The notes beneath the pieces are model-generated. The model ran no database searches, was not told the DNA's origin, and was given only the letters and a program-made list of their open reading frames with translations. Shown here piece after piece: positions 1 to 38,799 of a DNA stretch of 38,799 nucleotides. The DNA is from an uncultured Mollicutes bacterium. Its GTDB lineage: Bacteria; Bacillota_I; Bacilli_A; RFN20; CAG-288. Within the stretch, counting starts at the first letter, position 1, and each line of letters opens with the position of its first letter. Where the stretch lies: contig URQF01000002.1 of assembly GCA_900549915.1 (NCBI GenBank), positions 1 to 38,799 on the forward strand, read 5' to 3'. Made by a program: the position numbers and the translations under genes.

Positions 1-171
1 ATCACTTCTTTTCACGCTCCGTCACCGGTCTACGCTTTGTGAGTCGCTATCTAGTTCGTCGACAACTACGCCTATTGAGACTTTCACCCTAGAACAATGA
101 CATGCCCATCATACAACGAAACCAGCTAGTACAAGACAAAGAATGATTATCTCGATATTCTAAAGCAAATG

Positions 172-435
172 TAAGACTGAGGCCGCCAGGCCCAGAGCTA
201 GTCCTAGGTGTTCAAGGTCAATCGGACCCTTGAAATCCAGAGGCTAACCGACTACACTAAGAATGAAAGTTATTATGGCTGCTAGGTCTGCCAGTATGTC
301 TAAGACATACCTTAAGAATGATGCAGCTTTTTTTAATTTCACCCTGGCTTCGCCTTGATGGCCCGGCGGTCGTCAGTAGAAGACCTCATATGGATAAATC
401 CTCCATTTCCGGTCTCACCTAATATGGGAACGGAA
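172..435 (+). repeat. Copy A of a 264-bp conserved non-coding element (copy B at 8337..8599, same orientation)
   Basis: Hand alignment of 172..435 with 8337..8599 gives about 20 differences (~92% identity), concentrated in a ~20-nt patch (A 265..280). There are no terminal inverted repeats and no conserved ORF. The element contains several stem-loops, e.g. ttcaagg/ccttgaa at 212..236 and gtatgtc-taa-gacatac at 294..310. Confidence 0.85.
278..334 (+). terminator. Intrinsic-terminator-like hairpin plus T7 run inside repeat copy A
   Basis: Outer stem gctgc (278..282) / gcagc (323..327). Inner perfect 7-bp stem gtatgtc/gacatac. A run of 7 T follows at 328..334. The same structure is conserved in copy B. 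Confidence 0.45.
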
Positions 436-447
436 GAGGAGTTTTTT
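401..447 (+). terminator. Second intrinsic-terminator-like hairpin at the 3' end of repeat copy A
   Basis: Stem ctcc-at-ttccg (401..411) pairs with cggaa-ga-ggag (431..441) and is followed by tttttt (442..447). Repeat homology with copy B stops at 435, inside the descending arm. Confidence 0.45.
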
Positions 448-684
448 CCAAGATAAATCTGAACTGTAAATAAAATGGAAAAGCAGCAACGAGACCTGCA
501 ACAGGCTGATAGAAAGAGACGTGCATTGGAAAGATAGAACGCAGAGAGAATCAAAAAGATAATCAACGCCCAGCCGAGAAGGATTCTCAGCTGGGAAAGT
601 GCGGCGTCTTCCTACTTATTTTGGTTTATAAATCCTCTTTTACATCAATCCATTCGTTCGATTAAGTTAGCGTGATACTAAATC

Positions 685-693
685 TGATATAAT
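685..693 (+). promoter_or_regulatory. Extended -10 box (TGATATAAT) ending 6 nt before the mnmE ATG; possible leaderless transcript
   Basis: The string tgatataat lies at 685..693 and the ATG at 700. No Shine-Dalgarno sequence lies in the intervening tttat. No convincing -35 box was seen. Confidence 0.3.
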
Positions 694-699
694 TTTTAT

Positions 700-2052
700 A
701 TGCTTATTTTTGACACAATTGTTGCTCTGGCAACGCCACCCTATAAGTCAGCGCTGGCTTTAATCCGAATCTCAGGTCCAAAGACAAAGGAAGTCTTGTC
801 CCATCTCATCAAGAAGAACAGGGATGAGGTAATTCCAAACCAAGCTTATTTCGTAAAGCTCTATAAAGACAAGAAAAATCCTGAAACAAAAATTGATGAA
901 GCCGTACTTGTCTTCTACAAAGGACCGAAGTCCTACACTGGATTTGACTCTGCTGATATTTCCATCCATGGTTCTAGGATTATTGCAGAAGAACTCAGGG
1001 ATGCTTGCTGCCTTTATGGAGCAAGAAGAGCAAAACAGGGAGAGTTCTCTGCCCAATCCTATTTCAATGGAAAAAGGGATTTACTGAAAGCAGAAGGTAT
1101 TAATGATCTCATTAATGCAAACAGCAAGGAAGCAAAGGACATCTCTAGGCGTACTCTAAGTGGTGAAAATACCAAAATCGTAGAAGACTTGAAAAATCGT
1201 TTTTTGGAATCCATCGCAGATTTGGAATACTACATTGAAAACCAGTACGATGAAAGTGAAGAAGACTATGAATCCTCTCTGAAAAATGTAAAAGAAAGAC
1301 TAGAGGAAGATGAAAAAGAACTCAGTCTTCTGATAGAGAAAACAAAGAAAGCCAATCAAAAATATTCTGGTTTCACTATCGCAATTGCCGGTGAACCAAA
1401 TGTTGGAAAATCAACTCTTTTAAATGCCATTGTCGGAGAAGACAAAGCTATTGTTTCGCCGATACCTGGAACAACAAGAGATGTCGTGGAAGGAGAAAAA
1501 GAAATCAACGGAATCAAGTTTTCCTTCAAGGATACCGCTGGAATACGAAAGTCAGATGATCCAATCGAGAATCTTGGAATCGAGCGTTCCTTCAAGACAA
1601 TCAAAGAAGCCGATCTTGTTCTTTTTGCTTCGGATAATGGATTCGATGACAGGAAGAAGAACAAAGACCTTCAGGATGTCTTAAAGGACAAGAAAGTCAT
1701 TCTTGTTGCAACAAAAAAAGATATCAGCAAATCAGAGAAAGATGCTGATATTTCCATCTGTTCCTTGAAAGATGATCTGACTCCTTTAAGGAACCTTAGG
1801 TTTGATTATCTAGATCTTAATCAGAAAGAAGATTCAAAATTCCTTGGTAAAAGAGAAGAAGAATTCCTTGAGAAAGTTCAGCAGAACGTAAGAGATACAC
1901 TGACAGCAAGGGAGACTAAGGATGTCGATGTCATCTGTGACACTTTACGTAGGTCTGTGTCTCTCCTGAATGAACTTGAGGGAAACAACCAAAATAAGAC
2001 AAGGGAAGATATCTATCAGACATTATTCAGCAAATTCTGTTTAGGAAAATAG
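700..2052 (+). CDS. mnmE: tRNA modification GTPase MnmE (TrmE)
   Basis: The N-terminus has the RISGP motif. G-domain motifs are GEPNVGKSTLLN, TTRD and DTAG, and the protein ends in CLGK. Eleven in-frame AGG codons are present and no internal ATG. AGG at 1075..1077 falls in NGK-x-DL, where homologues usually carry Met/Ile. Confidence 0.95.
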   Translation: MLIFDTIVALATPPYKSALALIRISGPKTKEVLSHLIKKNRDEVIPNQAYFVKLYKDKKNPETKIDEAVLVFYKGPKSYTGFDSADISIHGSRIIAEELRDACCLYGARRAKQGEFSAQSYFNGKRDLLKAEGINDLINANSKEAKDISRRTLSGENTKIVEDLKNRFLESIADLEYYIENQYDESEEDYESSLKNVKERLEEDEKELSLLIEKTKKANQKYSGFTIAIAGEPNVGKSTLLNAIVGEDKAIVSPIPGTTRDVVEGEKEINGIKFSFKDTAGIRKSDDPIENLGIERSFKTIKEADLVLFASDNGFDDRKKNKDLQDVLKDKKVILVATKKDISKSEKDADISICSLKDDLTPLRNLRFDYLDLNQKEDSKFLGKREEEFLEKVQQNVRDTLTARETKDVDVICDTLRRSVSLLNELEGNNQNKTREDIYQTLFSKFCLGK

Positions 2053-2053
2053 A

Positions 2054-2836
2054 ATGAGAATCATTGATACACATTGTCATCTTGATGATGACAAGCTCTA
2101 TAATATTTCAAAAGATGTTGTAAATAGAGCGAAAGAAGCAGGTGTTATTTATCTTTTTAATACAGCGGATTCCTTGCCATCCTTTGAACGGGTGTTGAAG
2201 CTTGAGGAAAGCTTCCAAGGAACCTGCTATTCGGTCCTTGGAATTCATCCGGAATTCGCTTTGGAAAGTGATGATTATTTCTTTGCTGCCTACAAAGAAA
2301 GGGAAGAGAGAAAGAATCAAATAAAAGCAATTGGTGAAATTGGATTAGACTATCACTATTCCAAAGATGAAACAGTGGTCTGTAAACAGAAGCAAAGATT
2401 CATCGAGCAGATTCGATTAGCTAAAAAGTGGAATCTTCCGATTGTTATTCATTCCCGAGATGCGGATTATGATACGTTCCAGATTATCAAAGAAGAGAAA
2501 CCGGAAAGCATCGATCTTCACTGCTATTCTGGAAGTTCAGAACTATTAGATGAATACTTGAGATTACCTGTCAAGATGCACATTGGAATCGGTGGAGTAT
2601 CCACTTTCAAGAATGCTAAGACAATCCAGAGAGTCATCAAAGAGCACGATATCTCTCTTTTCCTAAGTGAAACCGATTGTCCTTATCTTGCTCCGACCCC
2701 TCATCGCGGAGAAACCAATGAACCCTGTTATCTGCCATTGATTATCAATCAAATAGCAAGGCTAAAAGAAAAAGACGTAGAAGAAACAGCAGAACAGATC
2801 TATCAGAACGGAGCGACATTCTATGGAAGGAAATAG
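2054..2836 (+). CDS. tatD: TatD-family metal-dependent hydrolase/DNase (YabD-like)
   Basis: Motifs IDTHCHL, GEIGLDYHY, HSRDA, DLHCYSG and ETDCPYLAPTPHRGE (this Arg is CGC). The gene sits in the Firmicutes-typical order tatD-rnmV-ksgA. Confidence 0.9.
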   Translation: MRIIDTHCHLDDDKLYNISKDVVNRAKEAGVIYLFNTADSLPSFERVLKLEESFQGTCYSVLGIHPEFALESDDYFFAAYKEREERKNQIKAIGEIGLDYHYSKDETVVCKQKQRFIEQIRLAKKWNLPIVIHSRDADYDTFQIIKEEKPESIDLHCYSGSSELLDEYLRLPVKMHIGIGGVSTFKNAKTIQRVIKEHDISLFLSETDCPYLAPTPHRGETNEPCYLPLIINQIARLKEKDVEETAEQIYQNGATFYGRK

Positions 2837-3395
2837 GACAGAAAAAGAATGGATGGAACGGGAAAACCGGCGTTACATCTATATCTGTGAAGGAGCAACG
2901 GATGAAGACAAGCTAAGGAAGCTTGGCTGTCTGTTTGTAGTCAAAACCGGAGGGAAGTTTATCAAGAAAGATATTATTTCTTTTCTTCAGCTCTGCTACA
3001 AGGTCCGGGAACTTGTCATTATTACAGATCCGGATGGTCCAGGAAGAGATATCCAGAACTATATTGAAGAAAAAGTCGGTCCCTGCCATGTCATCGAAGC
3101 AAAGAAAGCAGATGCCATTAAAAAGGGAAAAGTCGGTATTGCGCAGAGGGAAAGGGAAGACCTCAAGAAGCTTCTTCGTCCTTATATCCGGCATGACATC
3201 ACAGTCGACGAGAATCTTTCCTTTGAAGATGAGACCTTCGAAGAACTTGGATTGACGGGGGCTGGAAGCAAAGCAAAAAGAAGGAAACTTGTCGAAAAAT
3301 ACCATTTGATCTATACATCCAGCAAGAATGTGGAAGATGCCAGGTTAAGGCTCTGCAAGACAAGAGAAGAACTAAGGGAGGATATTCAAGGATGA
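2823..3395 (+). CDS. rnmV: Ribonuclease M5 (TOPRIM domain, 5S rRNA maturase)
   Basis: TOPRIM motifs ICEGATDEDKL and IITDPDGPG. The stop is TGA at 3393..3395, overlapping the rsmA ATG (ATGA). An alternative in-frame ATG at 2853 gives an N-terminus closer to homologues. Confidence 0.85.
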   Translation: MEGNRTEKEWMERENRRYIYICEGATDEDKLRKLGCLFVVKTGGKFIKKDIISFLQLCYKVRELVIITDPDGPGRDIQNYIEEKVGPCHVIEAKKADAIKKGKVGIAQREREDLKKLLRPYIRHDITVDENLSFEDETFEELGLTGAGSKAKRRKLVEKYHLIYTSSKNVEDARLRLCKTREELREDIQG

Positions 3396-4207
3396 CAGAA
3401 CAGGGAAGAATTCAATCCTTACTGGATACGTATGGACTCTCTCCGAAGAAATCCTTCGGTCAGAATTTTTTAATCAACGAAGGAATCCTGAACCGGATTG
3501 TCAAAGGAAGGAACGTAGATTCCTTTGATACTGTCATTGAAATAGGTCCTGGCTTAGGTTCTAGGACTACCCGCATCCAACCATTAGCAAAGAAGCTAAT
3601 CTGTGTTGATGCAGACCGGGACAGGGTTGCTGTTCTAAAAGACTTATTCAAAGATAAAGAGAATACAACCATCATCAACTCTGATTTCCTTCGTTTTGAT
3701 CCAGATACCTGTTCAAAGAAAGAATCCCGTCTTAGGATGGGAAACCTTCCATACAACATTACTTCCGAACTTTTAAACTACAGGCTTGAAAAAGGATTCC
3801 AAAGTGCAGGAGTCATGGTGCAGAAAGAAGTCGCTGATAAACTGATTTATGAGCCGGATAAGAAAACAGATACTCCTCTAGGCGCTTATCTTAAAAGGAC
3901 AAGTGAGGTCAATGTTCTGACTTTTGTGGATCGTTCTTGTTTTAATCCGGTTCCAAAAGTCGACTCTGCTTTTATCCGGATTGACCATAAGAAAGATGTT
4001 ACTATCCGTGCTTTATCCGTTCTGACAGCTCTCTTCCGGGATCCAAACAAAACGAGGAACAACTGTCTCAAGAATGTCTATGGTAAAGATTTCCCGCTTT
4101 GCCTCTCGGAAGATACTAGAAATAGGCTCTCCTACCGGGCACGGCAATTAACAGCTGATGAACTAGAAAAGATTTGCTTAGACATCGACCATCATATCGT
4201 ACGATAA
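3392..4207 (+). CDS. rsmA: 16S rRNA (adenine1518/1519-N6)-dimethyltransferase RsmA/KsgA
   Basis: Motifs FGQNFL, EIGPGLGS-x-T (x is AGG at 3563..3565) and GNLPYNI. Confidence 0.92.
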   Translation: MTEQGRIQSLLDTYGLSPKKSFGQNFLINEGILNRIVKGRNVDSFDTVIEIGPGLGSRTTRIQPLAKKLICVDADRDRVAVLKDLFKDKENTTIINSDFLRFDPDTCSKKESRLRMGNLPYNITSELLNYRLEKGFQSAGVMVQKEVADKLIYEPDKKTDTPLGAYLKRTSEVNVLTFVDRSCFNPVPKVDSAFIRIDHKKDVTIRALSVLTALFRDPNKTRNNCLKNVYGKDFPLCLSEDTRNRLSYRARQLTADELEKICLDIDHHIVR

Positions 4208-4212
4208 TCCGT

Positions 4213-4248
4213 AAACAGGATTAGAGAAAAACTCTGACCCTGTTTTTT
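4213..4248 (+). terminator. Rho-independent terminator between the convergent rsmA and the minus-strand small ORF
   Basis: Arms aaacagg-att-agag and ctct-gac-cctgttt form an interrupted stem around an aaaaa loop, followed by a T run (to 4248). Confidence 0.5.
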
Positions 4249-4573
4249 ATTTCCGCCCCAGCAAGAAATCAGTCAAAGAAATAACTTCAATCTTATTCCC
4301 CTTAACGAAAAGCTCTCTCTTGTCTTCTTTCGTTACAATATAAAGCTTATATTTTCCGTTTTCCTTTTCGTTTAATCGTAAAAGTTGACTCACTTCTCTA
4401 TCAAAGGTTTCTTGTTTTTCCATTGAATAGCATGCCTGAACAGCAACATTTTCTTCTGTTTTGTCTATCATACTTTCTGCTTTTTGCGTTTTTTGGTCAA
4501 CACATTGACCGTTTTTATCTTTTTTTGTTAATTGTATTGACCGTATTATAAAAAAACAGATGCGTATATTCAT
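4247..4573 (-). CDS. Hypothetical small protein (start uncertain)
   Basis: The ORF-track frame is 4247..4735, but its first 127 nt overlap the permease 3' end in another frame. I trimmed it to the first ATG downstream of the permease stop. No recognisable motif and only a weak RBS. Confidence 0.3.
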   Translation of the reverse strand: MNIRICFFIIRSIQLTKKDKNGQCVDQKTQKAESMIDKTEENVAVQACYSMEKQETFDREVSQLLRLNEKENGKYKLYIVTKEDKRELFVKGNKIEVISLTDFLLGRK

Positions 4574-4608
4574 AGCTTCTATAGCTAAGAATACTTCAAA
4601 AATAGTTT

Positions 4609-5934
4609 TTAGTATGGTAGATAATTCAACACTGTCAACATGGAAAGAAGAGTCGGAATACAGATTGGAGCACAGTATTTTATAAAGGTAAGGTAGTTCC
4701 TTTTGATTTCCTGTTTTTTCAATAGATTCCTCCACCTAAGGCCCGCCAAGGCTCCAATCGGAGTGAAGAACGCAGCAACATTGGAAGCAATAATAGAGGC
4801 ATAGATGGCATTCGTCTGTGCTCCAGTAAGAAGAGTAGAGTAGAAAACAGCCCTAGGAATATTGTTAATCAGATTCGCGGTTAATAATCCGCTTAAACCA
4901 TAGGAAAAAACTTGGTTTGTACTTTGCAGTGCTTGGCTGATATGAAGACTCACACCTGTTTCATTAATAGCAAGGACAAGAACAAACCTAGATAAAACAA
5001 AAGAAATCAGGTTATAAGGAATTCGTTTGAGAGTAGGAACGATATGGTTCTCTTTTGTTACCAAGGCATAAACAAGACTGAAGATTAAAAGGGATAAAGC
5101 AAAGCAGAGAGCAATCAACCACCTAGGCCAATTACAGAAGGAAGAGATAGAAAGAAGGATCGTTGCCCCGCAAAGATGAATCAAACCAACAATTGTCGGA
5201 AACTTCTTCAGTTGAATGGATTGAGAATCATCCTGATAAAGGAGTGGATCCTTTAAGTTCTTATGGAAGATAATCAATAACCTGAGTAAGGAAACAAGGC
5301 CGCCGACAATTGTCGGAACACTCCTTTTCTCAAAATAAGTAAAGAACGAAATGTTCTCGTAAGAAGCCAGATAGATATTGGTTGGATTACCAATGATCAG
5401 TAGACTCGACCAAGTATTGGCAGCAACAAATTCCCTGATAAGGTAAGGAAGAGGAGAAACCTTGCATCGTTTGCAGAAATAACAAAGGAAGGGAGTAAAG
5501 GTAAGAATAATGATGTCATTGGAAGTAAAGACAGTCAGAACAGAAATCAAAAGATAAAGACAAAGGAACAGAGAATACTGGTTTTTTCTAAATCTCTTTG
5601 CAAAGCTTTCTGCCAGGAAAGAAAAGAATCCTTGTTCATCCAGGAAAATAGAGAGAATAGTCCTAGAAAGGAAGAGCACAAGAATCTTCAATGGATTGAT
5701 TCCGCTATCTGAAGTAAAGGATGAGATGACTTCCTTCCTATCTACACACTGGCATGCGAGTAGAAGAATGGCGCCAAGAAGAGTGACCATCCAGAAAGTC
5801 GATAAATGTAGCTTCCCTAGTTTAATGGAAGGAAAGAAGAGAGCAGTTACTAGGAAAAGTAAAATCGTTATGCAGGCAATGGATAAGCTCAGAACCATAT
5901 CATAAAAATTATAAGTACTTCCTTTTCCTAGCAA
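4609..5934 (-). CDS. ArsB/NhaD-superfamily (ion transporter superfamily) permease
   Basis: Polytopic membrane protein with the GNPTNIYLAS motif typical of ArsB/NhaD/CitMHS-type permeases. AGG codons at 4729..4731 and 4735..4737 lie in a hydrophobic segment (GL-x-W-x-NLL). Confidence 0.6.
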   Translation of the reverse strand: MLGKGSTYNFYDMVLSLSIACITILLFLVTALFFPSIKLGKLHLSTFWMVTLLGAILLLACQCVDRKEVISSFTSDSGINPLKILVLFLSRTILSIFLDEQGFFSFLAESFAKRFRKNQYSLFLCLYLLISVLTVFTSNDIIILTFTPFLCYFCKRCKVSPLPYLIREFVAANTWSSLLIIGNPTNIYLASYENISFFTYFEKRSVPTIVGGLVSLLRLLIIFHKNLKDPLLYQDDSQSIQLKKFPTIVGLIHLCGATILLSISSFCNWPRWLIALCFALSLLIFSLVYALVTKENHIVPTLKRIPYNLISFVLSRFVLVLAINETGVSLHISQALQSTNQVFSYGLSGLLTANLINNIPRAVFYSTLLTGAQTNAIYASIIASNVAAFFTPIGALAGLRWRNLLKKQEIKRNYLTFIKYCAPICIPTLLSMLTVLNYLPY

Positions 5935-6129
5935 TTCTGAAAACGCCTACATCGAAAAACAATGATGTCAAAGCAATACGAAATGTAGTTTTTTTCCAGC
6001 AAACACGCTCCTTAAAAACGCTATCTTGCTTGTTTTCTAATGTAGAAGGCAAAATCCGTTTTTCTTATTAACTCTAGGCGTTACAATGAATGGAAGCCAT
6101 TATCCGGCATCATAAACAGGTAATAAACG

Positions 6130-8334
6130 ATGAAAAAAAGCACACTGTCCATTCTTCTTTTCTTATCACTGCTACCTTTAGCAGGATGCGAAAAGACAAA
6201 TCGACCTTCACAAACAGAAACGCCTACCGTTTCTGCCACAGAGGCAAAAGCTGAAAAGATTTTATATATCGATAATTATCCGCTCACTGCTTATTACCAA
6301 TATGAATTGCTCGACTTATCGGATCTTGTCGTTGCTTCTCTTACTTATGTCAATGGTAAGCCGGTCGGAGAAAAAGAAATCATTACGGATTATCGAATTA
6401 CAGATGAAGAAAAGAATGTCATCCAAGATAAAAAGAGGCTAACAGAAACCGGTAACTATAACTACACAATCTCAAAAGAAGGATACACATCTTGTACTCT
6501 TTCTATTGAAGTCTATCCATCTACGGATTTCAAACAGACTCTAGGAATCACCTCTTATCCAAAAACGGGATATAAAATCGGTGAGACGTTCTCCCCAGAT
6601 GGGCTTTTGATGACTCTGAAAACGCATAGGAAGACAGAAGAAGGCGCAAAAGATTTTGCTGTTGCGGTCACAGACTATACAAGGACCATCGACGGAGAAG
6701 AGGCCAAAAACTATGTTTTCAGCGATTATAAGATGCATACCTTAAAAATCACTGTGGATGGCTACGCAGGTCCTATCAGTGTGAATATCTCCCTATCAGC
6801 AACTTCTGAAAACAACAAATTTGAAAAGAATTCATATTCTGATGACTCCGTGAGTTGGAAAGATAGTACATCAAAAATGAAATTGTCCATTTCTTCTGGA
6901 AAAGAAGAAAACGGAACACCAAGCACAAAGACTTTATATACTTCCGATGAGGTCAAGTTGAAGTATACAAGGGCAGACTATAGCCAAGCAAATATCTATA
7001 ACTGGCACTACATGCCATCCAAAGGAAACGTGCCATTGCTTGTCATACCAATTGTCATGCCGGGGTATGAAAACGATGCAACAAATGAAACATGGAAAAG
7101 AATCAACACCTGCTTCTTTGGAGACTCTTCCGATACCACTTTCGAGTCGCTTCGATCCTATTACTATAAATCTAGTTTTGGTCAGCTCAATCTGACAGGT
7201 GGCGTCACTGGATACGTCAACGCATCCGAGCTAGCTCCTTCTAGGAACACAGAGAATATTTCCAGTGATGACACTGCAAAATTAGCAGATCTTGCCTGCA
7301 GCTGGGCTAGGAAAACCTATAATCTAAACGCAAAAGATTTTGATACCGATCAAGACGGGACCATCGATGGCAGGTGGATTATTTATCTTCATGATATCGA
7401 TTCCAATAGCAACTACTGGGGCTTTACTGCCACCACAGGAAAAGTCGGCACGAAAGAGAATCCCTGCGTTAATAGCTATGGGTGGGCAGGAACACAGTTT
7501 TTGGATGACTACTGCTACACCTATCAGCATCAGGATATCAACGATGCCCATGTCATCATTCACGAAACAGGACATAGGTTAGGCCTTACCGATTACTACT
7601 CCTATGGAAAGCAAACCTATTCTCCTCTTGGCGGAAAAGATAGGATGGACAACAATGTCTTTGATCACAATCCCTATTCGAAGAGGTTGCTGGGCTGGGT
7701 GACTCCAAACGTAGTTACAGGGTCTGTCGATGATAGGAGCTTATACACTTCCTCTCATAAAGAGGATTCAAGGGTAGTCATTCCTTCGAACGATTATGTT
7801 CCAGAGATTGATTCAGACGGAAAACTCCTCTTCAATCCATTTGATGAATATCTAGTAATTGACTGCTTTGCAAACCGCAACAGGAACACAGAAGGATGGG
7901 AGATCTATCATAGGGATCCATTGAATGGACAAGGCGGACGAGTCTTCCATGTTGATTCCAGACTGATGGATTCTGATACGGGGAAGCTGACAGATGATCC
8001 AAGTTCTCTTTTCACTTTACAGAAAACAATAACAGGGTTAAAGGAACAGCCACACGCCTTACATCCGATTTCTAATACAGAATCCGGTGAACGCGCTGAA
8101 CACAACTATGGGCTCCCCAAGAGTGCAGATGCCTATGATGAAATCCGTCTTATTTCTGGATGGGGTGTTGATATTCCGCTTTCTCAAACTCACACTCAGT
8201 CCTTAGATGATCTCTTCAAAAAGAATCAATCATTCTCTCTGTCTTCCTTCCCAAACAAGTTCAACGGAAACGGATTCAACTCTGGTTCCTCTTGTTCCTA
8301 TAAAGTGACATTTGTTGACGTGCCATCCAACTAA
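6130..8334 (+). CDS. Secreted lipoprotein, M6 (immune inhibitor A)-like zinc metalloprotease
   Basis: Signal peptide with lipobox LPLAGC. Zinc site HETGH-x-LGLTDYY, where x is AGG at 7576..7578. The long N-terminal region looks like beta-rich, Ig-like domains. Confidence 0.7.
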   Translation: MKKSTLSILLFLSLLPLAGCEKTNRPSQTETPTVSATEAKAEKILYIDNYPLTAYYQYELLDLSDLVVASLTYVNGKPVGEKEIITDYRITDEEKNVIQDKKRLTETGNYNYTISKEGYTSCTLSIEVYPSTDFKQTLGITSYPKTGYKIGETFSPDGLLMTLKTHRKTEEGAKDFAVAVTDYTRTIDGEEAKNYVFSDYKMHTLKITVDGYAGPISVNISLSATSENNKFEKNSYSDDSVSWKDSTSKMKLSISSGKEENGTPSTKTLYTSDEVKLKYTRADYSQANIYNWHYMPSKGNVPLLVIPIVMPGYENDATNETWKRINTCFFGDSSDTTFESLRSYYYKSSFGQLNLTGGVTGYVNASELAPSRNTENISSDDTAKLADLACSWARKTYNLNAKDFDTDQDGTIDGRWIIYLHDIDSNSNYWGFTATTGKVGTKENPCVNSYGWAGTQFLDDYCYTYQHQDINDAHVIIHETGHRLGLTDYYSYGKQTYSPLGGKDRMDNNVFDHNPYSKRLLGWVTPNVVTGSVDDRSLYTSSHKEDSRVVIPSNDYVPEIDSDGKLLFNPFDEYLVIDCFANRNRNTEGWEIYHRDPLNGQGGRVFHVDSRLMDSDTGKLTDDPSSLFTLQKTITGLKEQPHALHPISNTESGERAEHNYGLPKSADAYDEIRLISGWGVDIPLSQTHTQSLDDLFKKNQSFSLSSFPNKFNGNGFNSGSSCSYKVTFVDVPSN

Positions 8335-8336
8335 GC

Positions 8337-8599
8337 TAAGACTGAGGCCGCCAGGCCAAGAGCTAGCCTAGATGTTCAAGGTCAATCGGACCCTTGAAAT
8401 CCAGAAGCTAACCGACTACACTAAGAATGATTTCAATAATTGCTGCTAGGTCTGCCAGTATGTCTAAGACATACCTTAAGACTGATGCAGCTTTTTTAAA
8501 TTTCACCCTGGCTTCGCCTTGATGGCCTGGCGGTCGTCAGTATAAGACCTCATCTGGATTAATCCTCCATTTCCGGTCTCACCTAATATGGGAACGGAA
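8337..8599 (+). repeat. Copy B of the 264-bp conserved non-coding element
   Basis: It starts 2 nt after the protease stop codon (8332..8334) and aligns end to end with 172..435. Homology ends at cggaa (8599), 26 nt from the integrase stop. Confidence 0.85.
8442..8497 (+). terminator. Intrinsic terminator of the metalloprotease gene (inside repeat copy B)
   Basis: Stem gctgc (8442..8446) / gcagc (8487..8491) with the inner gtatgtc/gacatac hairpin, followed by T6 (8492..8497). Confidence 0.55.
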
Positions 8600-8625
8600 A
8601 TACAGAAATTTCCAACTATTTATTT

Positions 8626-9564
8626 TTAAACACAAAAATTTTTTCTTCCTTCGATACCTTTCCTCCTATTCTCGATGCATCGTTTTTTCTCATCATTGCT
8701 AGGGTGAACATATAAATCCAAAGTAATGGAAATATTGGAATGGCCAAGTATAGAACTAACTGCTTTGTAATTTGAATTACATTCAATGCAGCGGGCCGCA
8801 AAGGTATGTCGTAATCCATGGAACTTGATTGGATTAATGCCAAGACCAGTTAAAAGCTTTTTTAAATGGTTTCGATAGACTCTTGGCTCTAATGGTTTGC
8901 TTGAATTCGTAAGAAGGTAAAAAGAATCATTGACTATTTTCTTCAATGGTTTCCTTATTTTCAAAAGAGATGATGTTAGTGGAATGCTTCGCTTAGACTG
9001 ATTCGTCTTTGGTTCACTGACAATCAGTTCTGTCTTCTTTTTTTTTTCGTTAAGATAAATTCTTTCTATGGTACGATTCACGGATATTTCGTTGCAATCC
9101 AGCGAGATATCTTTCCACATCAATCCACAGATTTCTCCGATTCTCATTCCTGTTTGAAGACAGATGAGAATTCCAAGATTCTCAAAAGAAAAGTTTTCTT
9201 GCAAATAAGAAAGAAGTTTCCGTTCATCCTTTTTGGATAGGACTTGGATGTTCTTTTTTTCTTCTTTCAATGGAACCCAGATTTCGTGAACATCAATTTT
9301 CCTCCTATGATTTTTCTGTGCAAAACGTAGAATCCTTTTCAAAACAACCACTGTATCTTTCATCCTCTTCCTACTCAGACCATCGTTCCTTTTGTTTTTC
9401 ACAAATTCGTTTATCTCATATTCTTCCAATTGCTTTCTTTCCTTAAAGGTTGGTAGTATATGTTTTTGTATGATTGCTCGATAAATACATAGAGTCGACA
9501 TTTTAACAAACTGCTTTTTATATTCTAAAAAAGAATTTGTGACAACTTCAAAACTATCTGCCAT
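8626..9564 (-). CDS. Tyrosine recombinase / phage-type integrase
   Basis: Catalytic motifs TGMRIGE (Arg is AGA), HGLRHTFA (Arg is CGA) and LGHSNISITLDLYVH. A strong RBS (AAAGGAGG) lies upstream of the ATG. Several AGG codons occur in the N-terminal SAM-like domain. Confidence 0.9.
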   Translation of the reverse strand: MADSFEVVTNSFLEYKKQFVKMSTLCIYRAIIQKHILPTFKERKQLEEYEINEFVKNKRNDGLSRKRMKDTVVVLKRILRFAQKNHRRKIDVHEIWVPLKEEKKNIQVLSKKDERKLLSYLQENFSFENLGILICLQTGMRIGEICGLMWKDISLDCNEISVNRTIERIYLNEKKKKTELIVSEPKTNQSKRSIPLTSSLLKIRKPLKKIVNDSFYLLTNSSKPLEPRVYRNHLKKLLTGLGINPIKFHGLRHTFAARCIECNSNYKAVSSILGHSNISITLDLYVHPSNDEKKRCIENRRKGIEGRKNFCV

Positions 9565-9637
9565 AGTTTATTCCTCCTTTTCTGGCAGTTTTGATTGTAG
9601 TCTTTCTCGAATTCTCATTATGAAATACGATGGTGGT

Positions 9638-10519
9638 TCACATCCCTTTGCTTAGAATGTATTTAATATCCTCTATCCTGCTTTCTCTATCTCCGATAAC
9701 AGCAAGCTTACCAGATTCAATCGTAGAAAGCCTACGTTCTGCTTTCCTATTCAGACGATCAAGAATCAAATTATCAATAGGACCAAAGAGAGAACATGGC
9801 TTACTTATCGCATAGTAATAATGAGTATGAGTACCTTGTTCAAGTCCTACACGATTGATACGATCCTTAGACTGCAGCCTATAAGTCAAATTGAACCCGT
9901 ACTCAAGATAGATAGCATCATGGCAAACCCTATGAAGAGAAACAGACTCTGCTAATGTATTTGGATTTGTAATCAACACCTGCGTTCCTGAGTACTTGAA
10001 ATCGTTGATCTTATTGTCTCTGAGGAATACATCATCTCTTCCACAGATTGTTGTACAGCGAATGCCGAAAGAAGTAAGAGCTGAAGAAAGATAATCAATC
10101 GTATCAATAAAAAGACACCAGACAAGAACTTTTCTTCCTTGGGATACCAAAGTCTTGATTTTATCAATTGTTGCTTGCCTCTTACTTGCAATCTTTACTT
10201 GTTCTAGAATCTGATTCAGCTCATCTTCTGGAAAGGAGGACTCCTCCAAATTCAGGTGGCCGAAATCCTGTTTGTTGTCATCATCATATAGTCTATCCAT
10301 CTCTTCCATCGATATTCTTCTTTTTAAGAGCAGGGGATTGGAAGAAGCTTGAATCAACCGAATATACTTAAGCAAAGGATTCTGGATATACTTCCATATC
10401 AGCTGATAGAGTTTTCCTTCTCCTTCCGTAGGTGTAACACAAAGAGAATCATAATCATCTGGATCAGGAAGAGGAACATTGAGTTCTTTTTTCGTTGTCC
10501 GTACAAAATAGGGAAGCAA
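9638..10519 (-). pseudogene. SNF2-family helicase, C-terminal half only (5'-truncated)
   Basis: The helicase C-terminal domain is present (KVLVWCLF, QVLITNPNTLAESVSL, LQSKDRINRVG with both Arg as CGT). No SNF2 N-terminal ATPase/DExH part is present, and no open frame continues upstream of 10519. Confidence 0.6.
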
Positions 10520-10657
10520 GGAATTGATTGTCTTTTCTGCTACAGAATATGAAATTGCCAGAAAAGCCCTTATTTATCGATACAAAAATCGAAAAATGTA
10601 GGAGTAATGTAGGAGTAGACGGAATTTAACAAAAAGAAGGAGCGTTGTATTGCTCCT

Positions 10658-10975
10658 TCAAAATGGCATTCCTGATGTATCCATTCCAGCCTCAATCTTT
10701 CGAAGAATACTGTAGTACGACCCTTTACAGATGAACTTATTTCCATCTGATGTTGTTATGGAACAATAGTCTCCACTAGTCATTGATAGATTTCCGCTTT
10801 TGGTTGAATAAATCTTGTCTGGTATTCTATCTACGAACATCACACAAAATGGGTTTATTTTTCTTTTGCAGAATATAAGAGAAGGTTCGACGATGCCTAT
10901 TAGTGCGTTCCCAGTACCTTCATTTATTCTTTCGAGAACATAGTCTGCCAGTTCTAAATCTACGAAATTTGTCAT
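10658..10975 (-). CDS. Hypothetical protein (105 aa)
   Basis: Clean ORF with no recognisable motif. Confidence 0.35.
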   Translation of the reverse strand: MTNFVDLELADYVLERINEGTGNALIGIVEPSLIFCKRKINPFCVMFVDRIPDKIYSTKSGNLSMTSGDYCSITTSDGNKFICKGSYYSILRKIEAGMDTSGMPF

Positions 10976-11114
10976 TCTGTTTACCTCAAAAATAAAAAGA
11001 GAAGGGCTGATATATGCACGAGGTGTATATAGCCATGGAACTAACCATATACATTTTTAATTTCAACCCTTCCATTAATGAGATTGTTTTTATTGCGAGT
11101 AAAAAAAAGAGCGT

Positions 11115-11147
11115 TGCCCGAGGCGGGATTCGAACCCGCACTGCTAG
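11115..11147 (-). tRNA. tRNA 3' fragment only (T-arm plus 3' acceptor strand); probable att-site scar
   Basis: The minus strand reads GCGGG-TTCGAAT-CCCGC-CTCGGGC-A, followed by a T9 run. No complementary 5' acceptor strand (GCCCGAG), D-arm or anticodon arm lies upstream. The acceptor with an A discriminator resembles Leu-type tRNAs, but the isotype cannot be determined. Confidence 0.6.
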
Positions 11148-11254
11148 AACCCATTGTTCACTCGCGGTGTCTCTTTCATTATAGAAGTTGCTTTATATGC
11201 GAACCTTACGTGCTGTCCATTAATTGTTTCATTACAGGAATAATTTGAATTTAT

Positions 11255-11299
11255 AAAAAAGAGAGTCCTTGTATCCTTTGCCGGGTATAAGAACTCTCC
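11255..11299 (-). terminator. Rho-independent terminator of the prophage late/lysis transcript
   Basis: On the minus strand, a long imperfect hairpin (gagagttcttatacc ... ggatacaaggactctc) is followed by TTTTTT (plus-strand A run at 11255..11260). Confidence 0.55.
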
Positions 11300-11332
11300 C
11301 TTATATAGAAAGGAGAAAATTGGAAATAATTA

Positions 11333-11653
11333 TCAATCTTTATGACAAATCGGAAGAGTCATGACTTTGTTATATAGTTCTGTCATAACTCCATTCTTAC
11401 CCAAGTTATGATAGGCATTGTACATGTTCTCATAGTTGAGTTTATCTGAATAGTTTATTTCACCGGCATCAAGATATTTGTAGCTCAACTGAAGGAGCTC
11501 ATTTCTCAATATTGCCTGGGTACCCTTCTTTTCAATCTCCATATCTTTCTTAAGACGTTTATGACGATTCAGCAGACCAGCGATTAAAGGAATAAGGGCA
11601 CTTTGCAGCACAATCGAAATAAGCGTGATGATATCATTTATGCTCCACTTCAT
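11333..11653 (-). CDS. Small membrane-anchored protein in the lysis cassette (holin-associated, function unknown)
   Basis: One N-terminal transmembrane helix followed by a helical domain (LYNKV, NLGKNG). It overlaps the holin 3' end by 20 nt. Confidence 0.45.
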   Translation of the reverse strand: MKWSINDIITLISIVLQSALIPLIAGLLNRHKRLKKDMEIEKKGTQAILRNELLQLSYKYLDAGEINYSDKLNYENMYNAYHNLGKNGVMTELYNKVMTLPICHKD

Positions 11654-12014
11654 CCTGATTGGAATCCTCTTTTTTCTTTTGTCCAGAATCTTTAGGGTTC
11701 AACTCGATGCAATCCTTTTTATGTTTGTTCCTGAACTCTATAACTTCTTCTTCTGTGATCTTTCCGTCGGCCAGCCTATTGAAAATATCATCAGCCATAC
11801 TAGCAAAACCAGTCCAGTTGTTGTTATACCAATAGGAAATGACTACCATTAAAACAAAGATGCCGAAAGACACATATTCGTAGATACTTCCGGAACCCCA
11901 GTATTTCTTACCGACCATGGATATGACATAATTAATGAGGGACAGGATGAGAAAAATCGTACGAAGGATAGTCCCCTTGTCTCTCATTTTGAATTTTTCG
12001 AAAAATGCTTTCAT
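11634..12014 (-). CDS. Phage holin (phi LC3/SPP1-like family)
   Basis: Two or three transmembrane segments, the YWYNNNWTGFASMAD motif (compare WWKNNSFT in this holin family) and a charged C-terminal tail. An AAAGGAG RBS is present. TAATG stop/start overlap with the upstream gene. Confidence 0.7.
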   Translation of the reverse strand: MKAFFEKFKMRDKGTILRTIFLILSLINYVISMVGKKYWGSGSIYEYVSFGIFVLMVVISYWYNNNWTGFASMADDIFNRLADGKITEEEVIEFRNKHKKDCIELNPKDSGQKKKEDSNQDEVEHK

Positions 12015-12556
12015 TATTGATTACTCCTTTGCTTGTCGACTATGGAAATATAGTATTTTCCGCCATCAGTTGCTGATCCTTCAAACCATGCATTATCATA
12101 CCAGTCATCGGCAAACGTATGTCCCTTCTTTTCCTTGATTACTTGATACCAATAACGTATGGCTGAAGGAATAGCAACAAGGAAAATAAAGAATGGGCCA
12201 AGAAGAGCATTTTGGAAGGAATGTCCTAATTCATGCATTCTTACTTCTTCCTCATAATCTTTTCCCATTCCGTTAGACACAAATATAAAGAATACTCCTT
12301 CTAATCCGCCCCAGTTATTTCCAAACTGATGGCATCTAACTTTATTCCTGTAATTGAATGAAACAGAATTCTTATCTCTCGGAAGAATAAATATACATAC
12401 AAATAGGTCGATTAGCAACCCAATGAATGAATATAAAATCCCCCATGTTAGATTCAAGACCCACCAGAGCCACATACGCTCAGATAAGAATTTAATCCAT
12501 CTCATTTCTATGGAATACAAAAACTTTCCTAATTTTGAACGATGATTCTTAATCAT
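12014..12556 (-). CDS. Polytopic membrane protein with a zincin HExxH motif (HELGH)
   Basis: Four predicted transmembrane segments with HELGH between them. A GAGGA RBS is present. It sits immediately upstream of the holin, where an endolysin would normally be expected. Confidence 0.5.
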   Translation of the reverse strand: MIKNHRSKLGKFLYSIEMRWIKFLSERMWLWWVLNLTWGILYSFIGLLIDLFVCIFILPRDKNSVSFNYRNKVRCHQFGNNWGGLEGVFFIFVSNGMGKDYEEEVRMHELGHSFQNALLGPFFIFLVAIPSAIRYWYQVIKEKKGHTFADDWYDNAWFEGSATDGGKYYISIVDKQRSNQ

Positions 12557-12567
12557 TTATTGTTCCT

Positions 12568-13005
12568 CTAAGATATATAAGGTAAAACAGTTATAGAAGG
12601 GCCTTCTAATTTATTTATCCTACTGCGTGCTTCCTTGCGTTTAGCAAGAATGTCTTTATATTCTTCTTTAGCTTTCGCGAATTCGACTTCGTCTTCAAGC
12701 TTCAATTCGTTTAGCTTTGCAATAACATAATCGGTAGATGAAAGGTAATTCTTATAAGACGCAATCTGGTTTGCTTTGTCGACCTTGTTTTTCTCATCCT
12801 CATGTATCTTTTCAACTATTTTCCCATCCTGATAGACGAAATAGGAATACGTAGGATGGCATGAAATCTTTGTCCATTGCTCGAAATCCATTCCGATGAC
12901 CGCATCTCCATCTTTTTCAGTAGGCGCATCATAGAATGGAACAACTTCAATTTCGTTTCCTTCTAAGATTCGGAAATATCGTACCTCTTTTTTTTCTTCT
13001 TTCAT
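12568..13005 (-). CDS. Tail-fibre assembly/chaperone-like protein (XkdW / Caudo_TAP-like pattern)
   Basis: I trimmed the start to the ATG at 13005, which gives a TAATG overlap with the fibre gene stop. The C-terminal YLSSTDYVIAKLNE...KEEY...RKEAR pattern resembles phage tail-fibre assembly proteins. Confidence 0.4.
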   Translation of the reverse strand: MKEEKKEVRYFRILEGNEIEVVPFYDAPTEKDGDAVIGMDFEQWTKISCHPTYSYFVYQDGKIVEKIHEDEKNKVDKANQIASYKNYLSSTDYVIAKLNELKLEDEVEFAKAKEEYKDILAKRKEARSRINKLEGPSITVLPYIS

Positions 13006-15056
13006 TACTGTAAGCCTCCAATTGCTAACCAATAGACGGGGCATGATTCGCTGCGTCGAAGCTGGAAAGTGAATGCTGTTCCGCTACGATATGAAGTGAT
13101 GACAGCTCCATTAGAATATGGTATACCCTGACTGCCCGTAACCATGTCTCTTGTCTGTAAAATAACTGCTGGGTACCACCAGAAGATCTTCGGATATGTA
13201 ACTTCCCAATCTGTTGTATCTCCATGAGCTCCAATGTATACGCCCCATTGAATAAGTAACTTGTCCATAACAATGTAACTTGATTTAGATGAAGTTGCAT
13301 TCATTATATCGGAAAATTCCTTTTCTGTAAGGAGCGATGCAAGCGAAAGGTTTCCGCTTCCAAGGATTGTATAGCCGTTGATGGTTCTGATGTTCGTGCC
13401 TGAGACAAGGGTTGCCTGCTTGCCGTTTAATGTTGTCTGCAAATTAGTAATCTGCGAAATAGAATGAGTATGGCTTGAATTTGCTTTTCCGTTTATCGTC
13501 GATTGCAAGTTAGCAATGTCACTTATTCCAAGAGTGTGTGCCTCGATTAACCCATTGGCATCAGTTCCAAGGACTTTCTTATTTTTGAGTGCTGATAGTA
13601 CTGGCGTAGTAGAGAAGGTCTTCTTCGCTGAAATAGTCTGTTCCGTGTTAGTTGTTACGTAAGAACCCTTAGGTTGATAGTTTACTGCAAGGTGATCAAT
13701 ATCAACATTCTGCCCAGTCTTAGAATATGCTAAGAAGGCAACACCACGCTCATTCATATCTCTCAGTGGGCCTATTACATCATTTTTATTGTATATAGAC
13801 CCGCTAGTAGTAACCTGTATTCCATTGTATATAGAAAAGCATGGCATTCTCATCTCCATTGCTTTGCCAACTTGAAAATCTTGATCATTCGAATTTACAT
13901 TTGGTTTGAACATTAAAGCAGATGTATAAATATCACCAGTATTACTATCGATTCGGCTTGTGAAAAGAGAACCTTTAGCTGTGCCGTCTAGACATCCAAA
14001 CCCGCCATCTAAATCGGTTCCATATTTCTCTTTGAATTTATTAGCTGCTTCTTCACTAGCTGTCTTAAGTTGACCGCTATATTCTCCAACTGAATTATTT
14101 GGGCCTATGAAATTTGCGAAGATAGCTCCACCAAAATTTTGTGGATCATTAGCATTAATGCCAGCAGACATTGCAGTGCCTAGGTCAACCATCTTATATC
14201 CAATGTCAGGGTTTGACTCGAGCGGATTTGTAGTATTATCGAATGTGGCAATCATGCGCCTTTCATGGATATCACCTCTGTCGATGCCAGTATACTGTAA
14301 CCCTTCAGAATTCCGGAAGAATATACCATATGATAAGTCATGTAATTCAGTTGGCATTTTGGTATCAAGATCTGTATAGATCTGTAAAAAATCTTGAGCC
14401 GTATATTTAGTCTGTTTATCTGTGCTAACTAAGTTAAAAGCATTTGTAGAATCATCAGCACTGGAAGCATGTTTAACACTTTTATCCTTATCTGCGGTAT
14501 TATCCACTTTTCCTAAACCAACATCACCTTTTGTAAGAGCTAAATTGATTTTCTTTCCTGAAGATTGGTTGGTCGTGAAACTATCGACATCCTTTCCATT
14601 TTTCTGAATTATGATTGTTCCATTCCCAATATCATCTGTGCGCGCAATTTCTCCACCTCTTGCACTTAACGAGGTGCGCTGAGAGACTCCTTTACTATCG
14701 GTCAGATCGAAGAAAAGGACTGCACCCTTCTCAGGCTGAGACCATACCATTGCTCCAGGTGTGGCGCTAGCACGGAATTGGAGGCGAGTTGTTCCTGCAA
14801 CCTGGTCGAACCGGAGCATTGTTCCGCTATTCGGGCCTTCCTTTCCGATAATCAGCTGTCCACCATTTGAAGTCTTAAAAATAGTCGTTGCTATCTCTTT
14901 ACCATTCGCATTAGGTGGCGCATTGAAAGTCTTAGCACCTGTAATAGTTTGAGTAGTATCAGTTAGAACAACTTTTCCCCATTCAGTCTCAGTCGGAAGT
15001 ATCCCCTGAATTTCATATGTCTTATTGCCTGTCTTTTTATACAATTTCTTCGCCAT
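13005..15056 (-). CDS. Tail fibre / receptor-binding protein
   Basis: Fibre motifs TQTITGAKTF and EQTISAKKTF. Repeated H-x-H...I-x-NLQ-x-T-x-NGK units (SSHTHSISQITNLQTTLNGK). I chose the start at MAKKLYK (15056) because GGAGG lies 7 nt upstream. Confidence 0.75.
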   Translation of the reverse strand: MAKKLYKKTGNKTYEIQGILPTETEWGKVVLTDTTQTITGAKTFNAPPNANGKEIATTIFKTSNGGQLIIGKEGPNSGTMLRFDQVAGTTRLQFRASATPGAMVWSQPEKGAVLFFDLTDSKGVSQRTSLSARGGEIARTDDIGNGTIIIQKNGKDVDSFTTNQSSGKKINLALTKGDVGLGKVDNTADKDKSVKHASSADDSTNAFNLVSTDKQTKYTAQDFLQIYTDLDTKMPTELHDLSYGIFFRNSEGLQYTGIDRGDIHERRMIATFDNTTNPLESNPDIGYKMVDLGTAMSAGINANDPQNFGGAIFANFIGPNNSVGEYSGQLKTASEEAANKFKEKYGTDLDGGFGCLDGTAKGSLFTSRIDSNTGDIYTSALMFKPNVNSNDQDFQVGKAMEMRMPCFSIYNGIQVTTSGSIYNKNDVIGPLRDMNERGVAFLAYSKTGQNVDIDHLAVNYQPKGSYVTTNTEQTISAKKTFSTTPVLSALKNKKVLGTDANGLIEAHTLGISDIANLQSTINGKANSSHTHSISQITNLQTTLNGKQATLVSGTNIRTINGYTILGSGNLSLASLLTEKEFSDIMNATSSKSSYIVMDKLLIQWGVYIGAHGDTTDWEVTYPKIFWWYPAVILQTRDMVTGSQGIPYSNGAVITSYRSGTAFTFQLRRSESCPVYWLAIGGLQ

Positions 15057-15134
15057 GTTTTCTCCCTCCAAAAGAAAATCGGCTCAGCCATCCTTCGTAA
15101 GACAGCCAAGCCGATAGAATCTAAATATAATTGA

Positions 15135-16715
15135 TTAGCCGATTAGGGCAAATCCACCAACAGCGAGATTATTGAGAGCTGCAGCAGACGTGCTGGCAGC
15201 AGAGACAAGGAATTGTCCAACTTTCTTGACGATACCTTGTCCATTTACCATAACGGCACTGTAGGCAGAATCAGTTCCAGCAGCACCACCAGAAAACTCT
15301 GTAGGAGTAACTGCAGTAGCCTTTCCATTAACAGTCTGACTAAGTTTATGGACTGCCGTCTGAGTGGCGGCAACCTTGCTATCGTCTGCAGCATAGTTGT
15401 CGCTAAGCTTAGTAACACCATAAGTATTCGTAGTAGCGTCTGGAATATTTGCAATGACAGTACCACCATCGTTGAGAGTAAGTGTCATTTTGACATTCTT
15501 ATTCGTCGCGTCATTCTCAAATGCAGCCTTGTTGACGAAGTTATTAGTGTTGGTGTCAGTCCATGGGACACTGACAGTCATTGCACCATTTGCATCAATG
15601 GAGACTCCATATGTCTTGCCACTAGTGGCACCGCCCTTAACTAATCCTAGTTTGGCATTGGTTGCGACTGGAATTGGTGCCTCAGTATTGTCAACTCCGG
15701 CTTTAACCGCATGCTTTGCATCATCCCAAGAGAGTGCAGCGGTGTTGTTATCAGGGACTGTAACTGTCTGTGTTGCATCACCAGCCTTACTTCCCTGAGC
15801 TGCTAAGGTAATGGTGTGTCCAGAAATGGACATCTTGTAGTAGGTATCTGTATCCTTATCCATCTCAGAATGGACAATATCAAAGTTGCCTGCTACTGTA
15901 CTAGCGCCAGAGGCGTTATAAATAGCAATATCTCCGGCATGAATTCCGGCAGGAAGAGTTTCACTAGATCCAGCAACAGGAGCAGTAAATTTATAAAAGT
16001 CTCCTTTGGAGAGATTAGCTGGAAGAGCTGTTGGCCAAGCAGTGAATGTACCTTTATATTCAACACCCGCTGCTTTTGCGGCAGCAATAGCCTTAGATAC
16101 AGCATGAGAAGTAGGAATAAGAGCTGCATCATCGCTGATGTCCTCATTCGAGATAGAATATCCAGAGTCCTTGACTGCATCAGTGCCATTTCCTAAGACA
16201 ATATGATTAGCTGGAAGTGCTCCGGGCCCAGTGACAATATGAGATAATGTCTCAGCGGCACCAACTGCCTTGATATGACCGTTTTCAATAGTCAGATCGT
16301 GGACAGTAACAGAATGGCCAGAAGCGGCATAGTCAGCAGAAGTAGGGGTGTAGCTAGGATGGACATATTTATTTGCTCCATCTTCAACATTTAAAGCTTT
16401 TAAGAGTTCAGCTTTTGTAATATCATCCTTAAGATCGACTCCAGCAATCTTACGCGTATTAGGGACATAGTTTGTAATGACCCAATCTTTTAAACTTCCA
16501 CCAGCGCCAGCACCAAGTCCTAACGCTGTATTAACTTCCTGAATCCAGTCAGATAAAAGTGTTCCACCGGTAAAAGAATCTTTGTCTGTGGATAGAGTAG
16601 GCTTTGTGATATAGACAGTATCAGCTCCTGAGAAGAAACTAATAGGGGTATAGACATTAGCCTCTCCCTGCACAGTATAATATTTCTTAATCCAGTCAGA
16701 ATTAAAAGTTCCCAT
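15135..16715 (-). CDS. Second tail-fibre-like structural protein (Ala/Gly/Thr-rich)
   Basis: The motif TNTYGVTKLSDNY...AATQTAVHKL is typical of phage fibre shafts. A strong RBS (AAAGGAGG) is present. By eye, the GC content is visibly higher than that of neighbouring genes. Confidence 0.6.
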   Translation of the reverse strand: MGTFNSDWIKKYYTVQGEANVYTPISFFSGADTVYITKPTLSTDKDSFTGGTLLSDWIQEVNTALGLGAGAGGSLKDWVITNYVPNTRKIAGVDLKDDITKAELLKALNVEDGANKYVHPSYTPTSADYAASGHSVTVHDLTIENGHIKAVGAAETLSHIVTGPGALPANHIVLGNGTDAVKDSGYSISNEDISDDAALIPTSHAVSKAIAAAKAAGVEYKGTFTAWPTALPANLSKGDFYKFTAPVAGSSETLPAGIHAGDIAIYNASGASTVAGNFDIVHSEMDKDTDTYYKMSISGHTITLAAQGSKAGDATQTVTVPDNNTAALSWDDAKHAVKAGVDNTEAPIPVATNAKLGLVKGGATSGKTYGVSIDANGAMTVSVPWTDTNTNNFVNKAAFENDATNKNVKMTLTLNDGGTVIANIPDATTNTYGVTKLSDNYAADDSKVAATQTAVHKLSQTVNGKATAVTPTEFSGGAAGTDSAYSAVMVNGQGIVKKVGQFLVSAASTSAAALNNLAVGGFALIG

Positions 16716-16731
16716 AGTTAAATATCCTCCT

Positions 16732-17139
16732 TTAAGAACTTAATGAAACCTTTTCTGTAAGTTTCGTTTCTTCCTTCGCTTTATAAATGGCAGGTGAAGA
16801 AATGACTGCTTTCGAACTCAGAGACGGCTTATAAACTGATTTTGCCATGCTCATCTTGGTGATAGTAGGCTCCTTTGGCTCATCAGTAACTGCAACAGTC
16901 TTAGTCTGTTCACTTAGCTGACTATTAAACTTGTCATATTTGGCATTCTCTGGCTCATTAATGAGAACATAGTTGTACCGTTCTTTTTTGTATCCAGAGT
17001 TAATAGTATTATGAATAATGTCACCGTTGGCATCTTTCAGAGCGGTTAGAGCTTTTTCTGCGCCCTTTACAACAATCTCGTATTCTGCGGAAGGATCTTC
17101 AGGATCCACGCAGACTAGTTTTTTCAATTCGTTTGCCAT
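16732..17139 (-). CDS. Hypothetical phage protein
   Basis: ORF in the tail module. I chose the start at MANELKK (GGAGG lies 10 nt upstream). The ORF-track start at 17157 is also possible. Confidence 0.45.
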   Translation of the reverse strand: MANELKKLVCVDPEDPSAEYEIVVKGAEKALTALKDANGDIIHNTINSGYKKERYNYVLINEPENAKYDKFNSQLSEQTKTVAVTDEPKEPTITKMSMAKSVYKPSLSSKAVISSPAIYKAKEETKLTEKVSLSS

Positions 17140-17504
17140 CGTTCCCAATCCTCCCATAGAAATTTTGATTCAGGGCCACTATCAGCACACCGGACAATAT
17201 GGGAAAGCTTAAGTTTGCTTACCTCTTCCGTAATGCGATTGTCAAGTGCCTTTTCTTGCTCTTTGGCTCTATCCGACTCAGCTTCTAACTGCTTGGATGA
17301 GGCAAAGCCTGTATGCCCAGAATGCTCAAAATCAAGATTTAAAAGCTTAGAGTGATCTGCATCTATGTATGATTCTATACTCATCTCAAGACACAGATCG
17401 TAATAATTGTTTACATTGTCAGAACTAGAGAAATAATCGTCGCCATTATGATTATTGCTATTAAATCCAATTTCATAGGAGCTAGAGAAATAATTATTAG
17501 ACAT
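17124..17504 (-). CDS. Hypothetical phage structural protein
   Basis: ORF in the tail module. The segment DHSKLLNLDFEHSGHTGFA resembles motifs found in fibre/baseplate-associated proteins. Confidence 0.45.
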   Translation of the reverse strand: MSNNYFSSSYEIGFNSNNHNGDDYFSSSDNVNNYYDLCLEMSIESYIDADHSKLLNLDFEHSGHTGFASSKQLEAESDRAKEQEKALDNRITEEVSKLKLSHIVRCADSGPESKFLWEDWERWQTN

Positions 17505-17834
17505 CTATTTTCTCCTTTCTAAAATTGTAAGAGACTGTTTATAGGCAACTGTCTTAACAGTCCCATCAATATAATTTACGCGAATAGAATAATCTGTAAT
17601 GCAAGGAGGCAAACTGGCAGTTGTTTCACTATCCATTTTGAATAGATAACCTTTATCCACTTTGCCATTAACAAGCGTGCGGTTATCATCGAGGAAAGGT
17701 TCCTCAATTCCTAGTTCTGAGCAGATAAATTCCAGACTTTTAATTTTATCCAGACCGAGTCGAACTCTAATTCTTATAGCGAACGTATCACCCTGGACAC
17801 ATGTTAGCTGGGTTCTTCCAGATAATCGTATCAT
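17505..17834 (-). CDS. Hypothetical phage protein
   Basis: I moved the start to MIRLSG because GAAGGAGG lies 5 nt upstream. The ORF-track start falls inside that RBS. Confidence 0.45.
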   Translation of the reverse strand: MIRLSGRTQLTCVQGDTFAIRIRVRLGLDKIKSLEFICSELGIEEPFLDDNRTLVNGKVDKGYLFKMDSETTASLPPCITDYSIRVNYIDGTVKTVAYKQSLTILERRK

Positions 17835-17867
17835 TTTGTCCTCCTTCTGCATAATAAATAAAATAAG

Positions 17868-18230
17868 TTACTTGATCCAAAATGGGGTTACTGGAATGAT
17901 ATGAGTATCTGTTACATCAAGCCATGCCTGATACCACTGCTTCAGTTCTTTCGTCTGATCCTCTGAGAGCATCCTGTACCACATCTGTGATTTACCGTCG
18001 AGGAATTTGAAGCATGCCTTTTGGCGTCGTCTTCTTAGGTAATTGTCGTCACTTGACATGTAAGGATCGAGAGAGACAAGGTTCCATTCTCCATCCTTGT
18101 ACTGCCAGTCGTGAAAATATGGAATGGTTGTAAGCTTCTCATAGAGGCTATCATCCACTTCAATCTCGTTTTCGGCATCAGAAACCTCAGGCGAACTGAG
18201 GAGCCCGTCTTTATTGATCTTAACCTTCAT
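17868..18230 (-). CDS. Hypothetical phage protein (fibre-assembly-like C-terminus)
   Basis: I moved the start to MKVKINK (GGAGG lies 6 nt upstream). The C-terminal pattern is WY..L.EDQ..ELKQWYQAWLDVT. Confidence 0.4.
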   Translation of the reverse strand: MKVKINKDGLLSSPEVSDAENEIEVDDSLYEKLTTIPYFHDWQYKDGEWNLVSLDPYMSSDDNYLRRRRQKACFKFLDGKSQMWYRMLSEDQTKELKQWYQAWLDVTDTHIIPVTPFWIK

Positions 18231-18282
18231 AATTTCCTCCATAAGAAAAGGGCCACCGAATGCCTCAGTGACCCTAACAGAT

Positions 18283-19809
18283 TTAATCTAGTGAGAACCA
18301 GAGACAAGGGTAAAAATAATCGCTAAACGAATCATCTTTTAGTTCCCAATCGATTCCAACGACTCTGTAACTTCTACCATACTTTGAATAACTTCTAGTC
18401 ATGAACGGTTTCGTACTACCTAACATAATCATTCTTTCTTTATACCTTGAATATTCTTCGGCACTCAGCAAGAATAATCTTCCGTAGGAATCATCTTCGA
18501 CTATATCTGACTCATTCAGCATTCTAGATTCAAGAGAATTATCTAAAATGGTTTCCAAAACTTTTGAGTCATCCCCAAAACAGATTCCCATTAGTTCTCC
18601 ACCTAAAACAGACTCATTAAGATAACTATTAAGAGATTCGTAGTCTAGATTTCCGTTTTTAATATCTTTAGACAAATCAAAATCATATAGACAATATGGC
18701 TTTTCAGATGTCACAAGTATCTTATCAGAACATTTATCTAGAAGATGCCATCTCATAGGAGGTCTTGAAGTAATTGACCCATTTGCATGCCACTTATATC
18801 TGTTTGATTTATAAGAAAATATTAATTCGGAACCATACTCTGCTCCATATGATTTAGCTATTGAAGTTAGAATAGAAACTAATTTTTTGTCTTTGACTTC
18901 GTCTCCGTAAAGTCCTGTATCTCCGTTTTGAAGGAGAGGGATTTTTATTGCTATCTCTTTTATAACTTCATCTGACGATAGATTTGTAATGTTTCTATCC
19001 CATGAGGTAAAAATATAGTTGTATTCTGAATCATAATAGAAAGGAATAGACGTTCCATCATTCTCATATCTGGGGGATGATCCTTTTTTATATAAGTCTG
19101 TTTTCAGAATTGTTCCATCTGGTGCTTTCCACGTTACTTTGTATCCTTCCCAGTTAATCTCGTCATATAATGCTATAAAGACAGTTGGAGAATAAATTGG
19201 TTGGATTTCTCTATCCCATCCAGCAAATTCGAAATCAGTTATTTGATGGCCGTTTATTTTTCTATCTCTCGTTGGATTGTCAGGTTCAACCGGAATATGC
19301 CCTGCGATTACAGCAGATTCCGAAATTAATGTCCCATCGTAGTCTTCGAACTTTACATTGAAATATTTGTTGGAATCCTCTTCAAACAAAGCATGAATGA
19401 CCATATTCGAATTAATATTGTCGAAATCATTGTCCCATTTTGAAAAGATGAACTTTGTGATAGTTCCATTATTGTTCAAATCGGATTTCGTAGGTTTACC
19501 ACCGTCATATATGGCAGGCATGCCTGGTTCTACAACAGAATGCGTGATTATATTATCATCACCATCTAAAAAATATACGACATATGTTCCGTAACGCTGG
19601 TAGTTATTTGGATCTTCTCCGAGTACAGTAACTTGCCACTCAAAAAAACTAAGGCTACCACCTGCGTTCTTGTAGTCTTCATATTGGTCTTTTTTAGTAT
19701 ATATGCTTACTTCCGTTGTTGGTTCGATTGGATGAGTAGAGCTTGGTCTGTTCTGTACACAGCTTGTAAGAATAAATATCGGAAGGTAGAATAAAATTTC
19801 TTTTCTCAT
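18283..19809 (-). CDS. Prophage-encoded lipoprotein with three Listeria-Bacteroides (Flg_new-type) repeats
   Basis: Signal peptide with lipobox ILTSC. There are three units of the form Y-x-V-x-F...G...P...F-x-GW/SW-D (e.g. FNVKFEDYDGTL...FEFAGWDREI). The C-terminal domain carries RLFLLSAEEY. Confidence 0.65.
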   Translation of the reverse strand: MRKEILFYLPIFILTSCVQNRPSSTHPIEPTTEVSIYTKKDQYEDYKNAGGSLSFFEWQVTVLGEDPNNYQRYGTYVVYFLDGDDNIITHSVVEPGMPAIYDGGKPTKSDLNNNGTITKFIFSKWDNDFDNINSNMVIHALFEEDSNKYFNVKFEDYDGTLISESAVIAGHIPVEPDNPTRDRKINGHQITDFEFAGWDREIQPIYSPTVFIALYDEINWEGYKVTWKAPDGTILKTDLYKKGSSPRYENDGTSIPFYYDSEYNYIFTSWDRNITNLSSDEVIKEIAIKIPLLQNGDTGLYGDEVKDKKLVSILTSIAKSYGAEYGSELIFSYKSNRYKWHANGSITSRPPMRWHLLDKCSDKILVTSEKPYCLYDFDLSKDIKNGNLDYESLNSYLNESVLGGELMGICFGDDSKVLETILDNSLESRMLNESDIVEDDSYGRLFLLSAEEYSRYKERMIMLGSTKPFMTRSYSKYGRSYRVVGIDWELKDDSFSDYFYPCLWFSLD

Positions 19810-19838
19810 GGTAATTCTCCCGATAATATCTTACCACT

Positions 19839-22800
19839 TTAGCAGACAACCATTACCCAAACTTTTGACCGATGACCATCATTTCCTACCCAGACTGTTC
19901 CATCATTATTTATATTTACATTTATGGATTGAAGTTTAGTGCTGCCGCTTAAGCCTCCACTTCCATTCGCAGTTCCAGAATAGTCGTAGGACTGGGAGGC
20001 AAAAATATATCTAGGGTCATCCATTGTCCCAATACACCACCACTGATCCTCATTCATGACTCTTGAAAAGAAATAAACATAGGAAATGGACTCATGTTCA
20101 TCTTCTTCATCGTAATATATATTTCTGGAAAAGGTAAAAACTGTACGAGTACCATACAAAGCTTCTTGTGCCTGAGATGCAATACGTCCCAGATCATATA
20201 ACGCATTATTTTTTCCTTGGATTGAGAAAGAATTCTCAGAATTTTCACCAGTCTTAAAACTTATTCGGTCTGATGATGCAGTTGTATGTAATGAAGTGCA
20301 AATGAGATTATTATCAGAATCTGTGCATAGAATATTGAAGGAGCCGTTTATTGTTGAGTCAGGCCCAGCACCAGGATAATGCATCCGCTTTTCTAAAATG
20401 GAATGAACCTTTATATTGCCACTACCATTGAACTCGGATGCTAATTTCCCTTCATCGTCAAAAGAAGCAGATGATTGACTAGTAAAAATGTTTCCATCAT
20501 AGCGATATTTTAGGATTTCATCGAATTCACTATCGTAACTTTCCTTTCTCATAATTCCGACACTATTAATATCTAGACTTATGAAATAGAATGATGAAAA
20601 AGATAAAAACAAACCATATGTAGGACTTTCAGATGTTCCAGAATTACCTCTAATATCTTCTTCGTTCATAGAATGACCATCTGTTGCAACAATGTCGAAA
20701 TTTTTGCAAACGTCATTTCCACCATGGATGAAACCAGATACTGATAATCCCCCACGAGAAGAGATAACTATATCTATAACTTGTTTCTGCCCTACCCATG
20801 GTCCAACAGTTCCTTTTATATGTACTGCGCCAGCATTGTGGTCGTCTTGTGTTGAGGTTAAAGTTCCAATATATAAGAATCCATGTTTACCTTTTAAGTC
20901 ACCAATTACTTTAAAGATATGTCTGAAAGGATCGTTATTTGTATTAGGATATACATTTCCAAAGAAATTTCCATTGATGCTGGAGTTAGCCATATACATA
21001 TTTCCGTATTTGTCTAGCCTGAATCCTCCATGTCCTTTCTCCCACTGATATTTCATAATGTCAGCATGTTCAGTTTTTGTATCAATTTTGACTTTTGTAT
21101 TCCCAAAAGAATATGGGTACTTGAGTCCTTTTGATGCATAATTGAGAATATAATCCTTTGCGTTCCTTCCGATTCGGATTCCTTCTGTTCCAATATATAT
21201 ACCTTCATCATCTACTATCTTCTGTTCTGCAGCTTCATTGACGAATTGTATAATCTGTCCAATTTTCGAAAATACTTTCTTTCCAATTATTGCATTACTG
21301 ATGACTTTATAGCTGGTTTTCTTCTCGAATTCAGAGAATTCTCTTGGATAATAGATAGACTTATCAGAAATATAGAGTCCGCCAATCTGTCCTTCAGTAG
21401 AAGTAATCTTTCCATTGATTTCACAGTTATCCGCTTCTATTTTTCCATCGGCAGTGACCTTAAAGTTGGATTCTGTAATATTATCAGAGCTGTCTGCCAC
21501 TCGCTGGTTGAGATGGATTCCGTCCGTCCCGATATATAGTGCTGCCTTAGGTGAGCTGATATTAGACTTAGCAGCGATACTATCAACAGTCGTATCGGCT
21601 GGATTGATGGCGGTTCCTACGTTCTTAACGTCGTTGTCAGCAGTTTCATAGTCTGAACATGCTTGTATATATGCCGATTCGGCAGCAGTCTTGGAAGCGT
21701 CAGCATTGTTAATAGATTCATTAGTATCATCACTGATGGCACCATTCAGACTCTTTTCCTGCTCGCCATAGGCTTTTGCTTCATTTAATGCACTAACAGC
21801 AAGATTTAGAGCATCTAATGCTTTCATCCTTACATTACGTGCATCATCCCGAGTTTTCTTTAAGTCAGCCATTTCAGAATCGCTTGGAAGCTTTACGAAA
21901 GAGCCGTTTACCAGTTTTCCATTTTGAATATCGAAGTTAGCGATGTGACCCTCGTTCGATTCCACAACATCAGCTGTAATTTTCCCAGTGATATTCGCAG
22001 AGGGAACTGTCAACACACCACCTTTGACTGTGGCTCCGCCTATATGCATTTCGGTTCCGATGATCGTTCCATCGGATAACGCTATTAGTCCTTTCGGATA
22101 GAGCTTGAATACCCGTACATTCCCGACCACAGCTTCCTCTCCGTCATAAGAGTATCCTACACCGATCAGGCATTCTTCATTCCATGCCGTTGGGACTCTC
22201 AGTACTCCATCACCGGAGGAGGGCGACGAAACTGTCTTTTTTATACGGCTATATGATGTTGAATCGGCTGTATAATGGACAATATATCTAGCGATTGCGG
22301 TAGAACCTGATTTGTCATAGAATGCGAATTTAAGATCCAAGCTCTTTGTTGCACCAATGACATCGAACATGACCTGGAAATAATCATCTGGTTTTAAAGC
22401 CTTTCCGGAAGGAAATTTAATCTTAAAGCTACGGCTTGCCTGGAAGAAAGTGGAAAGTTTACCATCTAATCTGTCACTTCCGTCGTAATCATCCGGTTTT
22501 GTAGAGGGCATCTCACCCATGCGCAATCCATCGTTTGATAGATATACACCATTTGTTTCAGGTGTTGTCAGCGTGTTATAGCTGTCAATTGGATTCCCAT
22601 CAGCGTCACGGTTTGTAAAGCTCCGGATTCCATTCTCGTCTATCCTAAAGCCTTTAGCATCGATATTGCCATTGAGTTTAGCATTCTTTAGACGTTCTTC
22701 GACCAGTGCGGCTGCGCCTTGTTGTCCTTCTGCTAATTTATTTGCCAGATCAATAGAAGCAGCGTTGTAATCCTTTATTGCCTGCTGATATTTTGATTCA

Positions 22801-25800
22801 GCATTTTTCAAATTTTCTGTTGCTGTAGAATTAGCTTTCTCGGCATTTTGATAGTCAGTAGTAGCTGCGTTCAACTTATCCTTTGCATCAGACAGATTGC
22901 TTGCAGCAGTGGAATTCGCTGATTTCGCACTGTTATATTTCGTTGTAGCATCGGCCAATTTGCTTTCCGCATTACTCAGATTCGTGGCAGCGGTCGAGTT
23001 GGCTTGCTCGGCATTACCATATTTGGTTGTCGCATCATCCAATTTACTCTTGGCATCAGCAAGATTGTCCTTAGCAGTATTATTAGCTGTTTCAGCAGCA
23101 TTATACTTATTTGTGGCATCAGCTACTTTTTCGTTGTAGCTTGCTTCAGCAGCGGTGACACTGTCATTATATTTCTTTGTGGCAGCGTCAATTTTGGCCT
23201 GACTGTCTTTTGCCGCGGCATCATACTGTGCCTTTGCATCAGCAACAGACTTATCGTATTCTGTCTTAGCGTCATTCAATGTACTCTGGTACTGGTTCTG
23301 CGCAGATTCTAGTTTTCCGGCTGCATCATCACTTGCCTTTTTTGCCGCATCGTAAGATGATGAAGCATTCTGAAGGTTCTCCTCTGCCTTAGCTAATTTA
23401 TTCGCAGCAGTTTCACTATCTGTCTTTGCAGTATCATAAGCCGTTTTTGCGCCATTGTAGCTTGTCTGAGCATCATTTAATTTAGATGCTGCAGCGTCAC
23501 TATCTGTCTTTGCAGTATTATAGGCATCTTTTGCACTTCCGTAGTTTGTTTCAGCCTCTTTGAGTTTTGAGGTCGCTTCACTATTAGCAGAGGCTGCGCT
23601 GTTGTAGGCATCCTTAGCAGTGGAATATTCGCTTTCGGCTTTGGTGACTCTGTCGGCAGCACTATTGGCATTGCTCGCTGCAGAATTAGCAGAACTAGCA
23701 GCATTATTGGCATTCGAGGTCGCATTATTCAGATCTTCTTTGACGTCATCATCCAATTGCCCGATTGTAATACTCCCGTCAATATTTGCCGACTTCACAT
23801 GCAAATTCTTAGCTGTGACATTCGTTGTCTCGATTGTGTCGTTTACAATTTTAGTAATTCCGCCGCTGTCAACCTTACCATCTCCGCTACCAATCTGAAT
23901 ACTTCCTCGAATATTAGCTGCTGGAACTTGTAATTCTCCATCGACAATCTGACAGCCTCCGATACTTCCGGAGTTTGCGATAATCTCGCCATAGATTTTA
24001 GCGCCATTAGCAACTAAATATCCATCTGAATTGACAGAGAAAGAAGTATTATTCTCACCATTTTGAATTTCTATACTGCCACCTGTGATATTCAATCCAT
24101 TGGCAGTGACGTGACCTTCTCTATCGACTTTGAAGACAGTACCGTCATCACCTGTGATATTGATCTGACCGCTCTTTACGTCAATATCTCCAGATACTTT
24201 AATTTGTCCAGCGGAAAGTGTCTGAGAAATACTGGCATTATCAGCAACTAACATCTTGGCGACAAGTTTGTCAAGCTCGAACTGCGAGGCCTCCAAAATG
24301 CCTGTGCATTTAATACGCTCGGTTTGCAGCTGTCCAATCTGTGCCTTGCTCAATTTTGCATTGATTGCCTGAATATAGTCCGCTGTCACGGTTCTTGCAA
24401 CAATCTGGGATACCTTGTTCTCATCAGTATACCCAGTATCATTAGTAAGCGATGAGACATTATCACCAGTAGAAATCGAGCTGTCGCTAAGAGTATCTTT
24501 CTTCTCTCCTAACTCGATTTTCGTGTAAGAATTAAGGATAGCATTATACTCCGTAGAGATAACTCTTAGTTTCTCATCTACACCCAAATCTGGATAGATG
24601 ACTCCAACAGTATCTCCAATCTCAACAGATTTCAGAATCTTGAGATTATCAGCCTCTGTGATGCTCCATAAATCGAGGAATGAAACATCGGTAGACTTTT
24701 TGATTTTCCCAAGTTTATGTTTCTTGATATATTGTTGTGCTTTCTGTTTCAGTTTCTCTTTGGTCGGCTCTGACTCGAATTCAGAACTGAGATCTAGAGG
24801 AAGAACATACTGATGTTTCCTTGCTTTGGCATCATCAGTATCAAGTTTGATGAACTTCTCGTCGAGCTCGACATGGATAACCTTACTAGTTTCGGTTGTT
24901 GTTGATGCCTCTGATTGTGGAATGACTTCCGAATAATAAATGATCCTGTTCGAAGAAATATTGGATAAATCGGTAACCTTGCCATCGAAGACGACATCTC
25001 CTGCTTTATGGAATGTCCATCCTGACGTATCAGTCAGTTTTTTGAAATATCCATCCTTGACTGCATTACAGGAAACAACTGGGAATTTAGACCAGTTGAT
25101 CTTAATCCATTCTGGGTCTTTTCCCATTCCCTCGATCAAGGTAACACTCTGATTGTATACTTTTTCTTCATATCGAGACGTCTTTGAGTTCCAACAATAA
25201 ATTTTATCCTTATACTGACCTTCCGTAGCAACCTGGACTCCTGATTCATCTACAGGATGATATGGCTCACCACCTTCGCTATAAGATAACCATCCATCTT
25301 GATATGGTTTGTTTCCAACGATATAGACCTTAGTGAATCCAGCGTCCGTAGTATTGGTCGTTGTCGATGTTGTTTCTTTGTGATAAAAAGGATAGACAGC
25401 AGAATATAAATTCTCAGTTGTAGTCTCCTGAGTCATGTCAGTCCTATTCTTCGAATATCTGACCTCAACTCCCTTATCAGATCCACGTCTGCTGCAGAAT
25501 ATAACATTCCATTTGTCATACTTAAATTCAATATCATAAACGGAGCCAATTGAACCAGTAGTGCTTTCATCCGAGCTTGCACTATTGTCACCAGTTGCTG
25601 TCAGGAGAGCTTTAAGATTAGTCGGTGCCGTGAGCTGAAAAGTTTTATAAAATTTCTTATCGATAGAACGAGCGTTTATGAATTCGAACTTGTTTTCGAT
25701 AAGACAGTTTTTCTTGATGTTGTTTATTGTGTCAAGAAAATTAGCTCCTTTAAAACCGCTGACTGGGATGCCGTTCATATCGTATGAAATATGATTGGCA

Positions 25801-26060
25801 TCCACAGTAACGATTCCGTTAATAGGACGACTGATGCTTGCTATTCTGAAAGGCTGTGGGTCAGAAAATGGGTTCGGCTTGCAGTAGATAAGTCTGTTTT
25901 CACGAATCTTATCAAAAATCTGCCCCTTAACAGGGTATTTCAGCGAAAGAGTGTACTGATCATTAAGTCCTTCGGAAACCGTGCATTCTGTTGCATCCCG
26001 TAAAACCCCAAGTCCTAAACTGTCGAACTTGGTTTCATCCTCTTCAAATAGCAAAATCAT
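19839..26060 (-). CDS. Giant tail-associated protein (Tal / phage minor structural protein, 2073 aa)
   Basis: The N-terminus MILLFEEDETKFDSLGLGVL...LNDQYTLSLKYP matches the conserved start of siphophage Tal / prophage-tail endopeptidase-type proteins. The gene follows Dit. It has a central Ala/Asn-rich coiled coil, a long C-terminal region and an AGGAGG RBS. Confidence 0.8.
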   Translation of the reverse strand: MILLFEEDETKFDSLGLGVLRDATECTVSEGLNDQYTLSLKYPVKGQIFDKIRENRLIYCKPNPFSDPQPFRIASISRPINGIVTVDANHISYDMNGIPVSGFKGANFLDTINNIKKNCLIENKFEFINARSIDKKFYKTFQLTAPTNLKALLTATGDNSASSDESTTGSIGSVYDIEFKYDKWNVIFCSRRGSDKGVEVRYSKNRTDMTQETTTENLYSAVYPFYHKETTSTTTNTTDAGFTKVYIVGNKPYQDGWLSYSEGGEPYHPVDESGVQVATEGQYKDKIYCWNSKTSRYEEKVYNQSVTLIEGMGKDPEWIKINWSKFPVVSCNAVKDGYFKKLTDTSGWTFHKAGDVVFDGKVTDLSNISSNRIIYYSEVIPQSEASTTTETSKVIHVELDEKFIKLDTDDAKARKHQYVLPLDLSSEFESEPTKEKLKQKAQQYIKKHKLGKIKKSTDVSFLDLWSITEADNLKILKSVEIGDTVGVIYPDLGVDEKLRVISTEYNAILNSYTKIELGEKKDTLSDSSISTGDNVSSLTNDTGYTDENKVSQIVARTVTADYIQAINAKLSKAQIGQLQTERIKCTGILEASQFELDKLVAKMLVADNASISQTLSAGQIKVSGDIDVKSGQINITGDDGTVFKVDREGHVTANGLNITGGSIEIQNGENNTSFSVNSDGYLVANGAKIYGEIIANSGSIGGCQIVDGELQVPAANIRGSIQIGSGDGKVDSGGITKIVNDTIETTNVTAKNLHVKSANIDGSITIGQLDDDVKEDLNNATSNANNAASSANSAASNANSAADRVTKAESEYSTAKDAYNSAASANSEATSKLKEAETNYGSAKDAYNTAKTDSDAAASKLNDAQTSYNGAKTAYDTAKTDSETAANKLAKAEENLQNASSSYDAAKKASDDAAGKLESAQNQYQSTLNDAKTEYDKSVADAKAQYDAAAKDSQAKIDAATKKYNDSVTAAEASYNEKVADATNKYNAAETANNTAKDNLADAKSKLDDATTKYGNAEQANSTAATNLSNAESKLADATTKYNSAKSANSTAASNLSDAKDKLNAATTDYQNAEKANSTATENLKNAESKYQQAIKDYNAASIDLANKLAEGQQGAAALVEERLKNAKLNGNIDAKGFRIDENGIRSFTNRDADGNPIDSYNTLTTPETNGVYLSNDGLRMGEMPSTKPDDYDGSDRLDGKLSTFFQASRSFKIKFPSGKALKPDDYFQVMFDVIGATKSLDLKFAFYDKSGSTAIARYIVHYTADSTSYSRIKKTVSSPSSGDGVLRVPTAWNEECLIGVGYSYDGEEAVVGNVRVFKLYPKGLIALSDGTIIGTEMHIGGATVKGGVLTVPSANITGKITADVVESNEGHIANFDIQNGKLVNGSFVKLPSDSEMADLKKTRDDARNVRMKALDALNLAVSALNEAKAYGEQEKSLNGAISDDTNESINNADASKTAAESAYIQACSDYETADNDVKNVGTAINPADTTVDSIAAKSNISSPKAALYIGTDGIHLNQRVADSSDNITESNFKVTADGKIEADNCEINGKITSTEGQIGGLYISDKSIYYPREFSEFEKKTSYKVISNAIIGKKVFSKIGQIIQFVNEAAEQKIVDDEGIYIGTEGIRIGRNAKDYILNYASKGLKYPYSFGNTKVKIDTKTEHADIMKYQWEKGHGGFRLDKYGNMYMANSSINGNFFGNVYPNTNNDPFRHIFKVIGDLKGKHGFLYIGTLTSTQDDHNAGAVHIKGTVGPWVGQKQVIDIVISSRGGLSVSGFIHGGNDVCKNFDIVATDGHSMNEEDIRGNSGTSESPTYGLFLSFSSFYFISLDINSVGIMRKESYDSEFDEILKYRYDGNIFTSQSSASFDDEGKLASEFNGSGNIKVHSILEKRMHYPGAGPDSTINGSFNILCTDSDNNLICTSLHTTASSDRISFKTGENSENSFSIQGKNNALYDLGRIASQAQEALYGTRTVFTFSRNIYYDEEDEHESISYVYFFSRVMNEDQWWCIGTMDDPRYIFASQSYDYSGTANGSGGLSGSTKLQSINVNINNDGTVWVGNDGHRSKVWVMVVC
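22740..23735 (-). repeat. In-frame degenerate tandem repeats (Ala/Asn/Ser/Lys-rich coiled coil) within Tal
   Basis: The translation shows about four consecutive 28-aa (84-bp) units of the form ANSTAxxNLxxAxSKLxDATTKYxxAxx, flanked by looser SKLxxAxxxYxxAKxAY units. This low complexity generates the spurious plus-strand ORFs at 22897..23898. Confidence 0.75.
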
Positions 26061-26072
26061 ACAATTTTCCTC

Positions 26073-28688
26073 CTATAACGTCCACCAATTCGGCTTAATC
26101 TTAATCGTGATTCCTTCTATACCGGATTTATCCTGGACAAGATAGTTCAAAAGGTGAGATGTTGTTGGGTCTGAAGAGACCAGAAAATCGCCTTTCTTGT
26201 ACCATGCCCAAGAGGTCTTGTCATCTAAACGATAGTATCCATCTTTCTTGATATAGAGTAGAGCATGAACAGGATTACCATATTCGCTTTCCTCAATCTT
26301 GGATGTATACAGATCATTCTCTGGATACGATGGCAATGATTCCAAATAGTAAATAGTTGTATCATCACTATATTTACTTTCGTTAATCAGGTCACCATTA
26401 CTGAGTTTCTTCCACTCAGCATTTGTGTCCCATTTGTAGTAACCATCTTTAGTGGCGTAGACTCTATATTTAGAATCTACTCTGTCTTCATCCTTCTCTG
26501 CATCAATACCTTCAACCCATTCGAACTTCAGATATGGTGCTAATTCAGTCAACTTATCAAGCTGCTCCTGGTTAAATGAAAGATTATGACTCTGCTCGTA
26601 GCTCGTAGGGAGAGTCTCAATCATGCAGATGGTATTCTCATTTTCAGGACTTCCAAGATCAATGAAAGCGCCAATTTCCAAATCTTTCCACTCAGTCCAG
26701 ACATCACCGTCTTCTGAAGTTGACTCAAGTTTTCTGTATTTAGCTTTCTTTAAGACTTTAATCGACAAATCGCCAGAGTTGAGAATATCTTTCTTATCAT
26801 TGGCGACAACCGTAGAATCCAACCATTCAGGCCATCCTGATGATTTTGAATAATTCACTTTGGTCGCATCGTCAATGAAATAGAAAGTATTCGACTGAGT
26901 AATATCGCTGAAATAGTCTGGAACAGTGTCCCCGACATTGAGATGCTTCCAACTAGAGAACTGCTTTGGATCGTCTTCTTTCTCACAACCAGAGTAATTG
27001 GCTCTGAACCATCCTGCTTTCTTTGCAGTATAAACTGGGATTGTCAACGAACCTGTAACAGTAATAGGGCAAGCAGTTGTGACAATCTTCGTCTTGTTGC
27101 CATTCTTGTCTGTTTTTGTGCCATAAACATCCTCATATTGAGGAAGGACGTCAACATACTTGTAGTCGAGACTGGTCTTTGAATTCCCTAGGCTGCTAAG
27201 CATCGAACTCTGAAAAGCCTGTTTAAACAAACTCCAGGTGACGCTTCCTAAATCATGAGCATCGGCGTCGTAATACTCCCAGCCAGATCGATTCTTACTG
27301 AATTTCGACAACAGACCTGTCTTTTCCGCATAGAAGTATCCAGCCTTGCCAGTCTGATAATGTACCTTCTTCGGAGACCCATCAGAATCATAGTCAATAG
27401 AAATTTTTAGCCAATCAGGCATATCCGAATATTCGACATCCATCTCGGTTTTGCCGTTTACAATCTTGGCAGGGCAGTATTTTATTGTCACCTGACTATC
27501 CTGAGTAGAATCAGCAAGAACGACTCCTCCTGAAGCGACATATTTCCATTTCTTGAAACCAGTCGCATAGAAGTAGCCTCCAGAAGTTAGAGATTTATGA
27601 ACTTTGTAACTATACAAAGCTCTTCCGCTTTTATCTGTTTTTCCTTCCGACACAAGTTCTACAAATCCGGAATCGGAAACATTCTCACTGGTATTTGTAA
27701 GGAATGTGGATGAATAACACTGCTCTTTAAGGATGTCATCGAATGATTTGAATGAGTAGTTTTTTCCTTTCTCCTGAGCGAGTAATGAATAAGCCTCAGC
27801 ATAGAAAACATCCTGGTACGCAATCTTCTTAGAATTGAAAGTTGGGATAACGACTTTCTTCTGCTTTTGTTCAAGAACTCTATCATAAGGAGAATAGACA
27901 ATATCCATCTCAGACTGAGTGTCTGCTATTACGTCGTTATATGATGGTATAGACCTAAGGTTTCTCTCGTATTTTGAAATTGTGACTTTAGTGCTTCCTT
28001 TTGGAAACTTTGGAAAAACTTTTCCGTTGATATTTATCTTACTCGCAAGATCCTGAGTCTGATAGTAGACTTCTTGATTCTCAGAATCTATCGTAATAGA
28101 AGGAGTATCAATGTCTTTGAATGTGACATCACTAATTGTCTCCCCATCATTCTCAAGACTCAGCAGGATTTCAGAAGAAATATCAGGCTTTAATCCTTCA
28201 AGAGTAATTTCAGGAAGTGATGCGAATTGAGAAGGGTTTTCCAAAGAGAACTCATTCGAAGTAAACGATAGTATCTTCTCTCCGCTCTTAAGAAAGCGCT
28301 GGGGTTTGCAATCGAAATCGACCGAAAAACTGATGGCTCCATCACAAATATTAGTGAAAGAGCCACCAGACGAGTATTTAGCCAATCTGTAGGCTGTAGG
28401 ATCGTAATCATCTTCGAGGCGCCGATACCCTCTGTCCGAAGTCAACCACTTTACAATATCTTGCGAATTGGATATGAAATCAGTTCCTGGCTTAAATCCA
28501 ACACCTAAGGAATAGGTTCGAGTGATGTTTTTATATGAACCATTATCAGTAATAACATCTCCGTTTCGTCCAGGAATATGAGTAGATGTAACGTCTTTCT
28601 CTGGATATTGATATGCAGGCGGAGACTGAATCACCAGCCCAAGATCTAGAGAAGATATACCATTCCAAACTAGTTTTTTAAGAGCCAT
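26073..28688 (-). CDS. Distal tail protein (Dit), greatly extended (871 aa)
   Basis: The N-terminus LVWNGISSLDLGLVIQ...THIPGRNGD (Arg is CGA) matches the Sipho_tail/Dit family. It lies between TMP and Tal. About 600 extra residues suggest an evolved Dit with add-on domains. Confidence 0.75.
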   Translation of the reverse strand: MALKKLVWNGISSLDLGLVIQSPPAYQYPEKDVTSTHIPGRNGDVITDNGSYKNITRTYSLGVGFKPGTDFISNSQDIVKWLTSDRGYRRLEDDYDPTAYRLAKYSSGGSFTNICDGAISFSVDFDCKPQRFLKSGEKILSFTSNEFSLENPSQFASLPEITLEGLKPDISSEILLSLENDGETISDVTFKDIDTPSITIDSENQEVYYQTQDLASKININGKVFPKFPKGSTKVTISKYERNLRSIPSYNDVIADTQSEMDIVYSPYDRVLEQKQKKVVIPTFNSKKIAYQDVFYAEAYSLLAQEKGKNYSFKSFDDILKEQCYSSTFLTNTSENVSDSGFVELVSEGKTDKSGRALYSYKVHKSLTSGGYFYATGFKKWKYVASGGVVLADSTQDSQVTIKYCPAKIVNGKTEMDVEYSDMPDWLKISIDYDSDGSPKKVHYQTGKAGYFYAEKTGLLSKFSKNRSGWEYYDADAHDLGSVTWSLFKQAFQSSMLSSLGNSKTSLDYKYVDVLPQYEDVYGTKTDKNGNKTKIVTTACPITVTGSLTIPVYTAKKAGWFRANYSGCEKEDDPKQFSSWKHLNVGDTVPDYFSDITQSNTFYFIDDATKVNYSKSSGWPEWLDSTVVANDKKDILNSGDLSIKVLKKAKYRKLESTSEDGDVWTEWKDLEIGAFIDLGSPENENTICMIETLPTSYEQSHNLSFNQEQLDKLTELAPYLKFEWVEGIDAEKDEDRVDSKYRVYATKDGYYKWDTNAEWKKLSNGDLINESKYSDDTTIYYLESLPSYPENDLYTSKIEESEYGNPVHALLYIKKDGYYRLDDKTSWAWYKKGDFLVSSDPTTSHLLNYLVQDKSGIEGITIKIKPNWWTL

Positions 28689-30648
28689 GAGCTAATTTAC
28701 CGCCTTTCTGCCTCTTACTCAGTTCAATATTAACCTGCTGAGCAAAGGTCTTAGGATCGTCAACACCATAGACATTGAATACTGGTTGATAAGTGTTCGT
28801 CGAGCTATATGTATTTGATGTACTTCCATAATCCGAGCTATTCCGATTGGAACTGCGCATGTTTTTCGACACACTTTGAGTATTATCATAAGAAGAATCA
28901 GAAGAGACATCGATATCTCCAGAGACGTCATCGAGTTGACTCTGAATCTTGGAATCGTCAACGACAGGGTTAACATTGACGTCATAACTGTTGTCATTTC
29001 CGAAAGCACTATTAAATGCATCTTGAACAGCATCAACGCCTTCTCTAGTAGATTTAGCTAAATCGTCATTCCTATCTTTCCTTGTCTTTGAGATATTACT
29101 TGTGGCAGTACGTGCAGCCTCAGTAATACCACTTCCAGATGCCCACCGTTCTATAACAGCTTCAGTTGATGAATTGTCGACCTCAAGATTATTACGCATC
29201 CAGTTGGCGACCTTTTTTCCTACCCAGTTATTACTGAACATTGTGGCAAGACCTTCAATAATACCATTCCATAGTTCTCCTAATAGATACTTGATGGAAT
29301 TGATTAGATCTGACCAGATGTTATGCAAGACATCACCTATAAATTTAAGTATCTTACCAATACATGTCTTAATAGTTTCTTTGAAGACATAAGCAATACC
29401 TTCAATAGCTTCCGGAATCATCTTGCAAAGTGCAGCAAGGAATATAATCCTATCTTTTAGTAATGTTCCGACAAGGGTTCCAGCCATCCGGAAAATCATA
29501 CCAGTTACCTTCAGAACCATCTGGACAATTACCTTAACTAATTTTCCAATATTTTTGATTAATGCGTTAATCCTAGCAACCAAGAAATTAATAAGAGATT
29601 TTACGAGTTTTGGTGCGTTTGCTGTTAACAAATTAATTACTTTGATGATAATACTCAGAACCTTAGACATCATAGATGGAATATGTTCGTCCAAGGCAGA
29701 AAGGAGCAATTCAAGAACATTAAATACAGTATCGATTAAATCTTTTGCATTCTCATTGATGAGTTTGAGGACTCCTTTAACTAGATCGTTAACTAGATCA
29801 ATTATCTTTGGTATCCAGTCTTTCAACAAGGCATAGATCGAATCGCCATCTTCCATCAAATTATTGATGAATGTAGTGATTAACCCATGTATCTGCTCCA
29901 TCGCATTTTGAAGTCCAGAAACTAGTGCATCAGTGATGGCAATTGAAAGTTCAGATAGACTTTCCGCTATAGTTTCTATGTTCTCAGTGACAGTTGTGCA
30001 GAATGGAACTAGATTGGTAGTCAGTGCTTCGATTCCCATAGAGGCAGTCAAGATGCCGATACCAATCAACGTAAGAGCAGCACTTAGAGCCAATATCGCA
30101 CGTATCGCCGCCATAATCACTACTGAAACAAGTGCTAAGGCAGTAAAGGCTCCAGCGATTGCAAGAATATCAACGAACATTTTTCCGATGTTCAATTCCT
30201 GCATTGCTTCCATAGCTTTTGAGAAAACTAGGATGGCTGAAGAAAATACGAGCCTGGCAGATGCAGCAACAAGCAAAGATGCTGAGAAAACGACTAGACC
30301 AGCAACTCCGATTAGACCGGTTCCTCCGCTGGCAGATATCAAAGCCACAATTCCAGCAAATAATGCTAATACTGAGACCAATACTCCAGCTGCGATTAGC
30401 CTAGATTTCCATGGCACAGCAGCTAATTGTTTTACTGCTTCGGCAAAGACTAGGAGAGATAAACTAATAGCAGTCCTGGATCCTACTGCTGCAACAAGTT
30501 TAGTTGCACTACTCATAGAGTTAGATAACTTGATGAGGATCGCAATAACCCCAGCATTCAAGGTTAGCATTGTTTCTATTATTTCAATGTTTGTTTGACT
30601 TATACCAAGTTCTCTTTGAAAATAGTTTTTGAAAACGAATAGGAGCAT
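28678..30648 (-). CDS. Tape measure protein, probably 5'-truncated
   Basis: It sits directly upstream of Dit. Composition is helical, Ala/Leu/Ile-rich, with hydrophobic segments and a polar C-terminus. There is no SD before the ATG at 30648. The frame stays open upstream to 30721 but is overlapped there by a plus-strand gene. Confidence 0.6.
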   Translation of the reverse strand: MLLFVFKNYFQRELGISQTNIEIIETMLTLNAGVIAILIKLSNSMSSATKLVAAVGSRTAISLSLLVFAEAVKQLAAVPWKSRLIAAGVLVSVLALFAGIVALISASGGTGLIGVAGLVVFSASLLVAASARLVFSSAILVFSKAMEAMQELNIGKMFVDILAIAGAFTALALVSVVIMAAIRAILALSAALTLIGIGILTASMGIEALTTNLVPFCTTVTENIETIAESLSELSIAITDALVSGLQNAMEQIHGLITTFINNLMEDGDSIYALLKDWIPKIIDLVNDLVKGVLKLINENAKDLIDTVFNVLELLLSALDEHIPSMMSKVLSIIIKVINLLTANAPKLVKSLINFLVARINALIKNIGKLVKVIVQMVLKVTGMIFRMAGTLVGTLLKDRIIFLAALCKMIPEAIEGIAYVFKETIKTCIGKILKFIGDVLHNIWSDLINSIKYLLGELWNGIIEGLATMFSNNWVGKKVANWMRNNLEVDNSSTEAVIERWASGSGITEAARTATSNISKTRKDRNDDLAKSTREGVDAVQDAFNSAFGNDNSYDVNVNPVVDDSKIQSQLDDVSGDIDVSSDSSYDNTQSVSKNMRSSNRNSSDYGSTSNTYSSTNTYQPVFNVYGVDDPKTFAQQVNIELSKRQKGGKLAHGS

Positions 30649-30653
30649 AGATT

Positions 30654-31400
30654 GTGGTAAATTTTCAATATTACAAAGATGTTTGGGACCATTGTCGGGA
30701 GATTCTGAAGAAGTACTATATCAAAGACTTCAAAAACCAAATTACATCTTATAAGCAAGGAGAAGTCTTTTACGATGAAGCTCCGGCATATAGGAAAACC
30801 TTTCCAAAGCTTGGAAGATTCGATAACTTTTTCTATTATGCCTATTCTAAGAAAGAATTCCATCCTAAGAATTTCCTTACCGAACAGCCAAAAGATGCCG
30901 TCTACTGGAAATATTACAGGAAAGATGGAAAACCTCTATTAGTCAATTTCTGTATTCCTGTCATTTCAATAAATTATGATGACTTAGCAAAAGATTACAT
31001 TCCGATTGATATCGGGTATTTCATCTATGATCGTAACATAGGGGACATTACCAACTTCTGCATCACAGAGGAGAAAGAAGACGGAAGGCATTATCTAGAT
31101 ATCACTACTGGGTACAGGATGGTAGAAGAAACCGAGCCTTTCTTTGTTACAGAATATGTTGTCTCAAAGGACAGAAAACGAGTGGATTCTTATTTGAGGA
31201 ACGGACTTGTTTGCTTTCACAGACATGCTACACTCTACCATAATCAGGACTATAGGGATTCAGTTCGAGAAGACAGCAAATTCGTCCGGATTTCAGACCT
31301 GAAAATACCAGTTTTAAAAGAAACAAGGAAACCCTATGTACAGGGAGATCAGACTTCTCATTATAAGAAGCTGATTAAGGAAGGATTTAAACCAGTATAA
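30654..31400 (+). CDS. Hypothetical protein (248 aa) at the prophage truncation junction
   Basis: GTG start with GGAG 8 nt upstream. No recognisable motif. Opposite strand to all flanking genes. Confidence 0.5.
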   Translation: MVNFQYYKDVWDHCREILKKYYIKDFKNQITSYKQGEVFYDEAPAYRKTFPKLGRFDNFFYYAYSKKEFHPKNFLTEQPKDAVYWKYYRKDGKPLLVNFCIPVISINYDDLAKDYIPIDIGYFIYDRNIGDITNFCITEEKEDGRHYLDITTGYRMVEETEPFFVTEYVVSKDRKRVDSYLRNGLVCFHRHATLYHNQDYRDSVREDSKFVRISDLKIPVLKETRKPYVQGDQTSHYKKLIKEGFKPV

Positions 31401-31518
31401 CAATCCAATAAGAGAGTTGTTCTACTATAGTTTGATTCAAGCACATCGAAAAAAGCTGTTTTCTTTTGAAATAAAGCAAGAACACGGATTCTTAGATTAA
31501 GGATTTGATTCTCTTAAA

Positions 31519-31556
31519 CAAATCAAAAGACCCGCTTTATCCTTTCAAAACGGGTC
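31519..31556 (-). terminator. Rho-independent terminator of the ABC/kinase operon
   Basis: On the minus strand, the stem gacccg (31556..31551) / cgggtc (31534..31529) is followed by ttttgattt. Confidence 0.45.
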
Positions 31557-31590
31557 CTGGTTAAAATGGAAATAATGATTTGATTTAAAA

Positions 31591-32892
31591 CTACCTAAGT
31601 CCGGCAATATAAGATTGCCCAAGGCGACGGAAATGCTCATCCGAAGTAAACACTTCAATAGAAGACAGACCTTTGTTCTGAAGATATTCTTTTGTACCAA
31701 GCAACAGGTATTCGCCTCCTTTTCCTGTCCTGACTCTACCTAAAGCAAGAACAGATGTGAAAGGAAGAAAACGATGGAAGAAAGTAAGAGCAGAACCGAG
31801 ATAAGTCCCCATTTCCTTATAGCACTCAAGAACAACCGGATTATTCTTATCTGCTTCTTTCTGTATCTGGACAAGTTGTTGGGGAAGCGTACCGTCAAAA
31901 GAAATACCGGCATTCTTGCTTAGACGGATAATTCCTTTTTGAGAAAGATATTCAGTACCTGCTCCTTTAATGCCTAAATCATAATGAGAATAGGCGGACG
32001 GAGAATAGTCTAGCGGAATCTTACCCCATTCATTAATCCATCCATTGAAGGAAGAATGACAGCAGTATCCGCTAGCAAGCCCTGTTCCAAAAGCAAGTCC
32101 GACAATATTGTCTTTCTTAAAAACAAGACTTCCTCCAAAGGCAGATATATCTCCATCATTATGTACAAGAACAGGAACATTCGAAAATTCTTTTTTTGCG
32201 ATGTCCATGAAAATGGACCGTACATAGCGATCCTTATCCTCTTGAGGAACAGACATGAATAGAGTCGGTTCTAGAAGCTGGTTATGAGAAACAACACCAG
32301 CCGTCGAGATTCCGATAGAGTCCACATGAGGAAGATGACTAGCTGCGTGTTTAAGACTCTCTAAAATTCCATTGTAGTGATAATGATAGTCTTTTTCACA
32401 CTTAGGAGACCACAATACTTCTTCGGAAAAGACATCCTTTCCATCGATGATAGCTGTGACCTTGCGATCACTGCCGCCTTCATCAAAACCAATCCGGCAT
32501 CCTTTGCTCTCCCCGTTTAATCTTGTCCAAGAACATCTGTCTTTATAGATCTGTCTCGTAGAGGTAAAAGAAAAAGGTGTCTGGAAGATACGTTCCATCC
32601 GCTTTATGCTGGTATTCATCTCCTCATCATTCCGAATTCTCTGTTTCCTAAAATCAAAGAAGAAAGCATCGCCATTGAATTTAAAGTCCGTACCACCAAC
32701 AAGCCACATTAAAGTAAGAAGAATCTTCTTTATATAGTAAAAGGATTCTTCCCTATTATCACTATGTAGTCCGTGATAAGTATAGGAGATCTCATCCCCG
32801 CGCTGAATGGTCAGCAAATACGGATGGTGGCTTCTCCCCTCAAAAGAGGAGAGAGCACTATCCGCGCCGATGAAATCGGAATTATATTTCAT
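31591..32892 (-). CDS. ROK-like sugar kinase (ASKHA fold) with an N-terminal extension
   Basis: Motifs GFDEGGSD (phosphate-1-like), IGISTAGVV, LVHNDGDISAFGG and LAFGTGLASG. The ROK zinc-Cys motif is absent. The gene starts 3 nt after the ATPase stop. Confidence 0.55.
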   Translation of the reverse strand: MKYNSDFIGADSALSSFEGRSHHPYLLTIQRGDEISYTYHGLHSDNREESFYYIKKILLTLMWLVGGTDFKFNGDAFFFDFRKQRIRNDEEMNTSIKRMERIFQTPFSFTSTRQIYKDRCSWTRLNGESKGCRIGFDEGGSDRKVTAIIDGKDVFSEEVLWSPKCEKDYHYHYNGILESLKHAASHLPHVDSIGISTAGVVSHNQLLEPTLFMSVPQEDKDRYVRSIFMDIAKKEFSNVPVLVHNDGDISAFGGSLVFKKDNIVGLAFGTGLASGYCCHSSFNGWINEWGKIPLDYSPSAYSHYDLGIKGAGTEYLSQKGIIRLSKNAGISFDGTLPQQLVQIQKEADKNNPVVLECYKEMGTYLGSALTFFHRFLPFTSVLALGRVRTGKGGEYLLLGTKEYLQNKGLSSIEVFTSDEHFRRLGQSYIAGLR

Positions 32893-32895
32893 GGA

Positions 32896-35604
32896 TTAGT
32901 CCGCTAGAATTTCGAGTAAGCCAGAGGAAATCCTCTTTCCAGAAACCTTATCAAAGAGAAGAATGCCTTTTCCTTTGGTATTAATCTCCAAAGTCTCGTT
33001 CCTACTATAGTCAGAATCACCGAAAATAACAGAAGTCAGAAGATAGCCATCGACAGAAAGACGGATGGTCGTTTCCCTGCCGGAAGGCATTGCGGAATAG
33101 ACTTTTCCTTCCATGCCTTTTCCTTGTTCAGCAATCGTGAAGAACTCAGGACGGATACCAATGACATAATCATCTTTTTCAATGACTTTCTCATCACGAC
33201 GTTCTTTATCACCATCCTCAGTTAACCTGTGATAGTTGAAGAGAGTATCTTTGTTTCCTTTTTCAACATAGGAACGAAGTTTCTTTAAACGAAGAAGTTC
33301 TTCTTCTTTCTTCTCTGCTTCCAAATCTCGTGTCTTGATTTCCTCTTCTAAGGAAATCGGTGCATTCGGATAGAAGACTGCATGCCGATTATTAAAGAAA
33401 GTCCTATATAAAGAACCATCTTCTCTCTCCTTTACCTTCGTTTCAATGAAGGTAATCGCTGGATTACCGACAAAGTCAGCAACAAAGAGATTATTCGGAC
33501 GACGATAGACCGTCAATGGTGCATCATACTGCTGAAGAACACCATTGTTCAATAAGCAGATGTGGGTGGCAAGAGTCCTTGCTTCGAGCTGATCATGGGT
33601 AACATAGACAAAGGTAGCTCCGGTATCCCGGTGCAAACGCTTAAGCTCAGAACGCCTTTCCAGACGAAGCTTTGCATCAAGGTTGGAAAGCGGTTCATCC
33701 CTGAAGAGAACCTTCGGTCCAGGAGCTAACGTACGTGCAATAGCAACACGCTGCTGCTGACCACCAGATAATTCATTCGGGAAACGATCCCTGAATTCTT
33801 CGACTTTGACAATACGGGCTGCATGGCGAAGTTTCAACTCGATTTCTTCTTTGTCCAAAGCACGGACTTTGGAAAGATGGCAGGCTTTTCCATTAATCTT
33901 GGAGATAGCAATATTCCTCTCGCCACGGGCAGAATTGATAAGGGAAGTGTATTTTTCCCTCTCCATAGAGTAATCCTTCAGAGTCTTGTATTTTGGCTCT
34001 AAGGCAGCATAAGTCCTCTTAACAAGGGAAGCAGCAGCCTCGCGGATCCTATCATGAGCTTCTTTGTACTCTTTCTTATTTGGATGAGAGACCGATTCGA
34101 CGACTTCTTCCAAGAATTCAACAAGACCATTACGGATAGCTTCTTCTGTTCCAAGGCAAGCATCATCTGCTTTTTCATAGAAAGCTTTGATGGCATGGTT
34201 CTTCTTGGCTTCATCGATGTGATTGACTAAGTCAAGGACATTGGCTTTAGCTTCCGGAACAACACGTTCTGCCTGATCAAGGAACCGTTTCCTAGCCGCT
34301 TTGTTTGCTTTATGATCAACCTTGTAACTAGCCCCTTCCACGTATTCGAATGATTTGATAATCTTGTTCTGATCTTCTTTCGGAAGATAAGAGATTTCCT
34401 TCTTCAGGGAAGAATAGAATTCATCAAGGGTTCCATGTCCGATAGCAGAGATAAGTTTATCGAAATAAGGTTCAATACCCTCGCTGATCTGCAAAGAATA
34501 GTTCCGCATCGTCTTATTGTTCGAAACCATCTGGGCATTGATTTTCTTTTCATCATTGGTTGCATAAGCTACCATCCTCTGCTGAAGCAAAAGAATCGTC
34601 CTATGAATAGAATCATCTCCAAGGAAGAAAAGAGAATCCTTGATTTCTTCAAAGAACGCATTAATCTTATCTTTTTCTTCTAGATAAGCAGGAATATTCT
34701 CTTCCCTAATCTGGATATCCTTTTTCAGAACTTCACGTTCGCTCAAAGGAAGAAGACTCCTAGCTTCCTTCCTCTTCTCGATATGATTCGCTAAATGTTG
34801 ATTCTTCTCAGAAAGCTTCCTCTCAACACCAAAGAGACGATTTTCCTCTTTCAGAGTATCTCCCGCTTTTTCAAGTGCATAAGCCTGCTTGAGGAAGGAG
34901 TCTACATTTCCGCCATCTGTCCTAGCCTTGTTATAGCCTGGAATCTGAACAAGCTGACCATCATCTAAGACCTGAATATCTTTCTGCATCCAAGCTGCTT
35001 TCCTTTGATCCAAAGCAGCATTGCATTCTGAGATTTTCAAAGCGACCTTATTCTCGACATCGCCATTTTCCAAATGAAGCTTAAATACTTCCTTTGCAGT
35101 GTATTGACTGACTGTGAATTCATCAATAATCTTGATGATAGCACGGCTATCAATAATACGTCCTTTCTTGTCTTTGGCATCATTGACAAGCTTAATGACT
35201 TTATTAGGATCCTGAAGAACACGAATAACATCCTTACGAGTCTTGTATTTGAAATCACAGACCGGGAGCTTTTCCTTGACGTTCTTAAGACCGAAAGTGA
35301 TGTTCTGATAGACGGTCCTATTGGGCCAGAGAGCATAGTTCTGGAAAAGGAAACCGACATCACGCTTATTAGCAGGAATGTTGATACCTGCCTCGGAATC
35401 AAAGACAACCTTATCGCCGATTTTGATTTGTCCGGAAGTCGGTGTTTCAAGACCCGCAATCCTACGAAGGATGGTTGTCTTACCGCATCCGGAAGGTCCT
35501 AAAAGAGTAATGAACGACTTGTCTGGAATATCTAAGCTGACATGATCGGTTGCATAGAAGTCTTTCCAGCGTTTGACAATATCCGTTAAAACAATACTTG
35601 GCAT
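32896..35604 (-). CDS. ABC transporter ATP-binding protein, MalK/MsmX/UgpC type, with a ~470-aa internal insertion
   Basis: Walker A is GPSGCGKTT. TILR-[AGG]-IAGLE has its AGG at 35461..35463. FQNYALWPN-[AGG]-TV has its AGG at 35317..35319. The signature is LSGGQQQRVAIAR (both Arg are CGT). Walker B LF-[AGG]-DEPLSNLD has its AGG at 33700..33702. LE-[AGG]-R has its AGG at 33655..33657. THDQLEA-[AGG]-TLA has its AGG at 33577..33579. A C-terminal regulatory domain is present. Confidence 0.92.
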   Translation of the reverse strand: MPSIVLTDIVKRWKDFYATDHVSLDIPDKSFITLLGPSGCGKTTILRRIAGLETPTSGQIKIGDKVVFDSEAGINIPANKRDVGFLFQNYALWPNRTVYQNITFGLKNVKEKLPVCDFKYKTRKDVIRVLQDPNKVIKLVNDAKDKKGRIIDSRAIIKIIDEFTVSQYTAKEVFKLHLENGDVENKVALKISECNAALDQRKAAWMQKDIQVLDDGQLVQIPGYNKARTDGGNVDSFLKQAYALEKAGDTLKEENRLFGVERKLSEKNQHLANHIEKRKEARSLLPLSEREVLKKDIQIREENIPAYLEEKDKINAFFEEIKDSLFFLGDDSIHRTILLLQQRMVAYATNDEKKINAQMVSNNKTMRNYSLQISEGIEPYFDKLISAIGHGTLDEFYSSLKKEISYLPKEDQNKIIKSFEYVEGASYKVDHKANKAARKRFLDQAERVVPEAKANVLDLVNHIDEAKKNHAIKAFYEKADDACLGTEEAIRNGLVEFLEEVVESVSHPNKKEYKEAHDRIREAAASLVKRTYAALEPKYKTLKDYSMEREKYTSLINSARGERNIAISKINGKACHLSKVRALDKEEIELKLRHAARIVKVEEFRDRFPNELSGGQQQRVAIARTLAPGPKVLFRDEPLSNLDAKLRLERRSELKRLHRDTGATFVYVTHDQLEARTLATHICLLNNGVLQQYDAPLTVYRRPNNLFVADFVGNPAITFIETKVKEREDGSLYRTFFNNRHAVFYPNAPISLEEEIKTRDLEAEKKEEELLRLKKLRSYVEKGNKDTLFNYHRLTEDGDKERRDEKVIEKDDYVIGIRPEFFTIAEQGKGMEGKVYSAMPSGRETTIRLSVDGYLLTSVIFGDSDYSRNETLEINTKGKGILLFDKVSGKRISSGLLEILAD

Positions 35605-35607
35605 AGT

Positions 35608-37422
35608 TTAATTTCCTCCGACGCCTTTATCGATAGAAGCACCCGTAAGCTTATTGACAATCAAATTGAAGAGAAGAACCGTTAAGATGATAAGAAGGTT
35701 GAGAGCATTTGCCGACTGCGGCCACCACTGCATCCAGCTATCAAGCAAGGTTGTCCTTAATACAGTCTGTCCAGAAGCAAGAAGGACAAACAGAGATAAC
35801 TCACGCCTGCAGGAAGTGAATGGTAAGAGGTATCCAGAGATAACAGTTGATTTCTGGATAGGAACGATGATTCGAAGCATACGTTTCCACCAAGGAATGT
35901 TCTGAATAACGGCTGATTCTTCGATTTCTCCAGAGAGCTGCCTCCTAGCAGAGATACCGCTACGGGAAGCAAATGGAAGATACTTGAAGGCTCCAACGAG
36001 AATGAGAAGAACAATAGAATTCTGGATGCCAAGCGTTGTTCCAATACTTAAGAAAGCAGCACCTAAAGCCATGGAAGGCCTGAGGTAAGGTAAGAAGGCC
36101 AGATTATCGACTAACGAAGAAAGGAAAGTACCACGACGTTTTGCAACTGCATATCCAATTAAGATACCAAGCGTACCAGCAATCAAACAGCAAGAAACTG
36201 ACAAGAGTATCGAGTTCCGGAAAGCAAGCCATACTTGCGGTTCAAATAAAATACCGACTAATCCGTTACCCGCATCTGTCTCTGTCCGACTGATCCAGTA
36301 CTGAAGTGTCCTAGTGGAATAGTCTCCAGAACGAACACAAAGAGATTCTAATGCAAAGGTAATTAAAGGAAGAACCGAGCAGAACAAGGATAAGAAGACA
36401 AGGATAACAGCAATAGGATAGTTCCATCCACGAAGCTTGATATAAGAGACCTGACCGGATTTTCCAGTAACCGTGGTAAAGTTCTTACGCTTGCCAGTGA
36501 ACCACTGATTGAGAAGAAGAATACCAACACCTAAGACAATCCTGACAATAGCAAAGATATAGGCCTGTCCGTAGAATCCTTTGTTTGTAAACTGCTTCCT
36601 ATAGGTAGTGAGAACGTCTTGTCCACCGCCAAGGTACTGAGGAACAGCATAAGCAGACCTTGAAGACGAAAAGACTAAAAGGAAGGTAGAAATAATCGAA
36701 GGCATAACAATCGGAAGAGTAATCTTTCTTGTGATTTTCCAGCGGCTTGCCTTTAAAATTGTTGCTGCTTCTTCTAAGTTGGCATCCCTATTACGTAAGA
36801 TACCACCGATAAGAATGTAGGCAAACGGAGCATAGTGCCTTCCTAATACAACAGCACAGGGGACGATACCATAAACCATTCCGTTTGGAACCGAAATATG
36901 GAATAAGTTATAGAGCATACCGCCAACACCAGTACCAATGCTCGGATTCTGGAAGAAGTTCTGCCAGAAGGTAGCCAAAGTCCAAGAAGGCCTGATATAC
37001 GGGAAGACGAAGATACTGGAAAGGAATTTCTTTGCCTTGATATCAGTTCGAGTAATCAAGAAGGCGACAATGCCTCCATAGAGAATAGCGATAACACTCG
37101 CTAGAAGCGACATTTCCAATGAATTCAATAAAGGCTTCCAGAAATATGTTTTTGACCTCGAACTGGCAAAAACACGATTCCACCAGGCTGTCGTGAAGGA
37201 GCCTGGAATCAAGCCAAATACAATTTCACTGATGCTGACCGTAAATGTTGACTGGACAAGAGAAACCAAAGGATAAATCGTGAAAACAAGAAGAACCGCT
37301 GCAAAAATCACAAGCAGAACATTCGCAGGTACAGAAAAGTACCGGCGAACACTGTTCAAACTATGTTTGATTTTTCCTTCTTTCTTTGGCCTATGGTCGA
37401 TAATTAAATCCCTATTAGCCAT
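35608..37422 (-). CDS. ABC transporter permease, fused double domain (about 12 TM)
   Basis: Two EAA-type loops are present: NLEEAATILKASRWKITRKITLP and EIEESAVIQNIPWWKRMLRIIVP. An AAGGAG RBS is present. AGG at 36787..36789 (LRN-x-D) and 36079..36081 (LPYL-x-PS) lie in normally hydrophobic positions. Confidence 0.85.
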   Translation of the reverse strand: MANRDLIIDHRPKKEGKIKHSLNSVRRYFSVPANVLLVIFAAVLLVFTIYPLVSLVQSTFTVSISEIVFGLIPGSFTTAWWNRVFASSRSKTYFWKPLLNSLEMSLLASVIAILYGGIVAFLITRTDIKAKKFLSSIFVFPYIRPSWTLATFWQNFFQNPSIGTGVGGMLYNLFHISVPNGMVYGIVPCAVVLGRHYAPFAYILIGGILRNRDANLEEAATILKASRWKITRKITLPIVMPSIISTFLLVFSSSRSAYAVPQYLGGGQDVLTTYRKQFTNKGFYGQAYIFAIVRIVLGVGILLLNQWFTGKRKNFTTVTGKSGQVSYIKLRGWNYPIAVILVFLSLFCSVLPLITFALESLCVRSGDYSTRTLQYWISRTETDAGNGLVGILFEPQVWLAFRNSILLSVSCCLIAGTLGILIGYAVAKRRGTFLSSLVDNLAFLPYLRPSMALGAAFLSIGTTLGIQNSIVLLILVGAFKYLPFASRSGISARRQLSGEIEESAVIQNIPWWKRMLRIIVPIQKSTVISGYLLPFTSCRRELSLFVLLASGQTVLRTTLLDSWMQWWPQSANALNLLIILTVLLFNLIVNKLTGASIDKGVGGN

Positions 37423-37498
37423 TTTTATCTCCTTAATGGGGAAGAAGGACGGAGAAACCTTCTCCGTCCTTCTACAGATTCAGAATCAAATACGAATT

Positions 37499-38725
37499 TT
37501 ACTTCTTATTACCGACTATCTGGTTGATCCAGTCTTCTGTTTCGACTTTGACAGTATTGATGTATTCGCCATCTTCCCTGACAAGGTTCTGTTTATAGAA
37601 AGCAAGATCTTTCTTATCGTCTTTATTCTTAGCAATCGTATGATTGGAAGAGTAGCATCCAATGGACTTTCCCCAAGGATTAAATCCTTCTGCTGTCCTC
37701 CTGTAGTTGGTAAAGAGCCTTGCAGTATATGGACGTGGTGCCTTAGTTGTTAACTGAGCATATAAGGCATAACCAAAGCCAGAGAACGGAGCAATTGGTT
37801 TGTCTTGCCAAGCACCGACAGTGAGGTTGTCAGCAACAACAGAGCTATCACGGAGTTTAGAAAGAACGAATAATCCCATCTTTCCAGCGTTCTTTGTGTC
37901 CGAAAGACCGGCTGCTAACTTTGTATCAGAGGTATAAGACTTAATATCAGCATTAGCTAAGAATTTTCCAATCCACTCATAGGAAGCATTCTTGTAACCA
38001 GCAGAAGCAACATAGTCTTTCTTGAAATAGTCTTTATAAGCCTGAGTCCTCTTAGCAACCCAGGTGTCTTTCGTTAACCTGGTCAAGAAGTTCCTGTTAA
38101 CCATTTCAGAGTTCGGGTTCTTGAAGTAAATTTTATCTTTGAATTTTGCTTCCGTAAGTTCCCAGACATTAGAGATGTTCGGAACATCTGTACCAGTGTT
38201 GTTCCAGATAAAAAGCTTATTGATATATTGATCGACAAGCGGAACAAGATCGCCTTCATCAAGGTTTGCTTTGAAGGTGTCACTGACATAGTTGGTCAGA
38301 ATTTTGGTGGGACTATTACGATAAGTAGCTAACCTAGCAGAATCCTGAATTAAAACGAAGGAAGCACCACTCGAATTATCCTTGGCAGAATATTCAGTAG
38401 TAATCTTGGTATAGATTTCAGAGTCCTTCCTCTTTGTACCAGTGGATTTTGCCGGATCAAGATTGAGTGCAGGATACTTTTTGATAAAGTCTTTAACAGC
38501 ATCAGCAATACGAGAAGAGTTACCGTAAGCTTTGAATGTGCCAGTCTCAGCTTTTGCTTTTTCTAATAATTCAGCATCAGTCCTTTTAGTTCCTAAGACA
38601 AACGGATCTGTAACTGTCGGTTCAGTACCTTTTCCACCGGCTGTCGTAGGAGTAGAATTAGAAGTTCCACCGCATCCAACTAATAGCGGTAAAAGTAAGA
38701 GAGTAAGACCAAAATGTTTTTTCAT
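37499..38725 (-). CDS. ABC transporter substrate-binding lipoprotein
   Basis: Signal peptide with lipobox LLVGCGG. It is the first gene of the operon, preceded by AAAGGAGG. The size and pattern fit a type-I/II solute-binding protein; the substrate is unknown. Confidence 0.75.
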   Translation of the reverse strand: MKKHFGLTLLLLPLLVGCGGTSNSTPTTAGGKGTEPTVTDPFVLGTKRTDAELLEKAKAETGTFKAYGNSSRIADAVKDFIKKYPALNLDPAKSTGTKRKDSEIYTKITTEYSAKDNSSGASFVLIQDSARLATYRNSPTKILTNYVSDTFKANLDEGDLVPLVDQYINKLFIWNNTGTDVPNISNVWELTEAKFKDKIYFKNPNSEMVNRNFLTRLTKDTWVAKRTQAYKDYFKKDYVASAGYKNASYEWIGKFLANADIKSYTSDTKLAAGLSDTKNAGKMGLFVLSKLRDSSVVADNLTVGAWQDKPIAPFSGFGYALYAQLTTKAPRPYTARLFTNYRRTAEGFNPWGKSIGCYSSNHTIAKNKDDKKDLAFYKQNLVREDGEYINTVKVETEDWINQIVGNKK

Positions 38726-38799
38726 TGTATGAGCCTCCTTTTTAATGCTCTAAAATGATTAAACAAGAAACGCTTCAGTTTACCTGTAATCGCTTCCGT

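Follow-up and report, generated by a model that had tools for sequence, protein, structure and literature searches.

The question raised by this locus, a stretch of 38,799 nucleotides from an uncultured Mollicutes bacterium (hereafter the window, taken at its full length), is whether AGG specifies arginine, as in the standard code, or methionine. The first-pass annotation had claimed that AGG is reassigned from arginine to methionine throughout the window, and this claim was borne out by our analysis: the reassignment is real, and it has been known for a bacterial group since 2021 (Shulgina and Eddy, 2021), the codon usage of a prophage in the window being the sole new detail. With high confidence, we propose that AGG encodes methionine as a sense codon and is the main internal methionine codon of this genome, that arginine is encoded by CGN and AGA only, and that the host is a member of the Bacilli lineage with AGG read as methionine by a tRNA with anticodon CCU, tRNA(CCU). 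Four independent lines of sequence evidence concur in supporting this assignment, namely alignment columns, the interchange of AGG and ATG, codon frequencies and the tRNA(CCU).

AGG in conserved protein positions

Codons were scored by the majority residue of their columns in alignments of standard-code homologues, using 29 AGG codons and 60 CGN or AGA codons from two host proteins, MnmE and an ABC transporter ATPase, and one phage protein, Tal. No AGG codon fell in an R-majority column, the majority residues being M (13), I (6), L (3), V (2) and T (2), whereas the CGN/AGA codons fell in R-majority columns 32 times and in M-majority columns not once; both comparisons are significant (M-majority, 13/29 vs 0/60, Fisher p = 4.8e-8; R-majority, 0/29 vs 32/60, p = 7.2e-8). 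A Codetta-type inference, which the first-pass annotation had suggested as a check, was carried out as a likelihood calculation on the same columns and returned methionine for AGG (+36.8 nats, against -38.3 for arginine). As controls, 13 of 13 codons gave their standard meaning, save for a near-tie for CGA in the Tal-only subset (K 1.4, R 1.3). For calibration, true methionines of the standard-code homologues were located in M-majority columns in 52-82% of cases and likewise spilled over into I and L columns beside M, and M-majority columns were absent from the six types seen most often for true isoleucine or arginine residues.

At the level of single proteins, mnmE (positions 700-2052, plus strand) contains 11 AGG codons, and its lone ATG is the start codon. 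Three of these AGG codons, at aa93, aa126 and aa435, occupy near-invariant methionine columns (M in 90, 108 and 106 of 114 homologues, respectively), the second being the NGK[AGG]DL site (1075-1077) cited in the first-pass annotation, and the AGA and CGN codons of the gene lie in columns with R in 112-114 of 114. The gene for the 902-aa ABC transporter ATPase (32896-35604, minus strand) has 24 AGG codons, and where five methionine sites had been claimed we found seven (aa48, 96, 605, 635, 650, 676 and 843; first bases on the minus strand 35463, 35319, 33792, 33702, 33657, 33579 and 33078), all in columns with M in 108-114 of 114 homologues. Its CGN codons at the Walker, signature and other invariant arginine columns correspond to R in 114/114. 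The observation that conserved arginines are written CGN or AGA was confirmed, for instance at R23, R260, R283 and R385 of MnmE and at eleven ABC ATPase columns with R in 114/114.

Every site cited in the first-pass annotation carries an in-frame AGG; the description of all of them as invariant or near-invariant methionine was too broad, as several belong to columns of the L/I/V type instead. In RsmA (3392-4207, plus strand; eight AGG), the six AGG codons within the aligned stretch face A, L, L, V, L and F in Bacillus subtilis KsgA, and the cited GPGLGS[AGG]T site (aa58, 3563-3565) matches the leucine in the KsgA motif GPGxGxLT. Likewise, in the ABC permease (35608-37422, minus strand; 15 AGG), comparison to solved homologues places LRN[AGG]D (aa212, 36787-36789) opposite V or L, LPYL[AGG]PS (aa448, 36079-36081) opposite I, and aa539 opposite M. 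In the permease with a Pfam ArsB/CitMHS match (4609-5934, minus strand; 11 AGG), both AGG codons of GL[AGG]W[AGG]N were verified (aa400 and aa402), and several others are embedded in hydrophobic transmembrane stretches, such as ILVLFLS[AGG]TILSIFL, GGLVSLL[AGG]LLIIF and LISFVLS[AGG]FVLVLAI. In TatD (2054-2836, plus strand), AGG at aa83 aligns to L, and the arginines of PHRGE and IHSRD are written CGC and CGA. Together, tatD, the Toprim/rnmV-like gene that follows it (2823-3395, plus strand) and rsmA (2054-4207 as a whole) contain 19 AGG and 7 ATG codons. When RsmA, TatD, the permease, and an integrase and SNF2 fragment described below were aligned pairwise, conserved AGG sites corresponded to hydrophobic residues and never to arginine; at variable sites, TatD aa236 faces E or V, and SNF2 aa214 faces D.

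A few AGG codons (integrase aa65, 67 and 77; MnmE aa150; TatD aa236; SNF2 aa214) occupy positions that vary or look polar or basic, and these are neutral, speaking neither for nor against methionine.

Further, a comparison of the window with an 87%-identical relative showed AGG retained as AGG 26 times and exchanged with ATG four times, with no exchange between AGG and an arginine codon; CGN and AGA, in turn, swap freely with one another.

Codon usage, lineage and the decoding tRNA

The host genes of the window use, per 10,000 codons, 233.8 AGG, 73.2 internal ATG, 115.9 CGT and 65.1 AGA, so that AGG accounts for approximately 76% of AGG plus internal ATG. ATG would be retained as a start codon and at the smaller share of internal methionine sites, with AGG serving as the main internal methionine codon. 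The same host-type usage is displayed by a lipoprotein-like gene with no Pfam match (6130-8334, plus strand; 14 AGG, 8 ATG), and AGG also exceeds ATG in a 248-aa gene with no assigned function (30654-31400, plus strand; 7 AGG, 1 ATG) and in the solute-binding lipoprotein gene (37499-38725, minus strand; 10 AGG, 3 ATG); a 433-aa gene (31591-32892, minus strand) has no family match on record.

Reassignment of AGG to methionine is known in a clade of three species in the GTDB genus UBA7642 (Ca. Enterosoma), family CAG-288, order RFN20 (PMC8629427; revisited in PMC13092985), whose genomes use, per 10,000 codons, 209-235 AGG, 59-69 AUG, 134-193 CGU and 59-74 AGA (PMC8629427). The window shares the signature of this clade, with AGG as the dominant methionine codon, CGU as the preferred arginine codon and AGA retained, as well as the new meaning of the codon, an animal or human gut metagenome habitat and a similar GC content, about 0.40-0.44. 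Its MnmE is 87-88% identical to those of two other AGG-using lineages, one of them from run SRR1747028; the homologues next in line reach no more than 65% identity and have M where the window has AGG, and one at 53% identity bears the NCBI name Ca. Enterosoma. Taking the codon signature and MnmE identity as the basis, rather than a genome phylogeny, the window genome very probably belongs to the published clade, and it may represent an additional species or any of the three already published. None of the assemblies bearing the locus (GCA_037264135.1 and the ENA/Logan contigs of BOND22, MUNK18 and LIUW16) is among the eight genomes covered in the 2021 study.

A candidate for the decoding molecule was found by scanning metagenome contigs with a relaxed pattern for tandem tRNA(CCU) and tRNA(CCG) genes. 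Two contigs, L073 (5047-5123) and L171 (complement of 1509-1585), contain an identical 77-nt tRNA(CCU) with the sequence GGCCGGGTAGCTCAGCATGGTAGAGCAACCGTCTCCTAAGCGGTTTGTCACGAGTTCGATTCTCGTCTCGGCCACCA, which displays G2:C71, C3:G70, A73, U20 in place of A20, and a 5-bp anticodon stem; its C35 is a departure from the methionine anticodon. In both contigs a tRNA-Arg(CCG) of normal type, with A20 and the anticodon loop CTCCGAA, is located 13 nt downstream, and both contigs share the AGG-rich, ATG-poor signature, with AGG/ATG counts of 17/3, 5/2 and 6/2 in the flanking ORFs. Among the 25 closest matches listed, the other tandem pairs have a tRNA(CCU) of arginine type, in which the D loop is like GGATAGAGC or GGACAGAGC and position 73 is G or, rarely, A or C, the latter without G2:C71 and C3:G70; the combination of G70, C71 and A73 occurs only in L073 and L171 among the tandem matches listed. 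A stricter pattern, with the loop CTCCGGA in the second tRNA, gave 29 matches in genome contigs, all unrelated.

This molecule fits the descriptions in PMC8629427 and PMC13092985, the supplements of the latter not containing the tRNA sequence, and its design and tandem tRNA-Arg(CCG) neighbour are traits in common with the Ca. Enterosoma clade, as seen here in two metagenome contigs of the same signature. It appears to be a descendant of a tRNA-Arg that has acquired the acceptor identity set of elongator tRNA-Met (G2:C71, C3:G70, A73) and lost the ArgRS determinant A20, and from these identity elements alone we infer charging by MetRS. Neither the window nor the stretches of flanking DNA covered, including the region upstream of mnmE, contain a tRNA gene, the assemblies stopping 74 bp past the binding-protein gene, and an Rfam search of the whole window and of a 265-nt repeat yielded no match. 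As the tRNA(CCU) lies outside the window contig, its link to the window genome is by clade, and it is at clade level that a tRNA of its own, with anticodon CCU, is shown to read AGG.

Altered code in mobile DNA

The altered code would apply to everything expressed in the cell, mobile DNA included. A tyrosine integrase gene (8626-9564, minus strand) contains nine AGG codons, and its catalytic arginines are written with other codons; in comparison with eight phage integrases, AGG at aa204 corresponds to L in seven and I in one, aa88 to I, V or C, and aa77 to a variable site with R in three. An exact look-up of this integrase returned no record. Next to it lies the C-terminal fragment of a SNF2-type helicase gene (9638-10519, minus strand; six AGG), in which the AGG at aa197 matches the leucine of the helicase motif G-x-N-L. 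The gene, which encodes at least 679 aa at the same place in other strains (L002 and L004), is cut at about 10544-10547.

A truncated prophage on the minus strand (10544-30554) carries 26 AGG and 98 internal ATG codons, and consists of the end of a tape-measure gene, an unannotated 871-aa protein in the position of the distal tail protein with no family match, the 2073-aa Tal, fibre proteins, a holin and a 105-aa gene, in that order. It falls short of an intact temperate siphovirus-type prophage with complete structural, packaging and replication genes and a full-length tape-measure gene: of about 2140 aa of tape-measure protein (2140-2147 aa in intact relatives), only the last ~630 residues remain, with nothing upstream, and the SNF2 gene is interrupted. 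Since the right junction, with the 30654 region, is the same in three independent assemblies, an assembly chimera was rejected as the origin of this remnant.

AGG at aa206, aa372 and aa414 of Tal occupies M/L columns, all eight tape-measure AGG sites correspond to ATG or hydrophobic codons in relatives, and at 11 of 18 aligned sites the AGG of the window phage is ATG in a divergent relative, and never CGN or AGA. Alignments of Tal, the integrase, the SNF2 fragment and the tape-measure protein led us to reject, for conserved sites, a reading of AGG in the mobile DNA as arginine inherited from a standard-code donor. As judged from these sequences, the prophage reads AGG as methionine, and it does so with a codon usage of its own. 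AGG is approximately six-fold less used than in the host, and in the remnant together with its phage relatives, some of them on ~57-kb contigs such as ERZ27280842 k141_1268226 and ERZ26859167 NODE_122, AGG reaches 32-53 and ATG 151-179 per 10,000 codons, AGA being the main arginine codon. Tal is only 55% identical between branches of these phages, and the preference for ATG and AGA extends across this deep divergence. A search of IMG/VR with the 871-aa tail protein returned nothing, the phage collections searched held no close relative (only Tal relatives of at most 37% identity), and no tRNA was found in the phage DNA examined. [quoted passage not shown]

We tentatively suggest, as a rather unlikely proposal, that selection, and not lack of time, perhaps keeps ATG as the main methionine codon and AGA as the main arginine codon in this phage lineage, the inverse of the host. 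One possible reason for such AGG avoidance is that decoding of AGG is slightly ambiguous or slow; another possible reason is movement between recoded and standard-code Enterosoma hosts, with minimal exposure to the difference in code. If true, these phages would constitute a natural system for measuring how a change in a sense codon impedes viruses and horizontal transfer.

Alternative readings and significance

Retention of the standard code, with the pattern arising from chance, odd protein evolution, or errors in sequencing or assembly, is the least credible of the alternatives, and one we consider virtually excluded. Nothing in its favour was found, the R given at AGG in public databases deriving only from the default table. 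Against it stand the contrast in R-majority columns reported above (0/29 vs 32/60; p = 7e-8) and the composition of the proteins, in which internal methionine would be left at only 0.73% of residues; moreover, independent samples yielded the exact MnmE protein on 22 contigs or more, and three assemblies share the remnant junction. Assignment of AGG to another hydrophobic residue, isoleucine or leucine, is also highly improbable. Such a reading could draw on the 11 of 29 AGG columns with a majority of I, L or V, yet true methionines show the same combination of M with I/L spill-over, and the likelihood places methionine ahead of isoleucine by about 43 nats and of leucine by about 50. Furthermore, M-majority columns, which make up 13/29 for AGG, are outside the six commonest types for true isoleucine and leucine in MnmE and for isoleucine in the ABC ATPase, and represent 2-3% for leucine in the ABC ATPase and Tal. 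The swaps of AGG with ATG among close relatives and the methionine acceptor elements of the tRNA(CCU) point in the same direction.

An ambiguous AGG, read mostly as methionine by the tRNA(CCU) and in a fraction of cases as arginine through wobble of tRNA-Arg(UCU), making the proteome statistically mixed at AGG, deserves more weight, and we still regard it as improbable. The MnmE product helps to make xm5U34, and with this modification tRNA-Arg(UCU) can decode AGA and also, though weakly, AGG; an intact mnmE in the window is compatible with such reading, and the persistent avoidance of AGG in the phage lineage would suit an imperfectly reliable codon. Nevertheless, frequent insertion of arginine would be costly, because AGG fills near-invariant, buried methionine positions of essential proteins and about 76% of the internal methionine codons of the host. 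Ambiguity of this kind was also raised in PMC8629427.

Sense-codon reassignment in free-living bacteria is known in no more than a handful of lineages. Other changes of arginine codons include CGG to glutamine in Peptacetobacter, CGG to tryptophan in Anaerococcus and in an RFN20 clade, and CGA and CGG to tryptophan in Absconditabacteria (PMC8629427). These cases and the mitochondrial AGG reassignments resemble the present one in that an arginine codon was captured by another amino acid in a low-GC lineage. In those cases, however, the codon stays rare, whereas in the Ca. Enterosoma clade AGG rebounded to dominance for the new amino acid, the only known instance, and the tRNA changed its charging identity and not its anticodon (PMC8629427).

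As the first-pass annotation had warned, standard-code translations of this DNA are wrong, with R in place of M at approximately 2.3% of residues. Public protein clusters (e.g., P0001-P0004, P0121-P0122 and P0241-P0251) show R where the cell makes M, which results in poorer homology searches, structure prediction and family profiles. The window contributes independent assemblies from further gut samples, together with a tRNA sequence for follow-up. Finally, the prophage remnant and its phage family obey the altered code with a very different codon preference, which bears on the notion of altered genetic codes as a protection from mobile DNA.

AGG codons at conserved protein positions

The first-pass annotation had read AGG as reassigned from arginine to methionine throughout the window (700-38725), and this interpretation was correct, with column likelihoods, Fisher tests and the interchange of AGG and ATG all in agreement. 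A count over long ORFs gave 11 AGG codons and a single ATG, the start codon, for mnmE (700-2052), and the ABC ATPase gene (32896-35604) contains 24 AGG and 8 ATG. In an alignment of MnmE with 114 homologues of at most 65% identity each, the AGG codons at aa93, 126 and 435 corresponded to columns occupied by M in 90, 108 and 106 homologues, respectively; the remaining 8 were located in columns of the I/L/V/T type, R columns being free of AGG, and the AGA and CGN codons lay in columns displaying R in 112-114 of the 114. Likewise, the ABC ATPase AGG codons at aa48, 96, 605, 635, 650, 676 and 843 were found in columns with M in 108-114 of 114 homologues, and CGN encodes every invariant Arg of this protein; the two alignments thus agree with the earlier claim that conserved arginines use CGN or AGA. 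All codons cited as Met sites by the first-pass annotation are indeed AGG at their coordinates; some of them do lie in Met columns, but others correspond to L/I/V-type positions rather than to an invariant Met.

Pairwise alignments with solved structures placed six AGG codons of RsmA opposite A, L, L, V, L and F, one of TatD (aa83) opposite L, and three of the ABC permease opposite V or L (aa212), I (aa448) and M (aa539), while in the ArsB-like permease AGG codons are positioned mid-way in hydrophobic membrane stretches. In the integrase, all 8 homologues have L or I opposite aa204, aa88 was opposite I, V or C, and the site at aa77 varies, 3 of the 8 having R; in the SNF2 fragment, aa197 was opposite the L of the G-x-N-L helicase motif.

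A Codetta-style log-likelihood was then calculated for the 29 alignable AGG codons, using columns built from standard-code homologues only, which yielded +36.8 nats for Met, -6.0 for Ile, -13.5 for Leu and -38.3 for Arg. With all proteins pooled, the standard meaning was recovered for each of 13 control codons (ATG, AGA, the four CGN, AAA, AAG, CTG, TTA, ATT, ATA and GTT); in the subset restricted to Tal, the 2073-aa tail-associated protein of the prophage remnant, CGA (n=3) gave a near-tie between K and R. Of the 29 AGG codons, 13 were in M-majority and none in R-majority columns, compared with 0 and 32, respectively, of the 60 other Arg codons (p = 4.8e-8 for M-majority and 7.2e-8 for R-majority columns). 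The analysis was calibrated on genuine residues in the homologues: Met was located in M-majority columns in 52-82% of cases, the remainder being mostly L or I, and M-majority was absent among the six commonest column types of Ile or Arg. Compared with these genuine residues, the AGG profile therefore corresponds to Met, and not to Ile, Leu or Arg.

The 902-aa ABC ATPase also contains a stretch of about 340 residues (within approximately aa 206-563), located after the N-terminal nucleotide-binding portion and ahead of the signature motif, which is absent from homologues of about 540 aa and common to four standard-code homologues with 53-54% identity (P0123-P0126).

Relatives, codon usage and the decoding tRNA

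A relative with an 87% identical MnmE (contigs L011 and L012) has the same code: over four genes, AGG of the window was opposite AGG 26 times, ATG 4 times and CGN or AGA never, and CGN and AGA were freely exchanged. An ABC ATPase with 83% identity displays M at the AGG sites of the window and R at its ATG sites. Several gut metagenome sets contain the exact MnmE protein, on at least 22 contigs, and it is also present in NCBI assembly GCA_037264135.1; its cluster is one of three at 87% identity or more, beyond which homologues drop to 65% and bear M at the AGG sites. Public protein clusters (P0001-P0004, P0121-P0122 and P0241-P0251) hold proteins of the organism and its phages translated under the standard table, with R at each AGG site. 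Two further short ABC ATPase homologues, with R at most invariant-Met columns, are probably recoded relatives.

The host genes contain, per 10,000 codons, 234 AGG, 73 internal ATG, 116 CGT, 26 CGC, 33 CGA, 49 CGG and 65 AGA. This usage closely matches that of the eight published AGG-to-Met genomes, which display 209-235 AGG, 59-69 AUG, 134-193 CGU and 59-74 AGA at a GC content of 0.42-0.46, the standard-code neighbours of the clade having 204-262 AUG and, in most, 6-54 AGG, with up to 82 and 178 AGG in two standard-code CAG-568 genomes (Shulgina and Eddy, 2021, PMC8629427). In a later paper citing nine genomes, the clade is named genus Ca. Enterosoma, family CAG-288 (PMC13092985).

No tRNA genes are present in the window; a tRNA(CCU) with Met identity elements was instead found in two AGG-rich metagenome contigs. 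A relaxed pattern describing tRNA(CCU) and, downstream, tRNA(CCG) matched at least 120 metagenome contigs (L058-L177), this tandem arrangement being common in environmental metagenomes. Among the matches listed, only L073 (a 259-kb contig; 5047-5213) and L171 (1419-1585) combine G70, C71 and A73 in tRNA(CCU). Both carry an identical 77-nt gene, GGCCGGG-TA-GCTC-AGCATGGTA-GAGC-A-ACCGT-CTCCTAA-GCGGT-TTGTC-ACGAG-TTCGATT-CTCGT-CTCGGCC-A-CCA, with G2:C71, C3:G70, A73, U20 and a 5-bp anticodon stem, and 13 nt downstream an ordinary tRNA-Arg(CCG) with A20; this tRNA(CCU) and its neighbour are exactly as described previously (Shulgina and Eddy, 2021). The adjoining ORFs have AGG/ATG counts of 17/3, 5/2 and 6/2. 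Since the two loci differ in GC content (0.44 vs 0.40) and in flanking sequence, they correspond to two species with one common tRNA. In the 25 best of the at least 120 matches, those closest to the reference, the other tRNA(CCU) genes were of Arg type: the D loop was of the type GGATAGAGC/GGACAGAGC, and position 73 was G, with a small number having A or C there but lacking the G2:C71 and C3:G70 pairs. Genomes with this codon signature contain such a tRNA(CCU). The genome of the window would likewise carry the Met-type tRNA(CCU), which would be charged by MetRS.

Organization of the window and the prophage remnant

The window (38.8 kb, GC 0.40) has its chromosomal genes in two blocks: the left (700-8334) with mnmE, tatD, a Toprim/rnmV-like gene, rsmA, and the ArsB-like permease and lipoprotein genes, and the right (30654-38725) with a 248-aa gene, a 433-aa gene without family match on record (putatively of ROK type according to the first-pass annotation), and the ABC ATPase, permease and binding-protein genes. 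They are separated by the integrase gene (8626-9564), the C-terminal part of a SNF2 helicase gene (9638-10519) and a stretch of ~20 kb with genes for phage tail and lysis functions.

Homology to other strains stops at 10547, within the SNF2 gene, whose product elsewhere reaches at least 679 aa, and homology to phage relatives spans 10544-30554, so that the two overlap by 4 bp and the left end of the remnant abuts the cut SNF2 gene. The tape-measure protein, of 2140-2147 aa in relatives (57-kb and 91-kb contigs), is represented by only its last ~630 residues, fused to ~30 unrelated codons, and is followed by tail, fibre and holin genes. The region 10544-30554 is a decayed, truncated prophage. 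An assembly artefact as its origin was ruled out, since the right junction with host DNA was observed in three independent assemblies.

AGG codons of the remnant are read as Met as well, from the alignments of its proteins. In Tal, aa206, 372 and 414 correspond to columns with M or L in all 108 homologues (M in 79, 47 and 99), and at these sites, among others, AGG and ATG are exchanged in relatives with 76-94% identity. In the tape-measure gene, relatives have either ATG or a codon for a hydrophobic residue at each of the 8 AGG sites. In a comparison with a more distant branch, whose Tal is only 55% identical, 11 of 18 AGG codons of the window were matched by ATG, and the AGG codons of that branch lie in I/M/L/V columns. 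Codon usage of the remnant (10658-30648; 40 AGG, 151 ATG and 103 AGA per 10,000, AGA being the main Arg codon) is nevertheless the inverse of that of the host, differing in AGG:ATG ratio with a Fisher p = 1.4e-20, and the same bias is found in branches that have diverged to 55% identity in Tal; relatives of the remnant (L045, L046 and L057) have 32-53 AGG and 167-179 ATG. This AGG-poor, ATG-rich lineage differs from the two AGG-rich phages described in 2021, with 174-177 AGG and 95-99 AUG (PMC8629427). The phage family has therefore taken on the host code and retained codon choices resembling those of standard-code relatives.

Other features were observed along the window. At ~4458/4459, between rsmA and the ArsB-like gene, other strains have a 421-aa AAA_14/DUF4143 ATPase gene (L007 4007-5272, L008 4140-5405) where the window has only short ORFs, a length difference of ~1.1 kb that suggests a deletion or insertion polymorphism. 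A direct repeat of ~265 nt (172-435 and 8337-8599, 93% identical) brackets the mnmE-to-lipoprotein block, its second copy lying next to the integrase gene, at the 3' end of the latter. The repeat has a higher GC content than the surrounding DNA, folds far better than shuffled controls on either strand (z ~ -3.6), includes a hairpin with a T run after it and matched no Rfam family; it could be a structured RNA of a new kind, a repeat element or an attachment-site duplication. L055, L056 and k141_57908 (L042) share the end of the window (38725-38799), exactly 74 bp past the start of the binding-protein gene, and three assemblies break at ~8860, within the integrase gene; these breaks suggest a repeat or strain heterogeneity at both points.

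Alternative readings and biological meaning

A standard code, with AGG as Arg and the pattern arising from chance or artefact, is excluded by the column statistics and the number of independent contigs, and would imply an implausible 0.73% of internal Met. Reassignment to Ile or Leu is equally excluded, as the likelihood and the calibration, the exchange of AGG with ATG among relatives, and the tRNA all contradict it. Partial ambiguity at AGG through wobble of tRNA-Arg(UCU), in addition to its reading as Met, appears quite improbable. A/G wobble of tRNA-Arg(UCU) is shaped by its xm5U34 modification, which MnmE helps build, and mnmE is intact in this organism, whose tRNA-Arg(UCU) must not read AGG.

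The reassignment of AGG to Met is real but already known: the recoding was published in 2021 together with the clade, the tRNA and the existence of phages that use the code (PMC8629427), and these were revisited in 2026 (PMC13092985); the finding would not surprise a specialist familiar with the Codetta paper. The new elements are further assemblies with the code, the independent recovery of the tRNA(CCU) in two species backgrounds, and a fixed prophage remnant and phage family in which AGG encodes Met but is five to six times less frequent than in the host. Taken together, these results document a rare biology with practical consequences for annotation.

Follow-up and report, generated by a model that had tools for sequence, protein, structure and literature searches.

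What does the codon AGG specify in the genes of this locus, and how can a gene for a conserved tRNA-modifying enzyme do without any ATG after its start codon? The window, by which we mean the whole 38,799-nt stretch of DNA analyzed here, carries mnmE (tRNA U34 modification GTPase) at 700..2052 on the + strand, with 450 sense codons, or 451 when the TAG stop is counted. The initial annotation had described this gene as having no internal ATG and 11 in-frame AGG codons, and both counts, along with all 11 positions given for AGG, were borne out: the sole in-frame ATG is the start codon at 700. The other Arg-family codons comprised six AGA, four CGT, and two CGA, with no CGC or CGG. The product matched TrmE_N (PF10396), MMR_HSR1 (PF01926), and MnmE_helical (PF12631) above the Pfam cut-offs, the solved MnmE structures 1xzp, 3geh, and 3gee were matched along its full length, and its C-terminus, FCLGK, agrees with the CxGK motif of MnmE/TrmE GTPases. 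In 99% of orthologues, the Met start falls at the same alignment position as the start of this ORF. With the TrmE_N, G, and helical domains and the CxGK motif all present, the ORF encodes the tRNA modification GTPase MnmE/TrmE. MnmE belongs to the enzyme responsible for modifying U34 of tRNA-Arg(UCU), and this modification affects the discrimination between AGA and AGG.

The ATG trinucleotide occurred 24 times in the +1 frame of mnmE and once in frame 0; the trinucleotide as such is not avoided, and the depletion of ATG is thus specific to the reading frame. A Poisson model over 450 codons was set up using the codon usage of standard-code relatives from the same genus, which have 231-262 AUG and 6-54 AGG per 10,000 codons (Shulgina & Eddy, eLife 2021; PMC8629427, table). 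Under this usage, the probability of finding no internal ATG was 8e-6 to 3e-5, and that of finding at least 11 AGG was at most 5e-5. Among 113 outgroup MnmE proteins, the median number of internal Met was 9 (range 1-14). The ATG and AGG pattern of mnmE is real, and chance is not its cause.

To compare the AGG positions with orthologous residues, the MnmE protein with AGG masked as X was aligned with 113 standard-code orthologues (52-65% identity); a 117-homologue alignment comprised these 113 outgroup proteins and four proteins from the same clade. Arg was found at 0 of the 11 AGG columns in the 113 outgroup proteins. Three columns were dominated by Met (79, 95, and 94% for codons 93, 126, and 435, respectively): codon 93 (976..978; M89 P16 L5, no R), codon 126 (1075..1077; M107 I5 F1), which is also Met in Thermotoga maritima MnmE (1xzp), and codon 435 (2002..2004; M106 G5). 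At codon 435, the T. maritima protein has Arg opposite in a pairwise alignment, against Met in 106 of the 113 closer orthologues. Codon 367 (1798..1800; I64 M45) fell on an Ile/Met column, and four codons fell on aliphatic columns, namely codon 41 (820..822; V61 A22 I18 T6 P2, no R), codon 100 (997..999; L95 I12 M6), codon 318 (1651..1653; I78 L10 M9), and codon 364 (1789..1791; I62 Y22 L14). The remaining three columns were variable or polar and are uninformative when taken singly: codon 150 (1147..1149; T61 S29 N14 A5 L3, variable, no R), codon 404 (1909..1911), and codon 418 (1951..1953; variable, V43 T17 L13 Q10 K10). The column of codon 404 depended on the alignment, with I99 L13 in one and D/Y/E/S in the other; outgroup Arg was absent from both, and the two R seen there came from same-clade proteins. 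All 11 codons lie on the + strand. No AGG column was conserved as Arg or Lys, the pattern that, together with Met-free orthologues, the initial annotation had held to speak against a reassignment. Among the closest database matches, at most one internal Met was found only in four proteins of the same recoded clade; few internal Met were also found in P0120 and P0112 (1 and 3, respectively), both of which belong to the 113 outgroup proteins. In the reverse direction, three of the four internal columns with a Met majority are AGG in mnmE of the window.

Relatives of the window were searched for by scanning one genome per GTDB species, and three close ones were identified: the metagenome-assembled genome HGM10888 (MnmE 99% identical; DNA 96.4% identical over 8 kb), Bacillales bacterium UBA4682 (MnmE 95%; DNA 81-88%), and UBA784 (MnmE 86%; DNA 76%). 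The window is syntenic with all three over 8-10 kb. Sister mnmE genes carry one or two internal ATG, at sites that are AGG in the window: UBA4682 has ATG at codons 41 and 126, and HGM10888 has it at codon 367. In UBA784, codon 404 is ATT and codon 418 is AAG. UBA4682 and UBA784 both appear by name in the list of eight genomes from the three-species UBA7642 clade in which AGG was reported to encode Met (Shulgina & Eddy, eLife 2021; PMC8629427, Fig. 3 source data). A 2026 preprint names the genus Enterosoma, and in it KACI recovers AGG-to-Met again (bioRxiv 10.64898/2026.04.02.715157). Judged from one marker gene and 8-10 kb of synteny, the window, which comes from a gut bacterium, is placed inside this three-species reassigned UBA7642/Enterosoma clade of uncultivated Bacilli.

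These comparisons bear on the simplest alternative, in which the standard code applies, AGG encodes Arg, and MnmE is truly a Met-free and Arg-rich variant. The ORFs are intact under table 11, and the four closest database proteins show R at the AGG columns, both of which agree with that alternative; the four R-bearing proteins, however, belong to the same clade and were themselves translated with the standard code. Against it stand the absence of Arg from every AGG column in the outgroup and the low chance probabilities given above, both at most 5e-5. Moreover, the columns occupied by AGA and CGN are those at which Arg is conserved: as the initial annotation had proposed, Arg is still supplied by AGA, CGT, and CGA at conserved sites, amino acids 23, 109, 110, 260, 283, 385, and 417 being R in 108-117 of the 117 homologues. 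Under the standard code, the AGG and ATG exchanges among sister genes would be radical substitutions between R and M at conserved sites of proteins that are 95-99% identical.

A second gene outside mnmE was informative in the same respect. Genes for an ABC transporter, comprising a MalK-type ATPase, a permease, and a 408-aa putative binding protein, are located at 32896..38725 on the - strand and contain 49 AGG and 16 internal ATG. In the ATPase (32896-35604), five AGG codons align with Met residues of the solved Thermococcus litoralis MalK structure 1g29, in the motifs LR-M-IAGLE, PH-M-TVY, FL-M-DEPLSNLD, VR-M-RAELK, and VEA-M-T. The orthologue columns, the sister swaps, and the MalK comparison effectively refute the standard-code reading, to which we assign practically no chance of being correct.

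A reassignment of AGG to another hydrophobic residue, Ile or Leu, was also considered, since columns 41, 100, 318, and 364 are mainly Ile, Leu, or Val in the outgroup. In a Codetta-style calculation, the log-odds sum over the 11 AGG columns was +2.6 bits for Met, -11.3 for Ile, and -15.8 for Leu, so that mnmE alone favors Met over Ile by about 14 bits; Arg was outside the four best-scoring amino acids for AGG, and 12 control codons all recovered their standard amino acid in the same calculation. Further points against Ile or Leu are that swaps within the clade are between AGG and ATG, that five AGG stand at the Met motifs of MalK and three at Met columns of a phage tail protein described below, and that the published genome-wide inference, with more than 2,200 Pfam columns per genome, and a tRNA with Met identity elements both point to Met (PMC8629427). 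We therefore regard assignment to Ile or Leu as extremely improbable, hardly more credible than the standard code.

Codon usage across the host genes of the window was in accordance with AGG as a Met codon. Per 10,000 codons, these genes contain 245 AGG, 76 internal ATG, 119 CGT, and 72 AGA; the published values for the recoded clade are 209-235 AGG, 59-69 AUG, 134-193 CGU, and 59-74 AGA (PMC8629427). AGG thus makes up about 2.4% of codons, the ratio of AGG to ATG is about 3:1, and CGT is the preferred Arg codon. AGG-rich and ATG-poor genes of this host type at 2054..10519, assigned from codon usage and Pfam, comprise tatD, toprim/DUF4093, ksgA, a CitMHS transporter, a 734-aa HExxH protein, an integrase, and an SNF2-type helicase fragment. 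The proposal of the initial annotation that AGG is the dominant Met codon was supported by the orthologue columns, the AGG and ATG swaps, the MalK comparison, and this codon usage.

Its further proposal, that the replacement of ATG by AGG is gene-dependent, was not supported. The ATG:AGG split over 11 host genes was 37:119 and homogeneous (chi-square p = 0.69), and a permutation test of heterogeneity with a ROK-like ORF added (12 genes) gave p = 0.27. A special purging of ATG from mnmE would be suggested by its 0 ATG among 11 internal Met codons, against 11 AGG (nominal p ~0.04), as gene-dependence would be by the six ATG and four AGG of the ROK-like ORF (nominal p = 0.015); neither value survives correction for about 12 tests. 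The sister mnmE genes, with their one or two internal ATG at AGG sites, look as expected under neutral drift. Gene-dependent replacement among host genes is accordingly highly unlikely, and the absence of internal ATG from mnmE is explained by sampling, given that ATG has a share of about 24% genome-wide, and not by a gene-specific process. The true heterogeneity in the window is between the host genes and a prophage-derived block described below.

Two ORFs deserve separate mention. The 734-aa lipoprotein-like protein (6130-8334, + strand) contains HETGH-(AGG)-LGL, in which a recoded Met comes directly after an HExxH zinc site. Under standard translation it had no Pfam or PHROG match, and its earlier label as an M6 protease was unconfirmed at Pfam E<=0.001; its family may be hidden by standard-code translation. 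The ROK-like ORF (31591-32892, - strand), which could be of host or of foreign origin, is flanked by the phage block and the ABC transporter operon, and its label as a ROK kinase was likewise unconfirmed, with no Pfam match at E<=0.001 under standard translation.

Taken on sequence evidence, the clade very probably reads AGG as Met. Neutral substitutions from ATG to AGG would have made AGG the majority Met codon in the clade, with ATG kept as the start codon and as a minority internal Met codon, and with Arg encoded by CGN (mainly CGT) and AGA. The mnmE product would then be a normal protein with 12 Met, one from the ATG start and 11 from AGG. In the published description of the clade, AGG is decoded by a tRNA-CCU derived from an Arg tRNA; its gene lies next to tRNA-Arg(CCG), at the locus where outgroups have an Arg tRNA-CCU, and AGA is still read by the Arg tRNA-UCU (PMC8629427). 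This tRNA-CCU has gained the Met identity elements A73, G2:C71, and C3:G70 and has lost A20, for which reason it is presumably charged by MetRS; the reassignment itself was inferred computationally there, from more than 2,200 Pfam columns per genome (PMC8629427). ARAGORN detected no tRNA gene in the window, nor in any of 20 related loci, which places the tRNA-CCU gene outside the window. A search against Rfam gave no match in the window at gathering thresholds, and for positions 1-700 nothing credible at E<=1.

A modified form of this reading is ambiguous decoding, in which tRNA-CCU would read AGG mainly as Met, but wobble pairing of the U34-modified tRNA-Arg(UCU) would also allow an appreciable extent of reading as Arg. 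The possibility was raised by Shulgina & Eddy (PMC8629427). It is in keeping with mnmE, whose product aids U34 modification, being intact and conserved here, and with AGA still being used at 72 per 10,000 codons, because of which tRNA-Arg(UCU) must be present. On the other side, Arg usage has moved from AGA toward CGT, in agreement with a lower demand for tRNA-UCU, and substantial misincorporation of Arg would be costly, since AGG fills about 2.4% of codon positions, some of them invariant Met sites within catalytic motifs. Appreciable ambiguity is therefore unlikely, if less so than the alternatives above, and low-level misreading of AGG as Arg is possible.

The block that departs from host usage is a strain-specific, prophage-derived tail/lysis block at ~10548..30863 on the - strand, identified using Pfam and PHROGs. 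Its genes encode an SPP1-type holin, tail-fibre repeat proteins, a 2073-aa tail endopeptidase, and a tape measure protein, and no head genes were found among its ORFs (~10548-30863) with Pfam and PHROGs. Per 10,000 codons, it contains 150 ATG, 43 AGG, and 107 AGA, against 76, 245, and 72 in the host genes (Fisher p = 7e-21), where the block figures refer to a 17-ORF set that includes the ROK-like ORF. With 30 AGG and 105 ATG, AGG accounts for 22% of Met codons in the block (ATG 78%) and for 76% in the host genes (ATG 24%), and AGA is the main Arg codon of the block. Homology to strains of the same species ends at 10547, within an SNF2-type helicase gene, and the block is for this reason regarded as strain-specific. 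The helicase fragment (9638-10519, - strand) corresponds to the C-terminal 293 aa of an SNF2/ResIII-type helicase, which in strain L117 (4952-7630) has a length of 892 aa. A mis-called start was considered for the 293-aa ORF and ruled out by the L117 gene; the ORF is a true truncation at the block junction. The integrase beside the fragment (8626-9564) has host-like codon usage and is also present in UBA4682.

The meaning of AGG in the block was assessed using the tail gene, relatives of which were obtained by an exhaustive representative search and an IMG/VR profile scan. In its conserved N-terminal part there are three AGG codons, at which 42, 24, and 45 of 50 homologues, respectively, have Met. 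In its C-terminal part, the closest homologue has I, E, M, and M opposite the four AGG codons, so that Arg stands opposite no AGG; conserved Arg columns use AGA or CGN. In 11 related IMG/VR phages, all 11 AGG codons of the same tail gene stand at Arg/Lys columns, and the usage of these phages per 10,000 codons is 108-290 ATG, 8-40 AGG, and 73-191 AGA. A tblastn search of INPHARED with the tail protein returned matches only at <=37% identity. The tape measure protein contains eight AGG, several of them within hydrophobic stretches; it had no close relative in IMG/VR, and its protein database matches were only 20-27% identical. From these columns and codon counts, the block is predicted to read AGG as Met as well, while still preferring ATG. 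It appears to come from an otherwise standard-code phage family, to have lost AGG as an Arg codon, and to have gained some AGG as Met codons, remaining far from host usage. As a separate observation, a tandem 84-nt repeat, the copies of which are 75% identical, is present at 23394-23561 inside the gene for the 2073-aa tail protein.

A dispersed non-coding repeat of ~280-330 nt was also found, with copies 89-95% identical, at 115-474 and 8334-8615 of the window. Further copies are located in L003 (18747-19016), in L008 (9471-9738), and in 14 metagenome loci (e.g., L126, L145, L164, and L131); scanning metagenomes with an 18-mer gave 80 loci, but the full repeat was present only in these 14, the remainder being chance matches. 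Within the clade, the copies occur in unrelated intergenic contexts: upstream of mnmE, beside the integrase, and near genes for Dus/DeoR, a metallophosphatase, and a Na/H exchanger. RNAalifold predicted a long closing helix and several hairpins, a short segment of the repeat being hypervariable, and the repeat had no Rfam match. It could be a structured RNA or a MITE-like element. An intrinsic terminator had been guessed at the end of the repeat and was not called by a simple scanner. In two related strains with 99% identical MnmE, a gene for a 336-aa reverse transcriptase (RVT_1) is present (L008, 17616-18626; L009, 7916-8926) at the place occupied in the window by the repeat copy and the integrase, which indicates a variable hotspot downstream of the 734-aa gene.

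The reassignment of AGG to Met in this clade was already published in 2021, as one of five reassignments of arginine codons that were the first sense-codon changes reported in bacteria (PMC8629427). Since the window belongs to the published clade and has matching codon usage, its code is a rediscovery. The two descriptions have in common AGG on Met and non-polar columns, an AGG:ATG ratio of about 3:1, a preference for CGT, and the interchange of AGG and ATG; there is no essential difference, the window being another strain or assembly of the clade, and the example gene was uridylate kinase in the earlier report and is mnmE here (PMC8629427). AGG has been assigned to the same amino acid in an organellar genome, with an independent origin, in a 2019 report as cited in PMC8629427. 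As to the code, all that is added to the 2021 report is that the raw sequence of further genes independently confirms it. For annotation, the code matters in that standard-code translation puts Arg at about 2.4% of positions, catalytic motifs included, and yields seemingly Met-free proteins such as database entries P0001-P0004. The prophage-derived block and the dispersed ~330-nt repeat were the only items not found in the literature.

[quoted passage not shown] They and the block both place AGG as Met; the block is without a tRNA-CCU. The two assemblies are strongly ameliorated, with 174-177 AGG and 95-99 AUG per 10,000 codons, in contrast to the block with 43 AGG, 150 ATG, and 107 AGA. The block also differs from them in being integrated, strain-specific, and ATG-dominant, in lacking head genes, and in having IMG/VR relatives that use AGG as Arg. 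Because two phages with AGG as Met were already reported, the block is a refinement and not a new principle.

As an integrated and incompletely ameliorated element, the block ties its phage family directly to the recoded host and represents an intermediate stage of adaptation. It may record the passage of a phage lineage, derived from a standard-code family, into a host in which AGG means Met, a reading on which we are evenly balanced. Alternatively, the phage may keep AGG rare by moving between hosts of both codes. If the lineage did cross, the purging of AGG as an Arg codon would have come early and was probably obligatory, and the drift toward AGG as a Met codon would be slow. The block would then indicate in which direction, and roughly at what pace, mobile elements cross a sense-codon barrier.

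Follow-up and report, generated by a model that had tools for sequence, protein, structure and literature searches.

Escape from phages and foreign DNA is a long-proposed benefit of a change in the genetic code, and differences in code have been proposed both as a barrier to phage and gene transfer and as a weapon in conflict. The phages of stop-codon-recoded hosts, and those phages that recode themselves, include examples in code 4, code 25 and the code 15 crAss-like and Lak phages. As with these, the coding of a mobile element must suit the translation system that it uses but, unlike stop-codon recoding, the misreading of AGG would yield a silent-looking missense change, with no truncation or read-through. 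The reassignment from Arg to Met is, to our knowledge, the single bacterial reassignment of its kind, and a prophage remnant in a genome that uses it raises the question of how phage DNA reads AGG in such a host and how far its codon usage has followed.

We report the analysis of a stretch of 38,799 nucleotides (the window) from the AGG→Met clade of Bacilli known in GTDB as UBA7642 / CAG-288, of which the metagenome-assembled genome UBA4682 is a named member. A preliminary description had assigned the ORF at 28678-30648 to a phage tape-measure protein (TMP) and had suggested a phage adapted to the variant code. We consider it highly probable, as a joint reading, that this ORF is the 3' third of the TMP gene of a ~39-kb temperate siphophage infecting the AGG→Met clade, that the phage lineage reads AGG as Met, as homologue columns and codon pairs show statistically at the level of sequence, and that its codon shift is partial.

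Phages reading AGG as Met have already been reported by Shulgina & Eddy (2021), whose examples are, according to that paper, assemblies from the phage set of Al-Shayeb et al. (2020). The present system resembles theirs in host lineage, in host AGG and ATG frequencies, in having AGG-Met phages and in that no phage tRNA(CCU) was found in the DNA examined; it differs in being a ~39-kb temperate siphophage, seen here as a truncated prophage. What is new relative to the text of that paper is the contrast between phage and host in AGG share of Met codons (0.21 against 0.76), the anatomy of the remnant and the existence of standard-code sister lineages.

The host sequence and its genetic code

Host DNA flanks the remnant as follows:

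30654..38725: host core genes (an unknown 248-aa protein, a ROK-like protein, an ABC transporter ATPase, a permease and a binding protein), with 93.5% nucleotide identity to UBA4682 and the recoded codon signature
8626..10519, minus strand: host-island genes, namely an SNF2-type helicase of 877 aa, represented by its 3' 293 codons, and a tyrosine recombinase of 312 aa, recognised by identity to UBA4682, Pfam domains and AGG usage

AGG is the dominant Met codon of the host genes (30654..38725 pooled with the genes at 700-8334), at 23.3 per 1000 codons against 7.5 for ATG; expressed per 10,000 codons, these values of 233 and 75 match those reported for the clade, 209-235 for AGG and 59-69 for ATG (Shulgina & Eddy, 2021). 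The two codons interchange between close relatives: all of the changes that touch AGG between the host genes and UBA4682 are AGG↔ATG (8/8). In mnmE, which has 11 AGG codons, the AGG codons align with Met of solved MnmE structures (GARrA/GARMA, NGKrDL/NGKMDL). Neither the window nor the phage loci searched contained a tRNA gene, and the host tRNA(CCU) sits elsewhere in the genome, outside the window (Shulgina & Eddy, 2021).

The integrase at 8626-9564 had previously been taken for a phage gene. This integrase and the helicase fragment are host island, not phage, because they are shared with UBA4682 (81% nucleotide identity) and use AGG as the host does, with an AGG share of Met codons of 0.68 and AGG↔ATG swaps relative to UBA4682; the phage's own integrase is a different protein, of 402 aa. 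The accompanying observation that conserved Arg residues are written CGA or AGA was accurate, both for the integrase (Arg141 AGA, Arg252 CGA) and for Arg41 in the PGRNG motif of the distal tail protein, Dit (CGA).

Anatomy of the prophage remnant

The remnant, its borders and its principal genes are:

10548..30552, minus strand: prophage remnant of a ~39-kb temperate siphophage, comprising its tail-tip, receptor-binding and lysis modules and recognised by ~95% nucleotide identity to L011 and L009 and by gene content
10530..10560: attR-type junction, the phage end '...GGCAATTTCATATTCT' against the interrupted SNF2 helicase gene; the phage end is common to other copies
11634..12014, minus strand: SPP1-type holin with two AGG codons (Pfam Holin_SPP1, phrog_263); the standard-code relative L013 has ATG and TTG at these sites
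19839..26060, minus strand: tail-associated lysin/fibre protein (Tal), 2073 aa, seven AGG codons (Pfam Prophage_tail)
26073..28688, minus strand: Dit, 871 aa, one AGG codon at 27954-27956; its N-terminus matches the gene upstream of Tal in siphophages
28678..30552, minus strand: 3' part of TMP, corresponding to P0001 (full length, 2154 aa) from about residue 1531 to residue 2154 (phmmer, PHROG, tblastn)
30553..30648, minus strand: 32 host-flank codons, the ATG among them, joined in frame to what is left of TMP; left deletion junction, where identity breaks

Over a length of 20 kb the genes follow the order TMP' - Dit - Tal - fibre genes - holin, and ~95% nucleotide identity to the metagenome phage contig L011 extends across 14921-30554; L009 is likewise ~95% identical. 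L009 and L017 have head, packaging, tail-tube, integrase and early genes, all of which the remnant lacks. The complete phage contigs L017 and L020 have the same phage end as that at 10530..10560, and so do prophages at three further host loci (L016, L018, L021); beyond it the copies diverge, and the window runs on as the UBA4682 helicase. This precise attR, common to other copies, shows that the prophage inserted in the SNF2-helicase gene of a variable host island. At the left junction, identity to UBA4682 (L001) ends sharply at 30553 and that to phages L009 and L011 ends at 30554. This is a deletion junction, and one single event may then have removed everything from the host flank to about TMP codon 1530. 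Both junctions recur across independent assemblies, and the 656-aa fusion ORF is found in at least three contigs, the loci examined coming from two different samples (L030, L031). With host DNA on both sides, an att-type junction and essential modules missing, the element is a cryptic (defective) prophage and, being truncated, is probably non-functional.

The ORF at 28678-30648 thus consists of the last ~624-631 codons of a 2154-codon TMP gene preceded by the 32 host-flank codons; its assignment to TMP holds by homology, but it is a 5'-truncated in-frame fusion and not a whole gene. By phmmer, query residues 26-656 align to P0001 residues 1524-2154, PHROG tape-measure families match down to 1.9e-26, tblastn finds annotated tape-measure proteins, and 511 of 624 codons are identical to those of L009. 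Like the siphophage TMPs (Pfam TMP_3, PF20155, an N-terminal family; PHROGs 4372 and 5493), the product has long helical/hydrophobic repeats, and its gene lies directly upstream of Dit and Tal. The full-length relative carries TMP_3; the fragment lacks that conserved N-terminal domain and, unlike intact TMPs, retains only the C-terminal ~29%, fused to unrelated codons, and is therefore unable to measure a tail. Dit is 50% identical to the L013 gene, itself with a faint match to SPP1_Dit.

How the phage lineage reads AGG

Eight AGG codons lie in the TMP fragment (homologue columns are given as residue and count):

30475..30477, minus strand: residue 58; L25 M7 A2 F2 I2 S1; AGG kept in L009 and L011
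30400..30402, minus strand: residue 83; I22 L11 M4 A1 V1
30253..30255, minus strand: residue 132; L22 I7 M7 F3
29572..29574, minus strand: residue 359 (LVA-x-INAL); L15 I9 F8; Leu in three standard-code phages
29449..29451, minus strand: residue 400 (KD-x-IIFLAAL); F10 L7 I4 M2 V2; CTC in L013
29080..29082, minus strand: residue 523, charged context (KT-x-KD-x-ND); V12 I8 M3 A3; Met in phiFL2B and NatCom_3870
29071..29073, minus strand: residue 526, same charged context; T10 I7 A2 G2 V2; Leu in two phages
28711..28713, minus strand: residue 646, charged context (SK-x-QKGG); Q13 M10 K4; ATG in L013

The preliminary description had listed the first five, correctly as to position, frame and strand, and had left out the three in charged contexts, where homologues have V/I/M, T/I/A and Q/M. 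Its argument that Met fits the hydrophobic sites and Arg would be odd there is upheld by the homologue columns, whereas the hydrophobic context is weak evidence by itself: a Kyte-Doolittle comparison of R and M at the AGG sites does not discriminate alone, because Arg beside hydrophobic helices is normal. It is the scoring against homologues that decides the matter. In the full-length TMP, the 23 AGG columns, across 39 homologues, are 82% hydrophobic and 0% Arg, and the ATG columns are likewise 82% hydrophobic; AGA and CGN columns are 28% and 25% Arg, respectively, and 21-26% hydrophobic.

Across the remnant, 21 of the 26 AGG codons, including all eight of TMP, have alignable homologues (five have none), and not one of these 21 falls in a column dominated by Arg or Lys. 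Most columns are Leu/Ile/Met/Val; six are polar or variable (T, Q, E, N), which is compatible with Met though not diagnostic. In tblastn alignments, 6/6 other phages have Leu at Tal 206; L013 has CTT (Leu) there, ATG at Tal 372 and 414, I at 1139, V at 1632 and Q at 1681, and ATC (Ile) opposite the Dit AGG. In the TerL gene of L009, one AGG corresponds to a Val of a solved terminase. AGG in phage TMP and Tal, as in host mnmE, hence stands at Met or non-polar positions of homologues and not at Arg, which the phage lineage writes as AGA or CGN. Between close phage relatives, AGG↔ATG swaps occur at Tal 603 and Tal 1184, with two AGG↔CGN cases beside them. In these two cases a close relative carries AGG where the window has an Arg codon: at Dit 89 the relative is L009, the AGG being a singleton that lies 40-65 nt from the end of a contig, and at Tal 1972 it is L012, whose sequence has diverged in that region.

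The standard-code relatives L013, L025 and L026 behave otherwise, with AGG at conserved Arg columns (in L013, R28/39 and R34/39). Nine of L013's 19 aligned AGG codons pair with R and six with K in the recoded lineage, where these Arg residues are written AGA or CGN; L025 and L026 show the same pattern. These sister lineages keep AGG as a rare Arg codon, and the phage family therefore spans the code boundary.

Could the remnant nevertheless be unadapted foreign DNA in the standard code, its AGG a rare Arg codon and the hydrophobic contexts those of Arg flanking helices? Its 4.0 AGG per 1000 codons resembles the 1.8-3.0 per 1000 of the standard-code relatives, the remnant makes common use of AGA for Arg, as do low-GC genomes in the standard code, and Arg is unexceptional next to transmembrane-like helices. 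Such a reading is extremely improbable in the face of the 21 assessed columns, whose composition equals that of ATG columns, and of the conserved Arg sites that are AGG in L013 but AGA or CGT in the remnant lineage. When paired with L013, 94 window AGA/CGN codons face R40 and K11, while 16 window AGG codons face M4 L3 V2 I2 Q2 T A E, with neither R nor K among them; were AGG Arg-like, the chance of 0/16 would be 3.7e-6.

With AGG read as Met, the earlier proposal that the phage is adapted to the variant code is supported, since AGG occupies Met-type sites, the same AGG codons occur in complete copies and the host flanks are recoded. AGG has disappeared from Arg positions, now AGA or CGN, and stands at positions of Met/Leu/Ile type. 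In contrast to phages with a recoding of their own, this one shares the code of its host. The decoder is presumably the host Met-type tRNA(CCU), because a search for tRNA genes found none in the phage DNA examined, which comprises the phage genome outside the primase-to-TerL stretch.

The partial codon shift and the code boundary

In the remnant 21% of Met codons are AGG, as against 76% for the host genes (Fisher p = 4.5e-20), in agreement with the earlier suggestion of a less complete codon shift in mobile DNA. At 4.0 per 1000 codons against 15.0 for ATG (40 and 150 per 10,000), AGG is not the dominant Met codon of the remnant; the ~20 ATG codons noted before in each of TMP and Tal are, counted internally, 18 and 19, as compared with 0 in mnmE. 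Dominance of AGG is a feature of the host genome and no prerequisite for decoding. The low share is a property of the phage lineage and not of decay, because complete copies show 16-27%: L009 has 0.27, and L017 has 0.22 in early and 0.16 in late genes. All eight AGG codons of TMP recur unchanged in L009 and L011, two contigs that have TerL, portal and capsid genes as well, and the genes beside the prophages at the three other loci have an AGG share of 0.72-0.92.

Incomplete equilibration is the most likely cause of the partial shift. The lineage would first have become compatible with the new code by losing a few AGG-Arg codons per 1000, and since then may have gained AGG-Met slowly by ATG→AGG change, the selected equilibrium of the host being as yet unreached.

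That AGG arose after integration, in a dead remnant drifting to host usage by amelioration with no adaptation of a living phage, would accord with a truncated element and with ATG→AGG changes that are synonymous and common in the host. We judge it very improbable: each comparable AGG of the remnant recurs in one or more of the close relatives L009, L011 and L012, which are separate phage copies, L009 keeping head, packaging and full-length TMP genes, and complete ~38.8-kb phage contigs are equally low (0.16-0.27), so that the remnant has no AGG excess. A low share might instead be actively maintained, through alternation between hosts of both codes, frequent recombination with standard-code relatives, or selection against an AGG that is decoded ambiguously or slowly. 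The uniform share of early and late genes, the in-frame frequency of AGG well under the off-frame one (4.0 against 18.7 per 1000) and the availability of standard-code sister lineages for module exchange all fit this explanation, and wobble of tRNA-Arg(UCU) on AGG is a possibility discussed by Shulgina & Eddy (2021). It is nonetheless unlikely, as AGG occupies hydrophobic columns that are conserved, at which a standard-code host would insert a disruptive Arg, and the integrated copies examined are in recoded hosts (4/4).

There is a wider proposal, to which we give about an even chance: that one temperate siphophage family lies across the boundary, with at least three lineages in which AGG is Arg (L013, L025, L026) and one lineage, integrated at several AGG→Met host loci, that has lost AGG from its Arg sites and regained it at some one in five Met sites, the low share being the trace of a relatively recent crossing. 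If this is true, sense-codon reassignment is a leaky barrier to phages, passable with a few missense-avoiding substitutions per 1000 codons. A temperate phage family on both sides of an Arg→Met reassignment, its recoded side fully compatible with the new code, allows the cost of crossing to be estimated: standard-code relatives have ~2-3 AGG-Arg per 1000 codons, some at conserved Arg, and the recoded lineage now has 3-5 AGG-Met per 1000, at hydrophobic positions. Standard-code gene callers mistranslate such phage proteins, and the Met residues then stand as Arg in entries like P0001 in databases. The gap between the phage and host shares offers a measurable handle on the rate at which mobile DNA equilibrates with a new code.

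Host code and the reading of AGG in the prophage genes

The host genes of the window carry 23.3 AGG and 7.5 ATG per 1000 codons, which matches the values published for the Bacilli clade in which AGG is read as Met (AGG 209-235 and ATG 59-69 per 10,000; PMC8629427). Over positions 30553-38799 the window has 93.5% identity to a contig of the MAG 'Bacillales bacterium UBA4682', a named member of this clade (PMC8629427), and all of the AGG-involving codon changes between the host genes of the two (8/8) are exchanges of AGG and ATG. The mnmE gene, with 11 AGG and no internal ATG codons, places AGG opposite Met of solved MnmE proteins (GARrA/GARMA and NGKrDL/NGKMDL).

Features of the window
4247-4735 (-), ORF of 162 codons
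8626-9564, recombinase, 312 aa
10548-30552 (-), defective prophage (the remnant)
12014-12556 (-), 180-aa protein, between the fibre genes and the holin
18283-19809 (-), 508-aa gene, between Tal and the downstream tail genes
28678-30648 (-), tape-measure protein (TMP) ORF, 656 codons
32896-35604 (-), host ABC-transporter ATPase, 902 aa

The 162-codon ORF (AGG 0, ATG 3, GC 0.323) runs into the 3' end of the ORF for the CitMHS transporter. Either it is a spurious gene, or the DNA was acquired recently and has a codon usage unlike that of the host. The ABC_tran domain of the ATPase lies in two stretches, separated by several hundred inserted residues in which charged, coiled-coil-like sequence is abundant, which is unusual for a MalK/UgpC-type subunit.

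The TMP ORF contains eight AGG codons. Five of these (30475-77, 30400-02, 30253-55, 29572-74 and 29449-51) had been described as lying in hydrophobic contexts and are found as placed; the three that had not been listed lie in charged contexts, ISKT-x-KD-x-NDD around 29080-82 and 29071-73 and LSK-x-QKGG around 28711-13. Kyte-Doolittle averages calculated with R or M at AGG move by only ~0.3, a change too small to decide the code, and are therefore not used as evidence. An exhaustive HMMER search identified P0001, a full-length TMP of 2154 aa whose residues 1524-2154 correspond to 26-656 of the query; 39 homologues, with identities of 21-42%, were aligned to P0001.

Homologue residues at the columns of P0001, by codon
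AGG (23 columns): 82% hydrophobic, 11% Met, 0% Arg
ATG: 82% hydrophobic, 24% Met, 0% Arg
AGA: 26% hydrophobic, 2% Met, 28% Arg
CGN: 21% hydrophobic, 1% Met, 25% Arg

Homologue residues at the AGG positions of the TMP ORF
Residue 58: L25 M7
Residue 83: I22 L11 M4
Residue 132: L22 I7 M7
Residue 359: L15 I9 F8
Residue 400: F10 L7 I4 M2
Residue 523: V12 I8 M3
Residue 526: T10 I7
Residue 646: Q13 M10 K4

The three AGG codons in charged contexts behave in the same way as the other five. Codon pairs were also taken from L013, a sister phage lineage (amino acid identity 37% in TMP, 50% in the distal tail protein Dit and 63% in the N-terminus of the tail-associated protein Tal). The 16 AGG codons of the window are paired with M4 L3 V2 I2 Q2 T A E and never with R or K, for which the chance, were AGG Arg-like, is 3.7e-6; the AGA and CGN codons (n=94) are paired with R40 and K11, and the ATG codons with M19 L13 I6 V4. 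Individual sites include AGG 206 of Tal, which is Leu in 6/6 GenBank phages aligned by tblastn and CTT (Leu) in L013, AGG 523 of TMP, which is Met in phiFL2B and NatCom_3870, AGG 70 of gene 12014-12556, which is Leu in NatCom_17901, and an AGG in TerL of L009, a close phage relative, which is aligned with Val of a solved terminase. Among close relatives AGG and ATG are exchanged at Tal 603 and Tal 1184, and changes between AGG and CTT or ATC are also seen.

Altogether 21 of the 26 AGG codons of the remnant could be assessed against homologue columns: none falls in an R/K-dominated column, 15 are in hydrophobic or Met columns and six in polar or variable ones. There are two exceptions among the relatives: Dit 89 is AGG in L009 and CGG in the window, L010 and L011, a singleton near a contig end, and Tal 1972 is AGG in L012 and CGT in the window, within a region only 79% identical. 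Conserved arginines had been said to use other codons, and this is borne out for Arg41 of the Dit PGRNG motif (CGA); Arg141 and Arg252 of the integrase at 8626-9564 are indeed AGA and CGA, although that gene is part of a host island, outside this phage. Searches of the phage loci gave no tRNA gene. The adaptation was a simple one: AGG was cleared from the Arg sites of the phage genes and then arose at Met and hydrophobic sites, where it is presumably read by the host tRNA(CCU)Met.

An incomplete codon shift

The internal ATG counts (18 in TMP, 19 in Tal) agree with the preliminary description, which put both at about 20, and the share of AGG among Met codons is far lower in the remnant than in the host genes (Fisher p = 4.5e-20).

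Fraction of Met codons that are AGG
Window host genes: 0.76 (115/152)
Host DNA flanking three further prophage copies: 0.72-0.92
Recombinase and helicase fragment of the island: 0.68
Prophage remnant: 0.21 (26/123)
L009 (TerL to TMP): 0.27
L017, a further phage copy, early genes: 0.22
L017, late genes: 0.16

Since the low share is uniform along the phage genome and is also found in complete copies, it is a trait of the phage lineage and not the product of decay after integration. The AGG codons of TMP are all identical between the window and L009, and the Met positions conserved with L013 are ATG at 19 and AGG at four in the window. Arginine codons differ too, with AGA 10.2 and CGN 11.7 per 1000 in the phage against 6.5 and 22.3 in the host. 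These data support the earlier suggestion that the phage is adapted to the variant code and that its codon shift is less complete than that of its host. For the low AGG share we favour the explanation that the phage crossed the code boundary recently and has yet to reach equilibrium; ongoing recombination with standard-code relatives or selection against AGG in phage genes may instead account for it.

Phage identity, junctions and the host island

The remaining modules of the phage were found in its relatives. Besides the DNA of P0001, L009 has genes for TerL, portal, protease-capsid and tail assembly; L011, with ~95% identity to positions 14921-30554 of the window, extends this phage across Dit, Tal and the genes that follow; and the contigs L017 and L020 (38.7-38.9 kb) supply the lysis genes, a 105-aa gene, the integrase, a tyrosine integrase of 402 aa and the Zn-ribbon type, and early genes including a DUF5906 primase-helicase. 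Of this temperate siphophage of ~39 kb, the window thus retains no more than the distal 20 kb.

Public collections carry the proteins of this phage in standard-code translation, and in P0001 (DNA at L009 10001-16465) 23 Met positions are therefore wrongly given as Arg. These may be the reason why a word-based protein homologue search with TMP gave no match despite the existence of so close a relative. A viral-contig search for loci related to TMP and a tblastn search of the phage collection with g12568 also gave no match. L009 and L011, otherwise 98% identical, differ by ~400 bp inside TMP (L009 13839-14238, L011 1506-1627), where the protein has tandem hydrophobic repeats of ~60 residues (KNIYAMIGAFTILTAN...); this reflects either tail-length variation or assembly collapse. 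The 508-aa gene (low GC, 0.348; strongly skewed Arg codons, 16 AGA and 1 CGN) looks like a mobile accessory gene: it is lacking from the blastn match of L011, none of that size is listed in L019, one of 508 aa stands at the same position in L016-L018 and L022, and the homologue lies on the opposite strand in L013. The 180-aa protein, without a match in Pfam or PHROG, has an HExxH-like motif, HELGH (conserved as HEVGH in NatCom_17901); since the remnant shows no recognisable endolysin, this protein could be the lysis enzyme or a membrane metallopeptidase.

At the left end, identity to UBA4682 stops at 30553 and identity to the phage starts at 30554, with no repeat common to both. The TMP ORF opens with 32 codons of host flank that are joined in frame to the phage sequence, and a scan of genome contigs with this ORF returned UBA4682 only, through that leader, thereby revealing the deletion junction. 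At the right end, the phage terminus '...GGCAATTTCATATTCT' recurs in the complete phage contigs and in prophages integrated at three further host loci; within the window it adjoins the 3'-terminal 293 codons of an SNF2-type helicase of 877 aa, which is intact in UBA4682. The whole structure could have arisen by a single integration of the phage within the helicase gene and a later, single deletion reaching from the host flank into TMP. A chimeric assembly was rejected as the source of the TMP fusion, as both junctions recur in the independent assemblies L022, L024, L030 and L031.

The recombinase and the helicase fragment are also present in UBA4682, with a host-like AGG share and AGG/ATG swaps, and are thus part of a host island. 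The recombinase was rejected as the prophage integrase on the same grounds, UBA4682 being phage-free, and since the phage has its own. At the site of the remnant (window 30553 to 10540) UBA4682 carries, in L001 10114-19585, an RHS-repeat/AHH-nuclease toxin and a small downstream gene, as well as a Dcm cytosine methylase, a MutH-like endonuclease gene, an unknown 415-aa gene and the intact SNF2/ResIII helicase; the site is a variable toxin and defence island adjoining a tyrosine recombinase.

Copies of the phage occur in at least four unrelated host loci (the SNF2 helicase gene, and beside the dNK/PAP2 region, SpoU/ProRS and dnaA), always with an identical phage end, located at ~10548 in the window, ~10430-10440 in L016, L018 and L021 and ~10430 in L017 and L020. 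The loci are alike at the crossover in a few bases only (TAAACA / GTAGCA) which, together with their unrelatedness, suggests that the 402-aa integrase is of low site specificity.

Sister lineages and the code boundary

Judged from the placement of their AGG codons, L013 and two further sister phage lineages, L025 and L026, appear to keep the standard code. Two of the five AGG codons in TMP of L013 are at conserved Arg columns, DTQEF-R (R28/39) and LEG-R-ADLF (R34/39), where L009 has AGA and CGT, and the other three are in variable, K/S/T-rich columns. Aligned with the recoded lineage, the AGG codons of L013 (n=19) are opposite R in nine cases, K in six and M or AGG in none. L025 and L026 behave like L013, and two arginines of Tal are AGG in L026, AGA in the window and CGT in L013. 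AGG occurs at 1.8-3.0 per 1000 in these three lineages against 3-5 in the recoded one, a similar rate in a different class of position. No host flank is present in L013, L025 or L026-L029, all of which are in the lysis-to-early-gene arrangement.

Shulgina & Eddy predicted AGG = Met in two phage assemblies, without a tRNA(CCU) gene (PMC8629427), and a literature search on phages of this clade gave nothing beyond that work. To this, the present analysis adds a prophage remnant with defined junctions, a quantified contrast between phage and host in AGG:ATG usage, and standard-code sister lineages, which make the cost of crossing a code boundary measurable.

What the first reader, a model, noticed from the sequence alone, without database searches (positions are those of the whole stretch)
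33577..35463. Five canonical Met positions of an ABC ATPase are all encoded by AGG
The MalK/MsmX-family motifs are among the best conserved in biology. Five of them place AGG at the Met position: LRMIAGLE after Walker A (AGG at 35461..35463, preceded by CGT for the true Arg), the Q-loop HMTV (AGG at 35317..35319), Walker B LLMDEPLSNLD (AGG at 33700..33702), LRxEMR (AGG at 33655..33657, followed by CGT) and THDQxEAMTLA (AGG at 33577..33579). Five out of five in one protein, with adjacent genuine Arg residues using CGT, is very unlikely to reflect coincidental Met-to-Arg substitutions. This is especially so at the buried D-loop and Walker B neighbours.
Basis: partly seen in the sequence, partly recalled or inferred. 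Interest (0 to 1): 0.85.

Follow-up and report, generated by a model that had tools for sequence, protein, structure and literature searches.

The report
Known AGG-to-methionine code, rediscovered
The AGG codons at methionine positions of this transporter ATPase are real and show that the organism reads AGG as methionine instead of arginine, a rare bacterial genetic-code change already described in 2021 for a small clade of uncultivated gut Bacilli.

Summary
The gene is window 32896..35604 (-), a 902-aa MalK/MsmX-type ABC ATPase. All five AGG codons are at the stated coordinates.

- Seven of its 24 AGG codons lie on columns where at least 80% of about 114 homologues have Met. None lies on a conserved Arg column; those columns use CGT, CGC or CGA.
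- The pattern holds elsewhere in the window: MnmE, KsgA, the permease, the binding protein and the prophage tail genes.
- A Codetta-style likelihood over 23 AGG columns gives Met lnL -71, Leu -100 and Arg -166.
- The 54%-identical syntenic ortholog from a standard-code relative has ATG at these sites.
- Against a 94%-identical strain, all 8 codon changes that involve AGG are AGG<->ATG.
- Host-gene usage is AGG 240, ATG 90 and CGT 133 per 10,000 codons. This matches the published signature of the AGG->Met clade (GTDB UBA7642, now Ca. Enterosoma, family CAG-288; Shulgina & Eddy 2021).

The decoding tRNA(CCU) is not in the window. Placement of the organism in the published clade is inferred, not proven.

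Verdict: real and correctly interpreted, but already known.

Side observations:
- a 470-aa helical insertion in the ATPase;
- a truncated prophage that uses mostly ATG for Met.

The parts
32896..35604 (-). MalK/MsmX-type ABC transporter ATPase, 902 aa, with 24 AGG and 8 ATG codons
   Evidence: ORF. Pfam ABC_tran, E = 1.9e-28. PDB MalK 1g29, E = 9e-72, in two blocks: aa 3-108 and 579-729. Codon counts.
35461..35463 (-). AGG at aa48, Met column of LRMIAGLE after Walker A
   Evidence: Met in 112 of 114 homologues. The two exceptions (Arg) are the paralogues P0009 and P0011, which also carry Arg at the other Met columns.
35317..35319 (-). AGG at aa96, Met column after the Q-loop (P-H/N-M-T-V)
   Evidence: Met in 112 of 114.
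33790..33792 (-).
   Evidence: Met in 108 of 114, Leu in 4.
33700..33702 (-). AGG at aa635, Met column in Walker B (LFMDEPLSNLD)
   Evidence: Met in 114 of 114.
33655..33657 (-). AGG at aa650, Met column of LRLEMR
   Evidence: Met in 112 of 114.
33577..33579 (-). AGG at aa676, Met column after the H-loop (THDQxEAMTLA)
   Evidence: Met in 111 of 114.
33076..33078 (-).
   Evidence: Met in 113 of 114.
33871..35280 (-). All-helical insertion of about 470 aa (aa 109-578) splitting the nucleotide-binding domain between FGLKN and the helix that precedes LSGGQ. It holds 13 of the gene's 24 AGG codons.
   Evidence: Split PDB alignment. AlphaFold model of the outgroup ortholog P0003 has pLDDT about 90 across the insert. 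Foldseek against PDB matches only the MalK core.
35608..37422 (-). Fused ABC permease (604 aa, two BPD_transp_1 stretches) of the same operon; 15 AGG, 8 ATG
   Evidence: Codon comparison with outgroup locus L028.
37499..38725 (-). Putative substrate-binding protein of the operon (408 aa); 10 AGG, 3 ATG
   Evidence: The assignment rests on synteny only; there is no Pfam hit.
700..2052 (+). mnmE, an independent witness of the code: 11 AGG, and the start codon is the only ATG
3392..4207 (+). ksgA/rsmA, another witness: the 6 alignable AGG codons face Ala, Leu, Leu, Val, Leu, Phe in B. subtilis KsgA
11634..30648 (-). Truncated prophage (holin, tail genes, 2073-aa tail endopeptidase, C-terminal fragment of the tape measure). 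Few AGG codons, but those present lie on Met or hydrophobic columns.

Best explanation
The organism translates AGG as methionine. AGA and CGN still mean arginine, and AUG remains the start codon and a minority Met codon. The 'Arg' residues at Met positions of the ABC ATPase are therefore artefacts of translating with the standard table; the real protein has normal Met residues there.

Mechanism, taken from the literature and not shown in this window: a tRNA with anticodon CCU, descended from tRNA-Arg(CCU), has acquired methionine identity elements (A73, G2:C71, C3:G70, loss of A20). It is presumably charged by MetRS. After the reassignment, many ATG codons drifted to AGG, which became the dominant Met codon.

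The window most likely comes from the published recoded clade: GTDB UBA7642, now Ca. [quoted passage not shown]
For: **Shown here**
1. ATPase: 7 AGG on conserved Met columns and 0 on conserved Arg columns. Conserved Arg columns use CGT 11, CGC 2, CGA 1.
2. Likelihood over 23 alignable AGG columns (ATPase and MnmE): Met -71.1, Leu -100.2, Ile -101.1, Arg -165.7. Controls behave as expected: ATG->Met, AGA and CGT->Arg, AAG->Lys.
3. The pooled homologue residue profile under AGG is M 46%, ILVF 36%, RK 1.6%. Under ATG it is nearly the same (37/40/1.1). Under CGN+AGA it is the opposite (RK 70%).
4. MnmE would have no internal Met under the standard code. Its 11 AGG codons lie on M/I/L/V/T columns.
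5. In the syntenic operon of a standard-code relative (L028), the window's AGG codons face M 14, I 8, L 6, F 3, and no Arg or Lys appears among the eight commonest partners. L028 has ATG 264, AGG 16 and AGA 161 per 10,000 codons.
6. Against strain L030, 8 of 8 changes involving AGG are AGG<->ATG. None goes to AGA or CGN.
7. Host-gene usage is AGG 240, ATG 90, CGT 133, AGA 71 per 10,000 codons, with GC 0.41.

**From the literature**
- The published recoded genomes have AGG 209-235, AUG 59-69, CGU as the top Arg codon, and GC 0.42-0.46 (PMC8629427).
- The tRNA(CCU) with Met identity is reported in PMC8629427 and PMC13092985.

**Supporting lead**
Metagenome contig L120 carries a tRNA(CCU) with G2:C71, C3:G70, A73 and no A20. 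A tRNA-Arg(CCG) follows 13 nt downstream, which is the arrangement the paper describes.
Against: - No tRNA gene lies in the window or in the fetched strain loci, so the decoding machinery of this genome was not seen.
- L120 could not be tied to this organism. Its own upstream ORFs carry AGG in Arg-like contexts.
- Taxonomic placement is indirect. The genome-contig scan failed to retrieve the ortholog. The nearest named MnmE relatives are only 'Bacilli bacterium' (58-61% identity) and 'Candidatus Enterosoma' (53%).
- There are no proteomic data. Some Arg misincorporation at AGG through wobble by tRNA-Arg(UCU) cannot be excluded.
- A few AGG codons lie on non-hydrophobic columns (Thr, Ala, Cys majorities), as also happens for ATG.
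Confidence: 0.94

Rival explanations
1. Ambiguous or dual decoding. AGG is read mostly as Met, but a significant fraction is read as Arg, because tRNA-Arg(UCU) wobbles onto AGG.
For: AGA is still used as Arg in host genes (71 per 10,000 codons; AGA columns score as Arg), so a tRNA(UCU) must exist. Shulgina & Eddy raise this possibility themselves.
Against: AGG sits at the most constrained Met positions of several essential proteins, at 240 per 10,000 codons. Substantial Arg misincorporation there would be costly. AGA usage is reduced relative to the standard-code relative (71 versus 161 per 10,000), which fits lowered tRNA(UCU) demand.
Confidence: 0.04
2. Standard code with genuine Met-to-Arg substitutions. 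The lineage tolerates Arg at these positions.
For: None beyond the formal possibility. One AGG column (aa891) has Arg in 28 of 114 homologues.
Against: It would require Arg at 7 invariant Met columns of one ATPase, zero internal Met in MnmE, and the same shift in every gene tested. True Arg columns never use AGG (13:0 versus 0:33, P = 1e-11). Within the clade, AGG exchanges only with ATG.
Confidence: 0.005
3. AGG is reassigned to another hydrophobic residue (Leu or Ile) rather than Met.
For: About a third of AGG columns have Ile, Leu or Val as the majority residue.
Against: Met beats Leu and Ile by about 29-30 lnL units over 23 columns. The AGG column profile mirrors that of ATG, which also often sits on I/L/V columns. 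Within-clade exchanges are with ATG only.
Confidence: 0.01
4. Systematic sequencing or assembly artefact, or a base modification, that converts ATG to AGG in the reads.
For: AGG and ATG differ by a single base.
Against: The same AGG codons appear in independent assemblies from different projects and pipelines (Logan, ENA, NCBI; 377 cluster members). ATG persists at all starts and at 90 per 10,000 codons. The neighbouring prophage in the same contig keeps ATG as its main Met codon.
Confidence: 0.003

Closest known systems
AGG->Met genetic code of the uncultivated Bacilli clade in GTDB genus UBA7642 / Ca. Enterosoma (family CAG-288, order RFN20); Shulgina & Eddy 2021, eLife (PMC8629427)
   Same: - AGG lies on conserved Met columns.
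- AGG is more frequent than AUG (240 versus 90 per 10,000 here; 209-235 versus 59-69 published).
- CGU is the preferred Arg codon and AGA is retained as Arg.
- GC is about 0.41-0.43.
- Close standard-code relatives have AGA-dominant Arg usage, rare AGG and normal ATG.
- Phage genes associated with the host also read AGG as Met.
   Different: Nothing in the coding signal differs. Identity of the source genome with one of the three published species was not shown, and the tRNA(CCU) was not seen for this genome. The prophage remnant here uses far less AGG (40 per 10,000) than the two published AGG->Met phages (174-177 per 10,000).
AGG->Met in green-algal (Sphaeropleales) mitochondria (Noutahi et al. 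2019, as cited in PMC8629427)
   Same: The same codon is reassigned to the same amino acid.
   Different: That case is an organellar genome and an independent origin. The window is bacterial: mnmE, ksgA, an ABC importer operon and a siphophage-type prophage.
MalK / MsmX / PotA-type ABC importer ATPases (PDB 1g29, 2d62, 1q12, 6yir)
   Same: Walker A, Q-loop, LSGGQ, Walker B/D-loop, H-loop and the C-terminal beta regulatory domain all align (E = 9e-72 to 1g29). The gene lies in an operon with a permease and a binding protein.
   Different: A helical domain of about 470 aa is inserted between aa 108 and 579 (902 aa in total, against about 370). More than 100 relatives carry a shorter version of about 170 aa.

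Membership tests
AGG->Met recoded Bacilli (UBA7642 / Ca. Enterosoma clade) | AGG codons align to columns conserved for Met (or hydrophobic residues) and not for Arg | tested here: met
   Majority-Met versus majority-Arg columns are 13 versus 0. lnL is Met -71 versus Arg -166.
AGG->Met recoded Bacilli (UBA7642 / Ca. Enterosoma clade) | AGG is the dominant Met codon (about 210-235 per 10,000), outnumbering AUG (about 60-70) | tested here: met
   Host genes have AGG 240 and ATG 90 per 10,000 codons, start codons included. Strain loci L030 and L152 give 246/104 and 260/89.
AGG->Met recoded Bacilli (UBA7642 / Ca. Enterosoma clade) | AGA and CGN keep the Arg meaning; CGU is the preferred Arg codon | tested here: met
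   AGA and CGT columns score as Arg. CGT, at 133 per 10,000, is the commonest Arg codon.
AGG->Met recoded Bacilli (UBA7642 / Ca. Enterosoma clade) | Nearest standard-code relatives have ATG at the same sites, rare AGG and AGA-dominant Arg usage | tested here: met
   L028 is the syntenic ortholog (54% identity), with ATG 264, AGG 16 and AGA 161 per 10,000. The window's AGG codons face Met 14 times, with no Arg or Lys among the eight commonest partners.
AGG->Met recoded Bacilli (UBA7642 / Ca. Enterosoma clade) | tRNA(CCU) with Met identity (A73, G2:C71, C3:G70, no A20) next to tRNA-Arg(CCG) | tested here: inconclusive
   There is no tRNA in the window or in the strain loci. A tRNA with exactly these features and this arrangement was found on metagenome contig L120, but it could not be linked to this organism.
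AGG->Met recoded Bacilli (UBA7642 / Ca. Enterosoma clade) | Phylogenetic placement inside the three-species recoded clade | tested here: inconclusive
MnmE relatives at 87% identity or more carry Arg at the AGG columns, and all relatives at 65% or less carry Met, so the clade is tight. Named relatives are 'Bacilli bacterium' and 'Ca. Enterosoma'. Codon usage is closest to published species 1 and 2.
MalK/MsmX-type ABC importer ATPase | Walker A, Q-loop, LSGGQ signature, Walker B/D-loop and H-loop in order | tested here: met
   GPSGCGKT aa 36-43, Q-loop aa 87-98, LSGGQ aa 612-616, DEPLSNLD aa 636-643, THD aa 669-671.
MalK/MsmX-type ABC importer ATPase | C-terminal regulatory (TOBE-like) beta domain | tested here: met
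   aa 812-892 align to 2it1 residues 276-357 (E = 3e-4). The AlphaFold model has beta strands from residue 711 to 892.
MalK/MsmX-type ABC importer ATPase | Contiguous nucleotide-binding domain, total length about 350-400 aa | tested here: not met
   An insertion of about 470 aa splits the domain; the protein is 902 aa. It is a variant architecture within the family.

The most novel reading that the evidence does not exclude
The most novel reading that the evidence allows has two parts.

1. The window comes from a lineage of the recoded clade that has not been individually described.
2. Its truncated prophage uses ATG four times more often than AGG, and AGA more than CGT, like the standard-code relatives. 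Yet three of its five conserved internal Met columns in the tail endopeptidase are already AGG. This could be a natural snapshot of a phage lineage that crossed from standard-code Enterosoma relatives into a recoded host and is only partly adapted to the new code.

Separately, the 470-aa helical domain inserted in a MalK-type ATPase has no structural match and may be a new regulatory module.
Probability: 0.2. Interest if true: 0.5.

Novelty: already known. Interest (0 to 1): 0.3.

Why it matters
AGG->Met in these gut Bacilli was among the first sense-codon reassignments found in bacteria, so the phenomenon is important. It was published in 2021 and re-examined in 2026, and this window adds no new principle.

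The practical consequence is for annotation.
- Every protein from this contig in the public databases is mistranslated. For example, 24 of the ATPase's 32 Met residues appear as Arg, and MnmE appears to have no internal Met.
- This weakens Pfam and homology hits and would mislead structural or functional inference.
- The large clusters of identical mistranslations in Logan, ENA and NCBI (377 members for this ATPase) show that the error is widespread.

The case also shows that a reader without tools can detect a code change from one conserved protein.

Tried and rejected
- **Organism identification.** The search for related loci on genome contigs with the ATPase chose poor peptide patterns from the insertion.
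- **Exact look-up of the window protein.** It is not on record, so I used the 99%-identical P0001 and cluster members instead.
- **tRNA search.** No tRNA was found in the window or in seven strain and outgroup loci. Most hits were ordinary tRNA-Arg(CCU), because G2:C71, C3:G70 and A73 are common. Only L120 had the described tandem arrangement, and it could not be linked to the window.
- **Sample accessions.** Literature searches for SRR9018564, ERZ808299, SRR1747028 and SAMEA5848816 found nothing useful.
- **Prophage relatives.** None were found in IMG/VR. Only distant tail endopeptidases were found in GenBank phages.
- **Rfam.** No match in the window.
- **Insertion domain.** Foldseek of the ATPase model against PDB matched only the MalK core.
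- **Hypothesis rejected.** I considered that the AGG-poor prophage is a standard-code element being mistranslated. I rejected this because its AGG codons also lie on Met or hydrophobic columns and exchange with Met among its 76-94% relatives.
Full report
**What is at the coordinates**

The finding lies inside one ORF, window 32896..35604 on the minus strand (902 aa).
- Pfam finds ABC_tran (E = 1.9e-28).
- phmmer against PDB gives MalK and other sugar-importer ATPases as best hits (1g29, E = 9e-72). The match is in two blocks: query aa 3-108 with MalK 3-108, and query aa 579-729 with MalK 107-255. A weaker match covers the C-terminal regulatory domain.
- The protein is therefore a MalK/MsmX-type ATPase with about 470 aa inserted between the Q-loop region and the helical-subdomain helix that precedes LSGGQ.
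- It is the last gene of a binding-protein / fused-permease / ATPase operon (37499..38725, 35608..37422, 32896..35604).

**Checking the observation**

The flanking CGT Arg codons are as described.

I aligned the protein with 120 database homologues.
- The five columns are Met in 111-114 of 114 non-clade sequences.
- Two further AGG codons (aa 605 and 843) also lie on Met columns.
- Three more (aa 734, 793, 868) lie on Leu/Ile columns.
- Of the 11 columns with Met conserved at 80% or more, the query has AGG at 7 and ATG at 2.
- The 15 conserved Arg columns carry CGT 11, CGC 2, CGA 1, plus one CAT and one AAG, and never AGG.
- The chance that a codon of frequency 24/902 fills 7 of 11 Met columns is 2.8e-9.

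Arg at these columns occurs in only four homologues. Two are the same-clade orthologues, P0001 (99% identity) and P0002 (83%). The other two are P0009 and P0011. P0009 comes from a paralogous transporter operon in a genome with AGG 239 and ATG 97 per 10,000 codons.

P0003-P0006 are 54% identical and share the large insertion. They and all other relatives have Met. So Arg is not common at these columns in standard-code relatives.

**The signal is genome-wide, not gene-specific**

| Test | Result |
|---|---|
| Host-gene codon counts | AGG far exceeds ATG; mnmE has 11 AGG and its only ATG is the start |
| MnmE versus 114 homologues | All 11 AGG lie on M/I/L/V/T columns. Relatives at 87% identity or more show Arg there; every relative at 65% or less shows Met or a hydrophobic residue |
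| KsgA versus B. subtilis KsgA | The six alignable AGG face Ala, Leu, Leu, Val, Leu, Phe |
| Syntenic operon of standard-code relative L028 | The window's AGG face M 14, I 8, L 6, F 3, with no Arg or Lys among the eight commonest partners. L028's ATG face the window's 'Arg' 14 times |
| Codetta-like likelihood, 23 AGG columns | Met -71.1, Leu -100.2, Ile -101.1, Arg -165.7. Control codons decode normally |
| Pooled residue profile | AGG: M 46%, ILVF 36%, RK 1.6%. ATG: 37/40/1.1. CGN+AGA: RK 70% |
| Fisher test on majority columns | AGG 13 Met and 0 Arg; Arg codons 0 Met and 33 Arg; P = 1e-11 |
| Codon changes versus strain L030 (94% nt identity) | All 8 changes involving AGG are AGG<->ATG; none goes to AGA or CGN |

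The last result is the behaviour expected of synonymous Met codons.

**Comparison with what is known**

- In that clade AGG is the dominant Met codon (209-235 per 10,000, against AUG 59-69).
- CGU is the preferred Arg codon and GC is 0.42-0.46.
- Outgroups have AGA-dominant Arg usage, rare AGG and normal AUG (source data).

Later papers place the clade in the genus Ca. Enterosoma and confirm a 5-bp-stem tRNA(CCU) with Met identity.

The window's host genes have AGG 240, ATG 90, CGT 133, AGA 71 per 10,000 codons and GC 0.41. Strain loci L030 and L152 are similar. The standard-code relative L028 looks like the published outgroups: ATG 264, AGG 16, AGA 161, GC 0.37. The nearest named MnmE relatives are 'Bacilli bacterium' and 'Candidatus Enterosoma'.

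I conclude that this is the published reassignment, most probably in one of the published species or a very close relative. Membership of the clade by phylogeny could not be tested directly, because the genome-collection scan failed.

**Mechanism**

What is shown here is the decoding outcome, AGG = Met. What is inferred from the literature is the agent: a tRNA(CCU) of Arg ancestry that gained Met identity (A73, G2:C71, C3:G70, loss of A20) and sits immediately upstream of tRNA-Arg(CCG).

No tRNA lies in the window or in the fetched strain loci. A pattern scan of metagenome contigs recovered one contig, L120, with the following:
- a tRNA(CCU) at 5047..5123 with acceptor stem GGCCGGG/CTCGGCC, A73, and D-loop AGCATGGTA without A20;
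- 13 nt downstream, a tRNA(CCG) that has A20.

This matches the published description. However, I could not connect L120 to this organism. Its upstream mobile-element ORFs use AGG in mixed contexts: one ATG<->AGG difference between two paralogues, but several Arg-like contexts. I treat it as a lead only.

**Rivals**

- Genuine Met-to-Arg substitutions are excluded by the multi-gene pattern and by the AGG<->ATG exchanges.
- Reassignment to Leu or Ile is disfavoured by about 29-30 lnL units.
- A sequencing artefact is excluded by independent assemblies (377 cluster members from Logan, ENA and NCBI). It is also excluded by the retention of ATG at start codons and in the adjacent prophage.
- Partial ambiguity through tRNA-Arg(UCU) wobble cannot be excluded without proteomics.

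**Seen in passing**

1. The ATPase insertion (aa 109-578) is predicted as a confident all-helical domain (pLDDT about 90 in the outgroup ortholog). Foldseek finds no PDB match apart from the MalK core. More than 100 relatives of about 540-550 aa carry a shorter insertion at the same site.
2. Window 11634..30648 is a truncated prophage: holin, tail genes, a 2073-aa tail endopeptidase, and a tape-measure fragment equal to the last 630 aa of a protein of about 2150 aa.
   - Its Met codon usage is inverted relative to the host (AGG 40, ATG 160 per 10,000) and AGA exceeds CGT.
   - Even so, its AGG codons lie on Met or hydrophobic columns and exchange with Met among its 76-94% relatives.
   - It therefore reads the host code but resembles it much less than the two published AGG->Met phages do.
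3. The island is strain-variable. L027, L030 and L152 lack it.
4. A 249-nt direct repeat (203-451 and 8367-8615, 91% identity) has its second copy abutting the integrase gene. Each copy contains a conserved 32-aa hydrophobic ORF.

**Verdict**

It is explained by a known alternative genetic code. Novelty: already known. Interest is low to moderate. The main value is practical, since public translations of this lineage are systematically wrong, together with the side observations above.

Noticed in passing
window 33871-35280 (-), aa 109-578 of the ATPase: An all-helical domain of about 470 aa is inserted in the nucleotide-binding domain of a MalK-type ATPase. AlphaFold pLDDT is about 90 in the outgroup ortholog P0003. 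Foldseek finds no PDB match beyond the MalK core. More than 100 relatives of 540-550 aa carry a version of about 170 aa at the same site.
   Followed up: partly
window 11634-30648 (-): Truncated prophage: holin, tail genes, a 2073-aa tail endopeptidase, and a tape-measure fragment equal to the last 630 aa of a protein of about 2150 aa. Met codon usage is inverted relative to the host (AGG 40 and ATG 160 per 10,000, against 240 and 90) and AGA exceeds CGT. Even so, its AGG codons lie on Met or hydrophobic columns.
   Followed up: partly
window about 8300-30553, compared with L027, L030 and L152: The integrase, helicase fragment and prophage block is absent from three closely related strains. 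L030 has an RHS/AHH toxin and a DNA methylase at the same place. L152 has a reverse transcriptase gene after the 725-aa lipoprotein gene.
   Followed up: partly
window 203-451 and 8367-8615: A 249-nt direct repeat (91% identity) lies 8164 nt apart. The first copy is upstream of mnmE and the second abuts the 3' end of the integrase gene (8626-9564). Each copy contains a conserved 32-aa hydrophobic ORF on the minus strand (244-342 and 8408-8506). It may be an att-like duplication or a small toxin-like gene.
   Followed up: no
L120 5047-5213 (metagenome contig): A tRNA(CCU) with G2:C71, C3:G70, A73 and no A20 is followed 13 nt later by a tRNA-Arg(CCG) that has A20. This is the arrangement published for the AGG->Met clade. 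It is not linked to the window's organism, and AGG contexts in the neighbouring mobile-element ORFs are mixed.
   Followed up: partly
L156 (ENA ERZ27272151 k141_55852) 478-5552: A paralogous binding-protein / fused-permease / 550-aa ATPase operon from an AGG-rich genome (AGG 239, ATG 97 per 10,000). Its ATPase also shows 'Arg' at most of the Met columns (5 of the 7 tested).
   Followed up: partly
window 6130-8334 (+): A 734-aa predicted lipoprotein with an HExxH motif (HETGH) and no Pfam or PHROG hit. It is conserved in strain L152 and has 14 AGG and 8 ATG codons.
   Followed up: no
window 9638-10519 (-): A 293-aa ORF matches only the middle of a phage DNA helicase profile (phrog_62 positions 907-1127 of 1881), so it is probably another truncated prophage gene next to the integrase.
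   Followed up: no
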